Positions 1 through 64,000 of a stretch of DNA of 64,000 bases are shown here, piece by piece. The notes under the pieces were generated by a model. That model saw only the letters and a program-made list of their open reading frames with translations, had not been told where the DNA came from and did not search any database. The translations under genes were made by a program, and so were the position numbers. This stretch comes from a virus (lineage: Duplodnaviria > Caudoviricetes): the IMG/VR virus record IMGVR_UViG_3300020598_000119. One strand, given 5' to 3'. Each line of letters begins with the position of its first letter. Position 1 is the stretch's first letter.

Positions 1-1605
<1,605 letters not shown>

Positions 1606-1631
1606 ATCGCAATTGATCAATAAAAGTGAAG

Positions 1632-1660
1632 GAGGCGCATTTTGCGCCTCTTATATTTTG
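1632..1660 (+). terminator. Probable intrinsic terminator after pyrG
   Basis: Hairpin gaggcgca-ttt-tgcgcctc followed by T-rich ttatatttt. Confidence 0.6.
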
Positions 1661-1680
1661 CGATAAACAAAAATGTTTGA

Positions 1681-3915
<2,235 letters not shown>

Positions 3916-3924
3916 TTTTGCCAA

Positions 3925-3956
3925 AAAGAAAGGGGCGAAATGCCCCTCTCTTTCAT
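3925..3956 (+). terminator. Probable intrinsic terminator after ligA
   Basis: aggggc-gaaat-gcccct hairpin flanked by A-rich and pyrimidine-rich tracts. Confidence 0.55.
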
Positions 3957-4040
3957 GTATTCCACAACAAAGATAGTTGACTATTCTTCTTTTTAAATAT
4001 TTGTTGGGCAACAACGCTAATGGCGTGGAGAGGTTTTCTT

Positions 4041-4781
4041 ATGGCCACAGATATAAATTTCATCCGTTCCGCACTCGAACAAGTGCGTTTGAATTCTTCT
4101 GACCGTGTCGCACCTGAAAAGGGCCAGAAGACGAAAGAGGTGCTCAGCAATCTGGTTCTCGCAAACGGTGCAACTCTGCGGAAAGTGATTGATGATGTCA
4201 TCGCCGCTCAGAAGAAAATCAAAATCAACGACTTTCCAAGAGAGCACGCTACTTTTGAGAAGCTGTACAAGATCGGCTCAGAGGCAAACAAGAAGGCTGC
4301 ATACGCTACCAGTTCCAAGAAGGGCGAGCTGCAAAATATGCTGTCCGTCATTCTAATTGCGATGTCTTCCATCGAAGACGAAGCGACCATCGCCATCAAA
4401 CGAATCGATAAAGCGTCGGCAAAGCAGGCCAGGCCGAGCTGGAACGAAGCCATCCAGTCGATGTTTGCGCAGGCAGACAGCCCGTCTACGCCTCCGGCAG
4501 ATCAGATTAAAGCAATCCAGACGGCAACTGGTCTCACACCCGTATGGGATGAAGACGAGGACAAGCTCCTTCCCATGGCGTGCTGCTCAAATCAGGAATG
4601 GGGCCTTCTCTACTCCATCGACGGATTGCGGCGCATCGCATTCTTTCCATTCAACTCCGATCTCAACCGAATTTCGGATTGGTGCGATGACAGAAGGAAT
4701 GAACTGGAAAAAGAAGGTTCAAAATTCCTGCATTTTGCTGTTGTTGACCCCCTCGGTTCCTGTGTATGGAAGCGAAGTTAA
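4041..4781 (+). CDS. Hypothetical protein
   Basis: Long ORF with ggagagg RBS before ATG 4041; no recognisable motif. Confidence 0.7.
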   Translation: MATDINFIRSALEQVRLNSSDRVAPEKGQKTKEVLSNLVLANGATLRKVIDDVIAAQKKIKINDFPREHATFEKLYKIGSEANKKAAYATSSKKGELQNMLSVILIAMSSIEDEATIAIKRIDKASAKQARPSWNEAIQSMFAQADSPSTPPADQIKAIQTATGLTPVWDEDEDKLLPMACCSNQEWGLLYSIDGLRRIAFFPFNSDLNRISDWCDDRRNELEKEGSKFLHFAVVDPLGSCVWKRS

Positions 4782-4968
4782 ATAATTCCAAGCAATTTGA
4801 GTAATTAGCCTGATTGGATTGAATTCCAGTCAGGCTTATCCCTTCTGGGATAGCCCGATTTTCACTTATATCCTGGCCGTTTGCGCATTTGTTTTTGGAA
4901 TTGGCACATGGTCTAAAAGCTTCATCAACAAGCGCGGCACGAACCGCCGAATTACAGGAGAAGCTCAA

Positions 4969-5460
4969 ATGACCACCACCAACATCACCACCCTGACCCC
5001 GGCCTCCAACCTCAATCCTTCCTTCTTCCATGGCTGGACTTTCATCAGCTTCGAAGAGAATTATGCTGACGACGCTCTCCCCTTCCAGACCTTCGCTGAT
5101 TTTGATGGCCCCACGGTTCTTTTCAACCCGAGCTACGTCTCTCGAAGCGACCTGGAAAAGCCCTTCGCCGCGATGATCTGGGTTCCTCTCGTTCTGCAGG
5201 GCTTTGCAACCAGCATTCTCACCGAGGCAATGGACTCCGAGGACGACATCGGCGCTTTCACGGCTCCGCGCTGGGAGCAGTTTCGTGAGGCTTTCTGCCA
5301 GTACACGAAGATGGAATGGGAAGATGTTGTCGCTCGCACGGAAGAATTCGGCATCGATTACATGGCAGAGTACGCAATCGAAGCTTTGTTCATCGAAAGC
5401 GGTATCCACGAAATGATCGTCGCCCGAAAGGAAGGTAACGCTACCCTGCGTGTCGCTTAA
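4969..5460 (+). CDS. Hypothetical protein (acidic)
   Basis: aggag RBS before ATG 4969 (MTTTNITT); coding-like composition. Confidence 0.7.
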   Translation: MTTTNITTLTPASNLNPSFFHGWTFISFEENYADDALPFQTFADFDGPTVLFNPSYVSRSDLEKPFAAMIWVPLVLQGFATSILTEAMDSEDDIGAFTAPRWEQFREAFCQYTKMEWEDVVARTEEFGIDYMAEYAIEALFIESGIHEMIVARKEGNATLRVA

Positions 5461-5569
5461 ATAGGACACCATCTATATTGCATTCGGGACCGAATGAGAT
5501 AAACACATCTCATCGTACTCTGCAGCTCAAGCCGCCAGGTCCCGAATGCACCCTTTCAAAAGCAGGTCC

Positions 5570-6415
5570 ATGAAGACAATCCCCTATGGTAATTTGCCAA
5601 GGGGACAATTCGTGGAATTGAACGGCGTCTTGCGCTGGGATGGAGAGCTTTTCTGGTCTTCATCTCATGGCAAGGCGACTGCTCTTTGGATCGCAGGCCA
5701 TATGGTGGAGGCTTATAACGTTCTCCTCCCAAACAACGAACGTATCGAAGAAGTTACTCCTGCTGATTTGTTCGGCCGCCTCTGGCGAATAAAAAACAAA
5801 GACGGAAGCTACACAGTCGGAAGACTGAAAATTTTCGGCTCTGAAATCTCGTTCCAACCAGCAGAGCAAGAAACCTCCTATAGGACCTGGCAGAAGCCAA
5901 GCCTCCCAGACACGATCCTATCCTCCGCACGCCTAAAAGAAGCGGCCCAGACACGATCATTTGCCGAACAGCTATATGGAGCACTCTGCAACGTCGGATG
6001 GCACGACACCAAAAAGCGGACGGCCGAGATTTTGTCCTCATGGTCCATGGCAGCGGACGTAGTTGCCCATCTGAGAGGAAAGAACGAAAACACACTCGAT
6101 TTCCTCTTCGGCGGAGGAGAAGAGGTGGTGACGGATCAGGTTTTGGAGGCCATGAAGGCTGAAGGCCTGCAACCGATCTATCCTCCTGCTCCTGCTAAAG
6201 ACCCAAGAGAGCAGGCGTTGGAACTGTTGGCCGAGGTAGAACAACAGTATCCCGAAAAGACCCCCTTCTGGTATACGTTCTACATAACAGGCTACACGAC
6301 GGACGACACCCCAGAGGGAAGAGTTCACAAAGCGGCATTTGCAGGCCGCATGACCATCGATGAATGGTGGAAGTTTTGGGAACTTTTTAGCTCCGAACCC
6401 TATCTGCAAGATTAA
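5570..6415 (+). CDS. Hypothetical protein
   Basis: Longest ORF in the interval; no confident family; start 5546 or 5570. Confidence 0.7.
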   Translation: MKTIPYGNLPRGQFVELNGVLRWDGELFWSSSHGKATALWIAGHMVEAYNVLLPNNERIEEVTPADLFGRLWRIKNKDGSYTVGRLKIFGSEISFQPAEQETSYRTWQKPSLPDTILSSARLKEAAQTRSFAEQLYGALCNVGWHDTKKRTAEILSSWSMAADVVAHLRGKNENTLDFLFGGGEEVVTDQVLEAMKAEGLQPIYPPAPAKDPREQALELLAEVEQQYPEKTPFWYTFYITGYTTDDTPEGRVHKAAFAGRMTIDEWWKFWELFSSEPYLQD

Positions 6416-6476
6416 AGCATTGAATTATATTCAGCTATTACATTAAAATTGGCCCTCAATACGGAAGGCCAATATA

Positions 6477-7121
6477 ATGACTGACGATCTGGATTTAAAC
6501 ATCTCTGTGACATCTCTTTCAGGCGCAACTCGCGCCAAAAGAAGATTTGACGCGGTTCTTACTATTGAAGACCCATTATTCCGCAACGGTCTTCGCTTTC
6601 ACAAGAAGCCGCATCCTGACCAATTGGTGCTGATGTTTGAGGATGTGGACACTTATCAAAGCACGGTCGCGATGCCCGCTATACAGCACGTTGAAGCCGC
6701 CATCAGCTTCGGACGCGAACATGCTGGTGGAAAGCTCCTGGTTCATTGCAAGGCAGGTGTAGCTCGTTCAACCGCCTTGGCGCTGGCTATCATCGCTGAT
6801 CGACTTGGCGAAGGGAATGAAGCGGCGGCTGTACGGTATCTCCTTAAGATCCGCAAAGAGTCGGCTCCCAATCTCTTCCTGCTGGATATGATCGACGACT
6901 ACCTTGAACGTGGCGGTAAATTGAAAGCCGCCTGGATGTCCGTGGAAAACGCCAGCGCTCATTACGCAGAGCATCGCAAGCTGAAGAGAGAGATGCTGGA
7001 GAAAAATCCGGCCCTTTATAGAGAGCCGTTCCATTGCCTGTCATACAGCGCTTGGCGTTATCGCCCCAATACGCTCATTCGCGAGGGCGTCATCGAGCCT
7101 ACTGCGGCTCCGAGACCCTAG
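6477..7121 (+). CDS. Cys-dependent (tyrosine/dual-specificity-type) phosphatase
   Basis: HCKAGVARS = HCX5R P-loop; upstream FED acid loop; downstream APN motif. Confidence 0.88.
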   Translation: MTDDLDLNISVTSLSGATRAKRRFDAVLTIEDPLFRNGLRFHKKPHPDQLVLMFEDVDTYQSTVAMPAIQHVEAAISFGREHAGGKLLVHCKAGVARSTALALAIIADRLGEGNEAAAVRYLLKIRKESAPNLFLLDMIDDYLERGGKLKAAWMSVENASAHYAEHRKLKREMLEKNPALYREPFHCLSYSAWRYRPNTLIREGVIEPTAAPRP

Positions 7122-8650
7122 AGACGAGGTGAAGGCAACGACTCTCCAAACTGGACAAAATCATTTTCCAGATCGGATGCATGCCTTCCCTTAATGCGAG
7201 TAGCTAATCGATCTCTGTCTATGACAGATTTCTTCGTCACCTCATTGGCCGTGTTCGACAGCGCATATAAATGCCCTGCCTCTTCATCGAATACGCCCTT
7301 GAGGTCGTCAGGGACGTTATAACCCTCATAGAGAGCCAAACGGGCACTGGCATTTTCATTCAACGAGAACTCACTCACCAACTGCTGGATTTCAAAGCGA
7401 TACCGATCTTCGACTGCCTGCCTCTGATCAGGGTCCATGCTCGCAAAGCTGATGCCGATGTTCTTGGCCACGAGCGCTGCGGACTTCATCTCGCGTTCGT
7501 TAGCGACATCACGCCCATCTTCAGAGCCAAAACGGCTAGCAGGCAACGCCACCTTCTTTGCGATCTTTGTCGCAACCGTGATGATGTCTCTCATTGATGC
7601 ATCATGCGGGACGTCAGCCGCAAAAGCCGCGCGCAAAGCCTTATGCGTCGCCTGTGCGAGCACACCGTCCTTGAGCGTGCCAGGTGTCGTATGGAAACGG
7701 CTCTGGCCGTAGTGCAGTGAAGCCTCCTTGAGATCGGCCATCTCCGCGATAACGGTGCTTCGACCACCATCACGAAGGAACAAAAGCGCAGCCGTTGCAT
7801 CTGCAAAGCAAGCAGCGATATGGCGGGCACGAGGAGAGCTTTCTACGTCCGCCTGCAGTCCTTCAGAGGCACCAAGACAGTTGTGAGCCAGGCCGAGTGC
7901 AATGGTGCGGGCTGCGCAAAACTTGCGCGTCTCATCGAGGTCCATACTCACCAGTGGGAATGCTCGACTGCCCATTGATGCGATTTCACGTCCATAGGCC
8001 GAAGGCCCCACAAACGGGGAGTATGGCAGAATGAAATTCAGCGAGATTTCCTTGTTGCCAGTGATCTCTTCCGTCACGCGGCTGCAATAAGGTTTGAAAC
8101 CAGCACGCAGGAGGACGGTCAGGTCATTCAAGCTTCTGATTGAGCCTTCCACGTCTGCAGGCAACGAGCTGTCACGAAGCGATGATGTTTCCCAATTGGA
8201 ACGAGCGACCGCCTGAACGTCAATGACGTTCAATGCAACACCTCGGCGGGCCGCCTCGTCCGTGAAGGCCCCAAGCGCCCAATTCAAATGGTCGTCCTCA
8301 CTGACTGGAGCACGCTCAATCGACACCCCCGTCCCAGGAGAAACGACTGCGGATTTCGAACGAGCCAAAAGCTTGGCGAGCATGCGTGCAGTAATGTCGG
8401 TACGGCTACCCATCATTATGATGCGGTGAGAGCCTTCCATGATCACGTCCAGAACGCTCTCACGCAGATGCATCTCAGCTTTGCCAAAATCGTCAAAGTG
8501 GAGACGTCCAACAACATCCCCGCCCATCGCAGGCTTGATATCGCCCTTGAAGGTGACATCGAGCACAGTACCATCGCGCTGAACAACGACGTATTGATCG
8601 TCATCCCGCTTGGCGCGAACGGTTCCTACAATGACCTCACCTTCTTTCAT
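7118..8650 (-). CDS. Hypothetical protein, 510 aa
   Basis: Long ORF coupled to the upstream 107-aa ORF; ends ...SLPSPRL. Confidence 0.75.
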   Translation of the reverse strand: MKEGEVIVGTVRAKRDDDQYVVVQRDGTVLDVTFKGDIKPAMGGDVVGRLHFDDFGKAEMHLRESVLDVIMEGSHRIIMMGSRTDITARMLAKLLARSKSAVVSPGTGVSIERAPVSEDDHLNWALGAFTDEAARRGVALNVIDVQAVARSNWETSSLRDSSLPADVEGSIRSLNDLTVLLRAGFKPYCSRVTEEITGNKEISLNFILPYSPFVGPSAYGREIASMGSRAFPLVSMDLDETRKFCAARTIALGLAHNCLGASEGLQADVESSPRARHIAACFADATAALLFLRDGGRSTVIAEMADLKEASLHYGQSRFHTTPGTLKDGVLAQATHKALRAAFAADVPHDASMRDIITVATKIAKKVALPASRFGSEDGRDVANEREMKSAALVAKNIGISFASMDPDQRQAVEDRYRFEIQQLVSEFSLNENASARLALYEGYNVPDDLKGVFDEEAGHLYALSNTANEVTKKSVIDRDRLATRIKGRHASDLENDFVQFGESLPSPRL

Positions 8651-8653
8651 CTC

Positions 8654-8977
8654 TTATGCTCCAAAACTCATGCCAAGCGTGCGAGGAAGTGCGTCAACCT
8701 GGTATTCCTCAGCCTGAATTTCGCCTCCAACGAATTCGCGCAGCATAAATGGGCCAGTCGAACACGATTGCTCGTAATCCTCCGCCGACATCCCGTCTTT
8801 TACGCCGTATCTGTCTCCATCAGCGCTAGTAAGGAAAAATCCGTCGTCATCGAATCCGACATTCTCGAATTTCGTTCCGCGAAGTCGTTCTGGCAGGTCA
8901 AGAATACAGACGGTGGCGTCTTTGCCGATCACGACAAGGGCGGCGTCCAGTATATTTTCAGATGTATTTTGGGTCAT
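8654..8977 (-). CDS. Hypothetical protein
   Basis: ggag RBS upstream; stop 3 nt before next ATG. Confidence 0.7.
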   Translation of the reverse strand: MTQNTSENILDAALVVIGKDATVCILDLPERLRGTKFENVGFDDDGFFLTSADGDRYGVKDGMSAEDYEQSCSTGPFMLREFVGGEIQAEEYQVDALPRTLGMSFGA

Positions 8978-9223
8978 TTCATTCTCCGGAATTCTGCAAA
9001 GTCGATCTTCTCACCATGGCCAGCAAGCAACCACCAACATTTTTAGCCGCCCAGAACCCTGAAAATGTGTTTTTCAATTATAATTGGAGGGATATTGCCA
9101 TTAAACTACGGATTAAATCGGGGGCCTGTAAAGCAATTGACGCCTAAGCTGAACCAGCGCACAATAATTCACGGGCATCAACTCCATCCAATGGCGCGAG
9201 CTACGAGGAGCCGGATAAGTCCC

Positions 9224-9254
9224 AAACCCCAGCACCTTGAGAGCTGGGGTTTTT
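9224..9254 (+). terminator. Intrinsic terminator closing an orphan leader-like segment
   Basis: aaaccccagc-accttgaga-gctggggttttt. Confidence 0.7.
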
Positions 9255-9344
9255 AGTTTCTGGTGATAGGTGGAAATTTCACTGAAACCACCATTTTCAC
9301 CAACCAGTGAAATAGCCAGTTTCAGTGAAATTCAGAGTTCAACT

Positions 9345-11033
9345 TCACATTCGCTCAGGAACTTCGATGCCGAGCAGATAAAGGCATTCGGACAAGACGA
9401 CCTCTACAAACTGGCAGATCGCCAACCGCGATGCGTTGACCTTCCCGTCGAATACGACCTGGCATTCGGAGTAGAAGCGGCTGAACGCCTGGGCGACCGA
9501 GAATGCAAACTCAGCAACCTCTTTCGGCTGATAACGGTCTGAGGCCGCCTGAACCGCCATTGGAAAGCCAACGCAGGTCAGCAACAATTGCCGCTCGGCT
9601 TCGTGCTCGACATTAATCTCTCCTGTGTTGCCTGCCGATGGCAGAGTAGCCGCCTTGGCTACGACACTGCGGATACGAGCGCACGCATACTGGAGGTACG
9701 GCCCCGTCTTTCCTTCAGGCGCGGTCATCCGCTCAGGATCAAAGATGTAGCCCGAGATACGATCAGTCGACAGATCGGCGAACTTCAGGGCACCAATGGC
9801 GATCTTCTCCGCAATCTCCTGATTGCCGTCGCTGACACGAGCCTTCGCCTGCTCAACGGTAGAAGCAAGCAGATCGGTCAGCTTTGCAACTCCGCCATCG
9901 CGCGTCTTGAATGGCTTGCCGTCCTTGCCATTAACGGTTCCAAAGGCGACGTGCGCCAATTCGGCTCCATGATCAAAGCCCGCCTTCCGCGCCACTTCGA
10001 AAACCGACTGCAAATGCTGTTCCTGCCGTTGGTCGACGACATAGAGAATCTTCGACGCGCCCATCCCTTTAGTACGCTGCACGACAGTCGCTAGATCGGT
10101 TGCCCCATAGAGGGCTGCGCCATCGGACTTCTGCACGATCAGTGGCGGCTGGCCTTCAGCGACATCAACGACTAGCGCACCATCGCTAACCCGCGACAGT
10201 CCCTTTGCCTCCAGCTCTGCAAGCATGGCTGGCAACGCATCATTCACATCCGACTCGCCTAGCATCAGATCGAAGTGAGCCTGAAGCTTTGTGATGTCGC
10301 CAGAGATCGAAGACAGCGAGACTTCCCGCATCTCCTTCCAGACTGCCAGCAGATAGGGGTCGCCAGCTTGAAGTTTTTGAGTGAGGTTCCGGGCGCTTGC
10401 CAGAACCGCCCCGTCCTCCTTGGCCGCCTTGCTGGCAATCCGGTACATTTCTTCGAGCACATGGACGTCAAATTCGGGAACAGCTTCAGCCGCCCAATCG
10501 TCCGGGTACTGCTGACTGATCTGATGCAGAAGCATCCCCATCTGCAGACCCCAGTCGCCCCAGTGGATGTCTGATACCACGTCATAGCCAACCGCTTTCA
10601 GAATCCGCCGCAGGCTTTCGCCAATAACGAACGACCGCAGATGACCGACGTGAAGAGGCTTGGCGACGTTTGGGCCACCGAAGTCGATGACAACCAGCTG
10701 ATCAGGCGAGACCTTCTCAATACCAAGGTCGACTGATGCCCGCATGTTAAGTACCTGCTTCTCAACGAACCAGGATGCCAGCTTCAGATTGATGAAGCCT
10801 GGGCCACCAACTGATACGTCAGCAAACATCGGATCAGACTTGATCTCGCTCACGATGAGGTCCGCCAGCTCACGCGGCTTCATGCCAGCAGATGCTGCAA
10901 CTGACATGACGTCATTGCACTGATAGTCGAAGCCAGGAGTACGGTTGGGCTTGAGAACCGGGGTAATCGCTACTGAAGCACATTTGGAAAAGGCAACTGC
11001 AATTGGAGCAGCCGCAAGCTGTAAGAAGTTCAT
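9345..11033 (-). CDS. argS: Arginyl-tRNA synthetase
   Basis: DFGGPNVAKPLHVGHLRS (HIGH), GDWGLQMG, KPFKTRDG (KMSKS), GPYLQYACARI, C-terminal PERM. Confidence 0.96.
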   Translation of the reverse strand: MNFLQLAAAPIAVAFSKCASVAITPVLKPNRTPGFDYQCNDVMSVAASAGMKPRELADLIVSEIKSDPMFADVSVGGPGFINLKLASWFVEKQVLNMRASVDLGIEKVSPDQLVVIDFGGPNVAKPLHVGHLRSFVIGESLRRILKAVGYDVVSDIHWGDWGLQMGMLLHQISQQYPDDWAAEAVPEFDVHVLEEMYRIASKAAKEDGAVLASARNLTQKLQAGDPYLLAVWKEMREVSLSSISGDITKLQAHFDLMLGESDVNDALPAMLAELEAKGLSRVSDGALVVDVAEGQPPLIVQKSDGAALYGATDLATVVQRTKGMGASKILYVVDQRQEQHLQSVFEVARKAGFDHGAELAHVAFGTVNGKDGKPFKTRDGGVAKLTDLLASTVEQAKARVSDGNQEIAEKIAIGALKFADLSTDRISGYIFDPERMTAPEGKTGPYLQYACARIRSVVAKAATLPSAGNTGEINVEHEAERQLLLTCVGFPMAVQAASDRYQPKEVAEFAFSVAQAFSRFYSECQVVFDGKVNASRLAICQFVEVVLSECLYLLGIEVPERM

Positions 11034-11085
11034 GATGTTTTCCTTTGATAAATAGATGCGTGAATCCGAACGGCGGAGCGGATGC

Positions 11086-11133
11086 TCAACGTCGTCTTCG
11101 CCTCAACACAAAAATCTTCAAAGGGTTCAACAT
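11086..11133 (-). CDS. Putative argS leader peptide MLNPLKIFVLRRRRR
   Basis: Read manually: aaggaa RBS, ATG TTG AAC CCT TTG AAG ATT TTT GTG TTG AGG CGA AGA CGA CGT TGA, ending 52 nt upstream of the argS ATG. Confidence 0.8.
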   Translation of the reverse strand: MLNPLKIFVLRRRRR

Positions 11134-11325
11134 GACAATTCCTTGGTTGCTAGGCCCTGAATATCAGATGATAGCGGGCGCATCAATATTTATTTTTTCC
11201 CAATTCCGCCCTCAACAAAGGCCGACATTAATCGGAGGAATATTGGCATTTGCAAGAATCCGAATTATGTAGATTTACATTTTCTTTGTTTTTTGATTTA
11301 TTGCGGGCATCGTTAGGAGTTTATC

Positions 11326-12351
11326 GTGCCGCAGAAATTTTTGGTTAGAGTCACCCATGGATCGCATTTGTTCGGAACCAACACCGAGACGTCCGATATG
11401 GACATCAAGTCGGTAGTGCAGCCGAGCGTCGAACAAATTCTTCTGGGCAAGGTCAATTGGTCGAAGGCCGTTGGCGCTGATGACTCGCGCGCAAACACAA
11501 AGGATGATGTCGATGACGAAAGACACGATCTTCTGCGCTACATGCAATTGCTGACAACTGGGCAGCCGATGGCGCTCGAAATCCTGTTTGCGCCCGATCA
11601 GTTCCATATTGGCGACACCCATCCGGTTTGGCGTGAGCTGCAAGCCAATTCTGACCTGCTTATCTCGCGCAAGTCTCAGAAGTTTCTTGGCTATTGCCGT
11701 CAACAGGCCACGTCTCACGGTCTCAAGGGCGAGCGTCTGGACGCGGCCCAAAAGGTGCAGGTCATCCTTGACCGACTGGTAAAGGAAGAGGGACCACGCA
11801 AGGTGCTCGGTGCCTATCTCCATATGATCGTCGCTGAAGTGAAATCACCTCACGTGTCGGAAGTGTTCCGAAAGACCGTCGACGGCAAGGAATTGAGCCA
11901 TCTGAAGATCTCAAACAAGCTTGCTGCGGCGACCATCGAATTGAAGGACGCAAAGGATATCTGCGATAACGTCGTTCAAAACTACGGTCGCCGTGCTCGC
12001 ATGGCTCAGGAAGGCCAGGGTAAGGACTGGAAGGCTCTCAGCCACGCATTGCGCATTGGCTACGAAGCTCTCGAACTATTCGAGAAATCCTTCATCACCT
12101 TTCCGCGTCCAGAAGCGGCTTATCTGCTTGCAGTGAAACAGGGCAAGGTGGACCCCGATGTCGTCGGGAACGAAATTGAAGACCTTCTCTATAAGGTGGA
12201 AGAAGCGTCTGAAAATTCGTCGCTACCCGAAGAAGCAGACGTCGCGTTCATGAACGAAATGGTCATCAAGAACTACGGTGAAGCAGTCTTTGAGGCCTAC
12301 TCCGTTAATCAGGAAAACACCGAAGAAGACGCACTGCTGCCCACTATTTGA
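11326..12351 (+). CDS. Pol-beta superfamily nucleotidyltransferase (RlaP / phage-type)
   Basis: GSHLFGTNTETSDMD = GS..DxD motif; C-terminal DWKALSHALRI and LLAVKQG helical domain; GTG start with aggag RBS. Confidence 0.85.
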   Translation: MPQKFLVRVTHGSHLFGTNTETSDMDIKSVVQPSVEQILLGKVNWSKAVGADDSRANTKDDVDDERHDLLRYMQLLTTGQPMALEILFAPDQFHIGDTHPVWRELQANSDLLISRKSQKFLGYCRQQATSHGLKGERLDAAQKVQVILDRLVKEEGPRKVLGAYLHMIVAEVKSPHVSEVFRKTVDGKELSHLKISNKLAAATIELKDAKDICDNVVQNYGRRARMAQEGQGKDWKALSHALRIGYEALELFEKSFITFPRPEAAYLLAVKQGKVDPDVVGNEIEDLLYKVEEASENSSLPEEADVAFMNEMVIKNYGEAVFEAYSVNQENTEEDALLPTI

Positions 12352-12409
12352 AACTTTCTTGAAGAGCAGTGATTTTAAACAAGGATCGCTGCTCTTTTGG
12401 ATATCTATA

Positions 12410-13510
12410 ATGCGCATTAGGAAGCCGAGTTTTCATCTGGATTCATTTCGAAATACTCCCCGTATTTTCGAAAACGATATTGCTATCTGCCTATCTTCGC
12501 CTGCAGTTCAAGACATCTTGATTGAAGCATCCAAGAAGCATTTCGCGGCCGCATTCCAGAATGACAGAAGCCAGTTTAGCAAATCGCTCGCCAATCAGGT
12601 TGCATCCACTCTCTTTAAAACCGCCGACAAAGAGAAAGCGCTGTCCCATATTAAGCCCACAACCGTGTCGGAGGAATTACGAGCTGAGTGGAAGGCAGAG
12701 ATAAAAAACAGCCGAGCCTTTCATCTCGTCAATGACGCAATGGTCGACATTCTTCGTCGGCTTCATCCAGAAAAATCCATCAACGAGATTTCTGAGGTGA
12801 CATCGGAGGCAATTTCCGACGCCACCATCGAAGCAGGCAGGTCCCACGACCTCAGTCGACCGATTGATGCGGTCAGAGGCATCACCACCATTTGCGCGTA
12901 TGTGCCCCTGCCCGATGGTCAGACAGATCCAACCGAGGTATGTACAGCATTCTGGTCAGAACGGAGCAGCTCGACGACGATCAAGCCAAGCGGGGCGTTT
13001 CTGGAGTTCCTGAAACTGACCAACATATCGACTGACGAATGGAAGTCCGCCGTTCTCGAAATTCATGATCTCGATCTCGGTGGAGAACTGGATGACGACG
13101 CATTCACATTCGAAATCGAGCGAAAACAGATATGGGAGACGGTCCAACAGGAAGCCGACGACACCAGGCCGTCGCTAGTCGACGTCGAGGATCTGGTTTA
13201 CGCCATCGATAATTGCCCGTTCGGCTTCACCCCTCTGGTGTCCTTCAGCATGCCCATTGAGGAGATCGTTCATAGGGATTGGAACACGCCAATCAAGGTA
13301 ACAGGCGGCATTCTTGGTCTTCATGACTTCATCAATGGGAGTGGCGATCCCTTGCGATTTGAAGGCGAAATCGAACTGTCACCGACGATTTCGAACATGG
13401 TGGCTGCAGGCGCACGGGCGAACGACATTGCGTCGGTGCATGGCTTTGTAGATCAAAGTTTCAAATCATTCGTTGAAGACATCACGCCTGAGCGTGGCTT
13501 GACCATGTGA
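12410..13510 (+). CDS. Hypothetical protein
   Basis: Long ORF; start moved to ATG 12410 to avoid overlap with the upstream gene. Confidence 0.7.
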   Translation: MRIRKPSFHLDSFRNTPRIFENDIAICLSSPAVQDILIEASKKHFAAAFQNDRSQFSKSLANQVASTLFKTADKEKALSHIKPTTVSEELRAEWKAEIKNSRAFHLVNDAMVDILRRLHPEKSINEISEVTSEAISDATIEAGRSHDLSRPIDAVRGITTICAYVPLPDGQTDPTEVCTAFWSERSSSTTIKPSGAFLEFLKLTNISTDEWKSAVLEIHDLDLGGELDDDAFTFEIERKQIWETVQQEADDTRPSLVDVEDLVYAIDNCPFGFTPLVSFSMPIEEIVHRDWNTPIKVTGGILGLHDFINGSGDPLRFEGEIELSPTISNMVAAGARANDIASVHGFVDQSFKSFVEDITPERGLTM

Positions 13511-13527
13511 CGCTCCTGATCCTATCA

Positions 13528-13618
13528 AAAAATATCTGCGCTCCTTATTTCACATCCCGAAAATATTCAATCATCGATCCGTCTGTTTCGGCCGATTTAG
13601 CGATGCGCAGATATTTTT
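13528..13618. repeat. 14-bp perfect inverted repeat with 63-nt spacer
   Basis: aaaaatatctgcgc (13528-13541) / gcgcagatattttt (13605-13618). Confidence 0.8.
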
Positions 13619-13743
13619 GTTCCAAGATATTTTCAATAATACAAGGTCAAGATGGAATCCAGAACCTCAATGCGAAATAAATTAGTGGCGTAATCGTTGC
13701 GGACATATTACGTTTGTAACAAATTGAAAAATACGGTGATTCA

Positions 13744-14730
13744 ATGACTATTCTTGTGACGGGCGGAGCAGGGTATATCGGCAGTCATGTGGTTCTTGAA
13801 CTCATCAATTCAGGACAAGAAGTAGTGATCCTGGATGATTTATCTGTAGGCCGCAGATCAGCCCTTGATAACGACGTAATGCTCTATATGGGCGACATAG
13901 GAGACACCGGGTTTGTGACCCGGATCATCGAAGCGCACGACATCAAGGCCGTCATCCATCTGGCCGCCGTGACTTCAGTCCCCTACTCCATCGCCAACCC
14001 TGAGCAGACCTACCTAACCAATACCGTCAAATCGCAGGCACTGCTCGAAGCCGCACTCCAGGCTGGAGTCTGCAGGTTCGTCTTTTCTTCCGTTTCAGCG
14101 GTGTACGGAGAACCAAAGACAGACAGAGTTCGGGAAGACCATCCACTGGCTCCAAACACGCCGTACGGCGATTCCAAAGCCTCATTCGAAGCCATTCTGG
14201 CCGACGCACAGAAGAGATACAACTTCACCTACGCTATCGTCCGATGCTTCAACGTCGCTGGTGTGGACAAGGAGCAACGTGTGCCCCAATGGCCTGACAG
14301 CCCTACCCACCTTGTGAAGCTTGCAGCCATGGCAGGGATCGGGATCACCGACAGCATCCAGATCAACGGTTTCGACTATGAGACGACTGACGGCACCTGC
14401 GTCCGTGACTACATTCACGTCACAGATGCCGCCCATGGACACATCCTCGCGCTCCAGCGCCTTCAGGAAGGTAAGTCATCAATCACTATTAATCTCGGAT
14501 CAGGAGTTGGCACCTCGGTAAGAGAAGTTGTGGAAATTGCCCGCAGAATTGGAGGGAATAACTTCAAAATTATTGAAGGAGAAAGGCGCGAGGGCGATCC
14601 AGCCATAATTGTTGCGGATACCACTCTTGCGGAAAGCGAACTTAGGTGGAAACCGCAATATTCAAATATTGAGGAAATTATCCAATCTGCTATAGAATGG
14701 GAAAAAGCGTGCACGGCGCACCGTTTTTAA
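13744..14730 (+). CDS. galE: UDP-glucose 4-epimerase
   Basis: TGGAGYIGSH Rossmann motif, YGDSK catalytic motif, DGTCVRDYIHV. Confidence 0.92.
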   Translation: MTILVTGGAGYIGSHVVLELINSGQEVVILDDLSVGRRSALDNDVMLYMGDIGDTGFVTRIIEAHDIKAVIHLAAVTSVPYSIANPEQTYLTNTVKSQALLEAALQAGVCRFVFSSVSAVYGEPKTDRVREDHPLAPNTPYGDSKASFEAILADAQKRYNFTYAIVRCFNVAGVDKEQRVPQWPDSPTHLVKLAAMAGIGITDSIQINGFDYETTDGTCVRDYIHVTDAAHGHILALQRLQEGKSSITINLGSGVGTSVREVVEIARRIGGNNFKIIEGERREGDPAIIVADTTLAESELRWKPQYSNIEEIIQSAIEWEKACTAHRF

Positions 14731-14747
14731 ATATGAAACGAGAAAAA

Positions 14748-14909
14748 ATGTTTGACGATTCCCCGAAGCAAAAAGCTGCGGACACCTGGATCATAGCGAT
14801 TAAGGCCTCGATAGGCATGCTAATTGTGATTGGCACGATGGCTCTATGTGCCACATCTTCGAAGGAAAACAAGGAAGTCCCAGCCACTCCGGTGACCGCC
14901 CCTGAATAG
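14748..14909 (+). CDS. Small single-TM hypothetical protein
   Basis: 53 aa with one hydrophobic segment. Confidence 0.5.
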   Translation: MFDDSPKQKAADTWIIAIKASIGMLIVIGTMALCATSSKENKEVPATPVTAPE

Positions 14910-14918
14910 GAACGGTTT

Positions 14919-15335
14919 TCACTTAGGCGAACTCGAAGGCCATTCCTTCTGTGCTAGGTAACCTTCAAGCAACATGATGATGTTTCGGCGTCCGACAGGA
15001 TTTGCCGAATGAACCTCAAAGGCAAAATCTTCAGGCATCGCACCAGTATCAAGATCGATATTGATCAAAAACTTGGCGACATCAACACCCGTTTCCTTGC
15101 TCGCGATGTCGTGGTCGAATGAAACGAAGGATGGAAAGCCCAATGCGTTGATTGCTTCGATGGCTTCCTGATAATTCTTCGCAATCACCCAGTCTCCAAG
15201 ATGCTGCAAGAATGGCGGGTTCTTCGGCAGTCCTGCTCGCATTCGCCAGCCAGGATTCTCGACCGAGATATCCGGCCTGCGTGCATCGTCAGCATCGTCG
15301 TCAAGATAAAGACGCCAAGCAGTAATTTCTGTCAT
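14919..15335 (-). CDS. Cyclic-phosphate processing receiver (cREC) domain protein
   Basis: LYLDD..R, SFDHD, TG.DVAK, VHSANPVG motifs typical of this receiver-fold phosphoesterase family. Confidence 0.8.
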   Translation of the reverse strand: MTEITAWRLYLDDDADDARRPDISVENPGWRMRAGLPKNPPFLQHLGDWVIAKNYQEAIEAINALGFPSFVSFDHDIASKETGVDVAKFLINIDLDTGAMPEDFAFEVHSANPVGRRNIIMLLEGYLAQKEWPSSSPK

Positions 15336-15467
15336 TCTCAACTTCCTTTAATTCGAGCAAGCCTTTTTATCACATCACGGAGTGAATTTCACGCATAGAA
15401 TTCCTTGTGAAAAGCTACCACACGAGCAAGCATTATCGAAATAAACAGATAGCAGATTGGCACTATC

Positions 15468-16442
15468 ATGAATTTCGCTGGATGCTCCAAATTCGTTTTC
15501 TCCGACCTCGTCGTTTTACGTCAAAAGCCCAACGGAGACTGGGAAGGCTCATATGTGGAGGGCGACATTGTTCAATATTCAGATGAGCAGCTGAATAACG
15601 CGATTTGCGTAGTTCCAGAAAACGAAGAAGGCATCGGGATGTGGGCGGTTCGTGACCCGTTCCGCAATGAACCGATCCGTTATTCCATCGACTTCGAAAA
15701 GAAAGTCGTTAACATCGAGGGCGGCTCCCGTCCAATGCCGCTGGAGGAATTCCAAAAATCCGCTATTCGCGTCACCGACGACGGTAGGTCGCTCTGCTCA
15801 TTCATGCAGACTTTGAATGACCAATATGCTGCCTGCCACGGCGTCTCAGGTGCCGAGATGCACATAATCGATATCGGCATGACGGCCCAGCAAATGCGCG
15901 ACTCAGACAAGGTCGAAGACAAATACAATGTTGGCATGTTTGACATTGTATCGAGCGATCTTCGTGACGGCTTATCCTTTATGGATCTCATGGCCAAAAT
16001 TAATGCCAAAAACGCGCCGACTTACGAGAGCCTTGGCCTCAAGGACCTCTATTCCGACCATCATGAAGGAAGATGGTTCGAAATCAGAGAGAATCCTCGG
16101 TTCATGGTCGAACAAATTCGCGCGCTATTCGGCTCTTATATGGAAAACCTTCTGGACGGCTTCCCCATCGAACGTGTCTCGTGCCTGCAACTGCCTGCAG
16201 GTCAACCTCTGGCTATGTTTATCGAAGAGCATGCCGATCTGGTCTCACAAGACGCACCTTTTGAAGGGGGGAACATCATCCCTGGATACAGGACATCTCC
16301 TATCGGTCACTACCGTGGATACAACGACGAGAAGGATGAGCATTTCGATGTCATCGTCTTCTCAGACTTCATGGGCACCTACGCCTACGCATGGCCAACT
16401 CCTGAACAGCTGAAACTTCAAAACAGAGCGCCAGGAATGTGA
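15468..16442 (+). CDS. Hypothetical protein
   Basis: 324-aa ORF, coupled to the LPD gene; ends ...NRAPGM. Confidence 0.75.
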   Translation: MNFAGCSKFVFSDLVVLRQKPNGDWEGSYVEGDIVQYSDEQLNNAICVVPENEEGIGMWAVRDPFRNEPIRYSIDFEKKVVNIEGGSRPMPLEEFQKSAIRVTDDGRSLCSFMQTLNDQYAACHGVSGAEMHIIDIGMTAQQMRDSDKVEDKYNVGMFDIVSSDLRDGLSFMDLMAKINAKNAPTYESLGLKDLYSDHHEGRWFEIRENPRFMVEQIRALFGSYMENLLDGFPIERVSCLQLPAGQPLAMFIEEHADLVSQDAPFEGGNIIPGYRTSPIGHYRGYNDEKDEHFDVIVFSDFMGTYAYAWPTPEQLKLQNRAPGM

Positions 16443-16457
16443 TAGGAGGAGCCAGTC

Positions 16458-18218
16458 ATGTCTGAACCCACAAAACCGAACAAAATCGAAGACGCTGGCG
16501 AATTCATTGCGGGTGCCCGCAAGGACTGGCACATCAATGCAATGACGCGAGCTGACGTCGAATCCATGACGGACGAAGAAGTTGTTCTCCACGTCAAGAA
16601 AGACAACATTTGGCCAAAGCCCGATTATGAGCAGATGGTCGAAAACGGCATGGAGCCGAAGGCGGCCGCGCTGGTTAAGATCATACGCGACCAGATGGCT
16701 CAACAGCCTCGTGCTTGGCCCGGTGTTGAACCAATGGCTGGGCGCAAAGCCTTCGTAGATCTGGTTGGTCTTGTCAGAGACATGGCGGTTGCATGCAAAA
16801 CCGTCCAAGACGTTTTGGATATCTATCGGCGATACGAAGCCCACGCCAAGGAAAAGAGCCTCGGCAATAAAAAATGGGTGATCTACAAGACCAGGAGCAC
16901 CCCACTCTCTCTGGGCTGGTCGGATGTTGTCAAAGCGGAGGATATGATCAAGGCAGGTTTCCCAGCCAAGGAAAACGACTGGAAGCGCAACATGAAGGTC
17001 GTAAGGGGCTGGGGCGGCGGCTTCACTCTCTTGCGCTCCAAGAAGGTGCTGAAGAGCGGCTTCGAAAGCGAAGATGCTGCATGGGAATGGGCAAAGGAGA
17101 ATGCCACCAAGCGCGCTGCCAAGAAGGACGGCGAGAAGATTGAACCAAAGCGCCCTCACCTCGACAGGCTAGAACGTATAGGTCTTACTTACGACCGTGG
17201 TGATCAAAACATTACGCCTGAGGATTTTCTGGAAACGTTCGGCTTCCGTGGCGTTCAGTTCGGAAATTGGCTCCCAAATGCTGAGCGCCAGCAGGTTCTG
17301 AACCTCGGCTACGAGGCATTGATGGACCTTGCTGAAGTCATGGGATGGGAACCAAAGGCACTCTCGCTTGATGGCACGCTTGGCCTGGCGTTCGGCGCAC
17401 GTGGAAGCGGAAGATACGCCGCCCATTACGAACCAGGTCAGCGCGTCATCAACATGACAAAGCTCTCTGGAGCCGGGTCACTTGCTCATGAATTCGCACA
17501 TGCGCTCGATCACTGGCTGGGCACGGGCACTCCAGTGCAAGTACCAGGTGGCATTCCATCTGCGACTGGGTGGAACATTCCTGGCAACGAGCCTAAAAGA
17601 CTCATACCGCATCGCGCCGAGGCCGTTGGCGACGCGTGTAGCAACACGATGAAGTCGATCTATAAACGCCCTCTCACGAAAGAAGAGATAATTGAAAGGC
17701 TGACGACAAGCTTCCAGAATTACTCGAAAGAGATCGAAAAACACGAAACCTCGATCAAAAATATAATTGAAAATGGGCTTGAAAGAACGAACAAGAAGTA
17801 CCTCAAGGAAGTCGGTCCATGGCTTGATAGCAGAAGGGCGCGAGCTAAGCACGTCGAGGACATGATTGCCCGGATAAACGACGGGCGCGTTACCGATTAC
17901 GGAGAAGGCGACAGCAATTACTACGTCCAAGCCCAGAAACTATGTGGTTCGTCAGACTACTATAGACGTCCGAACGAACTCTTTGCTCGCGCCTTCGAGG
18001 CATGGGTATTCGACGAGATTCGCGAGAGAGGCGGATGCTCAGACTACCTCGTCCACGGGGTGGAAGATGGTCGTTACGCGAGCGATGACTACAAGGGCGA
18101 TCCCTACCCTTCGGGCGACGAGCGCAAGACCATCAACGAGCACATGCGAACCATCGCAGAGACAGTGAAGCCTGAGGCGGAACTCAATCTTGAGACTAGT
18201 GCCGCCCCTCGCATGTGA
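16458..18218 (+). CDS. Large polyvalent protein-associated (LPD5/LPD1) protein with zincin-like metallopeptidase motif
   Basis: KIEDAGEFIAGARKD, FGFRGVQFGNW, AHEFAHALD (HExxH), ELFARAFEAWV..YP. Confidence 0.85.
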   Translation: MSEPTKPNKIEDAGEFIAGARKDWHINAMTRADVESMTDEEVVLHVKKDNIWPKPDYEQMVENGMEPKAAALVKIIRDQMAQQPRAWPGVEPMAGRKAFVDLVGLVRDMAVACKTVQDVLDIYRRYEAHAKEKSLGNKKWVIYKTRSTPLSLGWSDVVKAEDMIKAGFPAKENDWKRNMKVVRGWGGGFTLLRSKKVLKSGFESEDAAWEWAKENATKRAAKKDGEKIEPKRPHLDRLERIGLTYDRGDQNITPEDFLETFGFRGVQFGNWLPNAERQQVLNLGYEALMDLAEVMGWEPKALSLDGTLGLAFGARGSGRYAAHYEPGQRVINMTKLSGAGSLAHEFAHALDHWLGTGTPVQVPGGIPSATGWNIPGNEPKRLIPHRAEAVGDACSNTMKSIYKRPLTKEEIIERLTTSFQNYSKEIEKHETSIKNIIENGLERTNKKYLKEVGPWLDSRRARAKHVEDMIARINDGRVTDYGEGDSNYYVQAQKLCGSSDYYRRPNELFARAFEAWVFDEIRERGGCSDYLVHGVEDGRYASDDYKGDPYPSGDERKTINEHMRTIAETVKPEAELNLETSAAPRM

Positions 18219-18234
18219 GCTGAAAAGCAGACTC

Positions 18235-18270
18235 AAAAAAGGGCGCTGAGATCACTCCCAGCGCCCTTCC
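18235..18270. terminator. Terminator between convergent LPD gene and ftsH
   Basis: aaaaaagggcgctg...cagcgccctt hairpin. Confidence 0.65.
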
Positions 18271-18285
18271 CGTTGCCCGAGATCT

Positions 18286-20121
18286 TCAGGCTGCGGTATC
18301 ATTCACCACGCCAGTCACGATCTCTGTGACCTCCGTACCATCAAGCGTCTTCTTATCCAAGAGCGCCTGCGTCAAGCGATCCAGCGCGTCTCGATGGGTT
18401 TCCAGCAAGGTCTTGGCACGACCATAAGCCTCATCGATCAGCTTACGGATTTCTGGTTCTGCAGCAGCCGTGGGCTTACCATTTTCGTCGACCGCACGGA
18501 CCATGCCGATGGCTTCGCTCATACCCCACTCGGTGACCATTTTCCTTGCCAGACTCGTGGCCTGATCAATATCGCCTGAAGCGCCCGTGGTGATGTTCTC
18601 CTTACCCAGAACAATCTCTTCAGCAGCGCGTCCTGCCATTGCCACGTCAAGATCGGCAAGGAGCTTGCTCAACGGTACCGAGAAACGGTCACGCTCAGGC
18701 AGACGCATGACCAGACCGAGCGCAGCGCCTCGCGGAATGATCGTCGCCTGGTGAACACGATCAGACCCCTTGGTCAATGTGGCCACCACAGCGTGCCCTG
18801 CTTCATGGACCGCGATCAGCTTTTTTTCCTGATCGTCCAAAATGAGCGACTTCCGCTGCAGGCCCATAAGGACCTTGTCACGTGCTTCCTCGAAATGAGC
18901 TGCTGTGATCACCGTCTTTTTGGCCCGAGCCGCGACAATAGCGGCTTCATTGACGAGGTTCTCAAGGTCAGCGCCCGAAAAGCCAGGAGTGCCGCGCGCA
19001 ACGACCATAAGATCCACATCGGAACCAATAGGCTTCCCTTTCACGTGGACTTCGAGAATTGCCTTGCGACCATCCATATCCGAGTTGTTCACAAAGACAT
19101 GGCGGTCGAAGCGGCCGGGACGCGTGAGCGCAGGATCAAGCACATCAAGACGGTTTGTAGCGCCAATGACGACGATGCCATCACGAGGCTTGAAGCCATT
19201 CATTTCCGTCAGGAGCTGGTTGAGGGTCGTGTCCTGCTCGCGTCCGACATCGCTGGAGCTGCCACCACGCGTCCGGGCGACGCTATCGATTTCGTCGATG
19301 AAGATGATGCAAGGCGCATGCTTGCGCGCGTCCTTGAAAAGCTTCGCCACACGGTTTCGACCGACGCCAACAAACATTGCGGAAAAATCCGACCCTGTGA
19401 CAGCGAAAAAATTCACGCCCGCTTCATTGGCCACAGCACGTGCAAGCATGGTCTTGCCAGTTCCGGGAGGTCCAACCATCAAGACACCACGCGGAGGCTT
19501 TGCACCCGTCGCTTCATAGGCATCTGGATTCGACAGAAAGTCACGGATTTCTTCCAGCTCGAACTTCGCTTCGTCCTGCCCTGCAATGTCTGCGAAACGA
19601 ATGGTGTTTTCCTTCGCAAGCTCTGGCCAGTTGGACATGCTACCAGACGCACTCCGCAGGAATACGAAGGCCACCAAGCCCAAGAGCGTCAAGAATGCGA
19701 TCTGGAAGGCTATGGCAACCACATAGCTGATAGTTTCACCAACAGACTTATCTTCCGGCCCAGGAAAAGTCACATCGACGCCAGCATCCGCAAGATCCTT
19801 CGGAAAGGACGTCGAAAATAGCCAACGATCATGATTAAGCTTATATTTCTGACCATCTTTTCCGACCGCTTCAACCTTGCTGGACTGAATTTTCGCGGTG
19901 CTGATTTTATTGTCCTTGACCAGCTTCAGAAACTCGCTGTACCCAACCTCTTTAGCCTCTGCCTTCGAAACATCAGTGACCTCGCCTGCCTTGTTTCCAA
20001 AATAATGGCTAACGACTGACCCGCCACTAATGCTAATAAATGCAGATAGGACAAAAGCGAGCATTATATTCCGAAAACCAATTTCTCGGATCGCTTGGAT
20101 TATTTTTTTAATGGTGTCCAA
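18286..20121 (-). CDS. ftsH: ATP-dependent zinc metalloprotease FtsH
   Basis: Two TM segments, GPPGTGKT, IFIDEID, ALTRPGRFDR, HEAGH; TTG start with aggag RBS. Confidence 0.95.
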   Translation of the reverse strand: MDTIKKIIQAIREIGFRNIMLAFVLSAFISISGGSVVSHYFGNKAGEVTDVSKAEAKEVGYSEFLKLVKDNKISTAKIQSSKVEAVGKDGQKYKLNHDRWLFSTSFPKDLADAGVDVTFPGPEDKSVGETISYVVAIAFQIAFLTLLGLVAFVFLRSASGSMSNWPELAKENTIRFADIAGQDEAKFELEEIRDFLSNPDAYEATGAKPPRGVLMVGPPGTGKTMLARAVANEAGVNFFAVTGSDFSAMFVGVGRNRVAKLFKDARKHAPCIIFIDEIDSVARTRGGSSSDVGREQDTTLNQLLTEMNGFKPRDGIVVIGATNRLDVLDPALTRPGRFDRHVFVNNSDMDGRKAILEVHVKGKPIGSDVDLMVVARGTPGFSGADLENLVNEAAIVAARAKKTVITAAHFEEARDKVLMGLQRKSLILDDQEKKLIAVHEAGHAVVATLTKGSDRVHQATIIPRGAALGLVMRLPERDRFSVPLSKLLADLDVAMAGRAAEEIVLGKENITTGASGDIDQATSLARKMVTEWGMSEAIGMVRAVDENGKPTAAAEPEIRKLIDEAYGRAKTLLETHRDALDRLTQALLDKKTLDGTEVTEIVTGVVNDTAA

Positions 20122-20238
20122 AATTCTCTCCTAAATTCGTCCCAGATATTGTCCCTGATAATAGGTTTCGGTCAACCGAATATCCACAGGGAATGGGGGG
20201 ATTTATCGAATTTAAGAAAGGATCGTCCGTTCTGGATA

Positions 20239-20697
20239 TTAATCGGAATACACCCGAATTTCGGGATCATTGTGGTCGAAAGGAATAAGCAGGAAATCCT
20301 CGTCGCAACGGTTTAAATATCGAACCTCGATTTCCACCGCTGGAACTTCGACCTCCAAGGCTACTCGCAGGCGATGATTACCTTCCGCAACCCAGCTTCG
20401 GTTCTCGTCGACATGGATGATGATCCGCTGACCATTGCCACCAAGGAAGCCGTCTTTCTGCATGCTCGCTTTCAACGTCTCGTATTGTTCATCGCCTGGG
20501 CCGTAGCGATACAGATTGCCTTGCTCGATGCCCGACAATTGAATTGGGTCAACGCCCTTATGATAAGCCACACAAGTCGCCTTACCTTCACGAGCGAGGG
20601 CGCGAAAGCCATCCCCAGGCTTCCCGAACGGATATTCGACCTTGAAAGGCTTTGGGGCTTCAATGGGCATCCGCCCAGCAGGCAAATCGAACTTCAT
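20239..20697 (-). CDS. ParB/sulfiredoxin-like N-terminal domain protein
   Basis: LKASMQKDGF...IIIHV...VAEGNHRLRVA motif. Confidence 0.65.
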   Translation of the reverse strand: MKFDLPAGRMPIEAPKPFKVEYPFGKPGDGFRALAREGKATCVAYHKGVDPIQLSGIEQGNLYRYGPGDEQYETLKASMQKDGFLGGNGQRIIIHVDENRSWVAEGNHRLRVALEVEVPAVEIEVRYLNRCDEDFLLIPFDHNDPEIRVYSD

Positions 20698-20785
20698 GTC
20701 TCTTCTCTACGCTGGTGCCTGCGACGGTAGCCGTACAGCCCGCATCTAACAAGAGAGGCCTTTGTGCCACCCCTTTTCAATGCCG

Positions 20786-23785
20786 TTACATCTTCATGGC
20801 CATAATTTCCTGAACCAGCTCCTCGATGATGCCGGATTCAGCTTCATCCTCGGATGTGCCGCCGCGCTCCATCATTACCGCGACTCGTCGTTCGACCTCA
20901 CTCTTGGCGGAACCGTTTTTAAAGCGAATAGATAGACGCCTTCTGGCTTCAACGGCACCAAGCAAATCATAGAGACGATTACGCAGAGCAACGTCTTCAG
21001 CCGTCGTCGAGAATGCCCAGATTTTGGTAGGCCCAAGCGTATTGATCAACAGATGTTCGTGATGGCCTTCCTTGAGCTTCAGGACTGCAAGGAATGGAGC
21101 GCCGCCCTCACGAGGGCCGTTGAGGCGGCTGCGAACGATTGCGGTGCTGGTCTCGTTGAGGCCAAATTGCCGTTGGGTTTCGATGACGGCACGTTCGGTG
21201 CCGACGCCCAAAATCCAGTGCCCAGTCGCCATGTCAATCATGTTCTTATCGAAGTCTTCGAGCATCTGCGACGCAAGGCAGATATGCACGCCGAACTTGC
21301 GGCCTTCGCGCATATCGATCATGACCTGAGCGCGAACGGCTTCCGAGTTAGAAGTACGGTGGAATTCGTCATAAACGATGCGCTTCGGGGTTTCCTTAAT
21401 ACGCCTGATACGAGGAATATGGTAAGGGCGATAGTCCTCAGGAATGTCGCTGATGATATCAGGATTAAGATAATAATCGCGAGCCAGAACAAATCGCGCC
21501 AGCATATACATCAACGCTGTCTGCTTGTCGGCAGGACCACCACCCTTTGGAGCCACTTCGTCAAGATCGAGCGCGACTACCCGAGCTTCACCGATATCAA
21601 AATTGGTCGGACGTTGCAGGATCGGATATTCACGAATTGCGCTATTTATAATACGAGCTGCGACCTCAACGACCTTTTCGGTCGTCATTGTCTTTGCCGA
21701 ACCATGGATGTCCGTGATCTGATCGTCAAATAGAATAGCCTGAAAATCTTCGATGCGAGGAACGGCATGACGTTGAGCCAACATTGCCGTATGGGTGTCG
21801 CCTCTTTTGTAGAGTTCGTCAACGATTTCCCACCAACTGGTGACGCCTGGCTGATACGGGATGGCATAATTGCTGATCGCACGGTCGACAGCACGAGAAA
21901 CATTCGCATTGTAGCGCTTCGGTGATCCTTTACGGCTACGATCACTGTATTTCTCGTAGACGGCGTCGATAGCGACGCTGAGAATACCCGCCAAACCTTC
22001 TGGAGCACGTTCCGCTCCAGGCTCTGTTCCAAGCGTTGTCAGAAAGTTCAGAAGGAACGACTTTTCCAGAGGCAAGAGTTTACGGCAACCAAGCTGGGTG
22101 TCGCATGGATTGATCGAATGCTCATGATCCATTCGAAGGCGCTTGTAGGCGACCTCGTGCTTTCTATTTGGCGGCAGAGCTTCCTGCAAAACGGAAATCA
22201 GACCGTGAGAGGAAGGGCCGATATCGATGATCGCGATACGCGGTAGCTGGGCACCACCCGTTCCAGTCGTCGACGACGGCGAGAGACAGAGTGCCAGATT
22301 GATGGTGTTCATCAAAACCGACTTACCCTTGCCTGGAGGAGCAAAGATCAGGTCGATGAAGGTGTCCTGAAGCGAGGAACCAGGATGATACGGCCAAGGA
22401 CGGCCATCAGGAGTTCTGAACAGAACCGAGCCATACCTCCAAGGAGATGCGTCGCGGTTCCAAGGCAACATCGCGATGACGTCAGGCAACGGAACTGCAC
22501 CAGCTGGGGCCGTGGAACCGACATCCAATCCGAGGGTTGTAGACATGACTGCCGCCATCGGATCACCGACCAGCGGAGAAACATGGCAATAGCCCCACGC
22601 TTCTACTGAACGCTGAAGTCGCGCAGCGCGTTCTTCAATCGTCCGCAAACCATTTTCACCAACATCGGCCCAAGTCGCGAACGAAACTCGGAACTTCGTT
22701 ACGGTGGTTCCGCTCTGTCGTTCAGCCTTCAAGGCCTTGATGGCTTCGTGAATCTGGCGATTGTCACTGTTCGTAATCTGGAAAACCGACGCAAGGAATG
22801 CCTTGACGTCCATCGACCGTAGCCCCTCGCCTTCGATCATGAAGGAGACACGCCATGGGAATTCGTCCTCAAGCATGCGATTGAGAAGATGACCAAAGGA
22901 CTGCGTTTCCTGCGGTCCAATGACCATGTCCATGCCAGCAAAATATTTTGAGCCGAGCTGGACTATTCGAGGCGATATACGCACCCCTTCTCGGTCAAAA
23001 ATCTGTTCTTCCAATCGCGGCCACATCAAATGAGACGCATCGTAGTCCGAAAATTCCGGAGTACGAATATTTATAGTAGTACCTGGAATAGCTGGCTTCC
23101 AATCTGCCCCGACGAGGTCTGGGTACACCGACCACTTCATGACTTTAATAGCTTCCTTCGTCTCAAGGACAGCTGCACGAAGCTGCATTTGCCTAAGATC
23201 GCTGACGAAATTGCGCACGAACGATCTATGACGATCCTTGATGGCACGGCTGACACGCGTAAAATCCTGCGCGTCGGCGAATGATGGCATCATCTTTGGG
23301 GGCACCAGATCGGCGCGAGCGTTCTCGGATTCCTTTTTGGTCAGAATGGACAATCGAGTCCACAGAACCATGTAAAACCCTTCCCAAACGACGTGCTTTG
23401 GCAAAGTCGTTTCTTCGGAATGGAACAGATCGTCCAAATCGAGGCCGAGCTTCTTTGCCACTCCACGGCTAGGACGAACGAGGTCCTTGACCATCTGGGT
23501 AGCGAGATCTGGGTCACGGCAGAACCAAACCTGAATGGAATGCCCCTCTCTGCCTAAATAAGGAGACATTTTAAGGTTCATGTCGTGAATAATGGAATCC
23601 AGTTCCTCGTCGCCAATAATTCGCTGGATACCATCGATACGAACGACCGATGCCATCGAACCATCTTTCCCAATCAGGATGTCCTCACCGTCTGCGGTCT
23701 CCAAAAAACAGAATGAAGACAATGGCTTCTTCGTAAGACTATCGGAGGCAGACCTTACGCTGGAAAGGAAACTAGTTAGTGACAT
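20786..23785 (-). CDS. icmB: Type IVB secretion ATPase IcmB/DotO (TraU-like)
   Basis: ~1000 aa; CFLETAD, FRTPDG..WPY.PGS, APPGKGKSVLMN, IAIIDIGPSS, YDEFHRT, WAFSTTAED..LRN match the IcmB/DotO family. Confidence 0.9.
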   Translation of the reverse strand: MSLTSFLSSVRSASDSLTKKPLSSFCFLETADGEDILIGKDGSMASVVRIDGIQRIIGDEELDSIIHDMNLKMSPYLGREGHSIQVWFCRDPDLATQMVKDLVRPSRGVAKKLGLDLDDLFHSEETTLPKHVVWEGFYMVLWTRLSILTKKESENARADLVPPKMMPSFADAQDFTRVSRAIKDRHRSFVRNFVSDLRQMQLRAAVLETKEAIKVMKWSVYPDLVGADWKPAIPGTTINIRTPEFSDYDASHLMWPRLEEQIFDREGVRISPRIVQLGSKYFAGMDMVIGPQETQSFGHLLNRMLEDEFPWRVSFMIEGEGLRSMDVKAFLASVFQITNSDNRQIHEAIKALKAERQSGTTVTKFRVSFATWADVGENGLRTIEERAARLQRSVEAWGYCHVSPLVGDPMAAVMSTTLGLDVGSTAPAGAVPLPDVIAMLPWNRDASPWRYGSVLFRTPDGRPWPYHPGSSLQDTFIDLIFAPPGKGKSVLMNTINLALCLSPSSTTGTGGAQLPRIAIIDIGPSSHGLISVLQEALPPNRKHEVAYKRLRMDHEHSINPCDTQLGCRKLLPLEKSFLLNFLTTLGTEPGAERAPEGLAGILSVAIDAVYEKYSDRSRKGSPKRYNANVSRAVDRAISNYAIPYQPGVTSWWEIVDELYKRGDTHTAMLAQRHAVPRIEDFQAILFDDQITDIHGSAKTMTTEKVVEVAARIINSAIREYPILQRPTNFDIGEARVVALDLDEVAPKGGGPADKQTALMYMLARFVLARDYYLNPDIISDIPEDYRPYHIPRIRRIKETPKRIVYDEFHRTSNSEAVRAQVMIDMREGRKFGVHICLASQMLEDFDKNMIDMATGHWILGVGTERAVIETQRQFGLNETSTAIVRSRLNGPREGGAPFLAVLKLKEGHHEHLLINTLGPTKIWAFSTTAEDVALRNRLYDLLGAVEARRRLSIRFKNGSAKSEVERRVAVMMERGGTSEDEAESGIIEELVQEIMAMKM

Positions 23786-23874
23786 ATTCAATCCTAATTA
23801 CGACGAATTATCCATTTAATACATTGTCGAATAAGGACTATTCGAGGTCAAGAATTAAAGGACAATCGCCGAAA

Positions 23875-26517
23875 TTAGAATTTTGGGTGCAACGGTTCTT
23901 CTTCCGGTTCGGCCGATTTTGCAGGAACCGGAGGCCTTCCCATCCCCTGGAATGCGGGACGCCCCATTCCGCCTTGAGCAACCGAAGAAGTTGGAGATGC
24001 TGCAGGCGCAGGCCTCCCCATTCCCGCTGGCTTACTCATGCCGATGGGCTTCGATGGTCCGTTCATTCCAGTTGGACGCGATAACCCCGGTGAAGGAGAT
24101 GTTGGAGAAGGTGTCGGCCGCCCCAGCGCAGCAGGACGCCCCAATGCCGGAGGCCGAACCAAAGGTGCTGGTCTCGTCAAAGGTGCAGGTCGCGATACTC
24201 CTGCCGGACGAGACATGGCACTCCCTGAGACCGCAATGGAAGCCGCAGACTTCTTCGCTTCAACACCGTTGATGTAGCTGAGTTTTTCACTCAGAAACGT
24301 CTTCAACCTGGTTTTTCTCTCTCCCGCCGTCACCTTCTTGACCGAAGCGTCCAGCAAATCGCGATTACCGACGAGAACCAGCTTTTCTTTCGTTCGCGTC
24401 CATTCAGTGTAGACCAGCGTGCGATCCAGCATGCGCTCATGATCAGGGCTAATCGGCATGATCACGACCTTGTACTGGCTTCCCTGTGATTTATGACCCG
24501 TGATAGCATAGGCAAGGATCAGTTCCCTCGCTCGGCTTTCAGGTATTTCGACCGTTTTTCCAGAATCAAATTCAATCTTTACAACCTTGGTCTGGCGACC
24601 ATCAGCGCTCTTCGCGTTCGATGCAGACTTAATCGTTCCGATGTCGCCATTCATGATGTCGTGCTCATAGTCGTTTTTCGTGACCATGACGCGATCTCCA
24701 ACCCTCGGCAGCGGACCATTTGGCCCATTTTTCGTTGCGTCATTAAAGATTGCCGCGCCGCGTGGGTTCAGCTTCTTCGACAGCATCTCATTGAGTTGAT
24801 TGGTACCGCAAATTCCAGTTCTCTGCGGGCAGAGAATAGCAATCTCAGAAAGATGATTTACCTGAAAACGATCCAATTGATCGTCGTTGAACATCGAGAC
24901 GACCTTGTCTGCCATCGCTTGGCCATCCAGGTCATACATAACGATGCCGTCACGCATTACGTTGCTCAAGAACCCCGCACTGAAGGTGCCGTCGCGCATC
25001 TTTGCAGCGCTCGTAGCGATCACGGAATCAGAACGATAGACCTTGCTCAGTTCCGAGACCGGAACCTTGATCCCATTGACTCCTTCAGCTCCAATCAGAT
25101 CGCCTAAAACATAACCAGCGCCGACGCTTGGCAACTGATGCTTATCGCCGACGAGCAGTAGCTTGCCGTCCGATGGGATAGCTTCCAACAAGGCCGCAGT
25201 CAGCTCCACATCCAACATAGACGCTTCGTCGATGATAACCGTGCATCCAGCTGGGAGCTGATTGTTTCGGTTGTAGTTGAAAGAGACACTGGCACCGCCC
25301 TGAGCACCAAGAACTCTATGGACGGTCGAAGCGTTCTTTTTTGTCGTCTCCATAAGTCTCACAGCGGCCTTACCTGTTGGCGCACCAAGAATAACCGGGC
25401 CTGAAGACGTGAGGCTCGCAATCTCGGCGATAGCCTCGGTCACTGTCGATTTACCTGTGCCAGGGCCGCCTGTGAGAATAGCAATACGCTCTCTGGCAGA
25501 GGTCATAACGGCTGATCTCTGAATTTCATCAAACACAGCGTATTTCTGCTGAGAAAGCACCTTCTCTGACACATCATCAATGTGATCGCTCGACGCTTTA
25601 AGACCAGCCTCGACCATTTCACTGACTTTGGTGGCGATGAACATCTCGTTGTTGCGCATGACAACATCTTGCGCGATGAAGCCTTCTGACGTTTGCGTCA
25701 CATCAAGACTCGAATCCGAAAAGAGAACGCCAAGGGCAACCTTATCTTCGATGTCCTTCACCGGAAGCTGATCAAGCAATTCGTTCACAGGCGAATAGGT
25801 ACTGCCATTCCCAATCCGATTGCCGGAAATAGCTTCCCTCACCGCAGAACGAACGCGGCGAAGGTCGCTTTTAGGGATTTTCTTGTATTTGCCAATCTTG
25901 TCGGCTTCCAGAAATCCAACCTTATGCAATTCCGCCAATTCGTAAGGATTGGAATTGATAATATTCATTGTGTTGTCACGATGGAACTGAATGATTGACT
26001 TCAAAGCTACTTCGCTGACACCAGCCGCTTCCAATACGCGAAAAGGCTCGCGCGCAGAAACCCGAAGATTCCAGGCTTTTAGAATCTCCGGCCCGCACTC
26101 AGTTGGGTTCTTCGACATTTCGAAAAGCAATTGAGGGTTCTTTTCGACCTTCAGTGCAGCTTTTGAACCATGCTTAGCGACGAATTCCTTTATCGCATCT
26201 ATCGATATTGCATGCCGATCAAAATTGAAGGTTGTCCTAAAAATCTGGATAGCACCAACTTCTGTGAGTGGCAGGTCGGGCAACACAGAAGTAAGAAAAA
26301 GCTTCAGCTGTGGCTGACCTCTGAATTCAGACTGAACAACCTTTCCCTCAGCCAGGAACCATTCACCAGATTGCATCAGCGGACTAAAGGGGCCGCTTGC
26401 CACAGCATCAATCAAATGGCCGCTGGACTCATAGCGAACGCTCGCGAAGCCTGGCCTGCCCTTTTTCTGCTCGCCACGCCAACTAACAAATTCGCCTCTA
26501 TACGTTTCCTTCGCCAT
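23875..26517 (-). CDS. recD2: RecD2-like SF1B helicase with Pro/Arg-rich repeat tail
   Basis: TGGPGTGKS, APTGKAA, IIDEASM, GDKHQLPSVG, LAYAITGHKSQGS. Confidence 0.88.
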   Translation of the reverse strand: MAKETYRGEFVSWRGEQKKGRPGFASVRYESSGHLIDAVASGPFSPLMQSGEWFLAEGKVVQSEFRGQPQLKLFLTSVLPDLPLTEVGAIQIFRTTFNFDRHAISIDAIKEFVAKHGSKAALKVEKNPQLLFEMSKNPTECGPEILKAWNLRVSAREPFRVLEAAGVSEVALKSIIQFHRDNTMNIINSNPYELAELHKVGFLEADKIGKYKKIPKSDLRRVRSAVREAISGNRIGNGSTYSPVNELLDQLPVKDIEDKVALGVLFSDSSLDVTQTSEGFIAQDVVMRNNEMFIATKVSEMVEAGLKASSDHIDDVSEKVLSQQKYAVFDEIQRSAVMTSARERIAILTGGPGTGKSTVTEAIAEIASLTSSGPVILGAPTGKAAVRLMETTKKNASTVHRVLGAQGGASVSFNYNRNNQLPAGCTVIIDEASMLDVELTAALLEAIPSDGKLLLVGDKHQLPSVGAGYVLGDLIGAEGVNGIKVPVSELSKVYRSDSVIATSAAKMRDGTFSAGFLSNVMRDGIVMYDLDGQAMADKVVSMFNDDQLDRFQVNHLSEIAILCPQRTGICGTNQLNEMLSKKLNPRGAAIFNDATKNGPNGPLPRVGDRVMVTKNDYEHDIMNGDIGTIKSASNAKSADGRQTKVVKIEFDSGKTVEIPESRARELILAYAITGHKSQGSQYKVVIMPISPDHERMLDRTLVYTEWTRTKEKLVLVGNRDLLDASVKKVTAGERKTRLKTFLSEKLSYINGVEAKKSAASIAVSGSAMSRPAGVSRPAPLTRPAPLVRPPALGRPAALGRPTPSPTSPSPGLSRPTGMNGPSKPIGMSKPAGMGRPAPAASPTSSVAQGGMGRPAFQGMGRPPVPAKSAEPEEEPLHPKF

Positions 26518-26629
26518 ATTGCTTCCGCTTGTTCCGGAAGTCAGCAGGCGCGCAAAAATAGGCCGCTGACTCCATAAGAATCCAACGTAAACATTTTAAG
26601 CGAATTACCTTGAAATTAACAAAAGCCGA

Positions 26630-27439
26630 TTAAAATAAGCAGAGCAAAATCAACATTGAGATCAAGAGAGCCAAGACAAGTGACGGCCCCATCGGCACCC
26701 ACTTGATCCCCCTTAAGCGCAAAGGGAAGGCGTGGAGGATGTAGAGCGCGCTCAGGATAAGCAGATACCACGGCACAAACTGGACACCGATCCATGCTCC
26801 CGCAACAGCGGCGAAGGCGACATCGCCTCCCGCATGCGTATTTTCCTTCGTCACGATGCCAATAGCGAACATAGCGAACCACATCGCCGCCGCACATAGA
26901 GCTGCGCCAATGATCCGGTCATAGACGTCAAAGACCGCAGGCGTCATCAGAAGCCCAGCGAAGAGCAGGAACCACGTCAGCTCTTCAGGGATGATATGGT
27001 GCTCATAGTCGATCCAGGCGATCAGAAATCCAGCCCAGAGCAAAATGACTAGGCTTAGAACCCACCAATCGAAATCCCTTACGATGAGCGGAATGGCTGC
27101 CGTGCAAACACCCAGTATGGCTTCTATGATTGGATATATTTTGGGGACCGAGTATCGACAATCTGGACACCGCCCTCTCCTGACGACCCAACCTATCACC
27201 GGAATGAGGTCTATCAGCCCTAACCTCCTGCTGCATTCCTCGCATCGAGACGGTGGAAAAGAAATTGCGTAAAGGATCGAGTCATCTTCTGAAAGATGTC
27301 CAATACGATGCACCACAAGACCAGTGAAGCTAGCAAACATTGCGCCAGTCAGGAATAAAACCAGCGTCATAAATGTAGCAAAAATTGGATATTCCAATGT
27401 CGAATATGCCAGCGACAGGTCGAGCAATATCGCGTCCAT
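26630..27439 (-). CDS. pilD: Prepilin peptidase / N-methyltransferase
   Basis: PPSRCEEC...IPVIGW...GRCPDC Zn domain; catalytic Asp motifs WIDYEH and GGD; multiple TMs; start probably ATG 27439. Confidence 0.9.
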   Translation of the reverse strand: MDAILLDLSLAYSTLEYPIFATFMTLVLFLTGAMFASFTGLVVHRIGHLSEDDSILYAISFPPSRCEECSRRLGLIDLIPVIGWVVRRGRCPDCRYSVPKIYPIIEAILGVCTAAIPLIVRDFDWWVLSLVILLWAGFLIAWIDYEHHIIPEELTWFLLFAGLLMTPAVFDVYDRIIGAALCAAAMWFAMFAIGIVTKENTHAGGDVAFAAVAGAWIGVQFVPWYLLILSALYILHAFPLRLRGIKWVPMGPSLVLALLISMLILLCLF

Positions 27440-27488
27440 TAATCTGATCCATGTAGATTTCACTTAAATCAGTGTGGATCAGATTAAT
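27438..27488. repeat. Long palindrome overlapping the pilD translation start
   Basis: attaatctgatcca (27438-27451) / tggatcagattaat (27475-27488) with inner gattt/aaatc. Confidence 0.8.
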
Positions 27489-27503
27489 TACGCTGTGAAG
27501 GCA

Positions 27504-28406
27504 TCAAAGGCCCGTTTTATTGTCCTTTTCGGGAGTGTTCTGCGACTTCATTCCTTGAGAGGCCGCCAACGCGAAGGCTCCGAAGCAAGTCGACCATTCG
27601 GAAAATGACCTGAGAACATCGTCGACTGGCTTTGTTTCGGCAAGCCACTTCGCCTTCTGGACCTCGGTCATTTTGCTTCCTTCCAGATGTGAGGCAACTT
27701 CAATTGCCTTGCGCTCATAGCAAGCTTCCATAAGCGAGCAGAGATTGCGGGAAAGCGTCTGCGTCACGTTCCGGCGATCAGCGTCACGAACTTCTCCAGG
27801 AAGGATATCGAAGGCCATCTTCGATGCCGTTCTCACAACGTAGTTGACCACCTTGCCAAGAGCCTCTTCTTTACCAAGACGGAAATCGTAGATATCAACC
27901 AGTTTCGACAAGGAACCTGCCAGAGATACGGCTGAGATCATCAAGGATGCATCATCAGACATCTTGTCATCTTTGAAGCTGTCGAAATCCCAGCTCTTGT
28001 CAGCCAGATTGATTGCCGACGCCATTTCCTTTGCTGCTTTTTCGACATCGATAGGCTTGTTGCTAAGCCAAAGATCGGCGACGTATTCAGCAGCGTCGGT
28101 GCGGAACGGCTTTGCTTCTGCAGCTGTCACCTCTTCAGGCGACTTCTTGTTGATCTCGGCCGCAATCAAGACCGCCAGCTTCATGGCGTTGGATGCATGT
28201 ACGCGCAATACGTCCCCATCCAAAACTTCATTGATCGAAGTACCTGCCTTCGCGAAAGCACGGAACAGCGGACCATTGTGGTTCAGAAACTGCTGAATCG
28301 CGACCTTAGTGCGAAATCTCTCCTCGCGCTGCTCGCGATAGATCATGTCTGCTTCTGCGCCAAATCCATTATCTCTACTTTGGCTTTTAGGCAGTCTTAA
28401 TGTCAT
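27504..28406 (-). CDS. Hypothetical helical protein
   Basis: 300-aa ORF with ggag RBS, co-oriented with pilD. Confidence 0.75.
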   Translation of the reverse strand: MTLRLPKSQSRDNGFGAEADMIYREQREERFRTKVAIQQFLNHNGPLFRAFAKAGTSINEVLDGDVLRVHASNAMKLAVLIAAEINKKSPEEVTAAEAKPFRTDAAEYVADLWLSNKPIDVEKAAKEMASAINLADKSWDFDSFKDDKMSDDASLMISAVSLAGSLSKLVDIYDFRLGKEEALGKVVNYVVRTASKMAFDILPGEVRDADRRNVTQTLSRNLCSLMEACYERKAIEVASHLEGSKMTEVQKAKWLAETKPVDDVLRSFSEWSTCFGAFALAASQGMKSQNTPEKDNKTGL

Positions 28407-28426
28407 ATCTCCAACCTCAATATCCC

Positions 28427-29293
28427 TTATTTTGACGCGGCATTTATTTCCATGTCACCAAGTTCACTGTTATCAAGCTGATTCCGATCAAGATAATCCG
28501 AAAACTCTTGAACGACTTCATCCATGATGCATTCGCCATTCTTGAATGAGCGTCTAATAACATCGACCATCGGCACGAAAAGAAGAAGCGGAGCCGAGTG
28601 ATTTATCTTGGTAACGGTATATCCCAATACCGCCTTGTCATCTTTTTCCATCGTGATCAGAAACCCGCCCTGCCCTTTTTTTGATGCGACAGGAATGGCC
28701 CATTTAAGCCCAGCGGATACAAGCAATGCGGGCAGCATGAAACTTGGAGACGCAAAGTCGTCTGCATCAATCTCGACACCAGCCAAATAGGCTGTGCGGT
28801 CCTGCAGAACCTTCTCGATGCTGACTTTGAGCATCCTCTGCATCTTTTCGTCCAACGCCCGCTTCGGCTTTCCGGTCGTTTTTAGCGCGACCTCTTCCTC
28901 AGCCTTCTTGATGCTGACCAGTTGATTGATGACGCTCAAGGCCCCCTGCATGCCAAGGGCTGGGCGAGCGGCCGACAACATCTTCATGCTGGTTGTGATG
29001 TCGACAATGGTGCCTGCACCAGCGCGGATCAACCATGGGGGCGCTACCCGCGATTGGGAGATGCCAAAATGAACTGCAGGCCAGGCGATGCCCGCCATGG
29101 CTGCCTTGGTCGTAAGATCGCTGGCTGCATTCTGCGCAAGGCGCTCATTGTCAGTGGGGACAACAGCGGCAAGACCTAGCTCTGGATGAACAATCGCAAC
29201 ATAAAAAGTCGCCGGTAGAACCGTGAACGAGCCATCCAAGCCCTCAGTTAAAATGTTCGCAAGATCCGCAATCATCGAGGCTTCGGACGTCAT
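28427..29293 (-). CDS. Hypothetical protein
   Basis: ggag RBS before ATG 29293. Confidence 0.72.
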   Translation of the reverse strand: MTSEASMIADLANILTEGLDGSFTVLPATFYVAIVHPELGLAAVVPTDNERLAQNAASDLTTKAAMAGIAWPAVHFGISQSRVAPPWLIRAGAGTIVDITTSMKMLSAARPALGMQGALSVINQLVSIKKAEEEVALKTTGKPKRALDEKMQRMLKVSIEKVLQDRTAYLAGVEIDADDFASPSFMLPALLVSAGLKWAIPVASKKGQGGFLITMEKDDKAVLGYTVTKINHSAPLLLFVPMVDVIRRSFKNGECIMDEVVQEFSDYLDRNQLDNSELGDMEINAASK

Positions 29294-29391
29294 ATGACAC
29301 TCCCAATTAATCAATCTATCTTCAAAGCTTTACAGCTGGCGGCCCCTACCGCAACCATTGAATAATAAATGAATGAAAAACGAGGTCATCA

Positions 29392-29847
29392 ATGTCTTCA
29401 CAAATGGAAAGCCATCCCCTCATCCAGTGGATCAATGGTCTCATTGTCCGTGGCGGCGCGAAATATGAAAATGGTGACCTATATCTGACACCTTTGGCAG
29501 CGCGTCGATTTGCTCTAAGCCTTTACGAGAAAAATCCGGTTCTCTGCTGGTCAGACACCGATAACAAGGCTCTCGGAGGGGTTAAATGGAAGACAGCAGC
29601 AATCGTTTTCGGCCTTAAAAACCAAGATTGGATCGCGTTGAATTGTCCTGACATCAGAATTAAAAACTCAAGCGCCCTTAATCCCGTTAAACTAAGAATT
29701 TTTATTCCGGTCAGCACAGGACGCCTCGACCCGTGGAAGGAGGTAATGCCTCCTAAACTTGGCATATCTATCTTCTCAATGGAAAACGGGCGACCTGTGT
29801 TAACAAGCCGCCCTGCATTCACTATACCAGTAAAACTGATGGGATAG
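29392..29847 (+). CDS. Hypothetical protein
   Basis: gagg RBS; 151 aa. Confidence 0.65.
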   Translation: MSSQMESHPLIQWINGLIVRGGAKYENGDLYLTPLAARRFALSLYEKNPVLCWSDTDNKALGGVKWKTAAIVFGLKNQDWIALNCPDIRIKNSSALNPVKLRIFIPVSTGRLDPWKEVMPPKLGISIFSMENGRPVLTSRPAFTIPVKLMG

Positions 29848-29857
29848 AAAGTCTCGA

Positions 29858-30118
29858 TTAACTCATGCCAAGTGCGTCCATGTAAAGCTGAAGCATAGCT
29901 TCTTCTTCCTGGCGCTCATGATCTTCCTTTTTACGGAGACGAATAATCGTTTTTACGATTTTTGAATCGAAGCCTGACCCCTTCAACTCGGCGAATACTT
30001 CCTTAATATCATCCGCTATAGTTTTCTTTTCTTCCTCAAGACGCTCGATGCGTTCGATAAAAGCGCGCAGCTGGCCAACGGCGATGGTCTGGGCTTCAGA
30101 GGTGATATCATCCGACAT
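29858..30118 (-). CDS. gapR: GapR / DUF2312 (UPF0335) nucleoid-associated protein
   Basis: [37 protein letters not shown]...LYMDALGM family signature. Confidence 0.93.
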
Positions 30119-30249
30119 TATTAAGCTCCTTAAATGTTTGCTCGGGATGATTTAAAGGTGAAATCAAACCCGAGCTGTGTCAACGATTTTTGTGCTTAAT
30201 TATCGAATTTTATTTTTTGCCAGGAATATCGGCTTATTTCCCGTAGAAT

Positions 30250-30456
30250 TTAACGACGTGGGCTAGGTGCTGGAGGCGTCAGCTCATATGTTTCGTCGTT
30301 TGTTGGAACTGGAGCTGGAGTCAGCTCGTTCAGCTGGGTCAAGGCATCGCCAAGGTCTCTGACCTGATCGGCTGCCATAAACGGAAGTCCAAAAATATCG
30401 CCGAGAATACCACCCTGTTCGACCCTATTTCCGTATGCTGGAGTTACGTTTTCCAT
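30250..30456 (-). CDS. Small hypothetical protein
   Basis: aggaga RBS; ends ...PPAPSPRR. Confidence 0.6.
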   Translation of the reverse strand: MENVTPAYGNRVEQGGILGDIFGLPFMAADQVRDLGDALTQLNELTPAPVPTNDETYELTPPAPSPRR

Positions 30457-30545
30457 TTCTTTCTCCTAGATGCTTGCCTGGAACTGTTGCAAGATGTTCA
30501 ATTAATAGAACTATCTTCAAGCGAAATGTCGCAAGGAACAAGCGT

Positions 30546-31025
30546 ATGAGCTGGTTAAATAAAGAATCGATGGAAAAATGGTTTGATCTCCTACCGGACG
30601 ACATCGCTTCTTGCATGAGCAAACAGGATTTAAAGCCGACAGATCAAGATAACGACATTGTACGTGAACTTGAGACCCTAAAGAACGGCCGTGAAATTCT
30701 GGAGTACGTTCTCTCTAAGGCCGATATTTTCGCTGATTTTGGTCGGCCAAGGCGCATTCGGTTTCTTGCTTGGTTCGCCGCCCGCGACTATCCTGATGTA
30801 GTTCGGGCAATCCAGCTTATGACTGACGAAGAGAGCGCTGGCGGTGCTACAGACGGCTCAGAAAAAGTGGCTCCGCTATTTATGGCAGACATTCGAGCTT
30901 TGGTTGAATCACTCGGGCCGAGGGTAGCCCATAGCATCGTCGATGCATCAACGCTGGGAATTATTCGAGGCGCTGGTTTTGAGGTTGCAAATGAATTTGA
31001 AATGAAGTCTGGAGGTGGCATATGA
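30546..31025 (+). CDS. icmW: IcmW-like type IVB adaptor (tentative)
   Basis: Size (~160 aa), N-terminal LxxE...KWF and RRIRFLAW..ARDYP segment resemble IcmW; first gene of an operon of exported proteins near icmB. Confidence 0.5.
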   Translation: MSWLNKESMEKWFDLLPDDIASCMSKQDLKPTDQDNDIVRELETLKNGREILEYVLSKADIFADFGRPRRIRFLAWFAARDYPDVVRAIQLMTDEESAGGATDGSEKVAPLFMADIRALVESLGPRVAHSIVDASTLGIIRGAGFEVANEFEMKSGGGI

Positions 31026-31510
31026 GTATTTCGAAGCGAATAAAGATTGCAGTTGTAGCTGCAACGGTTGGCCTTTCGGTTGCAGGCAATGCCATGGCGG
31101 CGAACGACTGCGCGCCTGAAGTGGAAAGCGTGCTTGATCAACAGCGCTCGGCCTACATAGACTCCTTCGGTGATCTCGCCACCAAGAACTTCTCGCAGCG
31201 ACCAGGCTCATTCGCCTCCACCACCTGCCTCGACAATCTGATGAAGGGCGGTGGCATGGACATCTTCTTCAAGCCACCGAGCCTCGACGGCATTCTCAAC
31301 ATGGTCAAGAATCTCGCCTGTGAGCAGGCTTCCCAGATTTTTAATAAGGCCATGGGCGGAAGTGGCATCAACGGCGGTAGCATCCTGAAGCCGGGAGAAA
31401 TTCTCAGCGGCATCAACTTGGGTAGCAACCCAGGCTCCTTCCCTGTGTCCATCAGCATGCCAAATGGTAACTCGGCTGGAACTCCCGGTATCGGAGACCT
31501 CTTTAAATGA
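31022..31510 (+). CDS. Exported Cys-containing conjugation-associated protein
   Basis: Signal peptide (..GNAMA|A); C.PE...CLD.L...DI.FKPPSL...C motif shared with 32350-33291. Confidence 0.75.
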   Translation: MSISKRIKIAVVAATVGLSVAGNAMAANDCAPEVESVLDQQRSAYIDSFGDLATKNFSQRPGSFASTTCLDNLMKGGGMDIFFKPPSLDGILNMVKNLACEQASQIFNKAMGGSGINGGSILKPGEILSGINLGSNPGSFPVSISMPNGNSAGTPGIGDLFK

Positions 31511-32343
31511 TCAGACACCTATCCCTAGCACTTGCGACTTCGCTTATCGCCTTCACCGCAAACGCCGCTCCTGTCGAACTCAGGGAGCAGGTGAATTCAC
31601 GTGAACGCGAACTCGTGAATGTGATGTTCTCGTCATACCTTGCTGATCGCGTCGGCGCTGCGATCCAGACAGCTGTTGTCGATTTGGATAGCGATGGCGT
31701 GGGTGAAATTATCACTCGCTTCGTTCACACCAACTCGTGTGACGCTGATATGCAGAGATGCCGCACAACGATCTCCCACTTCACAGATGGAAGATGGAAC
31801 GTCGTTTTTGACCGTTATGCGTCGAAAATTGACGATGTACAGGTCGGTAAGCGTCTGCCAGACGCTATCGTCGTCGACGGAATGAAATGGGAATGGGATG
31901 TTTTTAGTAAGTCGTTTGCACCTACTAAGGATGAGCGATGGACAACAATTGACTGGCAGGAAGTGCCCGCAGCTCAAACAGCAAGCTATGCGTCCTTCTT
32001 TGGTGAAGGCGCAAGCAAGTTGCTTGCCGCAGGCAGGGGAGTAAAAATTGAATACTCCACGACGCCTATTTCCAAGAAGAAGGACCTCGTCGTCCTTAGA
32101 CTTAGCGGAAAGTCCGTTTGCGGAACGAAAACAGGATGCCCTGTCCGAGTTGTCAAGCAAACCGATGGAAAATGGAATGCGATCCTCAGCTCATCGACAA
32201 TGAAAGACGCGTCTCGCATTATTACTGAACGAGACGGGTACAACGATATAATTTTGGAAACCTCGAAGGGGTTTGCAGCTTATGGGTGGAATGGCTCCGT
32301 CTACACAGTTGCCGACCGAATTGAGTCCAATCGGAAGGAGTAG
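31507..32343 (+). CDS. Exported protein with two repeated Cys-pair domains
   Basis: Signal peptide; DLDSDGVGEII..C..C and C..C..DGYNDII; overlapping stop/start with upstream gene. Confidence 0.75.
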   Translation: MIRHLSLALATSLIAFTANAAPVELREQVNSRERELVNVMFSSYLADRVGAAIQTAVVDLDSDGVGEIITRFVHTNSCDADMQRCRTTISHFTDGRWNVVFDRYASKIDDVQVGKRLPDAIVVDGMKWEWDVFSKSFAPTKDERWTTIDWQEVPAAQTASYASFFGEGASKLLAAGRGVKIEYSTTPISKKKDLVVLRLSGKSVCGTKTGCPVRVVKQTDGKWNAILSSSTMKDASRIITERDGYNDIILETSKGFAAYGWNGSVYTVADRIESNRKE

Positions 32344-32349
32344 TCGAAA

Positions 32350-33291
32350 ATGAAAAAGACATTTGTGCTTTCTCTGGCTCTTGCATCAACAATGATGTTT
32401 TCCTCAGCGGCGAACGCGGACGAACTTCGCGCAAAGTTACTGAATTTCGAACGACAAACCGACCTCCCTGTTTCCGCTGAAAGCGTTCAGTCAACATGGT
32501 CACAGTTGGTAGCCATGGGTACCAATCAGTTCCTCGGCGGCACAATTGGCGGGTTCAAGCTTGATGAATCTTCTATGATTGCGGGCGCTATGACTGTTGG
32601 GACCTCAGAATTCGACAATTTTCTCAGAACAGGAAAGCTGAATTCTTCAAACCCGAATATCGGAAGCATTCTAAGTGAAGCGATGTCAAAAGGCGCTGGG
32701 TTTAACCTATCCTCTTTTATCAATAGTTACACCCCCAATGGGGGGATGCTTGGGTCTCAATCTACCGCCAATTTTTCGAATTCCTCGGGTGCGACAGGCG
32801 TCGACGGAACCTGTGAACCTGAAATCGCTCAAGGCCTGGTCGATCAAGCAAACAAGCATGTCAATGATATTGTCTCGGTTGCATCCAGTGACGAATTCGG
32901 TTTCAGCAGTATAGCACAGACCACTGGAGGCATGACGGGCTTTGCAGGGATGAGTTGCCTTGACAAGCTCTTCCAGAATGCTGGCGCAGACATTCTCTTC
33001 AAACCCCCATCGCTCGGAAATCTCTCCAATCAGCTGCAAAACTGGTCCTGTAATGCAGCCGTTCCAGTGGCAGAACAGGTTGCTGGAGCATTCGGCAACG
33101 ATGCTTTCCAGACCGCCGACTACGGCGGTTTTATGCCTGAAATGACGATGTCGGACGCCCAGACGGGAAATCCGTTTAATAATCCGAAGTCGAATGCAGA
33201 GACGGTTTACGGCGCTAAATTTGCTAAATTCGACGCTCTAAATGACAATGACATTAATTCAAGAGCTTCACTGAGCAAGCTGTTTCGGTGA
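32350..33291 (+). CDS. Exported conjugation-associated protein (C-terminal part paralogous to 31022-31510)
   Basis: Signal peptide; CEPE...SCLDKLF..DILFKPPSL...SC. Confidence 0.75.
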   Translation: MKKTFVLSLALASTMMFSSAANADELRAKLLNFERQTDLPVSAESVQSTWSQLVAMGTNQFLGGTIGGFKLDESSMIAGAMTVGTSEFDNFLRTGKLNSSNPNIGSILSEAMSKGAGFNLSSFINSYTPNGGMLGSQSTANFSNSSGATGVDGTCEPEIAQGLVDQANKHVNDIVSVASSDEFGFSSIAQTTGGMTGFAGMSCLDKLFQNAGADILFKPPSLGNLSNQLQNWSCNAAVPVAEQVAGAFGNDAFQTADYGGFMPEMTMSDAQTGNPFNNPKSNAETVYGAKFAKFDALNDNDINSRASLSKLFR

Positions 33292-33315
33292 TTATTGGAT
33301 AAAAGGAGGCATATA

Positions 33316-34542
33316 ATGCTAAAGAAGATAATTGGTTTGTCACTCGTTGCTTCCCTCGGAATGGCGTCCACCGCTTTTGCCCAGTCGACGGGTACGACAG
33401 GTGGTTCTAATCAGCCAAATCAATCGAATCCGGCAGGTCTGGGCACGTCACTGAGTGTTGACTTCCAAACGGCCGGAAGCAGTTGTTGCGGCAAATATTA
33501 TGACCACAGCAATGCCAACGGCAACGCGAAGAATCTGGCCAACCATTTCAGCCAGAAGTTGGCGGCCATGCAACTCGCGATCATCGAAGCAATGAAGCTC
33601 TCGACTGGTCAGCTCTCGGGTAATCTGCGCGAACAGAGCGGCGCAGAACATACACTTGCAGACCAGCAGGACGACCGTGCGACGGTTAAGTCGATTGAGC
33701 AGGCTCGTATTGACGCAATTCGTGATGCTGAATCAGGTTCCAACTCTTGCCGCGTGATCACCGGATCTCGTGGTGGTGCCGCTGGTAAAGGCGCGAAGAA
33801 ATATGCCCGCCAGCTTGCTGTTGAGGTTGATAAGTTCCTCTTGGGTCAGGAAGGCCCTTCCAAGGGCGGCAGGGACGTCGCGATTTCCGCTCGTCTGGGA
33901 GCGCACTGCAAATACGCCTCCCAAACGGATGTGGATTTGGGTCTTTGTTCGGCCGTTGGCGAAAAACCAAATGCGGATATAAGCGCGGCTGAATCGGTTT
34001 TCTATCAAGAAGATGGTGCAGTTTCGACATATACCCCTGAAAGAGAAGCTGCATCTAAGCTCTTTGTGATCAACGCATTTGCAGGCTCCCCTCTGACGGA
34101 GTTAGAACACAGGAAGGCGAGTGACGGCCCAGAACAGTTTGCGAAGAATATCAGCTACGCTAGTCGTTCTGCCATCGCCACCAGCGTCGCTTCTGACTAT
34201 GTTGGCAATCGCGTGGCGCAAAAGGACAAAAAACTTCTCGACTGGGCGCAGGGTAGCGTGCAAAAGATGCCAGGATTCCAGAATGCTGACTTTGACAATG
34301 CCGGAATCAGCAATCACGATTGGATGAAAATCATGTCGAGAAATTTCCTCCTCGACTCCGAACGCCTCGGCGCTTGTGATAAAACTTCGACAAATGCGTT
34401 GAAGTGCATCAAGAACATGGTCGCTGTTCAGACATATATGCAGTTTGAGTCCTATGAAATGCTCGAAAAAATCGGGTTCATTCTTGCAAACCAGCTTTCT
34501 ATTATGAATGACAACACCCGAAAGGAAATTTCCCTCCGATAA
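33316..34542 (+). CDS. Exported IcmX/TraW-like protein (tentative)
   Basis: Signal peptide (TAFA|Q), ~410 aa, helical C-terminus; position downstream of the icmW-like gene; aggagg RBS. Confidence 0.55.
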   Translation: MLKKIIGLSLVASLGMASTAFAQSTGTTGGSNQPNQSNPAGLGTSLSVDFQTAGSSCCGKYYDHSNANGNAKNLANHFSQKLAAMQLAIIEAMKLSTGQLSGNLREQSGAEHTLADQQDDRATVKSIEQARIDAIRDAESGSNSCRVITGSRGGAAGKGAKKYARQLAVEVDKFLLGQEGPSKGGRDVAISARLGAHCKYASQTDVDLGLCSAVGEKPNADISAAESVFYQEDGAVSTYTPEREAASKLFVINAFAGSPLTELEHRKASDGPEQFAKNISYASRSAIATSVASDYVGNRVAQKDKKLLDWAQGSVQKMPGFQNADFDNAGISNHDWMKIMSRNFLLDSERLGACDKTSTNALKCIKNMVAVQTYMQFESYEMLEKIGFILANQLSIMNDNTRKEISLR

Positions 34543-34588
34543 TTGGAGGGAAATTTCCGTAAAATTGCCATAATAGGAGACTGCATAA

Positions 34589-35773
34589 ATGAGACTTCCA
34601 AAGCGCGACCTTGCGGTTCAAGAAGCAATCGAAAAGACTGACGAAGAGTCTCACATCGTCAGCGGACCTCTTGATAAGTCCGCCGACAGCGATGCCGTCC
34701 ATGACGAAACTGTTGTAGTAAGCCCAGAGACACAGACCCCTACTGCTGAAGCCGCGCCCGTAAAGAGTGAGCGAGATCAGCTGATCGAAGCCGCATTCCT
34801 TGAGGCTCAAAGGGCCAAGGCCGAGGCACCGCAGGTGCCTACCGAACAGGCTACGTCAACAGAGACGCCTGCTGCAGATGAAGGGAAGCCAGAGCAGGCC
34901 CCAGAAGCTACATCGGAAGCCAGCCCTGAAGCTAAGCCTGAGGACGAACTCGACGAGAACAATCCAATTTACGCCGCATGCCTAAAGGCAGCAGGCGATT
35001 TTGGATACTCAGGCGACGCTCAGAAGCTTCGCGCGAAGGAGCTGTACCAGACAGAGGTCAAGAACAAGCAAAAGGCTCAGAAGGCCGCTGAAGCCGCCGA
35101 AAAGATGCAGCAGCAGATGGGAGGCGGCGGCGCTCCTAGTATCGCAGGTCTTCTCGCCAAGATGTTCTCCAAAACTGGAAATAGCGGAAAGGTCGCGAAA
35201 GAAGGTCTGTCGGAGCGCGTCCTGAACTATCGAGCATCCCAGTTGAACAGCAATTTCCATAGAATGTCGGACAGCATCAAAGCTCTCGACAAGGAAGTCG
35301 GCATACTCAATGAAACGTTCGGGAAAAGCCTCGGCGGCGAAGCGCTTGCTGAAATGGCCACTGCGCAAAATATCTCTGTTTCTCAGTTGGTTTCAGATAT
35401 TCAGGAAGGCAAAAACACCAGTGTTCAAGCCAAGCTGGCGCTGGACAATGCCATGAGTAATCCTGAATTCAATGCTCAGTGGGAAAACGTCACCGACGCG
35501 CGCCTGAGAATGACCGAGGCAGTTGAGAAAACCGGAGCAAGCTTTGCCAAGCTTGAGAAGAGCCACGGCGACCGCTTCGATGCGGAAGAATTCAGCCAGA
35601 AGTTCAATGCTCAACTTGACAGCCTGCAAAAAGGGAACAAACCTATTTCAGGTACAAATGAAGACAAAAATCTCGCAAAAGACTTCCAGAAGAACCTGGA
35701 TCAGGTGATGGAAAAGATGCGCAAGATCATCGCACAGGCAGTCGAAAAGGTGGTGCGAATCTTCTCCAAGTAA
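34589..35773 (+). CDS. Hypothetical coiled-coil protein with acidic N-terminus
   Basis: aggag RBS; E/A/P-rich N-terminus, helical C-terminus. Confidence 0.75.
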   Translation: MRLPKRDLAVQEAIEKTDEESHIVSGPLDKSADSDAVHDETVVVSPETQTPTAEAAPVKSERDQLIEAAFLEAQRAKAEAPQVPTEQATSTETPAADEGKPEQAPEATSEASPEAKPEDELDENNPIYAACLKAAGDFGYSGDAQKLRAKELYQTEVKNKQKAQKAAEAAEKMQQQMGGGGAPSIAGLLAKMFSKTGNSGKVAKEGLSERVLNYRASQLNSNFHRMSDSIKALDKEVGILNETFGKSLGGEALAEMATAQNISVSQLVSDIQEGKNTSVQAKLALDNAMSNPEFNAQWENVTDARLRMTEAVEKTGASFAKLEKSHGDRFDAEEFSQKFNAQLDSLQKGNKPISGTNEDKNLAKDFQKNLDQVMEKMRKIIAQAVEKVVRIFSK

Positions 35774-35784
35774 ATAGGTTTTAA

Positions 35785-37443
35785 ATGCCCGATTTATTCG
35801 TTATTGAGGCCCCAGGAAAGGCCAAGCACATACAGGAAATTCTAAAGAGCGTCGGCATCGACGCTCGTGTGCAAGCGACGAAAGGGCACCTCTACTCAAT
35901 GCCCGACAGGCTGACCCCTGTCGGGATCGACAGCGGATTTAGAGAATTCGAGCGCAAATTGCGTGAGCCTGAAATCGGCCAGCGAATCCGCGACGAAGCT
36001 GCAAATGCAGAACGCGTATTTATCGCAACGGACGCCGACGAAGAAGGCGACGTAATCGCATGGGACGTGGCAGAATTAATCGCCGATATTCAAGCACACC
36101 CACTGAGAGTTCGCCTGAGGGGAATGGATGAAGAGTCCGTCCTGGAATCTATCGAGGGCGCATCTAATGTTCTCAAGCGAGATGCCATTGCTGGCAGGAC
36201 GCGAGCCATCGTGGATCGAATGATCGGCTCGGTCTTTTCACGCGACGGGGTCGCTGTCGGCCGTGTTGGCACTGCTCTTCTCGGATTGGTTCAAAAGGAA
36301 CAGCCGCCTGTCGTCAGGCTTCGCCTGGTGGCTCCGGCCAAGGAAGGCCGCCCATGGGTCGCAGACTGCGACGTAAAGGCCCCTCTCGACTTCCAGACCG
36401 CCAAGAAGCTTGAGGCCGTGCGTTTTCCTGTTCTGGACGCTTCTGAGCGCAGCGAACGCTCCCAGGGCCGCCCAGGCAACCTTGGAGACATCATGGTGAG
36501 CGCGGGCGACAAGATGGACATGTCGCCAAAAGAAGCCGCCACCTCCATGCAACGCCTTTATGAGGCAGGAAGAGTGTCGTATCCACGCGCCAACTCTCGC
36601 GGCATCTCCAGATCAGTCCTGCGCAAGGTCGCCAAGGCCCTCCAGAAGTCTGGCTACAAGTTCGATGAGAATGTCATTCCCGACAAGCCCGACACTGACG
36701 TTCACGACGCTCCATACCCGATTGGTCGTACCGAAATCGCACGTGATCCAGTTAAGCAGGGACACGACGAAGGCCTTCGCACTCTCATCGCCCGAGACAT
36801 GATCAAGAGCGGCCAGGTTCACGAGCTTCAGTTTGGCGTTGGCGAGCGGGCTGGCACCCATCTGAAGAAGCTAGGATTCAGTGAAGAGGTCGCGACCTAC
36901 GTATCGAACCTGGAATGGCGTCGGGAAATTGGCCCGCAGTACCCCGGTCAGGAAACTTGGCCAGAGAGCAAGGTTACCGTTCGCCGTGCCGACACAGTGC
37001 TTTTGCAGCATGCAGTCGAAGCTGGACTGGGCAAACCATCGACCTGGGCAAACCACATCGACAAGTTCATGAGCCGGGGCCTCGTCGACGAGGATCTCAA
37101 CCTGACTCGCAAAGGCAAGGAATGGATCGCAGCCAGCCCCCCTGCCCTTCTCGACCCGCGCATCTCTGCCGCCATCGAGCAAGCCTGTGATCGCGTCCTG
37201 AAGGGAATGATGGACGATCCAGACCGTGAGCCATGGGAAATCCTCTCGGAAAAAATCATCAACGCACTTCCGGATCAGCTGAAAAAGCCTTTGATGAACG
37301 CCGTTGAGAAAACACCCCCTCATCCGAAACCAGACCCAATTGCTCCATACAGGGAAACGGTCGGTTTGGAGAACATCCTCGAAAACGCCAAGGACAGGGC
37401 CTTCAATTACGGCCCACGTGGACCAGAAGCTCCATCCCAGTAA
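35785..37443 (+). CDS. Compact type IA DNA topoisomerase
   Basis: TOPRIM IEAPGKAK, ATKGHL, ATDADEEGD; MQRLYEAGRVSYPR catalytic Tyr; GLGKPST; no Zn ribbons. Confidence 0.88.
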   Translation: MPDLFVIEAPGKAKHIQEILKSVGIDARVQATKGHLYSMPDRLTPVGIDSGFREFERKLREPEIGQRIRDEAANAERVFIATDADEEGDVIAWDVAELIADIQAHPLRVRLRGMDEESVLESIEGASNVLKRDAIAGRTRAIVDRMIGSVFSRDGVAVGRVGTALLGLVQKEQPPVVRLRLVAPAKEGRPWVADCDVKAPLDFQTAKKLEAVRFPVLDASERSERSQGRPGNLGDIMVSAGDKMDMSPKEAATSMQRLYEAGRVSYPRANSRGISRSVLRKVAKALQKSGYKFDENVIPDKPDTDVHDAPYPIGRTEIARDPVKQGHDEGLRTLIARDMIKSGQVHELQFGVGERAGTHLKKLGFSEEVATYVSNLEWRREIGPQYPGQETWPESKVTVRRADTVLLQHAVEAGLGKPSTWANHIDKFMSRGLVDEDLNLTRKGKEWIAASPPALLDPRISAAIEQACDRVLKGMMDDPDREPWEILSEKIINALPDQLKKPLMNAVEKTPPHPKPDPIAPYRETVGLENILENAKDRAFNYGPRGPEAPSQ

Positions 37444-37467
37444 GTTCTCGGGCGTCTCTCGATCTAT

Positions 37468-37496
37468 TAAAAGGCCGAATAAGATTTCGGCCTTTT
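37468..37496. terminator. Bidirectional terminator
   Basis: aaaaggccgaa-taagat-ttcggcctttt between convergent genes. Confidence 0.7.
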
Positions 37497-37514
37497 AAAG
37501 GAATATTTTCGACA

Positions 37515-38066
37515 TTAAGTATCGAGTGTGTGGCAGGGAGTTAGTGCATTTTCTCGCAATTCAATCAGGGCGTCAGCCTTCGCAGCCGCCTCGCTTGAAG
37601 TCGCACCGAATGAAACCGGAATATTGGAATAAAGCAGAGTCCAATTTCCGCCAGGAAGATGGGGCCGACGAACCAGCATCAGCGGATAATCTTTATCAAA
37701 ATATGTGAAAGGGCCGCCTTCAGGACCGTTCCAGAAGTCAGGTGCGCCTACGCCGTCTTGATGCTTGTGCTCAGGTAACTGCAAAGGCGCAAATTCAAGC
37801 GCTTGGTCGACAAGCCTGTTCAATCTGCCCGCAATTGAGGTCAGATCGCCACCACTGGAAAGGAAATAGGACACGTAATCCATCGCGCTTGAAGCGACCG
37901 TCAATCTTGCAGCCGTAGAGAGACGCGAATCCCAAAGGGCAGCACGATCTGCCGAGGCCGAAATTGCACGTGAAAGAAAATCACCAAATTGCTTTGATTC
38001 TGGTATTTCTTCCGAAATGGCAGCTATTTCCGCCAGGATTTTATCTATTTTGGTTTTTATATTCAT
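37515..38066 (-). CDS. Hypothetical protein
   Basis: ggagg RBS before ATG 38066. Confidence 0.65.
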   Translation of the reverse strand: MNIKTKIDKILAEIAAISEEIPESKQFGDFLSRAISASADRAALWDSRLSTAARLTVASSAMDYVSYFLSSGGDLTSIAGRLNRLVDQALEFAPLQLPEHKHQDGVGAPDFWNGPEGGPFTYFDKDYPLMLVRRPHLPGGNWTLLYSNIPVSFGATSSEAAAKADALIELRENALTPCHTLDT

Positions 38067-38135
38067 ATGTTTAGGGCCTCCGAAGACCAAGTATGTGGTC
38101 AGCGGAAGCCCTAAACAAGCGTATTTATAGCCGAA

Positions 38136-39062
38136 TTATGCAGTCCGCCGCATTAATTCAGGATAGTGATTGGCCGGAGCCGGATCAGGCCGAGTTTCAT
38201 GAACTTGATCCACCAACTGACGGCGGACCTGTTCGCTCATATCGACAGGAGAGAGTTGCTCCTCGGATGTAGTTGCCTCCGATTTCACTGGCTCGTCGAT
38301 TTCGGCCGTTTGCACTGGCTCGGTGCCTGATGCCGAATTCTCATCATGGTTTTCAGCCAGAGCCTTGCGAGCCTCTTCTTCGGCCTTATCCCTCTCGATA
38401 TCCAACCCCAAACGATTTGTGATCAATCGGGCGAAGTCCCGCGCCTTCCCATCAATGAGAGGAGTATATTTCGGGTCATGCCCATCGGCCATGTCGCTAA
38501 AGGACTGGATGTAGGGAAACACCTCCGGCAAAAGAATACCCATCCTGTCCCAACGATGGATCATTTCCCGAATGCGCGGTTTACTCTCCAGAGCGTGCCG
38601 CTTACGGGCTTCTCCCGGCCACTTGTTCAAGACGATAAAGATATCCTTCTTTATCCCCTTTGTTTCGAAGTAGTTCGCCAACTCGAAATAATCCGCCTCC
38701 GCGACCTGCATCTCCTCAGCGCCAGATCCTGTTGGGATCAGGATCATGTCACAGAGTTCAGAAACGACGAAGTCGATGTTGCGGCGATTGGCTCCGCCGT
38801 CGACGACCATCACGGAATTGGGCACCGCCTCCATATAAGTCAGAATTGGCACCATGATGTCTTTAATGTCCCTACTCTGAGGGACGCTCGCGAGCATATA
38901 CTTCCGCGCATCAACCCATTCTGGTGGCCGAGCAGTGCGGACGTCCGTCATCATCATCACAGAGAAGCCGCCCATGTACATCACCCCATGAGCCAGCAGG
39001 TGCGATAGCAAAGATTTGCCAGAGCCACCCTTACGTCCCAAGATACCAACGATGCTGGTCAT
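38136..39062 (-). CDS. parA: ParA/MinD-family ATPase
   Basis: Deviant Walker A GRKGGSGKS, VVDGGAN, CDMILIP, IVLNKW. Confidence 0.82.
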   Translation of the reverse strand: MTSIVGILGRKGGSGKSLLSHLLAHGVMYMGGFSVMMMTDVRTARPPEWVDARKYMLASVPQSRDIKDIMVPILTYMEAVPNSVMVVDGGANRRNIDFVVSELCDMILIPTGSGAEEMQVAEADYFELANYFETKGIKKDIFIVLNKWPGEARKRHALESKPRIREMIHRWDRMGILLPEVFPYIQSFSDMADGHDPKYTPLIDGKARDFARLITNRLGLDIERDKAEEEARKALAENHDENSASGTEPVQTAEIDEPVKSEATTSEEQLSPVDMSEQVRRQLVDQVHETRPDPAPANHYPELMRRTA

Positions 39063-39073
39063 CTTATTTCCTT

Positions 39074-39658
39074 TCAAGGTGTTTGAACGTGAAGGCCCAA
39101 ACCATCATCCGTAGGCACGACTTGATCGTCTTTCATATTTGCCTTCGCGTAAGCGATCATGTGGCGAAGGATTTCTGACGTCGGAACTCGCCGATCCAAG
39201 CGAATGGCTTCGGTTCGCGACAGTCGTGCGATCAATTGATGATCGCTGTCATCCAGAGAATATGACTTCTCCGACTTTGTCTTGGTCCTTTTGGCTGGCG
39301 TTGCCACAGGCGCTTCCGGCACAGAAACCGATGCCCTGTCTTCCACCGGAACCTGTTGCTGAACGACGGGAGCCTGATGCTCCACTCGGGCCTGTGGCGC
39401 AGGCGGCTGAACAGTTTGCGGGGCCGGAACAGATTGACCAATAGTCTCGGCCGCCGCCATCTCCGTCATGCGTTGCAGCTCGGCGATTGTGCCACCAGGC
39501 GTGGCGTCTGGATAATGCTGTGCCTGCCGCATACGCTCGGCCAGGCCCGAGTTCAGTATGTCCAGCTTCGACTTGGGTTTTTCACGATTCATGAACGCAC
39601 TCTTCTTGTCGGAAGAGGTTAGCTGGTTCGTCGCAAGTGTTTGGCTGTTGCCGCTCAT
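39074..39658 (-). CDS. Putative centromere-binding protein with C-terminal ribbon-helix-helix
   Basis: Disordered N-terminus then KSYSLDDSDHQLIARL...TSEILRHMI (strand-helix-helix pattern); directly upstream of parA. Confidence 0.6.
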   Translation of the reverse strand: MSGNSQTLATNQLTSSDKKSAFMNREKPKSKLDILNSGLAERMRQAQHYPDATPGGTIAELQRMTEMAAAETIGQSVPAPQTVQPPAPQARVEHQAPVVQQQVPVEDRASVSVPEAPVATPAKRTKTKSEKSYSLDDSDHQLIARLSRTEAIRLDRRVPTSEILRHMIAYAKANMKDDQVVPTDDGLGLHVQTP

Positions 39659-39799
39659 AACGAGCCTTCCCTCCATTTTTGTTTCACCCGAATCAAAAGG
39701 CCGATCCTCACATTTCAAATACCGCGAATTCCCCGCTATGAGAATCCCAATTGGTTAACAAATTATTAACCTCACAAGCTCCGAAGTTGTGTGGCGACC

Positions 39800-41550
39800 A
39801 GTTTAGCAATGTAACACGTTGATTTTATGTGCGTTTGCTAGACCGATAAAATATCATTCAATCACTAAGACAAACTGCGAAACTGAGGGTTTGCGTCATT
39901 TGCAACCTGTTAACTGGGCAGAATCACAAACTGCGAATCTGCCAATCTCCGAAGCGATCATTCGCACAAACCAGCAATCACACATTCCATTTGATTGGCA
40001 ATTGGCCAGTCTCTGATTTTGTCATTCTACTCTCTTGTCAAACTGGCAAAATCCAAACCTGATAGTTTGCGTTTCTGTGAAACTAACAGATTGGCAGTTT
40101 CTCATTTTCGGGGTTTGACAGGCTACGTCTATACCATTTTCCCAGACACACAGACTGCCACCCTGCCCTTCTGCCAAACAGATAGCCTCGTAGCCCGAGC
40201 TTTTCTTAAACAGACAGCATACCAACTTGTCAAAAAATCAAACTTGAAAAGACGCAAAATGACCGCCTATCAAACTACCAACCTGTCAGTTTCGTTGGCG
40301 GGCAGAATGCCAAACCCGCAATATGCGAGATTGCTAACCTACCACTCGGCTAATCTGCCAGGTTCATCGAGACGAAACCTCATAAACTGGCCGAACAACA
40401 CCCCCCTGCTCTGTCAAACTGGTAGTCTGTTAGTTTGTGCATCACACACAGACCGGAACAGATCAATCGTAACCTATCGAAGCTGCGATAGCTAACGCCT
40501 TGTTTTTATTGAATTTGCTAGTTTGATAGTTTGACAAGTTGATCATAATTATCAGGCATTCGAGGGCACAGGCCTGAGGGTTCATCGGGTCAGCGCTCCT
40601 TTCATGAGCAGGCCTTACATTTTATCAAACTGTGATGAATTCCAGCAGTCAAACTATCAAATTGACAATGACCGCAGCTATCAGTCTCTCCGGTTGAGAG
40701 GCCCGCAAATTGCCAATCTGCGGAACAACACAACGATCAAACAGCGAAACCAGCATACAAGCAGTTTCACAATCAGGCAGTTTCCCAAATACCCCGTTTG
40801 CCAAACTATCATTTTATCAACTTGAGACATTAGCAGGCTGACACTCGAACAATTTTGGAATTTCCCAAAGGCACTGCTTATGAAACCAACCGACTGATTT
40901 CTTGGCAGGCAAACAGCCTCCCAGACTATCAGACAGACACTTTTGCACTCTGGTAAGTTCTCATCCTGCTAGCTTGATGAGTTGGCAAAGGCGGTTTTTG
41001 GTTGTCTGTGGGAATGTGTGACTGCTTTTCTCGCACTCTGTGATTTTAATAGTCGACCAGTTTCGTAAGGTCCAAAACTGGCAAAATGAAAGGCTACCAA
41101 GATGGCAGTTTGATCTCCTCTCAATCCGACAGGCCAACAGCTTCACAAGCAAACATTCTGCTGAACTGGCATTTTGCAAAACCCGTTTACAGACACTTTG
41201 CCAAACAGTGAGCCTAGCTAAGGGTCGCACGCACAAAGTGCCACTCTGACAATCTGATAGTTTAAGAGCTTACCAGGGTGCCATTTTGGCATTCTGAGAG
41301 AAGCAATGATTGCATGTGACCCAAAGATGTCCTCGATCCGAAAAGGCGATCAATGAGAACGTCTACGATTGAAAGGAATGAACGCTTGGCGTTCTCTTAC
41401 GACGCGACGCGCGATAAGCGTTGCCATATCGTTCTTGGAGAATACACGGCGAAAGCGAAATCCGAGCGCTCCACACAAACTATCAGACTAACAGGTTGCC
41501 TGCTTCCCAGTTTGCCCGATTGGCAAACTAACATTCCGACAAACTGAGGC
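39800..41550. repeat. Non-coding array of degenerate ~8-nt repeats (CAAACT[AG]-like, both orientations); putative centromere/origin region
   Basis: Examples: caaactgcgaaactga, caaactggcaaa, caaactaccaacctgtca, gtttgatagtttgaca, caaactatcaaattgaca, caaactatcagactaaca. Confidence 0.7.
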
Positions 41551-41942
41551 TTCAAATCCGAAAAGCGCTAAACGCGATAGGGGAGGGGCTTCCGATCCAG
41601 GCGATGACAGCAAACCAAAGCGTCAGAGGAGGGGATCGTTCAAAGCGACTGGAGAAACACGAGGGAGACGGAAAGCGAGCATTCCGATGAGCGACACACG
41701 CTCTCCGATTGGGCTGTTCGCGAAAGAACCTCGACCTCGGACGATCAAGACCCATTCCAATCGCGCGGACAAAAATCTCCAGCGATTGGATAGCTAGTAT
41801 GGGATCTCGTTTGGCGAGGACTCAGAACCATCAAACAAAGGTCGCCCTTTTACACTCCTCGAAGAGGACGTGTGGCAACCCTTGACCATTTCAGTATGTG
41901 AGTGTCGGCGGCAAACGCCAAGCGAAAATAGAATTGGCTAAC

Positions 41943-42803
41943 CTAGGCCTCTTCGAAGACATCCAACAGAAGGCCTGCTTCCTGCCGGATAACGTCATCA
42001 CCAGCTGATGCATCGCAGAGTAGCCAACTATTCCCAAGCGTTCGCAAAACGACGTTCGAACGCGTCCACGAAAGCTCATCTCCTTCGCCGTAGTCGATAT
42101 TAAGACGCTGCGCCGACAGCTTGGAAGATCTGTCGGGGTCAATCTCGATGTGGAAGTAGGGGGCCACCCGCCAAGCCGTCCTGGAGTACGTCGCTTCATC
42201 GATCATCGCCGATGGCACCGTCTCTTCAAACAAGGCGATCAATTCTTCAGCAGTACGAGGCTTGTCCCCGCCAATCATGGTCTCGCAGACCTCACCCTCC
42301 TCATCCTCACCAGTCAAGACAATTCCAGCGACACCAAACTGACAGGCCTTATCGAGTTCACCCATCTGGTTCTTCTTGAAATCAACCACAGGGTCATTGG
42401 TCTTGGATTTGTCCATCCCTATGACGACGATTGCCCGATCCACCATCTTCGTCCCCTGTTTCGGGGGGAGGATGCACACTGCAGCATCGTTGAGCAGAAC
42501 AGGGAAGTTGTCGGTCTCGCGGGCGACGATGGTCTCGACAGATTTCACTGAGAGGATGCCGTCTTCGGACACCTCTGCCTTTCGCATAAGGACAATACCA
42601 CCGAGCCTGAGGCCATACTTCTTGAGAACTGAGAAGTCGCTCGGCTGAAAACCAACGGGGACTATACGAACTCGGGCTACATAAACCTGCCCCTCACGCA
42701 CTCCAGGCGCATCAGCGAGAATCTCAACCTTCGCAGCGCCATCAGCATCCCACTTAACAACTCGCGCGATAACGTTGGGTAATGCTGACCCCGACTTAGA
42801 CAT
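41943..42803 (-). CDS. Hypothetical protein
   Basis: Long ORF; start uncertain (42803, 42830 or 42863); divergent from the sbcB-like gene. Confidence 0.72.
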   Translation of the reverse strand: MSKSGSALPNVIARVVKWDADGAAKVEILADAPGVREGQVYVARVRIVPVGFQPSDFSVLKKYGLRLGGIVLMRKAEVSEDGILSVKSVETIVARETDNFPVLLNDAAVCILPPKQGTKMVDRAIVVIGMDKSKTNDPVVDFKKNQMGELDKACQFGVAGIVLTGEDEEGEVCETMIGGDKPRTAEELIALFEETVPSAMIDEATYSRTAWRVAPYFHIEIDPDRSSKLSAQRLNIDYGEGDELSWTRSNVVLRTLGNSWLLCDASAGDDVIRQEAGLLLDVFEEA

Positions 42804-42861
42804 TACTGCTTGCCTATTGCGAACTTCCATTGGACTCTGATGTAAATGCTGGAGTGAATTC

Positions 42862-44271
42862 ATGTCAGACCTCGTTTTCTATGATACTGAAGCTACGGAT
42901 GCAGACATCCGCCACGGGCAAATTACGCAATTTGGCGGTTTAAAGACTGATCTGGACTTCAATATCAGTGAAGAAATCAATTTCCGGGTTAAGCGGCTTC
43001 CATGGGTAGTGCCATCGCCAACGGCTTTGACCGTCACTAAAATGCAAGCCAGAGACCTCGATAACGAGGACGGTGTTTCCGAATATGAAGCTGCACGCAA
43101 GATGGAAAAATTTCTTGTTCCTGGATATGGACAGGAAAGGACATTGGTAACATTTCGCGGACCTTCATTCGACGACGAATTGATCCGTACAACTCTCTTC
43201 AGAAATCTGAATAATCCTTGGTTTTCATCAGGAAAAAAGACATCAAAGCTGGATGTATTCCATCTTGTTCGTCTGGCAAAAACGCTCAATGAGAACGCCT
43301 TAGAAGTCCCAATGGGAGACGAGGGCAAGCTTACCTGGCGATTGGAGAAACTTTGCGAGGCAAACGGCATCCAACTTGACGCACACGATGCCTTGGCTGA
43401 CTCGTATGGAACACTCGAAATCGCGGCTCTTGTTCGCAACACTACACCGAATGCTTGGCACACTTTGATGCGCTGCGGCCTTCCTGCACGGCAAGAAGAA
43501 CTGCTATCGGGCGCATATAGGAACGGCAAACCTCTGCTGTTGTTCCAATTTTTCTCAGAAGCAAAAGTTATTCCTTGCGCAGTCTTGGGAACAAACGACC
43601 AGAAAGGATGGATTCTAGCTGATCTCAGAGCAGAAAACATACCGGATATGGTCGACGACATAAGGGCGACCTTGTTCACCAAAGACACGCCGTTCCCGAT
43701 TGTCAAAAGCAACATGGCTCCGATTTTCTTGGACGAAACGACTGCGAGAGCAATCGATCCATCCATTGACACCAAATCAATAATCGCGAAAGCCAAAGAA
43801 ATCAAGGGGGGACGTTTAGCTGAACAGGCAGTAGAGGCATACAGAGGCCATGCGCATCCACGCCTCGAAAACATGACTTCGGAAGAAAAGATCTATTCCG
43901 GCTTCATCAGCGACAAAGATAAGCCCTTGTTAACTTCATTTCATCGGGCAGATACATGGGAAAAGAAATTGGCGATAAATTTCACAGACGCCCGCCTAAC
44001 GGATTTCAAGGCGCGCATTCTGCTAGACGCCTACTATTCCAATAAGGCTTCATTCCATGAAGAAGATGTGGCCATGCTGCGAGAACAATGCGCAGAGGCT
44101 CTTGATCGCCCATTTGCTGAAGCGAATTCACGCTTCATGACAATCAAGAAAGCGCTCGAAATAGGTGTTCCTCGCGATTGGGCGGACTGGGCAGAAGAGG
44201 TTTTCGATTATAAAATCGAGCCATCATGCGTGCTGGAACAAGAGGGGGATCAGTTGCAGATGTCCTTCTAA
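42862..44271 (+). CDS. sbcB: Exodeoxyribonuclease I-like DEDDh 3'-5' ssDNA exonuclease
   Basis: VFYDTE, QITQFGG, PSP.A, FDDELIR, RLEKLCEANGI..AHDALAD, EEKIYSGF. Confidence 0.85.
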   Translation: MSDLVFYDTEATDADIRHGQITQFGGLKTDLDFNISEEINFRVKRLPWVVPSPTALTVTKMQARDLDNEDGVSEYEAARKMEKFLVPGYGQERTLVTFRGPSFDDELIRTTLFRNLNNPWFSSGKKTSKLDVFHLVRLAKTLNENALEVPMGDEGKLTWRLEKLCEANGIQLDAHDALADSYGTLEIAALVRNTTPNAWHTLMRCGLPARQEELLSGAYRNGKPLLLFQFFSEAKVIPCAVLGTNDQKGWILADLRAENIPDMVDDIRATLFTKDTPFPIVKSNMAPIFLDETTARAIDPSIDTKSIIAKAKEIKGGRLAEQAVEAYRGHAHPRLENMTSEEKIYSGFISDKDKPLLTSFHRADTWEKKLAINFTDARLTDFKARILLDAYYSNKASFHEEDVAMLREQCAEALDRPFAEANSRFMTIKKALEIGVPRDWADWAEEVFDYKIEPSCVLEQEGDQLQMSF

Positions 44272-44294
44272 AAAGCCTAGGACATCTACAATGA

Positions 44295-44633
44295 TCAGCT
44301 AGAAACTGCTCTCAAAATCGAAAAATATAGCCAACGAAGGCCGAGAGCAGTCATCCACCATGCACCCATGGCGACGATTATTGTTACCCAAGCCCCACCA
44401 TAATTGATAGCTGCGCTGAAAATCGAACCAGTGGTCACTCCTAAAACGATACTGTTTATGACCTCAATAGGGTTCATCAGCGCCCAACTTACTGAGGAAG
44501 CGCTTGGCAGGCCACCTGCAGCAGCCAAAAAGCTTAATCCATGGGACGTAAGAATCAGCGACAAAATGCCAAAGAAGGCCAAAAGAACAAGATTTATGGC
44601 GAAACCAGCGGCCTTTAATGTCTGTTCAAACAT
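44295..44633 (-). CDS. Small multi-TM membrane protein
   Basis: Hydrophobic segments; last gene of Sel1-LDT operon; gagg RBS. Confidence 0.7.
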   Translation of the reverse strand: MFEQTLKAAGFAINLVLLAFFGILSLILTSHGLSFLAAAGGLPSASSVSWALMNPIEVINSIVLGVTTGSIFSAAINYGGAWVTIIVAMGAWWMTALGLRWLYFSILRAVSS

Positions 44634-44643
44634 AGACGTTTCC

Positions 44644-45582
44644 TCAGTATTCACGCCAGATCAAGCGCCCGTTCGGCGACGAAGATTGTGGGTAGCCATC
44701 ACTTGGATCTCGCATTGGTACACCCGCGCAATTCGCTCCCTCACCGTCCAGACCATAGATATCTGGGTAGTAGCGAATAATGCCGTCACCATCCGGCCAC
44801 GCAGTCCAATATCCAAGGATAACCGTGATCGGATCAGACGGGGTGTAATCTGTCATGTCGTCGCCTTCGATCAATGCGTCGATATCCTCGCGTGTCCTGT
44901 TCAATGCCCAGGCCGCAACATCGCGAACATGCTCAATACGAACACACCCTGCAGAGCCAGCGCGCACATCGGAATCATATCTGGATGGCTCGTTGGTATC
45001 ATGCAGATAGATACCGTCCGCATTGTGGAGTCCGATTTTCAGCAGTCCAAGCGCGTTGTATGGACTCGGACGCTGAATGAATGAGGATGCTGACTCTGCA
45101 TATTGTGATGCTTCCGATGGAGACATCATCTGACCGTTCACCACGATGTCAAACCCGTTCTCTTCAAAGAACGAGGGATCACTTGCGAGCTTCTTCTTCC
45201 AGTTTTTTCGGCGAATGATGCTCTGCGGCACAGTCCACGTCGGATTCGGCCGCACATAGGTGATACGGGTCGACATTTCTGGGGTAGGGGTCATGTCCAT
45301 GCCCACCACAGCTCGGCTTTCGATAACCGGATCGCCATTCGTGTAGGCCGTCACTACTCCAGACGGAATGTTGACCACAAGGACCTTTCCTGAAGCCGGA
45401 AAGCTAACACCTTTCAATCTCTTCAACGTTCCACGCACAGCAGCATCCTGCTCTCCACATACATGGACATTGGAAGATGCCTCAGACAGCGTTTCCAAAA
45501 TCCAGGAGATCGGAGACGACTGGGCCTGCGTGGCAAACGGAATGCCTACCAGCGCGAACTTCAGGAAATCTCTTCTCTTCAT
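44644..45582 (-). CDS. L,D-transpeptidase (YcbB/YkuD-type), Tat-exported
   Basis: MKRRDFLK Tat motif; VVNIP, NPTWTVP, NALG..K, IYLHDT, SAGCVR catalytic motif. Confidence 0.9.
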   Translation of the reverse strand: MKRRDFLKFALVGIPFATQAQSSPISWILETLSEASSNVHVCGEQDAAVRGTLKRLKGVSFPASGKVLVVNIPSGVVTAYTNGDPVIESRAVVGMDMTPTPEMSTRITYVRPNPTWTVPQSIIRRKNWKKKLASDPSFFEENGFDIVVNGQMMSPSEASQYAESASSFIQRPSPYNALGLLKIGLHNADGIYLHDTNEPSRYDSDVRAGSAGCVRIEHVRDVAAWALNRTREDIDALIEGDDMTDYTPSDPITVILGYWTAWPDGDGIIRYYPDIYGLDGEGANCAGVPMRDPSDGYPQSSSPNGRLIWREY

Positions 45583-46607
45583 CGTCCTCTAAGTGCTCCA
45601 GATTGCGCCAGGCTCTGAGCCTCCTTGATCTCGGAGGAAGTCATGGAAAGCTCAAGCTTCTGCATTTCGGCCCGAGCATCAGATCCATCCGCGCCAGTGG
45701 AGCGGGCGGCGAGGTTCAACCATGCGTGCGCTAGAATCTTGCTCGGCGCAACGCCTTCACCCCGAAGGTGCATCTGTGCCATCTGACGCTGTGCAGGGGC
45801 ATAGCCCTGACGTGCAGCTATCGTGAAATAGCGAGCCGCTTCAGAGGCATTCTTCGGAGCGCCTGCGCCCTTCAGGTAACGGACACCGAGATTATAGCGG
45901 GCAGGGGCATCGCCCCGTTCTGCAAGCTCCTTAAGATCAACCATGCCACGGCCAGCCATGGCCTTCTCGGACGGGTGCTCGCACCCACAATTCTCGCTAC
46001 CGACTAGACGAGCGATGTCGACCTCGGTGAGCGTGCGGCCATGGACAGCCTTCATCTTCTCGACCGCTTCGCTGTTTCCCGCCATGGCGGCCATGTCGAA
46101 GTACGACTTCGCTACACTCGGGTCGGCAGGAACAGCGATACCGCTCTGGTACATCTGTGCCAACCGGACCTGAGCAGCGGCATTACCCATCTCTGCGGCG
46201 ATCTTGTAGTTGCGCAACGCGCCAGCATAGTCTGGCTTTCCACGGCCAACTTCCTGCAGGAGCGCTAGGTTGTAATAGCCGTTCGAGCTACCAGCCTTGG
46301 CAGCTTTCGAAAAATATCCAGAAGCTCCAGAACCGCCAAACCCACCAACCTGTCCTCGAAGAGCCATGACGCCGAGATTGTTCATGGCACGGACGTCACC
46401 AGCCTTCTCAGCACGCCTATAAGCGGAAACAGCAAGCTCATAATTCTGAGGAACGCCAATGCCGTGCTGGTAACGATAGCCAGCTTCGTAATCACGATTA
46501 AACTCCGCGCGGCTATCAGCAGAATGGACCGGATAGATTTCAGTTGAAGAGCAGCCAGCGAGCGCCAGAACAGCGGCAAGTGCAATTGATAGTTTCATTT
46601 TCGGCAT
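45579..46607 (-). CDS. Sel1-repeat lipoprotein
   Basis: Lipobox LAGC; multiple Sel1 repeats (AMNNLG, AQVRLAQMY..G, ARYNLG..YLKG). Confidence 0.9.
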   Translation of the reverse strand: MPKMKLSIALAAVLALAGCSSTEIYPVHSADSRAEFNRDYEAGYRYQHGIGVPQNYELAVSAYRRAEKAGDVRAMNNLGVMALRGQVGGFGGSGASGYFSKAAKAGSSNGYYNLALLQEVGRGKPDYAGALRNYKIAAEMGNAAAQVRLAQMYQSGIAVPADPSVAKSYFDMAAMAGNSEAVEKMKAVHGRTLTEVDIARLVGSENCGCEHPSEKAMAGRGMVDLKELAERGDAPARYNLGVRYLKGAGAPKNASEAARYFTIAARQGYAPAQRQMAQMHLRGEGVAPSKILAHAWLNLAARSTGADGSDARAEMQKLELSMTSSEIKEAQSLAQSGALRGR

Positions 46608-46666
46608 TGAATTGGTCCTAGCTATAAAACAGTGCTTAAAAATTGTTGCACCGATTTATCTCCAGC

Positions 46667-47131
46667 TCAAGCCGCCATTTTCCCTGTTTCTTTCAGCCAC
46701 GCAATATATTCAAGATCCCTGGCAGTCCATTTTGGGATGCGTTTCGAATGAATGCCAACGCGCTTCATAATTGCGCGAGCATGAGCTTTTTCAGCCTCTT
46801 CGGCAGCGTTCCTTTCTTCAGTCAAACGCTTTATTTCATCGCGGGCTGGCTTGTATTCGGCATGAATTGAGATCACATGAATCTCTTTTTTCGGCTGCCC
46901 TTTAATGAGCTTGAAAACCTCTCGACCCTTCTTGGATTTCGTTGAACAAACCGAATAAATCTCGACTGGTTTTCGTTCCTTATTCAAGCGGATCATCGCG
47001 TCGTAACCACAGCGCAAGCCCATTCCGCTCCACAGGATTTCTCCTGCAGGAACATCTTCTGAATTAGACCGGAACAGGCGGCAAAAATCGCGATCCTTGT
47101 CTAGAACAATGACGTAATTCTCTTCTGGCAT
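46667..47131 (-). CDS. Hypothetical basic protein
   Basis: 154-aa ORF with gaagg RBS. Confidence 0.65.
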   Translation of the reverse strand: MPEENYVIVLDKDRDFCRLFRSNSEDVPAGEILWSGMGLRCGYDAMIRLNKERKPVEIYSVCSTKSKKGREVFKLIKGQPKKEIHVISIHAEYKPARDEIKRLTEERNAAEEAEKAHARAIMKRVGIHSKRIPKWTARDLEYIAWLKETGKMAA

Positions 47132-47205
47132 AAGAGTAGCCTTCTTAGAGTTTCCTAGTTAACCAATGTTGATTCAATTAATCGGCCATCGGCAAGCATT
47201 AATCA

Positions 47206-48327
47206 TCACTCTCCAGACAAAAGTATCCGGATTTTCATGTCACAGCGTTCGGCGTAATTTTTGGTCAGCGTAAATGCGGAACACTTGAAATCGATATTGT
47301 TATGTTCGATTGCAGCGTCGATCTCCTTCCACAACTCCTCGTGATGCGGCATGCGCATACCAGGTTGACCTTCAATCGCCCTCATGAAGTCCTTGGAATA
47401 TAGCTCAATCTGCCCACGTGCAGACTTTGTATTCGCGCAAATAACCGACAGGCACTCATGGAGTGCCTGAACCCAGCCACTATGGCCGCTCTGATCCTGC
47501 ACAGTTCCACAATGAAGTGTCTCTTCCATTCGGTCGCTGCCAGAAGACGACACCCAGCAGGCCCATCCATTAAGTCCCTTTGAGGACACGTCATTGGCGA
47601 TGTAGGCAGTGACGGTTCTCTCGTTGATCTGCCGTCGCTTAATCACGATGGGCGAGGGGTCGACATACTCGATGACATGGGTAGGTTTAGCGGGCGCTTC
47701 TGAAAAATCGTGAACGGCAACCGCATCTTCGACAGGCTCTGCCTTGGCAGTGTTAGGAGTTGCAGGCGTCATATATTTCAAGGGTTCCATGAAGTTCGAA
47801 GGCTGTATCACACCACGAACCAACAAAGCGGTTTGCTCTTGGATAGCCCGACGAAGATGGTCTGGCCCCCACGCTTTCTGCAGGACAACAGTGGCGGCAT
47901 CCAAGACCGTCTCAGGGAACAGCTCGTCAAGTTCCTCTTCTTCGAGCTGCTCCTGTGCCTTTTCCAGGCACTCGATAATGGTCATGCCAGCCTCGACAAC
48001 GGAGTCGATATACGACTGCATGGCCTTCTCGGAAATTGTGCGGGGAGGGGACAATGCGTTATCGCCAGTTCCTGTAATCTGATGCATCTTGGCTGCTAGA
48101 ACCAAGAGAACGTCCTCAACCTGCATACATTCAATGAGCGTGTTCATCGCCGCATACCAAATGCCGATCAGCATGCGATCCTTCTGCTCGCGGAATTCAA
48201 GCGGCTGTGCAGATGATAGAATGGCCTTAGAGACGATAGATTTCGCCCGCGCACGCGCTTTGGCATCGTTGGCCTGCGGACTTACGCTTTCGATATCTTC
48301 TTCGATAATCAACTCTTCATCGGACAT
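47206..48327 (-). CDS. Hypothetical protein with degenerate C-terminal RNase H-like domain
   Basis: C-terminus GWACWV...IELYS...EELWKEID...NYAERCD parallels the RNase HI layout; start probably ATG 48327. Confidence 0.6.
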   Translation of the reverse strand: MSDEELIIEEDIESVSPQANDAKARARAKSIVSKAILSSAQPLEFREQKDRMLIGIWYAAMNTLIECMQVEDVLLVLAAKMHQITGTGDNALSPPRTISEKAMQSYIDSVVEAGMTIIECLEKAQEQLEEEELDELFPETVLDAATVVLQKAWGPDHLRRAIQEQTALLVRGVIQPSNFMEPLKYMTPATPNTAKAEPVEDAVAVHDFSEAPAKPTHVIEYVDPSPIVIKRRQINERTVTAYIANDVSSKGLNGWACWVSSSGSDRMEETLHCGTVQDQSGHSGWVQALHECLSVICANTKSARGQIELYSKDFMRAIEGQPGMRMPHHEELWKEIDAAIEHNNIDFKCSAFTLTKNYAERCDMKIRILLSGE

Positions 48328-48491
48328 AGAAAACCCCACGATGTACTCGATTAAGGGTGATCCAATACAAGGAACAGAACAAGTCCAAGAAGAAAAATTA
48401 GTGAGGAAGCCTAGAGCAGGCCGCAAACTATTTCTTAAAAGGGAAGTGAATTTCGAAACGAAACCAAAGCAATAGCTGTTAGCACTTTGAA

Positions 48492-48537
48492 TAAAAAAAG
48501 AGGGCGCTCCCATACTATGAGAGGCCCTTCTTTTTTG
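48492..48537 (-). terminator. Probable terminator after mucR-like gene
   Basis: aaaaaaagagggc...gcccttctttttt inverted repeat. Confidence 0.6.
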
Positions 48538-48550
48538 GGTTGCCTAGGCT

Positions 48551-49393
48551 TTAGGCTGCCTTGGCCTCATCGCTCTTTGGGCGACGGCCGCGCTTCACGG
48601 TCTTGGCTTCGTTAGCCTTCGGAGCCGATGCGGCCTTCGGCGGGCGACCACGACGACGCGGAGCCGACGTTTCTTCGGAAACCCTTTCCGATGACACGTT
48701 TTCTGCCTTGGCGCGCTGGTTGGCGATAGTCTTGTTCATAATCTCCTGACGCTTCTTCGCATAATTCGGAGCGACGACAGGGTAGTCAGGGCGCAGACCG
48801 AAGTGAGCGCGATATTCTTCCGGCGTCATACCGTATTTCGTTGCCAGAGCACGTTTGATGAAGGTCTGCTCGACGCCATCAATCAGGTTAACAATGGAGT
48901 CCGGCTTGATGGCATCCTCGGGGTCCATATTATTGAACGGCGTCCGGCTGATGTGCGCGAACTTATATCCCTGCTGCCCTTCGCCTGTTGCCGGAGCAGG
49001 GTAGCTGACTTCGGGATTTTTCTTCGGACGACCGGGGCCGCGCTTCTGGACAGGCTCGCTGCCGACCACTGCTAGGAACGGCAGGGTTTCTTGCGAGCGT
49101 TCTTCGCCACCTTCAGCACCCGCGTTTTCGCTGGATGTCTCCTGGGCGACTTCACCAACCACCAACGAGCGAGGCTTGCGACCGCGACGAGCAGCAGGCT
49201 GTTCAGCTCCTGCGGTCGTCTCAGCGCCAGACGGGGCCACAGCCGCAGCATTTTCACCTGCCACGTTAAAAACCACGTTCTTCACGCGCTCGAAAACGTT
49301 CGGCAAATCCTGCGGATTGACCTGATTATGCTGCACGTATGCAGTCATGAAATTCATCAGGTGGTCGAATGTAGTGGTTTTTTCTTCTGCCAT
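48551..49393 (-). CDS. MucR/Ros-family regulator with AT-hook-like insertions
   Basis: N-terminal TAYVQHNQVNPQDLP oligomerisation domain; GMTPEEYR..FGL..DYPVVAPNYA; several RGR(P/K) motifs. Confidence 0.85.
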   Translation of the reverse strand: MAEEKTTTFDHLMNFMTAYVQHNQVNPQDLPNVFERVKNVVFNVAGENAAAVAPSGAETTAGAEQPAARRGRKPRSLVVGEVAQETSSENAGAEGGEERSQETLPFLAVVGSEPVQKRGPGRPKKNPEVSYPAPATGEGQQGYKFAHISRTPFNNMDPEDAIKPDSIVNLIDGVEQTFIKRALATKYGMTPEEYRAHFGLRPDYPVVAPNYAKKRQEIMNKTIANQRAKAENVSSERVSEETSAPRRRGRPPKAASAPKANEAKTVKRGRRPKSDEAKAA

Positions 49394-49766
49394 GTGAGTG
49401 ATCCTTACGTTAAACTCTGTTTGGCTTCCTTGAGAATTCCAAGTCGGCCCTATCGATCTCTTGGTGGATCATTCGTTTTCAGGGCGTCTCTCGGTTATTC
49501 ATATGGCTTCTATATGTATCTTTTTTTCGAACTTCAAGAGGCAAATATGTGAAAAGACCTAGGTTTGTTCATTTTTTTGGTGATTTTAACCGTTCGAGGG
49601 CCATTAATCCCCACCCAACGCGCGTTTTGAGGCCTTTTGATGAAGCTCACCCCTCCAAGATTGACAATTGCGCCTATCCCATCGAGCATTGTTGAAGGTT
49701 ATACATCAGCTAGCGGCAACCGCTTTTAACCAATGCAGACCAAATAACCAGTGGAAACAGTCAAAA

Positions 49767-51740
49767 ATGCAACCTGATGCCTCCCAATCGTTCAATCCAT
49801 CCGCAAAAGCGGAGAACAATAGGGAAACATCGCACAATTCTGCCCAGAAATCGCTCCCTTTACCTCCTTTTAGCGCAAAGAACCCAGGAGAAAAGGCCTC
49901 CGAGGTCTTAAATCGGGTGTTTGGTTACCGAACCTTCAGAGCGGGACAGGACGACATTATCAATCATGTTGCCAATGGGCATAGCGCGTTTGTCCTTAAG
50001 CCAACGGGAGGAGGGAAATCGCTGTGTTATCAGGTACCTGCGCTTATGCGCGATGGGGTAACAGTCGTCCTTTCACCATTATTGGCATTGATGAAAGACC
50101 AGGTAGATACACTTCGTAAGAAAGGTGTACGCGCAGCCGCATTGACTTCTACGAGCAGCTGGACAGAAATCGATGAGATAAAGGCGGCGCTAGCGGCAAA
50201 TAATCTCGACATTCTATATATATCGCCCGAACGACTGAGCCTAGCTTCTTTTAAGCGCCTCATGTCAATTGCAAAGATTGGCCTTTTTGCTATCGATGAA
50301 GCGCATTGTGTGTCCCAATGGGGGCACGATTTTCGTTCCAGCTATCTGAACATTGGCAAATTTCTCGATTTATTTCCTGATGTTCCGAGGATTGCACTTA
50401 CTGCGACTGCCGATCCAGACACACAGGAAGAAGTAGCGACGCGACTTGGCATTACAGAAGCTAGGAAATTCGTAGAAAGTTTTGACCGCCCGAACATCGC
50501 AATTGACATCCAAGACAAGACTGAAGAGGCGAGTCAGGTTATTGAGCTTTTGAGAGATAACGGAGACGAGAACGCTATCGTATTTTGTTCGTCTCGCAGA
50601 AAGGTCGAGGAACTTCACTCTCTACTGGTTGAGAATGGCATTAACTCGATCCCATATCATGCAGCCATGGACCCCGATGTGCGGCGAGCCAACCAAGACA
50701 GGTTCTTGAATGAGAAGCCCGTCGTTGCGGTCGCGACTATCGCGTTTGGTATGGGCATCGACAAACCCGACATTCGCTTGGTTATCCACACAACGATGCC
50801 ACCTACTGCGGAAGGATATTACCAAGAGATCGGTAGGGCCGGACGCGACGGTCAGATGAGCAAGGCTGTCCTTCTCTATTCGCCAAAAGACGTCGTTCAT
50901 CAGATGCGCCATCTTCGCGTAAAATTGGAAGACAGCGCCGAAAACTCGACCGAAAGACAGCAGGCGATCCTGAGCATCAGAAAACTGCAGATGATGCAGG
51001 GAGTTGTTGAAAGCCCTGACTGCCGGAAAACCACGCTCCTTAGATGCTTCGGTGAAAATCTCCCAGAGCCATGTGGCACCTGTGATCGCTGTATATATCC
51101 AGCTGTCACTTACAATGCGACCAAGCCAAGCAATCTATTGGTCAGAACAGTTGGCCTGACCGGACAAAAATACGGGGCAGGGTATCTCATTGAAGTTCTG
51201 CAGGGGCTTACCACCGAACGCGTGATGGCCAACAACCATCAGGACATAGCCACCTTTGGATTGGGTTCCGATTTTAATCGGAAACAATGGCAGTCAATGG
51301 CGCGTCAGCTGGTGGCTGGAGGATATTTGAAATCGACCAAATTAAGCACACTCGAACTCGGCGAGAAAGCCTTTGGCCTCATAAAGGGCAACGACGTTGT
51401 CCACTTAACTCCAATGGGTCGCCAGCGCAGACTGATGCCAAAAAAGAAGGCAGGTGCCGGATTGCCTGAGAGTTTGAGGAACATGCTCGATGACCTGCTG
51501 CGCCTCAGAGAGGATATTGCGGCCGAGTACGGAATTGATCGATCTGCTGTTATAACGGATAGGGCGCTGGAAGAGATCATCTCAGCCCAACCGACCTCTA
51601 TCGAAGATCTCACGAACCTTAAATCGATTTCAGAAGGCCAGATTTCGGAGTATGGCTCTCGACTGCTGTCTGCTGTTAAGAGCCATACTCGAAACGACGA
51701 ACCCGACGCAGGAGTTCAAGAGTTCAATCTCTTCGGTTAG
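49767..51740 (+). CDS. recQ: ATP-dependent DNA helicase RecQ
   Basis: [44 protein letters not shown], Zn-binding RQC, HRDC. Confidence 0.95.
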
Positions 51741-52777
51741 GCGGCCTTCCGACTCGCAGGTGCCCTCGTTGATATCGTCGCCATCACATCGGCTATAGAG
51801 GCTTGAGGCACAGCCTGGGTGCCATCGTCGCTAACGATGTGCAATTGAGTTGGCCCCGAGACTATCACCCAAGCGACATGAGTTCCGCTGGAGCGGATTT
51901 CATAACCCCATGCCATGACATCCTGAGGTTCTTGAGCCACTCCCATCACATGCCTGGAGCCTGGCTTTTCCAGTTTGAGCGGCACCTTCTCCAACGAGAA
52001 CTGACCACCACTTGTCGTCTTGCCATCGTACCTCGGCTCGAATTGGCCTCCAAACCATGACGGTGCTCCGCTCAACAGCGGTGACGATGTGGCAGCCTTT
52101 GGAGGACGCCCTCGCCTGCTGGGAGCTTTGCCAGGTGCCGCACTCTCTGTAGCGACTGCTGCCTTTGGCTTGCGGCCCCGTTTCTGAGGAGCCGACTGAG
52201 GTGAAGCTTGTTCTACTACCTGAGCCTCCGTGGCGGCCTTCTTGGGCCGCCCACGGCCCTTTTTGGGAGCATCAGCCGTCTTCGGCTCTGCGGGTGCCGT
52301 TGATGCACTCTTGGGGGGACGTCCACGGCGCTTTTTAGGAGCTTCAGAAGCTTGAGCTGAGGGTGCTGGTGCGGTTGCGGAAGATTCTGCTTCCTCAGCT
52401 TTCGGAGGTCTGCCTCTGCGTTTTGCGGGCGCTTCTTCAGGTGCAGCCTGGCTGGATGCAGTTGTTCCGATCAATTCGAGATCGTCAATTACCCTTGCAA
52501 GATCGAGAAGGCTACCAAGCGTTATTCTGGCCCCGTCTCCTGAGAATGTGTCCATCAGGACCATCGTAGCGCCCGGGGCAATTTTCTCGTTCCCCGTTGG
52601 CCAGAATTTTGTAAGAACGCTTTTGATCCCTTCCAGGGAAGATGTCTTGACGGAAACACTCTTGGTTCCGGACCTTGATATGCTCGCCATATCACCGTTT
52701 GAAGATGTGGTGATTTTATATGGACCGGGAAGAGTGAGCGTTGCGTCCGTCGATTTCGACTGTTGGACTGCACTCAT
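51737..52777 (-). CDS. AT-hook-rich histone-like protein
   Basis: Five (K/R)RGR(P/K)(P/K)K motifs in an A/P/S-rich central linker between two globular-looking domains. Confidence 0.75.
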
Positions 52778-52950
52778 TTTTCGACTCCCTACGCGATTGT
52801 TTCCTATCAGATTACGCGCAAATGCTATTTCGAACTTTTTGCAGCTCTCGTCAATGGGGAGCGAAAAATATCATTAAGAGAATTTAGACTTTGGAAATTC
52901 CAATGCCTATGTGACCATGTGTGAAACACACAGATTTGTTTGGAGTTCGT

Positions 52951-53562
52951 ATGCTTGGAAAATTCAAGGTCCGGAAGGATCGCGTTCTCGTTGTTGATTT
53001 CGAATTGACCTGCTGGGAAGGCCAAGCGCCTGAGGGCGAGATGGCGGAGATTATCGAAATTGGTCTCTCAGAGGTAGACGTCGAGAGACTAGAGATCAAG
53101 AAGACAGATTCGTATTTGGTGAAGCCGGAATATTCAACCATCTCGGAATACTGCACTAATTTGACGGGGATCACACCGCAACGCATGCGCAAGCAGGGAA
53201 GGCCGCTTGTTGATGTAGCCAATACCCTGAAAAAGAACTGGGGGTCTGCTTCAAAGGCATGGATGGCTTGGGGGAATGACCGCGAAGCCATAATAATCGA
53301 CTGCATGCGGAAGCAGATCGAAAACCCCTTTTCCGAGGCGTACCACAACATTGGCCAGCAATTCAGCATGATGGTTGGTGCGACATCCTCAATCGGCCTC
53401 AATAAAGCTTTTGAGATGATGGGGATTGAACGAACAGGCACTGCTCACACAGCTGGAGGCGATGCGGAAGATACAGCCTGCCTGTGGGTGCATCTGACAC
53501 AACGAATTCGCTCTGAATTGTTCCCGTCAGACAATTTTGAGATTCAAACTCCGTCGCATTAA
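52951..53562 (+). CDS. DEDDh 3'-5' exonuclease (ERI-1/KapD-like)
   Basis: VVDFELTCW, EIIEIG, CTNLTGI, AWGND, HTAGGDA. Confidence 0.88.
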   Translation: MLGKFKVRKDRVLVVDFELTCWEGQAPEGEMAEIIEIGLSEVDVERLEIKKTDSYLVKPEYSTISEYCTNLTGITPQRMRKQGRPLVDVANTLKKNWGSASKAWMAWGNDREAIIIDCMRKQIENPFSEAYHNIGQQFSMMVGATSSIGLNKAFEMMGIERTGTAHTAGGDAEDTACLWVHLTQRIRSELFPSDNFEIQTPSH

Positions 53563-53637
53563 AATCTAAAACGTTTTGCGCTTTGCTTAACAGCTTTTTC
53601 GGCCGTAAATTAGGTAGATGCCGTTTCGGAGAGTTTC

Positions 53638-55068
53638 ATGATTGCGCTTTTGATCATCGTGATTGTTACCATAAGCCTTGCCGCAGGCATTGGTTACAGC
53701 ATCTTTTCCCTTATTAAATCGGGAGAAGTTTCGCTTGGCATTCAAAAGACTCAAGCGCAAATGCTTCAAATGAGCCATATGATTGGCGGGAGCCTTCAAA
53801 CTCATGATGGCAAGATCATGATTCCCGTTGAATTGACGAACGGCGCTGTCTCGAATGAAGTACCTTCATTCATCCCTTTCCGCCGCACCGCCTACGATAA
53901 AAAGATCACCTATTGCGCCGTGGCACCGACTGGAGCACAGGGCGCTTACGCCTTCGAAGCAGCTAATGGTAGAGACTATATAACCGAAGGAGCACCGCCC
54001 AGCCTGGCTCCAGAAATCCTGACGGCAATCCGAAACGCCAATGTGGTTGCCTATCTGCTTGCTCCTGCGCCGAATACCGAAACTGACCTCGTATGTACTG
54101 AAGTGTCCCTTGGCTCCAGTGGCACGTTCAATCTGACTGCAAACGGTGGGTTCGCGATGCCCATCTTCGGTACCGTAAAAGGCAACACTACGATTGATGT
54201 GAATTCGGCCGAGGAACTGACCGACGCGCTCAACAACATTGCCTACAATCGCCCATCCGACTCCACGATCAATCTGAAGACGGACGTCAACGTCACGACC
54301 AACGAAATCAATAATGTCACCAACCAGCTCGACGGTAGGCGCATTTCTATTGTCAACAAAAGTGGGAGTAGCAATCTGACCTTTACCGGAACAGTTACTC
54401 CGATAGAGATTACGGGCGACGTAAAGTTTGAAAACGTGAAAATGAGAGGAGACCACCTCCCAGCTCTGAATGTGAAGCCAAAAGGCATTCTCGACATCAT
54501 CAACTCAGAAGTCGGACCTATCACGAACGACCTAGGCACGGTTCTGATCGGAGAAAACAGTTTCGTATATGGCACAGCGTCGGCGACGCCTGTGAGCATC
54601 GCAGGCGGAACCGTGAAGATACACCAGACGGCGACAGTCGCTCCTTTGGCCTCGCCAGTCTTCAAGATCAACGGAGGCATGCTCTACGTGAGTGGCAGGC
54701 CGAACATAATGATCACAGCCTCATCCTCTATAACCGATTTCGCTCGGGACACGGTATCGGTTAGTGGCGGAGGCCGGATTGAAGGCAATCAGAACGAAAT
54801 CTCTTTCGCAATCACTGGATCTGCAACCCCATCGGTTACGCTCAGTCCGCTTCCGGAAGTGTCGACGTCCTGCTCTGGTGCGGAATGCGTAGCTACCTGT
54901 AGCGCATATGGCCCCACAGCAAAGGTCGTGGCTGGCAGTTGCTCGGCCGCAGGTAGCGAGCCACTGATTGGCTCGAAACTTGACCGTGATACACAGTCCT
55001 ATTCTTGTTCCTGGGCAATCAATCCGTCTGCAGGCTCCCATCGGGCGACCGCAATCTGCGCATACTGA
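53638..55068 (+). CDS. Large pilin-like / pilus adhesin candidate
   Basis: N-terminal hydrophobic pilin-like helix starting at Met1, beta-rich middle, Cys-rich C-terminal domain. Confidence 0.65.
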   Translation: MIALLIIVIVTISLAAGIGYSIFSLIKSGEVSLGIQKTQAQMLQMSHMIGGSLQTHDGKIMIPVELTNGAVSNEVPSFIPFRRTAYDKKITYCAVAPTGAQGAYAFEAANGRDYITEGAPPSLAPEILTAIRNANVVAYLLAPAPNTETDLVCTEVSLGSSGTFNLTANGGFAMPIFGTVKGNTTIDVNSAEELTDALNNIAYNRPSDSTINLKTDVNVTTNEINNVTNQLDGRRISIVNKSGSSNLTFTGTVTPIEITGDVKFENVKMRGDHLPALNVKPKGILDIINSEVGPITNDLGTVLIGENSFVYGTASATPVSIAGGTVKIHQTATVAPLASPVFKINGGMLYVSGRPNIMITASSSITDFARDTVSVSGGGRIEGNQNEISFAITGSATPSVTLSPLPEVSTSCSGAECVATCSAYGPTAKVVAGSCSAAGSEPLIGSKLDRDTQSYSCSWAINPSAGSHRATAICAY

Positions 55069-55069
55069 A

Positions 55070-55400
55070 AACAAAAGGGCTGTGGTCCAACCGCCCTTTA
55101 TACCTCCCCATCAGTCGAGCACGCGGATACGCCGACCCTCCGCGCTACAAACCAATTCCTGAAGCACTCTGGTTGAAACCATTATCCGTGGAAACGCTGG
55201 CGGATTGACAACCGACCGCAGCTCACATCGTTCGTCGCGGGAATGTTTTGGCTTCCGAGTGCTTAAGGAGTCATACCCGACAAGCTTGGAAACATAAAAG
55301 GAGCTAAACCTCTCAGCCAGCTCCTTTAAGCAATGAGTCCTATCAACCGTCCCGCTTGGATTACTTGAAGTGACAGGGAGAACCCCTCTGTCGATATCTC
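55070..55400 (-). ncRNA. Candidate structured non-coding RNA
   Basis: ORF-poor interval with many stems, a U-tailed terminator on the minus strand and a promoter-like TTGGTA-N17-TATGCC upstream. Confidence 0.45.
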
Positions 55401-55456
55401 AGTGGCATACAAGTAAAATGTCTAAATACCAACCCAATGAAGAAATAATAACAAAC

Positions 55457-55484
55457 AAAAAGGCAGGTTAAAATGACCTGCCTT
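55457..55484 (-). terminator. Terminator after pilin-like gene
   Basis: aaggcaggt-taaaatg-acctgcctt with A-tract (U-tail on the minus strand). Confidence 0.7.
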
Positions 55485-55496
55485 ACATAATCAAAC

Positions 55497-55982
55497 TTAG
55501 TTGATAAGCTGACAAACTGGCCATGATTTATATTTATTGGCCAAAATCTCTTCAGGAGTTCCCGCCGCTCCCGAGCATGGTGGGCAACCCTTGTAGGGTT
55601 CGCTTGCCAAATCCGCTACGCTAATGTCATGTCCTGCAACTCGATTCATTGAGGAACACTCGTCAATAGTTTGGTTTTTGATCGGTCGTGAAAGAGTCTG
55701 AGGATTCACCGTCCACTCGCCAGCTGGAACTTCCTTCAAATATTTATTATCCACCAGAAACTGAAGCAATTCTTCATTCTCAAGGTTTGAAGGCGGATAC
55801 ATTGCGTGATCGTTAAAATATAGACGCAACGCACCTTCAATTTGCGAACCAGTATTCATGTTACCAGCATAATCAGCACGGATTTTCGCATCCGAATGCG
55901 CTCCTCCGCCATAATACATTGCTGCGAGGACCAACAGACCTAGAAGAAAAATGGCTATAACTGCGGCTATCAGCTGAAACAT
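55497..55982 (-). CDS. Pilin-like protein (leaderless)
   Basis: MFQLIAAVIAIFLLGLLVLAAMYYGG...QIEGA..LY..D; Cys-containing C-terminus; paralog of 56079-56588; aagga RBS. Confidence 0.8.
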   Translation of the reverse strand: MFQLIAAVIAIFLLGLLVLAAMYYGGGAHSDAKIRADYAGNMNTGSQIEGALRLYFNDHAMYPPSNLENEELLQFLVDNKYLKEVPAGEWTVNPQTLSRPIKNQTIDECSSMNRVAGHDISVADLASEPYKGCPPCSGAAGTPEEILANKYKSWPVCQLIN

Positions 55983-56026
55983 TTTGCTATTCCTTATCTT
56001 ATATAAATAGCACCTCACCTAACAAT

Positions 56027-56062
56027 TTTGGGGAGGGACGGTTTTGCCGACCCTCCCCAAAA
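56027..56062 (-). terminator. Terminator between the two pilin genes
   Basis: tttgggaggg...ccctccccaaaa inverted repeat. Confidence 0.55.
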
Positions 56063-56078
56063 TCCAGCCCAAATCAAA

Positions 56079-56588
56079 TTAGAGCGGGAAACCGAAGTGC
56101 GTAGCGGCAGTACCGTCAGTTGTCGAAGAAACGGTACCAGCAGTGCTGTCAGCAGTTACACAAAGTCCATTTTGCTTCAGAACTTCGCCAGTCTCATCGA
56201 CATCTGCAGTTGCAGCATCATCAGCGCGGCAGAGTTCTGCAGCTGCAGTTCCCTTGAATGCTACTACTGCATAAAGCTTGCCATCAGAGGCTGCCGCAAT
56301 GTTCCATGCCCCATCAGCGATCTTACCAGCAGTTGGAGCCTGAGCAAGGAAGCCACCCGACACAAGATCGTCAATCGGAGTTTCACCAGCACCAGTTGCA
56401 ACAGCAACACCATGCTCAGTCTTGTACAAGGCAGCCGCACCAGCAATCTGCTGTCCCTGGTTGATGAGCGTGGTAACGTTGGCCTTTTCCGAGGACTTCG
56501 TGAATGCGTCGCCGCCGTAGAAAATCGAAGCGATAGCGAGAGCAGCGATAAGGGCGATGGAGATGACGGCTACAATAAGCTGAAACAT
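56079..56588 (-). CDS. Probable major pilin (leaderless)
   Basis: MFQLIVAVISIALIAALAIASIFYGG...NQGQQIAGAAALY...LVSGGFL; Cys pair; ggaagga RBS; own terminator. Confidence 0.82.
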   Translation of the reverse strand: MFQLIVAVISIALIAALAIASIFYGGDAFTKSSEKANVTTLINQGQQIAGAAALYKTEHGVAVATGAGETPIDDLVSGGFLAQAPTAGKIADGAWNIAAASDGKLYAVVAFKGTAAAELCRADDAATADVDETGEVLKQNGLCVTADSTAGTVSSTTDGTAATHFGFPL

Positions 56589-57053
56589 GATTATTCCTTC
56601 CTGAATAGGCTAACAATTAAGCCTGATGATGTTTCTTGCCGGGGCGGTTTCTTTGTTTTTGTCACCCTGACAGCTTAAGAATTCGCCCCATTTTAATCAC
56701 CGTCAAGCGCTCAAATCAGTATTTATATCGCTTCTAAGCCGTTGATTTTGTAAAACATAATCGTCGTCTAAGTTGGTCAACAAATTTCACTTACATTTTT
56801 TTCTGAACATTTCTGTAAAATGACTTTTATCGGCGTTTTTTATCTGGAAAACACGCCGACAGAAACAAATGACCGACCTCGGGTTGCGGCACACGCATTC
56901 CGGCGTTTTCTGATTGAAAAGATATCTTTAAGGCGGATTTTGATCCGCTAAAGGTTCTTGCTGCCTCCTGCCTCTGACTGGACGATGACAATTTGCCATT
57001 TCCGCTATGCAGGCCGACAAACAACAATCGTATGGATCAATCGGAGCTACTCG

Positions 57054-57620
57054 ATGAACAGAAATGCAGGATTTACGCGACCAGGCATACCAGCCGCTCG
57101 TACTCGACACAGCTCCGAGGTCGAAACCAAGATCGAAGAGCTGGCTACAATAATCAGGCCTTTCCTCAAGGACGATTGTTTCGGATGGATTTCTCCATCA
57201 GGAGACATTCATACCGTCCTCAGCCACGGCCATCTTGATTTCTTCGAACACTACAATGGCACCGACAAACCCGAAGACCTCGACATCTATTTTAGCCTGG
57301 CAAAGCAAGATTTGGACGAGAAGGCTGACAAATGGCTGAAGGATGCTGGGGATGCTCATCCCTGTTGGCACATCTTCTCGTGTCATTATTCATTCGAACC
57401 GGGTGACGAAATTCAAAGCGCGTTCTTGGCCAAGGCCTACGAAAAAGGCTGGGGCCGCATTGGAACATTCGACGGCGATAAGATCGAACTAGAATGTTTT
57501 GGCGAATGCAAGCGCGTTCTGCAGCGCCATGCTCAAGAACTGGCAAAAATGACGGGCCGATCTCTTTTGATCACAGTGATAGAACCGCCACCAGAGATAA
57601 AGCAATCATTCGCACCATAA
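57054..57620 (+). CDS. Hypothetical protein
   Basis: GWISPSG..H..GH and GWGRI motifs; start uncertain. Confidence 0.68.
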   Translation: MNRNAGFTRPGIPAARTRHSSEVETKIEELATIIRPFLKDDCFGWISPSGDIHTVLSHGHLDFFEHYNGTDKPEDLDIYFSLAKQDLDEKADKWLKDAGDAHPCWHIFSCHYSFEPGDEIQSAFLAKAYEKGWGRIGTFDGDKIELECFGECKRVLQRHAQELAKMTGRSLLITVIEPPPEIKQSFAP

Positions 57621-57623
57621 ACG

Positions 57624-57651
57624 AAAAAGGAGCCTCTTTTGAAGGCTCCTT
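57624..57651. terminator. Terminator hairpin
   Basis: aaggagcct-cttttga-aggctcctt. Confidence 0.6.
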
Positions 57652-57869
57652 AGACAGGTTTAGACTCTCCCACGTCGTCTTTGACGCAACAGCTCTCATG
57701 AGGGCACCGTGGGCGAGTAATTTTAATTATACCGAGATATTCACTTTTTCAAATGGGAAATACGCGTCGCAGCAGTTGTTGTCGTCGGCCTCAAAGTCCC
57801 GTGTCTGTCTTCTTCAATGTCGCAAACGCAAATCGCCGAGTACCTTGCTTGGGAGATAGGTGCGAAATT

Positions 57870-58323
57870 CTATTTCTTGTTGAGGCGTAGCAACTCTTTG
57901 AGCGCATCAGTCACGTCAACTACGCTATCTGGGCAGACACGTAGCGTCAGGACAGAGGCGGATTCATTTTGCACTGTTGGCGGGTTCCCATATAGGTCTT
58001 CGGGAATCTTCCGTGTAATGCTTACGCATTGTCGCTGCCCGATACATTTCAATGCGACGTCTTGGCGTGTCCTCCAACCCATCAGGGGTCACGTCCTTAA
58101 GCTGAAGGTTTGCTGAGAAGACCCGGTGGTCGCCTCCATAGCTATACGTGCGCTGGATCAGACGATCTTCCTCTTGCGTCGCTGCCGCTGGGCAGCCTAT
58201 CGCCAGGCCAAGTAGCTCAAGCGGCCCTGCAGCGTCTTCCTCCATGCCAGCCTTCGATGGGCTAAGGAATAGCAACGACACCGCGATTGATACAAAGCAC
58301 CCCCTAAGACGCAGCTTGCTCAT
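57870..58323 (-). pseudogene. Frameshifted exported protein (pseudogene or sequencing error)
   Basis: Signal-peptide ORF 57964-58323 and Cys-containing ORF 57870-58082 overlap in different frames and read as N- and C-halves. Confidence 0.5.
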
Positions 58324-58522
58324 TCGACACTCCCCGCGTTAGCTAGATTGTTCCGCACTCTATTCCTTGGCAAGCTTGGCGAACATGCGCCGCTGTTCCT
58401 AACTTGGATGTATTTTTACGAACCCAGCTCCATCCAAAGAGGTAATCGTCGACAAGAACCGAGGCCTTTCCAGAAGTGCTATCCTAATCGACAGGTTCAC
58501 CACCAATGAGGGAGGGTATACA

Positions 58523-59389
58523 ATGCGTCTCGTAGGCGTAGTTCTTTTCTGGTTTTGGCTAGCTTCGACGGCGCTTGGACAAACACCTGATCAATTGCTT
58601 GCGGCAGCAAAGAGTGGAAATTGCCCAGAATCCAACTTCCAGCAGTTTAAGCTTCGTACTTCGAACCACTGCGAGATCAACGAGTGTAAGAAGGGACCAG
58701 GATGGGAACAATGCATGAATGACCACTGGGACAAATTTCAATTGTGTCTCAAAGCCGTTAATGCCGAGAACGAGAAAATCCAGATCTACAACGCTTTCAT
58801 TCTGCAGTGCCAAAACAAGAAAATTGAGCGAGATGTGAAGGCTAACAAAGCGATGGAGGAGGCCAAGCGAAACGCTCGGCCGGACCCGGCTCTCAAATCC
58901 TCGCCAGACCATGCTCCAGACGTAGCCCCGAACAAGAAAACGGATTGGTCTTTGCGAGCTAAAAAGACACAACAGCGCTCGCAGAAAGCAGCCGCCAATA
59001 GGCAGCAAGAAACAGACCAGCTGAGGCAACAGAACCAAGACGCTTTCATGGAAAACAGGCAGAGAGCCGCCGAGGAACAGCGTCAAGAAAACGAGGCATC
59101 GCAGCAGCAGGCGACACGCCCCGTTGTCCCGTACCAAACTGACGGTCAGGGTGGATCATCAGGCCCATGGTATGCGAGTGAATACTGCTCACAAGGCATC
59201 GCTATCATTGAAAACAGGGTCTTTACCGGAAAGGCGTGCGCGTATTGCGACCCTGAAAGTTACCTAGGTGCCCGAAGTGTCGATTGCTCAAGTGAATGGG
59301 GTCAGCGAGAAGCAATCCAAAGGTGTGGACGTTCGCTCGAATTGGATAGCTACAGACGTGGCTCTGGAGGACAATGCCTAGGTCAGTAG
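58523..59389 (+). CDS. Exported Cys-rich protein with central coiled coil
   Basis: Signal peptide; Cys clusters at both ends; Q/E/R-rich middle; ggagg RBS. Confidence 0.78.
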   Translation: MRLVGVVLFWFWLASTALGQTPDQLLAAAKSGNCPESNFQQFKLRTSNHCEINECKKGPGWEQCMNDHWDKFQLCLKAVNAENEKIQIYNAFILQCQNKKIERDVKANKAMEEAKRNARPDPALKSSPDHAPDVAPNKKTDWSLRAKKTQQRSQKAAANRQQETDQLRQQNQDAFMENRQRAAEEQRQENEASQQQATRPVVPYQTDGQGGSSGPWYASEYCSQGIAIIENRVFTGKACAYCDPESYLGARSVDCSSEWGQREAIQRCGRSLELDSYRRGSGGQCLGQ

Positions 59390-59454
59390 GGCAAATACCA
59401 GAAATGGCTTATCATCCCCGCCGTTCGTTCTGCTGATGCTTGCCAGAGGAGAAC

Positions 59455-59505
59455 CACCAACCAACCCAAAAAAACCAAAGTTCCGGTTTTTTGGGTTGGT
59501 TGGTG
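59455..59505. terminator. ~21-bp inverted repeat, likely bidirectional terminator
   Basis: caccaaccaacccaaaaaaacc / ggttttttgggttggttggtg (one bulged A) between convergent genes. Confidence 0.7.
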
Positions 59506-59536
59506 TCTCTTCTAACATCTTGTTTTTACATTTTTT

Positions 59537-60700
59537 TTAAATCCCAGCAGAAAACTGGAGCATCGGCAAAATAACCAAACCGAATAAAAGCGCCCCCGCT
59601 GCCGTCATGAAGAGAGCGGCGACCATCTGTAGGGCTGGGGCAAACGATTTGATGCGGGACATATACATGTCTCGATACTGGCGAGCCAACATGTCCAGCG
59701 TTCTTGCCGTGTCCTCTCGGTCTGTCGAGGAAGATAGCGCGGCACGGTCTGTTGGATGCAAGGTCTCCAATGCGTTAGCCCATGTTTTACCGGTTCTAAT
59801 GAAAATAAGTGATCGCTCGATATCCGTTCTCAATGCTCCTCTTGGCGATCCCTCGGCAGTAAGAGCCAAGGATTCTTCCATGGGAATGCCAGACGCTACT
59901 AGCAACCCGAACTTGTAGAGCACAACATATGCGTTTCGCGAAAGGACGAGATCCTTGTAGTAAGGGACCCTCAGGATCAGCTTATCTGCAAAATCTGGAG
60001 CAAGTGCACGTCCTGCAGTGCCGAGCCAGAGAAAGAGTGCGAAGATTACCAAAATGAAAATTTGAATGCCGCACAGAACCTTGCCAACAGTTTCGATCCA
60101 GTCGACGTTAACCGCATCAGATTGCTTGAACATTGGGTTGTCCGTCACCTGAGGGCCGAAATAATAGACGGAGCTGAGCATGAGAGCCGCAGAAACGATA
60201 AAAGTACCAATTGCCGCTGCAATGTCCTTGGCAGCGCCTTTCTGAATGCCAGATATAAGGTATTCGAACTCGGCGGCGTCGCGCAACGCCTTCCAGGTCT
60301 CACCTCCCTGAACACCTGCCTTCACGAGAGCAGCGGTTGCGACTGGAAAATTTTTGCGGTCATTATCGATTGCATCAGCTAGGGTATTGCCAGCCTCAAG
60401 TTGCGCCATCAGACCTTGAGCACATTTCCGGATGCGGCCTGTAAATGTAGTCGCCATCAAATCCAATGCTCTGGTGACAGGCATCTTCGAGCCAATCATG
60501 GAGGACAAGCGCAACATAAATGTGTTTCGCTCACCTGCGCTCATCCCAGTCGAAAGGTCGAAATTCCAACGACGCTTAACGGAAAGGACTTGGGAACCTT
60601 GCTGAAGTGCCTTTTTTTCGGCCTCTTGGGAATCAAGAGCATCAACCTTGATTGATTTAATCCCCGTGTCCGTCACAACGCGTGCAATAAATACCGCCAT
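59537..60700 (-). CDS. pilC: Type IV pilus inner-membrane platform protein (PilC/GspF family)
   Basis: Two GspF-like repeats (LSSMIGS.MPV..AL; LLVASGIPMEESL) with TM segments; in operon with PilB. Confidence 0.85.
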   Translation of the reverse strand: MAVFIARVVTDTGIKSIKVDALDSQEAEKKALQQGSQVLSVKRRWNFDLSTGMSAGERNTFMLRLSSMIGSKMPVTRALDLMATTFTGRIRKCAQGLMAQLEAGNTLADAIDNDRKNFPVATAALVKAGVQGGETWKALRDAAEFEYLISGIQKGAAKDIAAAIGTFIVSAALMLSSVYYFGPQVTDNPMFKQSDAVNVDWIETVGKVLCGIQIFILVIFALFLWLGTAGRALAPDFADKLILRVPYYKDLVLSRNAYVVLYKFGLLVASGIPMEESLALTAEGSPRGALRTDIERSLIFIRTGKTWANALETLHPTDRAALSSSTDREDTARTLDMLARQYRDMYMSRIKSFAPALQMVAALFMTAAGALLFGLVILPMLQFSAGI

Positions 60701-61209
60701 CAGTTTACCTTAAAGACTAGTGCTATAGAGGGCCTCATAGCGAGATATGGGTAATTAAACCCCACGCTCTCAGTCGTTGCCGTTCCCTGCACTGCATCAA
60801 CACAATTAGTATCAACCTTGATTGTCTGCGACCTGGATAACAAGTTAGCAAATGTCCAAATGCCTCGATCTACCCCGACATTAATCTGGTTAGAAGGAGT
60901 TCGGTAGAGACATAAATGGTCTCCTTCTATTTTCCATTGATAAGGCTGCACGTCACGTGAATATTTCGGAAACTGAGGAATCTTGCCGTTCGGCAAAAAA
61001 CCAACCAATTGATCTATATTTTCTGGCATTAGACCATTATTCACAGACTTGTAATTGAGGACGCCGCTTACAAGTGTCTCATAGTTCGCCCTTACAACAG
61101 CAGCTGTCTCTGTTCTCACACCTATATCGTGGCTATAGTAACTCACTCCGCCAAATACGACGAGAGCCGAGAGTGCGATTGCCATTACAACTACTATCAA
61201 CGCCATCAT
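60700..61209 (-). CDS. Minor pilin-like protein (leaderless)
   Basis: MMALIVVVMAIALSALVVFGGVSYY..., YK..N.G..P; Cys pair; between pilB and pilC. Confidence 0.75.
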   Translation of the reverse strand: MMALIVVVMAIALSALVVFGGVSYYSHDIGVRTETAAVVRANYETLVSGVLNYKSVNNGLMPENIDQLVGFLPNGKIPQFPKYSRDVQPYQWKIEGDHLCLYRTPSNQINVGVDRGIWTFANLLSRSQTIKVDTNCVDAVQGTATTESVGFNYPYLAMRPSIALVFKVN

Positions 61210-63335
61210 GATGAGGATATCTCCTGAATGTCTTTGTCACCGCGAAGATATGGCTCAACTGCCGCGCCGAACACGCGAACCAATTCATATTCGTCCGTGA
61301 CACCTGCACGCATTTTTTTTACGGCATCCTCAACCATAGTCGGCCATGTGCGTTTTACGTTCTGCTCAGTCGCATTAATGATGTTGTCGACCTCGGTTGG
61401 GTCTTCAAAATACTCGCATTCAGAAACCACTGTGCGGCCAGTATACTTGGTACCATGACATTTTAGGCACTTACCTCCTTCATGACCCTCACCTGTTCCA
61501 CGGCACTCCGTGCAAACCGTACGGACCAGTGTTTGGACAAGAACCGAGCGGAGCAGGTAACGCAACTCGCGAGGCGGGACACCAAGGTCTCGAAGGCGGC
61601 TGACGGCACCGACAATCGAACCAGTATGCAATGTAGCGAGAACCAGGTGGCCCGTGTCGGCAGCCTTGACCATATTACGTGCGGTCTCTTCGTCGCGCAC
61701 TTCACCAAGGACGATGACGTCAGGGTCAGATCGCATGAAAGCGCGGATAGCCTGAGCAAAAGTAAGGCCCACGGCTGGGTTGACCGACACCTGCGTGACG
61801 TATGGGATGCGATACTCAACGGGGTCTTCAACGGTATAGATCGACTTCTCGAAACGATTAATTTCTTTGATCGACGAGTTGAGCGTCGTGGTCTTACCTG
61901 AACCGGTCGGACCACAGATAAGGCATAGACCATGCTGCTGGTTAAATCCCTTTCTCCACTTGGCGACATCGGTAATACCGAGCTTTCCAAGACTTGGCTG
62001 GACGCGATCAGGGTCAAGAACGCGCAGTACAACCTTTTCACCATCGGCAATTGGGTTAGTAGCCACACGAAAATCAATGCCCTTACCCGCATACTCGATA
62101 TTAAAACCGCCATCCTGAGCCTTGCGCTTTTCGGCCAAGTCCATCGAGGCCTTGTCCTTAACCTGGGCAAGCATGGTGTTATATTCATCGAGCGGACCTT
62201 CATGAACGATGCGTAGGACGCCCAAGATACGAAACATGATCGAATAGGACTTGCGGCGCGGCATGATGTGAATATCTGACGCAGCTTCCCCGAGTGCTCG
62301 ATAGAGAATTCTATTGAGCATGTTTTCTTTTGTGCTCGAAGTGTCGACGACATTGGTCGTCTTCTGCATTTGAGAAATAAAGCCAGCGAGACGCGACGGG
62401 TCGTAGGAAACAAATTTTACGTCAATTAAACCGTAATATTCACGGATAATTTCAAGCACACGCGCTTCGTCAGTCGCCGTGGACACATAAAGAGTGTCCT
62501 CCGTCTCAGCCGAAATAATGATCTGCATGTCCTCAAGGACTTCGACCGGAATTTTCGAACGGGTGACGTTTTCCTGTGCAATGCGCTCAGACGAAGTCGC
62601 TAGAATTGCCTTTACCCGATCAGAATCCGAAAGAAGGCCGTTGCTGACCAAGATTTGACCAATTCGATCACCAGTGACCGCCTGCTCCCGAGAGGCCGCG
62701 TCCAGATGCGTGCTCGTCACCAGCCCTTTTTCGACGAGATACTGACCAAAACGATGCTGCCCCATCTCCGAGCCATCGGGACGGAAAAGCTTCTTTGAAA
62801 CTGGGACTGGATCTACCGGAAACCCTGCTTCCTCTTTCTCATCAATGATCGGTAATGCAGGTTCGTGTGAAGCGTCTTCCTCTGAAGAAGAAGAAAAAGA
62901 GAGGTCGGCCTTCGGCTCCCGCTCTTCATCCAATCTCTCTCCCTGATCATTGTCGACCAAAATTGCATCGAAATCAGCAGAAGAAGTTCCCGCAAGAATA
63001 GGGGCGGGGGCAGGCAGCGCCAGCATGCTCCCCTGACTCGCGTAATCACCCTCACGCTGGTCTAGATCACCATGAATTATTATTTCGCCAGCAAGAGCAT
63101 CGCGAGGCTCATCAAACGCGGGTCCGTCCCAGATTTCACGAAGTCGGTCGTCGGCCGCTTTTCTAAACTGGCTCAGATCAATGGGGTCGAGGGTGAGAAT
63201 TTCGCCATCGACTGCTTCGGTATCTTCTGAGGCGTCGAGTTCAAGCAGGTCAGTGCTATCGATCACAACCGCCTTGTCGCGGCGAAAGACCGATCCAACC
63301 TTTTTTAAGAACTTCGACGCCAGGTCCGATTTCAT
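61206..63335 (-). CDS. pilB: Type IV pilus assembly ATPase PilB/GspE with MshEN-like domain
   Basis: ASDIH, AQDG, GPTGSGKTTTL, TVEDPVEY, RSDPDVIVLGEVRD, TGHLVLATLH, CxxC..CxxC. Confidence 0.92.
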   Translation of the reverse strand: MKSDLASKFLKKVGSVFRRDKAVVIDSTDLLELDASEDTEAVDGEILTLDPIDLSQFRKAADDRLREIWDGPAFDEPRDALAGEIIIHGDLDQREGDYASQGSMLALPAPAPILAGTSSADFDAILVDNDQGERLDEEREPKADLSFSSSSEEDASHEPALPIIDEKEEAGFPVDPVPVSKKLFRPDGSEMGQHRFGQYLVEKGLVTSTHLDAASREQAVTGDRIGQILVSNGLLSDSDRVKAILATSSERIAQENVTRSKIPVEVLEDMQIIISAETEDTLYVSTATDEARVLEIIREYYGLIDVKFVSYDPSRLAGFISQMQKTTNVVDTSSTKENMLNRILYRALGEAASDIHIMPRRKSYSIMFRILGVLRIVHEGPLDEYNTMLAQVKDKASMDLAEKRKAQDGGFNIEYAGKGIDFRVATNPIADGEKVVLRVLDPDRVQPSLGKLGITDVAKWRKGFNQQHGLCLICGPTGSGKTTTLNSSIKEINRFEKSIYTVEDPVEYRIPYVTQVSVNPAVGLTFAQAIRAFMRSDPDVIVLGEVRDEETARNMVKAADTGHLVLATLHTGSIVGAVSRLRDLGVPPRELRYLLRSVLVQTLVRTVCTECRGTGEGHEGGKCLKCHGTKYTGRTVVSECEYFEDPTEVDNIINATEQNVKRTWPTMVEDAVKKMRAGVTDEYELVRVFGAAVEPYLRGDKDIQEISSS

Positions 63336-63357
63336 AAATAAACTCAATCTGTCAGAA

Positions 63358-63540
63358 TTACTTCTTTGCCCGCTTTACGAAAGCCGACATACGCGAGGCT
63401 GGGCGGTACCAAGCTGCCCAGAGGCCAGCGACACCAATTGCGCCAATAATCCATGAATGCGAATAAATGCCGTATCCAAGGACGCCAAGCGCAAGCACCC
63501 AGTCCAGAATACGAACGTTCTTCGAATTTAGATCGACCAT
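63358..63540 (-). CDS. Small membrane protein (paralog of 63554-63769)
   Basis: MVDLNSK...DWVLALGVLGYGIY...AWYRPASR; aagga RBS. Confidence 0.72.
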   Translation of the reverse strand: MVDLNSKNVRILDWVLALGVLGYGIYSHSWIIGAIGVAGLWAAWYRPASRMSAFVKRAKK

Positions 63541-63553
63541 GATTATTTTCCTT

Positions 63554-63769
63554 TCATCGTTTCTGAACGAACCTCTTGAGCCAGCGCTGATAACGACTGA
63601 CGGGACGATACCAAGCCATTGCACAGCCCAAAATGCCGACAATGGAAATAAGCGTATTTTCCGCCCAAATTCCATATAGCAAGGTTGCAACAGCCGATAT
63701 CCAATCAAAGGCCTTTAGATATGGATTGTCAAAATCAAAATTCCAAATCCATGCGAAAAAAGAGTGCAT
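63554..63769 (-). CDS. Small membrane protein (paralog of 63358-63540)
   Basis: DWISAVATLLYGIW...AWYRPVSR; TAATG coupling with upstream gene. Confidence 0.72.
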   Translation of the reverse strand: MHSFFAWIWNFDFDNPYLKAFDWISAVATLLYGIWAENTLISIVGILGCAMAWYRPVSRYQRWLKRFVQKR

Positions 63770-63999
63770 TACTTTCCCTTCACGAATCTAAGTCTGAGCG
63801 CGATCTCGCCATCCGTTGCTCCTGGGCATTTATCTCCCAAGCAGACATCAGCCAGCGTCTTGTTTGGGCACATCAAAGCAGCCACTGTCGCGTCAGTTAA
63901 AGCCTTGCGAGGCTCAATAATCTTACCGATTGTAACAGTCACATCGCCATTAACTGGCGTTACCTTTGCATTCGGAAGCGTATTTAGCAGCTTGAGGCA
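63769..63999 (-). CDS. 3' end of a hypothetical protein (truncated by window edge)
   Basis: Open frame ...CLKLLNTLPNAKV...CPNKTLADVCLGDKCPG...RFVKGK* whose TAA overlaps the next ATG. Confidence 0.65.
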   Translation of the reverse strand, partial: CLKLLNTLPNAKVTPVNGDVTVTIGKIIEPRKALTDATVAALMCPNKTLADVCLGDKCPGATDGEIALRLRFVKGK

Positions 64000-64000
64000 C

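Follow-up and report, generated by a model that had tools for sequence, protein, structure and literature searches.

Substrates of the Agrobacterium VirB/VirD4 system (type IVA) display positively charged C-terminal signals with an Arg-rich consensus, and the Sog primase of IncI1 is a protein that is transferred by a conjugative type IV system. The T4SS of the F plasmid moves the plasmid proteins ParA, ParB, SSB and PsiB into recipients (PMC8406263), and delivery via conjugation machines has been proposed for the domains of polyvalent proteins (PMC5512222). Dot/Icm signals consist of an E-block and a hydrophobic residue at position −3 or −4, and are partly read by DotM of the DotL-DotM-DotN complex (PMC3052360, PMC5802825, PMC7251119). 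In Dot/Icm substrates the hydrophobic −3 residue and the E-block are accompanied by small residues at −5 to −11 (PMC3052360). Acidic tails are bound by DotM, which is found in every type IVB system (T4BSS) and might co-evolve with tails of other types; the Legionella CegC3 peptide ends in ..EESSRFTM (PMC5802825).

The window analyzed here is a 64,000 nt stretch of DNA from a viral sequence record. Unrelated proteins of the window do end alike, as the first-pass annotation noticed, and the pattern is far larger than was noted. The tail motif consists of a [DE]-block at −7 to −13, followed by [ASGT] at −4, [PMLF] at −3, [KRSG] at −2 and [MPLF] at −1, i.e. the carboxyl end. Pro is also favored at −5, and small residues span −4 to −6. 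The motif approaches the consensus A-P-[KR]-M-COOH, at a fixed position relative to the last residue. The CegC3 tail scores 1.00 under the motif model built here. Compared with the fuzzy Legionella signal, the motif is much sharper and more tightly bound to the terminus; such a motif would also fit a different type of peptide-binding domain, which is a point against reading it as a secretion signal.

The motif was examined in a 1,189,113-bp (1.19 Mb) contig of Mesorhizobium sp. SP-1A (G001:C2; 1163 proteins), which is near-identical to the window and has the window region at 94–100% protein identity. The GC content of this accessory replicon is low, 51% vs 65% in the host. Pro at −3, which had been proposed as the shared tail, is indeed enriched (131 of 1163 proteins where 51 are expected, p = 3e-22), however it is only one column of the wider motif. 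Met at −1 is found in 97 of the 1163 proteins vs 26 expected (p = 3e-27). Neither residue is enriched in the host chromosome (400 kb), where 18 of 328 proteins (5.5%) display Pro(−3). The window alone has 9 Pro(−3) ends among ~55 proteins, where ~2.5–3 are expected (binomial p about 0.001). A mixture model, fitted to the same data that it scores and using gene calls made within the analysis, places 206 of the 1163 replicon proteins at a posterior >0.9 and 275 at >0.5. The comparable host numbers are 2 and 12 of 328. Thus the tail is not confined to a handful of cargo proteins, as had been supposed; the set comprises ~18–24% of the replicon proteome.

The pattern could be a by-product without function, arising from base composition, the context of stop codons, paralogy or erroneous gene calls. 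The home-made gene calls and the fitting of the model to its own data speak for this, as does the TGA stop codon, which is somewhat commoner in proteins with Met(−1) (54% vs 41%). Yet neither the host chromosome nor the interior of the carrier proteins shows the motif: its C-terminal occurrence is 19–59 times the internal occurrence, and P[KRSGT][MPLFI] is found 74 times at the exact end but 20, 24, 8 and 3 times when shifted inward by 1, 2, 3 and 4 residues. The carriers represent 180 independent, unrelated families. Both the Pro(−3) codons and the stop codons are varied in the replicon, thus the signal lies in the peptide and not in the DNA. The motif also correlates with features outside of the fitted window, e.g. 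Asp and Glu at −9 to −13 average 1.38 residues per protein in carriers vs 0.76 in the others (p = 1.5e-16). Further, orthologs keep the tail across 51–64% GC, and the motif reappears de novo in Thalassospira xianhensis. A by-product is therefore very improbable, and is already contradicted by these controls.

In the low-GC contigs of T. xianhensis (521 genes), where the motif was met independently, Pro(−3) is present in 61 proteins vs 24.8 expected (p = 2e-10) and Met(−1) in 35 vs 11 expected (p = 7e-9); the host control here spans 15.7 kb only. Matches to the model are at 12.1% at the C-terminus vs 0.93% internally. A Methylobacterium relative of 69% GC shows no significant enrichment when compared with its host control, a point against the secretion reading.

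All nine Pro(−3) tails quoted in the first-pass annotation are present in the window at the genes named there. A DSPc-like phosphatase of 214 aa (6477..7121, + strand) ends in ..IEPTAAPRP, with tail codons at 7095–7118 and a posterior of 1.00; the SP-1A contig shows the same tail. It is convergent with a 510 aa protein without a family match (7118..8650, − strand) that ends in ..GESLPSPRL (tail codons 7121–7144, posterior 1.00), and the stop codons of the two genes overlap by a 4-bp CTAG. An RlaP-type nucleotidyltransferase of 341 aa (11326..12351, +) ends in ..EEDALLPTI (posterior 0.95); the motif is lost in its ortholog in the relative L083. Two further genes on the + strand encode a 324 aa protein without a family match (15468..16442, ..LQNRAPGM) and a 586 aa LPD1-domain protein (16458..18218, ..LETSAAPRM), both at posterior 1.00. 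Each has an ortholog at 47% identity, and these end in ..NPQAPGM and ..KTVTPAL, respectively.

A conserved 68 aa protein (30250..30456, −) ends in ..TPPAPSPRR (posterior 0.99) and its orthologs end in ..PPAPKFGM, ..PPAPRFM, ..PVPGMRM and ..PRAPGM. Two + strand enzymes are less certain carriers: a Toprim/topoisomerase IA-like protein of 552 aa (35785..37443, ..GPEAPSQ) is a weak match with a posterior of 0.40, and an RNase T-type exonuclease of 213 aa (52921..53562, ..FEIQTPSH) is a moderate to weak match at 0.77.

The near-misses that had been listed divide. Because the motif is wider than Pro(−3), two of them count as members: a 410 aa protein (12278..13510, +, start codon uncertain) ends in ..ITPERGLTM, with Leu and not Pro at −3 (posterior 1.00), and a 220 aa protein (56958..57620, +) ends in ..PPEIKQSFAP, with Phe(−3) and Pro(−1) (posterior 0.91). 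Neither displays a family match. The third, ending in SSSPK, does not fit. An ExoX/T-like exonuclease of 469 aa (42862..44271, +; ..EQEGDQLQMSF, posterior 0.97) fits the motif and is absent from the earlier list of carriers. The type IVB ATPase IcmB/DotO (1001 aa; 20786..23791, −) was said to lack the tail, however its end, ..EIMAMKM, fits the motif. This motif-like end is kept in the closest relatives only.

The RecD2-like helicase (880 aa; 23875..26517, −) ends in ..EPEEEPLHPKF. It has a folded core at positions 1–755, which is followed by a 125-residue disordered linker (pLDDT <50). The tail is kept in five of six syntenic orthologs at 36–47% identity. These end in PKF, PRF, PRP, PKF and PTP, preceded by an acidic block, and the linker itself varies. 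P878, the Pro at −3, is conserved at 90% or more in the alignment (A4). Some clades that share the T4BSS block have another RecD2 tail (..PFSSPFKR, ..TPVR), which counts against the secretion reading.

In agreement with the earlier description, the tail terminates disordered, acidic linkers of soluble proteins. Only 5.3% of carriers display a TM-like segment, vs 26.4% of non-carriers (p = 6e-13). The last ~15 residues of carriers are acidic in net charge, and a single basic residue is favored, at −2. These properties bear on a second explanation, a degradation tag whose reader would be the FtsH of the replicon or an AAA+ protease of the host, and which would limit the lifetime of many element proteins, including several toxic ones, in the carrier cell. 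An exposed, disordered and strictly C-terminal end on a soluble protein is degron-like; the FtsH gene of the element (18286–20121) adjoins tail-bearing genes, and FtsH is kept at this location in the relative L083; and toxin-type domains (AbiEii, HipA, ART) are found among the carriers. Known bacterial C-terminal degrons, however, are non-polar (e.g. ssrA, ..LAA), unlike a tail with Lys or Arg at −2 behind an acidic block. The replicon is without ClpP, Lon or an S41 tail-specific protease, turnover of a fifth of the proteome would be costly, and in the relatives L084 and L085, whose conserved T4BSS block is without FtsH, the RecD2 tail persists. A degradation tag thus appears unlikely.

The carriers are ~200 soluble proteins, mostly of orphan or conflict type. 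Domains of toxins and of polyvalent proteins, for which delivery together with DNA has been proposed (PMC5512222), are enriched among them. They include PcfJ (eight), ART-PolyVal (five), AbiEii (three), LPD1, NADAR, HipA_C, DprA, RNA ligase and RecD2. Aminoacyl-tRNA synthetases, Hsp70, SmpB, RtcB, Wadjet, CBASS and MucR are non-carriers. DNA or RNA is the substrate of many carriers, which would suit a docking peptide for a hub unrelated to secretion (a chaperone, a scaffold of the replisome or nucleoid, or a peptide binder of the Sel1/TPR type) that gathers element proteins in the carrier cell. The SSB C-terminal tail and the tails of phage T7 gp2.5 and gp4 combine an acidic linker with terminal hydrophobic residues, a shape that the present tail recalls. 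A strict anchor at the carboxyl end is what PDZ- or TPR-like readers typically recognize, and Sel1-repeat and Hsp70 proteins are encoded by the element. Yet no candidate reader was found, and the kinases, ADP-ribosyltransferases, NUDIX proteins and phosphatases that also carry the tail have unrelated activities. The resident maintenance proteins LigA, RecQ, GapR, MucR, ScpB and ParA have no tail, where a replisome or nucleoid hub predicts the opposite. Docking of this type is as improbable as a degradation tag.

The replicon carries a true Dot/Icm-type T4BSS, as had been claimed, with IcmB, DotL, DotM, DotN and IcmE/K/L/T/F/H present. IcmB is 42–45% identical over its full length (~980 residues) to IcmB of Legionella and Coxiellaceae (Legionellales). 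DotL matches 6SZ9_A of the PDB (E-value = 1e-158) and DotM matches 6SZ9_B (E-value = 2.5e-16), and the residues equivalent to R197, R217 and R314 of DotM are still basic. The coupling protein of the replicon is of the DotL type; VirD4-type proteins are on other contigs. Neither of the adaptors IcmW and IcmS was found, which counts against the secretion reading: the 152 aa open reading frame that adjoins icmB is not IcmW-like in a PDB search, and the Legionella feeleii protein as the query gave no IcmS homolog on the replicon.

Since the same replicon encodes this machine, the tail probably serves to address proteins to it. The best supported explanation, and a somewhat probable one, is a signal at the C-terminus for recruitment to, and translocation by, this Dot/Icm-type T4BSS; the link is circumstantial, from co-residence and resemblance. 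The reader would be the DotL-DotM-DotN coupling complex. The acidic block may dock on a basic DotM surface, as in Legionella, and the terminal P/M-x-M/L/F-COOH may give a second, sharper contact, after which the tagged proteins would be exported through the T4BSS. The target may be a recipient bacterium, where the proteins would arrive with the DNA and act in establishment and counter-defence, or it may be another target cell. The delivery into recipient cells that was first proposed presumes conjugation, and is not supported by the replicon, where no relaxase of four Pfam families (PF03432, PF08751, PF03389, PF07514) is found, or by a closed Bosea relative, which is typed as non-mobilizable. 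To our knowledge ~200 substrates would be unprecedented for a plasmid-borne T4BSS, which also counts against secretion.

Compared with VirB/VirD4 signals, the tails are similarly short and unstructured and some contain a Pro-Arg pair (..APRP, ..SPRL). Unlike those signals they are net acidic with one basic residue, at −2, and the coupling protein is DotL-type. As in conjugative protein transfer, DNA-handling and counter-defence proteins encoded by the element would reach the target cell via its own T4SS, however there are ~200 candidates here and a relaxase was not found. LPD1, ART-PolyVal, primase/PrimPol neighbors and a RecD2-like helicase are shared with polyvalent proteins (PMC5512222), but most of the domains here occur as individual small proteins that each have a tail of their own, and not as fused parts of giant polyproteins. 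Relative to the eukaryote-like Dot/Icm effectors, the carriers here consist of conflict and nucleic-acid enzymes, and the machine belongs to a megaplasmid-like replicon found in Alphaproteobacteria that are free-living or symbiotic, not to an intracellular pathogen. The acidic block is nearer to the end (−7 to −13 vs about −10 to −17), and the tail is dominated by Pro at −3, with Met, Pro, Leu or Phe at −1 equally strong. The likeness to the Dot/Icm substrates of Legionella and Coxiella includes a signal that occupies the very C-terminal end of soluble proteins, hundreds of unrelated carriers, an upstream acidic block with small residues between it and a hydrophobic residue or Pro at −3, and the presence of DotL, DotM and DotN orthologs.

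The C-terminal ends of many unrelated proteins encoded in the window are alike. The first-pass annotation had proposed that a shared tail with Pro at position -3 (counting the last residue as -1) is a translocation signal of a type IVB system (T4BSS), and every tail that it quoted is present in the six-frame open reading frames and in the DNA at each stop codon. The tail-bearing proteins that have a Pfam assignment are a DSPc-like phosphatase, a RlaP nucleotidyltransferase, the LPD1 protein (16458..18218), a RecD2 helicase (23875..26517, minus strand), a topoisomerase IA-like protein and an RNase T-type exonuclease; several other carriers show no Pfam family. As had also been stated, the tail is absent from PyrG, LigA, FtsH, PilB and PilC, and ArgRS, GapR, MucR and RecQ of the window lack it as well. 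Four of the ends are of the type [AS]-P-R-x, and these are encoded by different codons, i.e. CCG AGA in AAPRP, CCT CGT in SPRL, CCT CGC in AAPRM and CCA CGT in SPRR. The likeness is thus at the peptide level and does not stem from a DNA repeat. The genes at 6477-7121 (plus strand) and 7118-8650 (minus strand) are convergent, and their stop codons overlap in a palindromic CTAG at positions 7118-7121; both of the encoded proteins are tail-bearing (..AAPRP and ..SPRL).

A near-identical copy of the window is found at about positions 820,200-884,200 of G001:C2 (hereafter C2), a contig of Mesorhizobium sp. SP-1A. Proteins of the two copies are 94-100% identical, which is too alike to reveal selection on the tails. 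C2 is uniformly 49-52% GC over its 1,189,113 bp, compared with 63-66% in 400 kb of the largest contig of the strain, C1, which served as the host chromosome stretch. Genes were called by self-trained codon scores on open reading frames, and the resulting sets comprise 1163 genes for C2, 328 for the host stretch and 54 for the window; C-termini in these calls are set solely by frame and stop codon.

Pro(-3) is enriched over the host, a comparison that the first-pass annotation had put forward as a check. It is present in 131 of the 1163 C2 proteins (11.3%), where 51 are expected from the composition of positions -11 to -40 (p=3e-22), and in 5.5% of the proteins of the host stretch. Pro at the adjoining positions is close to background. 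Pro(-3) is therefore enriched as proposed, but the positional test on C2 reveals a wider pattern in which it is a single column. Met at -1 occurs in 97 proteins versus 26 expected (p=3e-27), and enrichment extends to positions -2 (Lys, Arg, Ser), -4 (Ser, Thr) and -5 (Pro). Met and Phe are alternatives to Pro at -3, and Asp and Glu are excluded from -2 to -4. Among the Pro(-3) proteins, 31% have Ala at -4, 66% have Met, Pro, Leu or Phe at -1 and 20% have Glu at -8.

A two-component mixture model fitted to the last eight residues gives the consensus [ED]-x-x-[PSA]-[ASGT]-[PMLF]-[KRSG]-[MPLF]-COOH, with frequencies at -3 of 0.37 for Pro, 0.17 for Met and 0.13 each for Leu and Phe. A posterior above 0.9 is reached by 206 C2 proteins and one above 0.5 by 275, versus 2 and 12 of the 328 host proteins. 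Ten of the 54 called window genes score above 0.9, and the 68-aa open reading frame at 30250-30456 scores 0.99. Carriers are scattered across C2 with the exception of the stretch G001:C2:300,000-400,000, where three of the 108 genes encode one. In this stretch about three quarters of the genes are on the minus strand, the median protein length in its first half is 141 aa, and dotM and icmT are located inside it. It may be a module that differs from the rest in origin or function.

The fitted model matches 17.7% of the C2 C-termini, and among the internal 8-mers of these proteins it matches 0.88%. An unfitted pattern, [ASGT][PM][KRSG][MPLF], is C-terminal in 60 C2 proteins, a rate 59 times that at internal positions, and in no host protein. 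P[KRSGT][MPLFI] is found 74 times at the exact end of C2 proteins, and its count falls to 20, 24, 8 and 3 when one, two, three or four residues follow; thus the motif is fixed at the carboxyl terminus. Two properties that lie outside the fit also set carriers apart. A transmembrane-like segment is predicted in 5.3% of carriers versus 26.4% of non-carriers (p=6e-13). Acidic residues at -9 to -13 average 1.38 per protein in carriers versus 0.76 in the rest (p=1.5e-16), and the frequency of Asp plus Glu at -7 to -12 is 0.23-0.37 in carriers versus 0.12-0.16 in other proteins. Paralogy was ruled out as a cause, since an all-against-all BLAST gives 1003 families, 180 of which contain a carrier. A cause at the DNA level (a repeat, a terminator or a ribosome binding site overlapping the stops) was ruled out as well: Pro(-3) codons mirror general usage and the [AS]PRx codons differ. 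Stop codons of the tail proteins are varied. That the pattern is an artefact is highly improbable.

Carriers and non-carriers differ in their content of protein families. A Pfam analysis of 150 carriers shows only 38 families, led by PcfJ (8), ART-PolyVal (5) and AbiEii (3); Metallophos, NUDIX and AAA_33 are found twice each, and LPD1, NADAR, HipA_C, DprA, T4 RNA ligase and RecD2 once each. In contrast, 150 soluble non-carriers display 89 families of resident functions, e.g. Trp- and Tyr-tRNA synthetases, Hsp70, SmpB, RtcB, ScpB, JetA, CD-NTase, SIR2, MucR and dUTPase. C2 thus has, beside the tagged set, a cell-like maintenance kit (Hsp70, SmpB, RtcB, the two tRNA synthetases, dUTPase) and defence systems (Wadjet JetA, CD-NTase, SIR2 and the S subunit of a type I restriction-modification system, the last also in the non-carrier sample). 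The carrier families have been described by Iyer and colleagues as fused in "polyvalent proteins", which were proposed to be delivered together with DNA (PMC5512222). The conjugative type IV system of F has been shown to move protein (PMC8406263).

The LPD1 protein was found in one of 401 genomes of the family and IcmB in eight of 401 genomes of the order, all of them distant, and close relatives were therefore taken from metagenome and Logan contigs. A megablast search of 24 kb against plasmids gave no match. Contigs with IcmB homologs at 57-69% identity retain the gene order of the window. The tail is under selection. The 880-aa RecD2 protein of the window, whose gene adjoins icmB, terminates in ..EEEPLHPKF, and the comparison with orthologs bears out the shared ending: RecD2 proteins of only 36-47% identity end in ..DDDLPSPRF, ..EETPEGPRP, ..EEEVSAAPKF and ..NEVESQGPTP, with a linker before the tail that is unalignable among them. 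Pro(-3) is present in 49 of 120 database homologs of RecD2, and a score above 0.9 is reached by 51 of them; in a 58-sequence alignment the column of Pro878 (position -3) is at least 90% conserved. The AlphaFold model shows residues 1-755 folded with high confidence and residues 756-877 as coil with pLDDT below 50, which places the tail at the end of a 125-residue flexible linker. At 47% identity, the ortholog of the 324-aa protein (15468..16442) retains ..QAPGM and that of the LPD1 protein ends in ..TPAL. On the closed Bosea plasmid pBSY19_1, RecD2 and three or four neighbors bear the tail.

In some clades the RecD2 tail has been replaced despite the presence of the same T4BSS block (relatives' loci L219, L220 and L221; database homologs P0149-P0209). 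Rhizobium, Sinorhizobium and Pararhizobium have ..NPFSSPFKR instead, others have ..PFRMP[SN]RG, and the protein of a third clade ends in ..LQRAVTTPVR. Other genes in these loci still end in ..PGMRM, ..MAPRP, ..AGPRL and ..RAPGM. Lineage-specific tails within one syntenic block may provide a handle on the co-evolution of signal and receptor.

Thalassospira xianhensis has IcmB (52% identity) and DotL on a contig of 158 kb and 51% GC. A second contig, of 423 kb, equals it in GC and in the number of C2 protein homologs per kb, and the contig with rpoB is 55.6% GC; in all, at least 580 kb of contigs are at 51-52% GC. T. xianhensis contig C1 was rejected as a host control, as it is low-GC element DNA that bears the motif itself. 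A de novo positional test on 521 genes of the 158-kb and 423-kb contigs, which are possibly separate molecules and for which the host control was limited to 15.7 kb, gives the signature of C2 again, with 61 Pro(-3) versus 24.8 expected (p=2e-10) and 35 Met(-1) versus 11.3 expected (p=7e-9). Pro at -1, Pro at -5 and Ser at -4 are enriched, Asp and Glu are depleted at -1 to -3, and the tails have an acidic block at -9 to -13. The Mesorhizobium-trained model matches 12.1% of C-termini versus 0.93% of internal sites, and the unfitted pattern [PM][KRSGT][MPLFI] is found 26 times at offset 0 and 9, 15, 6 and 4 times when shifted one to four residues inward. In Methylobacterium hispanicum (69% GC), 15% of the proteins on the T4BSS contig and 9.7% of those on a host contig have Pro(-3), and the two contigs do not differ significantly.

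The type IVB system named in the first-pass annotation is present. The 1001-aa IcmB protein of the window (20786..23791, minus strand) is 42-45% identical to IcmB of Legionella, Coxiellaceae and Rickettsiella over some 980 residues; it has no match in Pfam, NCBIfam or a PDB phmmer search, its neighbors likewise have none in Pfam or NCBIfam, and its identity rests on homolog names (IcmB/DotO by JGI and UniRef) and tblastn to Legionellales loci. The C-terminal end of IcmB is not conserved among relatives, and the components of the machine are themselves without the tail. C2 encodes an 892-aa DotL ortholog (G001:C2:920027-922705, minus strand) that matches PDB chain 6SZ9_A (IcmO) over residues 21-616 with an E-value of 1e-158 and has the TrwB_AAD_bind and TraG-D_C domains above cut-off. 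Its last 275 residues, ending in ..LLQDEDD, are unrelated in sequence to Legionella DotL, where the C-terminal region binds DotN, IcmSW and LvgA. On this sequence comparison the adaptor set of the replicon probably differs from that of Legionella. DotM of C2 (G001:C2:388690-389880) matches 6SZ9_B (IcmP) with an E-value of 2.5e-16, and it has Arg or Lys where the Legionella protein has R197, R217 and R314; an earlier study mutated five residues, these three among them (PMC5802825). DotN/IcmJ (G001:C2:1081749-1082477), IcmE, IcmK, two IcmL, IcmT, IcmF and IcmH were also found on C2 by tblastn or phmmer against Legionellales loci.

The proposed IcmW adaptor was not borne out: the 152-aa open reading frame beside icmB, taken as the query, shows no match to PDB IcmW chains at E-values up to 10. 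An IcmS query from L. feeleii had no match among all C2 open reading frames of at least 60 aa. Judged by that query and by the open reading frame beside icmB, C2 appears to lack the IcmS and IcmW adaptors of adaptor-dependent Dot/Icm substrates. IcmSW is limited to Legionella, Coxiella and Rickettsiella, and DotM is universal in T4BSS (PMC5802825). In the window, the order of the block at 30435-35773 is kept in all relatives. A 415-aa protein at 33295-34542 has no Pfam match, and its positional counterparts in two of the relatives' loci (L083 and L085) carry a precomputed TraW-like assignment, PF28212. The block probably holds further, very divergent parts of the T4BSS.

The closed relatives by IcmB are a 1.32-Mb plasmid of Rhizobium leguminosarum, the 1.26-Mb megaplasmid of Methylorubrum extorquens AM1 and 0.7-Mb Bosea plasmids. 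Records of closed relatives are NZ_CP140867.1, NC_012811.1, NZ_CP016463.1 and NZ_AP022849.1. ClpP, Lon and S41 protease were not found on C2. The relaxase gene of a conjugative (mobilisable) plasmid was not found there by searches with four Pfam families (PF03432, PF08751, PF03389, PF07514); such matches, and VirD4-type coupling proteins, are on other contigs. PLSDB types the Bosea relative as non-mobilizable. In a preprint, no relaxase was found among six sequenced linear Rhizobiaceae plasmids that bear dot/icm, and one is reported as annotated on a related plasmid mined from GenBank (10.1101/2025.05.29.656789). For C2, which has a full Dot/Icm set, this leaves two options, a relaxase of an unknown kind or a T4BSS that does not serve DNA transfer. 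Since these four families gave no relaxase, export could be directed at a recipient bacterium, at a competitor or at a eukaryote.

On balance, the tail is somewhat more likely than not a recruitment signal of the T4BSS of this replicon. We infer a reader of the tail and export of the tagged proteins. A role as a peptide for docking inside the cell is an improbable alternative. Taken further, the recruitment reading suggests a tentative model, somewhat short of even odds: low-GC replicons of 0.6-1.3 Mb in alphaproteobacteria (Mesorhizobium and Thalassospira, with relatives in Rhizobium, Bosea and Methylorubrum) would export about 200 of their own proteins through a Dot/Icm-type machine, each labelled with a near-consensus tail (acidic block ... 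A-P-[KR]-M-COOH) and aimed at other bacteria, for establishment after DNA transfer or for killing, and not at eukaryotic hosts. If so, the exported set would match the effector repertoire of Legionella in scale but consist of unbundled "polyvalent-protein" enzymes and toxins, and it would tell what the Dot/Icm systems of giant alphaproteobacterial replicons serve for. The idea of mobile elements injecting batteries of counter-defence enzymes would become a list of named, testable proteins.

To our knowledge, Legionella substrates are predicted by machine learning only and type IVB signals are notoriously diffuse. On the tentative model, the tail would be the first T4BSS signal that is sharply defined and can be predicted from sequence. 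Neither this replicon family nor such a tail came up in a literature search. The tail is unusually sharp and numerous for a signal of a known kind, and the bacteria that host the replicons are tractable, being culturable and non-pathogenic. In Legionella the receptor logic (DotM, IcmSW) is understood only in part, and a sharp, terminal, conserved tail on about 200 proteins together with DotL-DotM-DotN orthologs would offer a clean peptide-receptor pair for dissection.

The grammar of Dot/Icm signals has three elements, a hydrophobic -3, an E-block and, at -5 to -11, small residues (PMC3052360); a hydrophobic residue at -3 or -4 was reported by Nagai (2005, as cited in PMC3052360), and DotM is a receptor for acidic tails (PMC5802825). 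Like these signals, the tail is an exposed, unstructured stretch within the last 20-35 residues or so of soluble proteins, being anchored at offset 0 in carriers poor in transmembrane segments and, in RecD2, preceded by the 125 residues of low pLDDT, and C2 has the DotL-DotM-DotN coupling complex. The E-block is present, a few residues nearer the end than that of Legionella. Position -3 is hydrophobic, however Pro as its main residue is a departure. The 2005 work of Nagai reportedly also mentions Pro at -3/-4. The DotM-binding Legionella peptide CegC3 (..EESSRFTM) scores 1.00 with the model trained here. The presence of all three elements of the grammar, together with this score, is the reason for reading the tail as a T4BSS recruitment signal. 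The VirB/VirD4 (T4ASS) signal is net positive, with several spaced Arg in the last 20 residues or so. Unlike it, the tails are net acidic at -9 to -13 (+0.86 acidic vs +0.07) and favor basic residues at -2 only. A degron is a further alternative, and an unlikely one. The ssrA-like degrons have non-polar residues in the last three to five positions, e.g. ..LAA, and the tail lacks them: Lys, Arg, Ser and Gly total 0.77 at -2 in the fitted motif and Ala is not favored at -1 or -2.

Follow-up and report, generated by a model that had tools for sequence, protein, structure and literature searches.

The window, the 64,000-nucleotide stretch of DNA analysed here, carries on its minus strand a gene for a 562-aa arginyl-tRNA synthetase (ArgRS; argS, 9345..11033) with a short upstream open reading frame (uORF) in front of it. 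The argS product is a full-length enzyme, scoring 410.5 bits against TIGR00456 (cut-off 261.65) and containing the Pfam domains Arg_tRNA_synt_N, tRNA-synt_1d and DALR_1, and the HVGH motif is invariant in the alignment of its clade. Elsewhere in the window lie genes for CTP synthase, LigA, FtsH, RecD2, RecQ, a topoisomerase, MucR/Ros, a prepilin peptidase, T2SS E/F-type pilus components, an LPD1 polyvalent protein, RlaP, cREC and a dual-specificity phosphatase, together with many ORFs that showed no Pfam match. ARAGORN also called a 92-nt tRNA-Ala(CGC) at 39155-39246 (plus strand), within overlapping ORFs near the partition region; its length is odd, and it may be either a false call or an interrupted gene.

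Among the genomes compared, the nearest was that of Mesorhizobium sp. SP-1A (G001), in which a collinear region is 96.8% identical to the window. This region is part of a 1.19-Mb contig (C2, 1-1189113) with a G+C content of ~50% over its whole length. The G+C content of the window is ~51% throughout, and that of housekeeping argS genes of the host genus is 63%. The window looks like part of a plasmid-like replicon of very large size (at least 1.19 Mb, ~50% G+C). Syntenic relatives span 44 to 68% G+C, and the replicon stretch in the Mesorhizobium assembly also carries ThrRS and SerRS genes beside that for ArgRS. Both G001 and a second genome, G106, encode a separate, housekeeping ArgRS that is only 26% identical to the leader-linked enzyme, and in G001 it is encoded on another contig. 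The leader-linked argS is therefore an auxiliary copy in G001, and likewise in G106.

The uORF occupies positions 11133..11086 of the minus strand, with its ATG at 11133 and its TGA stop codon at 11088..11086, and encodes the 15-residue peptide MLNPLKIFVLRRRRR. Its codons are ATG TTG AAC CCT TTG AAG ATT TTT GTG TTG AGG CGA AGA CGA CGT TGA, and 52 nt separate its stop codon from the argS ATG (11033). The original prediction had described a 15-codon minus-strand ORF with its own ribosome-binding site AAGGAA, and this could be read directly in the window: the Shine-Dalgarno (SD) sequence lies at 11139..11144, 5 nt 5' of the start codon. The five terminal Arg codons (AGG CGA AGA CGA CGT, 11089..11103), which are the presumed sensor, and the 52-nt distance were also as claimed. 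Among the 673 ATG-initiated ORFs of 8-25 codons in the six frames of the window, RRRRR occurred in 2 and RRR within the last six residues in 8. A chance ORF is ruled out by this rarity of Arg runs, by recurrence of the leader in 16 diverged loci, and by the leaderless controls described below.

A stem following the uORF had been predicted as well, and ATCCG (11083..11079) and CGGAT (11068..11064) are indeed present; there is no U-tail 3' of the stem, and a scan for intrinsic terminators in the interval between the uORF and argS of the window found none. A terminator-like hairpin with a T-rich tail was detected by the terminator scan further upstream, after a 182-aa ORF (11222..11235, minus strand), which suggests a separate promoter for the leader and argS within 11150..11220. 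A sigma-70 promoter scan gave no match. No match was obtained when both strands of window positions 8000..14000 were scanned with the covariance models of Rfam 15 at E values up to 1, indicating that the leader is neither a T-box nor a known RNA leader.

We then compared the regions upstream of homologous argS genes, the check by which conservation of the Arg run was to be judged. The outcome was positive, as a leader uORF was present in 16 of 16 examined loci of a single ArgRS clade, in which protein identity falls to 48%. All 16 share one design, with 12-16 codons, a C-terminal run of 3-5 Arg residues and a stop codon 44-57 nt before argS, and in all relatives an SD-like purine motif is found 4-10 nt 5' of the uORF start. 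The first comparison set comprised members of a graded series of ArgRS homologues, at 97, 89, 81, 81, 80, 70, 54, 53, 54 and 51% protein identity, and synteny was kept in this set for RlaP, a 107-aa gene, a ~510-aa gene and the phosphatase. The leader peptides of the set include MNEPLKTIVSRRRRR, MFLFLELNAFRRRRR, MMFIFLNNCGLNRRRR, MYNALKAEMLRRRRR, MCVFSAKNRQRRR, MSIRRRRMFRRR, MGILANRPLLRRR, MRQFGARDRRERRR (which begins with TTG) and MAHFLVQVRRRRWR. The same design was seen in cultured bacteria of a second (Rhizobium) subclade, whose ArgRS are 48-50% identical; here the leaders are MRNTIPARPRRRR on plasmid pRlX5 of R. leguminosarum TP16, MENIVPKTVRRR in genome G106, MKNIVPKIARRRR in A. rubi and MTIIPKIAGRRR in R. 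pisi. A leader had also been forecast for a basal clade member, P0020, from its position in the tree before its DNA was examined, and one was found (MENSILKITRRRR, with a gap of 52 nt to argS).

The N-terminal portions of the leader peptides cannot be aligned between lineages, and the Arg residues are retained through synonymous exchanges (AGG/CGG, AGA/AGG and CGT/CGA/CGC/AGG). Divergence of the N-terminus combined with retention of Arg through synonymous change is the mark that selection leaves on Arg codons that are translated. The segment that begins with the SD of the uORF and ends at the ATG of argS is 100% identical in the window and G001, and 13 differences are found in the ~175 nt upstream of it. 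A quick maximum-likelihood tree placed all leader-bearing ArgRS in one clade (SH-aLRT 94), with all tested leaderless ArgRS outside it. In R. pisi, the leader-argS cassette (chromosome contig, L177:389-2077) adjoins a phage head-tail connector gene, suggesting that the cassette also travels on prophage-like DNA. At L044, L045, L176 and L178, and probably at L161, a gene for a ChaC/GGACT-type gamma-glutamylcyclotransferase is divergent from the argS leader; in the window lineage other ORFs take its place upstream of the leader.

Leaderless loci of the same ArgRS type numbered about 95 in all. An ATG-initiated uORF with RRR was found before none of 29 housekeeping argS loci of Mesorhizobium and relatives. 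An Arg uORF was also absent from the sister-group loci, namely seven Labrys-like loci and those of Cupriavidus and Roseibium, and from the S. meliloti pSymA locus and two other Hyphomicrobiales loci (L174, L175). The Labrys-like genus g60 (L165-L171) has a strongly conserved non-coding leader of its own in the 150 nt upstream of argS (...GCTTACTGCGAACGCTGACCGAATTGATAGGAAGCGTCCGCATG). More distant argS loci showed no credible Arg leader in 82 of 83 cases, and neither did the IMG/VR huge-phage contigs L149, L150, L153 and L156 (415-608 kb), whose ArgRS are 39-45% identical. A search of a phage database returned only distant ArgRS (38% identity or less), none of them relevant, and a pattern scan of metagenomes only generic E. 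coli-type ArgRS (43% identity or less). The candidate at L071, also from the metagenome scan, was rejected as a leader, being the C-terminus of an upstream gene. The single exception among the distant loci was L094 (1-342), a low-GC metagenome argS whose product is 41% identical. It has an Arg leader of its own, MNHFISLSIRRRR (CGA CGT CGA CGA), behind which come, in order, a perfect terminator hairpin, its T-run and GGAGG-ATG. This classical terminator design indicates an independent invention of an Arg leader, as a classical Arg attenuator of argS.

Codon usage differed sharply between the leaders and the genes that they precede. When codons were counted by gene across 10 lineages, CGA, AGA and AGG made up 35 of 50 Arg codons in the leaders (70%) and 25 of 341 in the argS ORFs (7%; Fisher p 4e-22), the latter favouring CGG. 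In the window argS, CGG accounts for 13 of 24 Arg codons (54%), as against 7.6% in 17 other window genes (p 1.6e-8), and only one of the 24 (4%) is CGA or AGR, compared with 30% in the 17 genes (p 0.005). The preference for CGG and the near-absence of CGA, AGA and AGG in argS are kept across the clade, even in elements of 44% GC. The leaders are thus rich in CGA/AGR and the argS ORFs poor in them, so that the sensor is written in codons that the effector avoids, and this partition matches the codon choice that selective-charging theory gives for leaders (PMC1183508). Four of the terminal codons had been called rare, a description that holds for the housekeeping argS genes of the host genus, where such codons make up 18% of Arg codons, but fails for the replicon, given the 30% in the 17 window genes. 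That CGA/AGR are not rare on the replicon counts against the sensor model set out below. In addition, the dicodon CGA-AGR occurs in 12 of 15 distinct leaders, and CGAAGR is conserved at the nucleotide level in most of them, so a constraint at the RNA level may also act on the leaders.

Secondary structure was predicted for a segment reaching from 20 nt 5' of the uORF to +24 of argS. Each leader was predicted to fold as one long irregular hairpin whose 5' arm is the uORF and whose 3' arm consists of the spacer with the argS SD and AUG; at its apex, in both subclades, a hairpin surrounds the final Arg codons and the uORF stop. The z-scores of the minimum free energy (MFE) were -1.2, -2.3, -0.9, -3.8, -1.0, -2.9, -2.0, -1.4, -1.6 and -3.0 for ten leaders (mean about -2), and -0.5, -5.0, -0.9 and -3.6 for the Rhizobium subclade. 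In the window, MFE and centroid folds delimit an apical hairpin domain (11057..11110, minus strand) which includes the ATCCG/CGGAT stem, and has the Arg codons and stop codon as its 5' arm and the first ~30 nt of the spacer as its 3' arm. Downstream of the apex, the SD and AUG of argS are predicted to be sequestered by the leader ORF in 14 of 14 leaders. The argS initiation region had 5.5-13.4 expected base pairs with the native uORF and 1.3-5.9 after shuffling of the 5' arm, and native pairing exceeded the shuffle mean in all 14 leaders (Fisher about 2e-4, 7 lineages). The core of the argS SD was paired at 0.6-1.0 per nucleotide, nearly all of it with a pyrimidine stretch in uORF codons 2-7, again in 14 of 14. 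This predicted anti-SD is CCUUUGA in the window (uORF codons 4-6, 11118..11124, minus strand), where its partner is the argS SD AAAGGAAA (11039..11046, minus strand; 0.8 per nt), and UUCC or UCCC in Rhizobium.

Support from covariation was limited. RNAalifold gave a consensus of three helices and 25 pairs in the Rhizobium subclade, where covariation was not significant (128 of 500 shuffles reached the observed score), and no consensus for six leaders of the megaplasmid subclade. Close relatives showed just 1-2 compensatory pairs, with 10-14 of 48 pairs broken. We also folded the leader with and without a ribosome, as the original prediction had proposed. The argS start region opened only modestly: with one ribosome constrained at the first Arg codon of the window leader, the probability that the argS initiation region is unpaired rose from 0.31 to 0.49, and it reached 0.67 only when the whole uORF was covered. 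This modest opening by a single modelled ribosome suggests that a queued second ribosome or kinetic effects may be needed. Measured from its centre, the anti-SD is 12-23 nt 5' of the point where the terminal Arg run begins. In the Rhizobium subclade this distance keeps it within the footprint of a stalled ribosome, and in the window subclade it is right at the margin of that footprint.

Taken together, these results make it very likely, as judged from sequence, that the leader acts as a sensor. The ribosome-mediated sensing of Arg-tRNA originally proposed is supported by the conservation of the leader, by the codon partition and by the predicted anti-SD within the uORF. Either translational or Rho-dependent attenuation had been envisaged; the codon partition and the anti-SD fit a sensor that acts on translation, and an anti-SD switch is the best-supported output, somewhat more probable than not. 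On balance, we consider it probable that the uORF is a translated leader peptide which gauges charged tRNA-Arg and controls the auxiliary argS by translational attenuation, with ribosome stalling, the direction of regulation and the translational level of action all being parts of the model that we infer. In the window we found no mutually exclusive terminator and antiterminator hairpins with a U-tract; lacking a terminator between the uORF and argS, the leader would not be a classical transcription attenuator, though it would work like the leader-peptide attenuators.

The predicted pairings suggest how such a switch might operate. The start region of the uORF would pair with the argS start codon and the anti-SD in codons 2-7 with the argS SD, and the apical hairpin would hold the Arg codons and the uORF stop. 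With an ample supply of Arg-tRNA, the ribosome would pass the Arg codons and terminate; at the uORF stop codon it would already be off the anti-SD, the hairpin would close, and argS would be poorly translated. When Arg-tRNA is scarce, especially the species reading CGA, AGA and AGG, the ribosome would be held up once the first Arg codons enter its A site. The rear half of this ribosome would then cover or sterically block the anti-SD 12-23 nt upstream, a blockage to which a queued second ribosome may add, and the waiting ribosome would melt the apical hairpin, so that the SD and AUG of argS become free and ArgRS is made. The argS ORF, written mainly with CGG and avoiding the sensor codons, would be translatable during a shortage of Arg-tRNA. 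A link of the leader to tRNA-cleaving defences, which had also been suggested, is speculation.

The same Arg sensor might instead have a transcriptional output, through Rho acting in the C-rich spacer or early argS, or through termination at the apical hairpin before a run of Us. The spacers are pyrimidine-rich with more C than G, and Rho is the effector in the speF orf34 and tnaC leaders (PMC6386406). Tracts of U5-U8 lie 3' of the apical hairpin in L042 and L043, and such U-runs suggest that termination may contribute in some relatives; a classical terminator design is resembled by the thrS leader of the same replicon (see below), and a clear terminator follows the Arg-run uORF at the unrelated argS locus L094. 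However, the window and most relatives have no intrinsic terminator, and a spacer of 44-57 nt is short for Rho loading. Moreover, the Arg codons form the 5' arm of the sole hairpin, which a ribosome would block whether stalled or terminating, and without a pause of RNA polymerase the two states would not be discriminated. The conserved SD/anti-SD pairing would also be left unexplained. We regard a transcriptional output as rather unlikely. A further alternative does without sensing altogether: uORF translation could serve as a constitutive helper that unfolds the argS ribosome-binding site by coupling or standby, with the Arg run serving termination or pairing. Pairing between the two initiation regions alone would tie argS translation to that of the uORF, and the CGAAGR motif is conserved in most leaders at the nucleotide level. 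Such a helper would leave several things unaccounted for: that the run is always cognate to the downstream enzyme, that Arg persists through synonymous exchanges involving both of its codon families, that the leader favours just those codons which the argS ORF avoids, and that thrS of the same replicon has a Thr run before it. It appears improbable.

Conservation of CGAAGR as nucleotides, and the complete identity of the leader between the window and G001, could be taken to mean that the element works as RNA or DNA only, for example as an operator for ArgRS autoregulation of the thrS type or as a small RNA or protein site, with the reading frame incidental. The leaders, though, have kept their start codon, SD, frame and length as well as an in-frame stop, even where the codons preceding the run have diverged completely, and Arg is preserved through AGG/CGG and CGT/CGA/CGC/AGG exchanges. 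Inspection of the predicted folds revealed no loop like the anticodon loop of tRNA-Arg, and the absence of an Rfam match also speaks against an element of this kind, which we hold to be very improbable. The least credible of the alternatives, in our estimation hardly to be entertained, is that a +1 frameshift at hungry codons or read-through of the stop codon fuses the leader to ArgRS in a prfB-like manner. Relative to the uORF, argS of the window lies in the +1 frame, which has no stop codon between the Arg run and the start of argS; the same open +1 relation is found in L036, L040 and L178. Across loci, however, the relation varies (+0 in 6, +1 in 6 and +2 in 3), and in 9 of 15, among them the close relatives L035 and L039, the argS frame is interrupted somewhere between the Arg run and the start codon of argS. 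As neither frame relation nor openness is conserved, fusion was rejected as a family-wide mechanism.

Sensing of charged tRNA by leader peptides is textbook knowledge for his, trp, thr, leu, ilv, phe and pheST. For aminoacyl-tRNA synthetase genes, the leader attenuator of pheST (pheM, E. coli) is known and those of Streptomyces trpS and leuS are predicted (PMC1262725). Like these, the argS leader is a short ORF rich in cognate codons directly upstream of a synthetase gene, and it would share their homeostatic logic, in which the charged tRNA being sensed is the enzyme's own product. They are transcription attenuators with terminator and antiterminator hairpins, whereas the window argS leader has no terminator; its run lies at the very C-terminus, its predicted output is unmasking of an SD, and it brings in a new amino acid (Arg) and a new gene (argS). 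An auxiliary indolmycin-resistant TrpRS of Streptomyces coelicolor is reportedly under ribosome-mediated attenuation (Vecchione and Sello 2010). This enzyme resembles what is proposed here for the ArgRS in being a second synthetase that is silent and induced via a leader of cognate codons when primary charging fails. It differs in that its attenuator is transcriptional and uses Trp codons, and in that its role in resistance has been demonstrated.

In its predicted layout the argS leader resembles those of cat, cmlA and ermC, in which part of the ORF belongs to the 5' arm of a hairpin masking a downstream ribosome-binding site, no terminator is present, and a ribosome stalled in the leader keeps that site open, as proposed for argS. 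Stalling in those leaders is induced by antibiotics and depends on the peptide, whereas the only conserved peptide feature of the argS leader is its run of cognate codons, which points to stalling limited by tRNA. In the speF leader of Salmonella (orf34/speFL), consecutive Arg codons sense arginine via alternative mRNA folds (PMC6386406). Consecutive Arg codons are shared with argS, and alternative folds, including sequestration of a ribosome-binding site, would be shared if the predicted argS folds hold, but orf34 encodes a conserved peptide of 34 codons with two Arg codons in mid-ORF, also senses ornithine, acts through Rho and RNase G, and has a decarboxylase, not ArgRS, under its control (PMC6386406). 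In Firmicutes, T-box riboswitches lie upstream of argS (PMC1262725). The gene and the proposed signal (uncharged tRNA-Arg) are the same as for the argS leader, but a T-box has no ORF and reads the tRNA directly by RNA-RNA contacts, and no T-box matched within window positions 8000..14000. The original prediction knew of no characterised leader-peptide attenuator for argS, and we likewise found none in the literature combining leader peptide, arginyl-tRNA synthetase and attenuation.

A second cognate leader was found outside the window on the same replicon type, upstream of thrS (G001:C2 about 176.9-177.1 kb; L159:2995-3078, minus strand), which encodes a 394-aa ThrRS without N-terminal domains (TIGR00418). 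The uORF has 27 codons, seven of them consecutive Thr codons (MRAILNIALTTTTTTTAYGGPYRGVMR), and is followed by a GC-rich hairpin and UUUUCUUU (fold z = -4.2), so that it looks like a classical Thr leader attenuator placed before a synthetase gene. No leader was found at serS on the same replicon type. An Arg leader at argS and a Thr leader at thrS indicate that leaders of cognate codons are recurrent for the synthetase genes of this replicon.

The leader and ArgRS might together form a module, mobile and inducible, that serves as a back-up for the charging of tRNA-Arg or as a means of resistance, a reading that we put forward only tentatively. Carried by rhizobial megaplasmids and phage-like regions, such a module might stay off until charging of Arg-tRNA in the host collapses, and its argS mRNA, recoded to CGG, might be translatable during the collapse. 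Possible triggers might include an ArgRS inhibitor, toxins that attack tRNA-Arg, or canavanine with CtdA-type deacylation, a combination that could amount to futile cycling in legume rhizospheres. The position of the megaplasmid cassette beside the RNA-repair genes for RlaP, cREC and the phosphatase could, in the same tentative vein, mark a translation-rescue toolkit. The leader is of a terminator-less design that apparently acts on the ribosome-binding site, and its sensor codons (CGA/AGR), set against the effector codons (CGG), offer a natural illustration of selective-charging theory. It belongs, moreover, to a mobile second ArgRS. Because R. leguminosarum, R. pisi, A. rubi and Mesorhizobium sp. 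SP-1A, all of them cultured, carry the cassette, it is directly testable by standard genetics, and the argS leader could reveal why rhizosphere bacteria keep a spare ArgRS.
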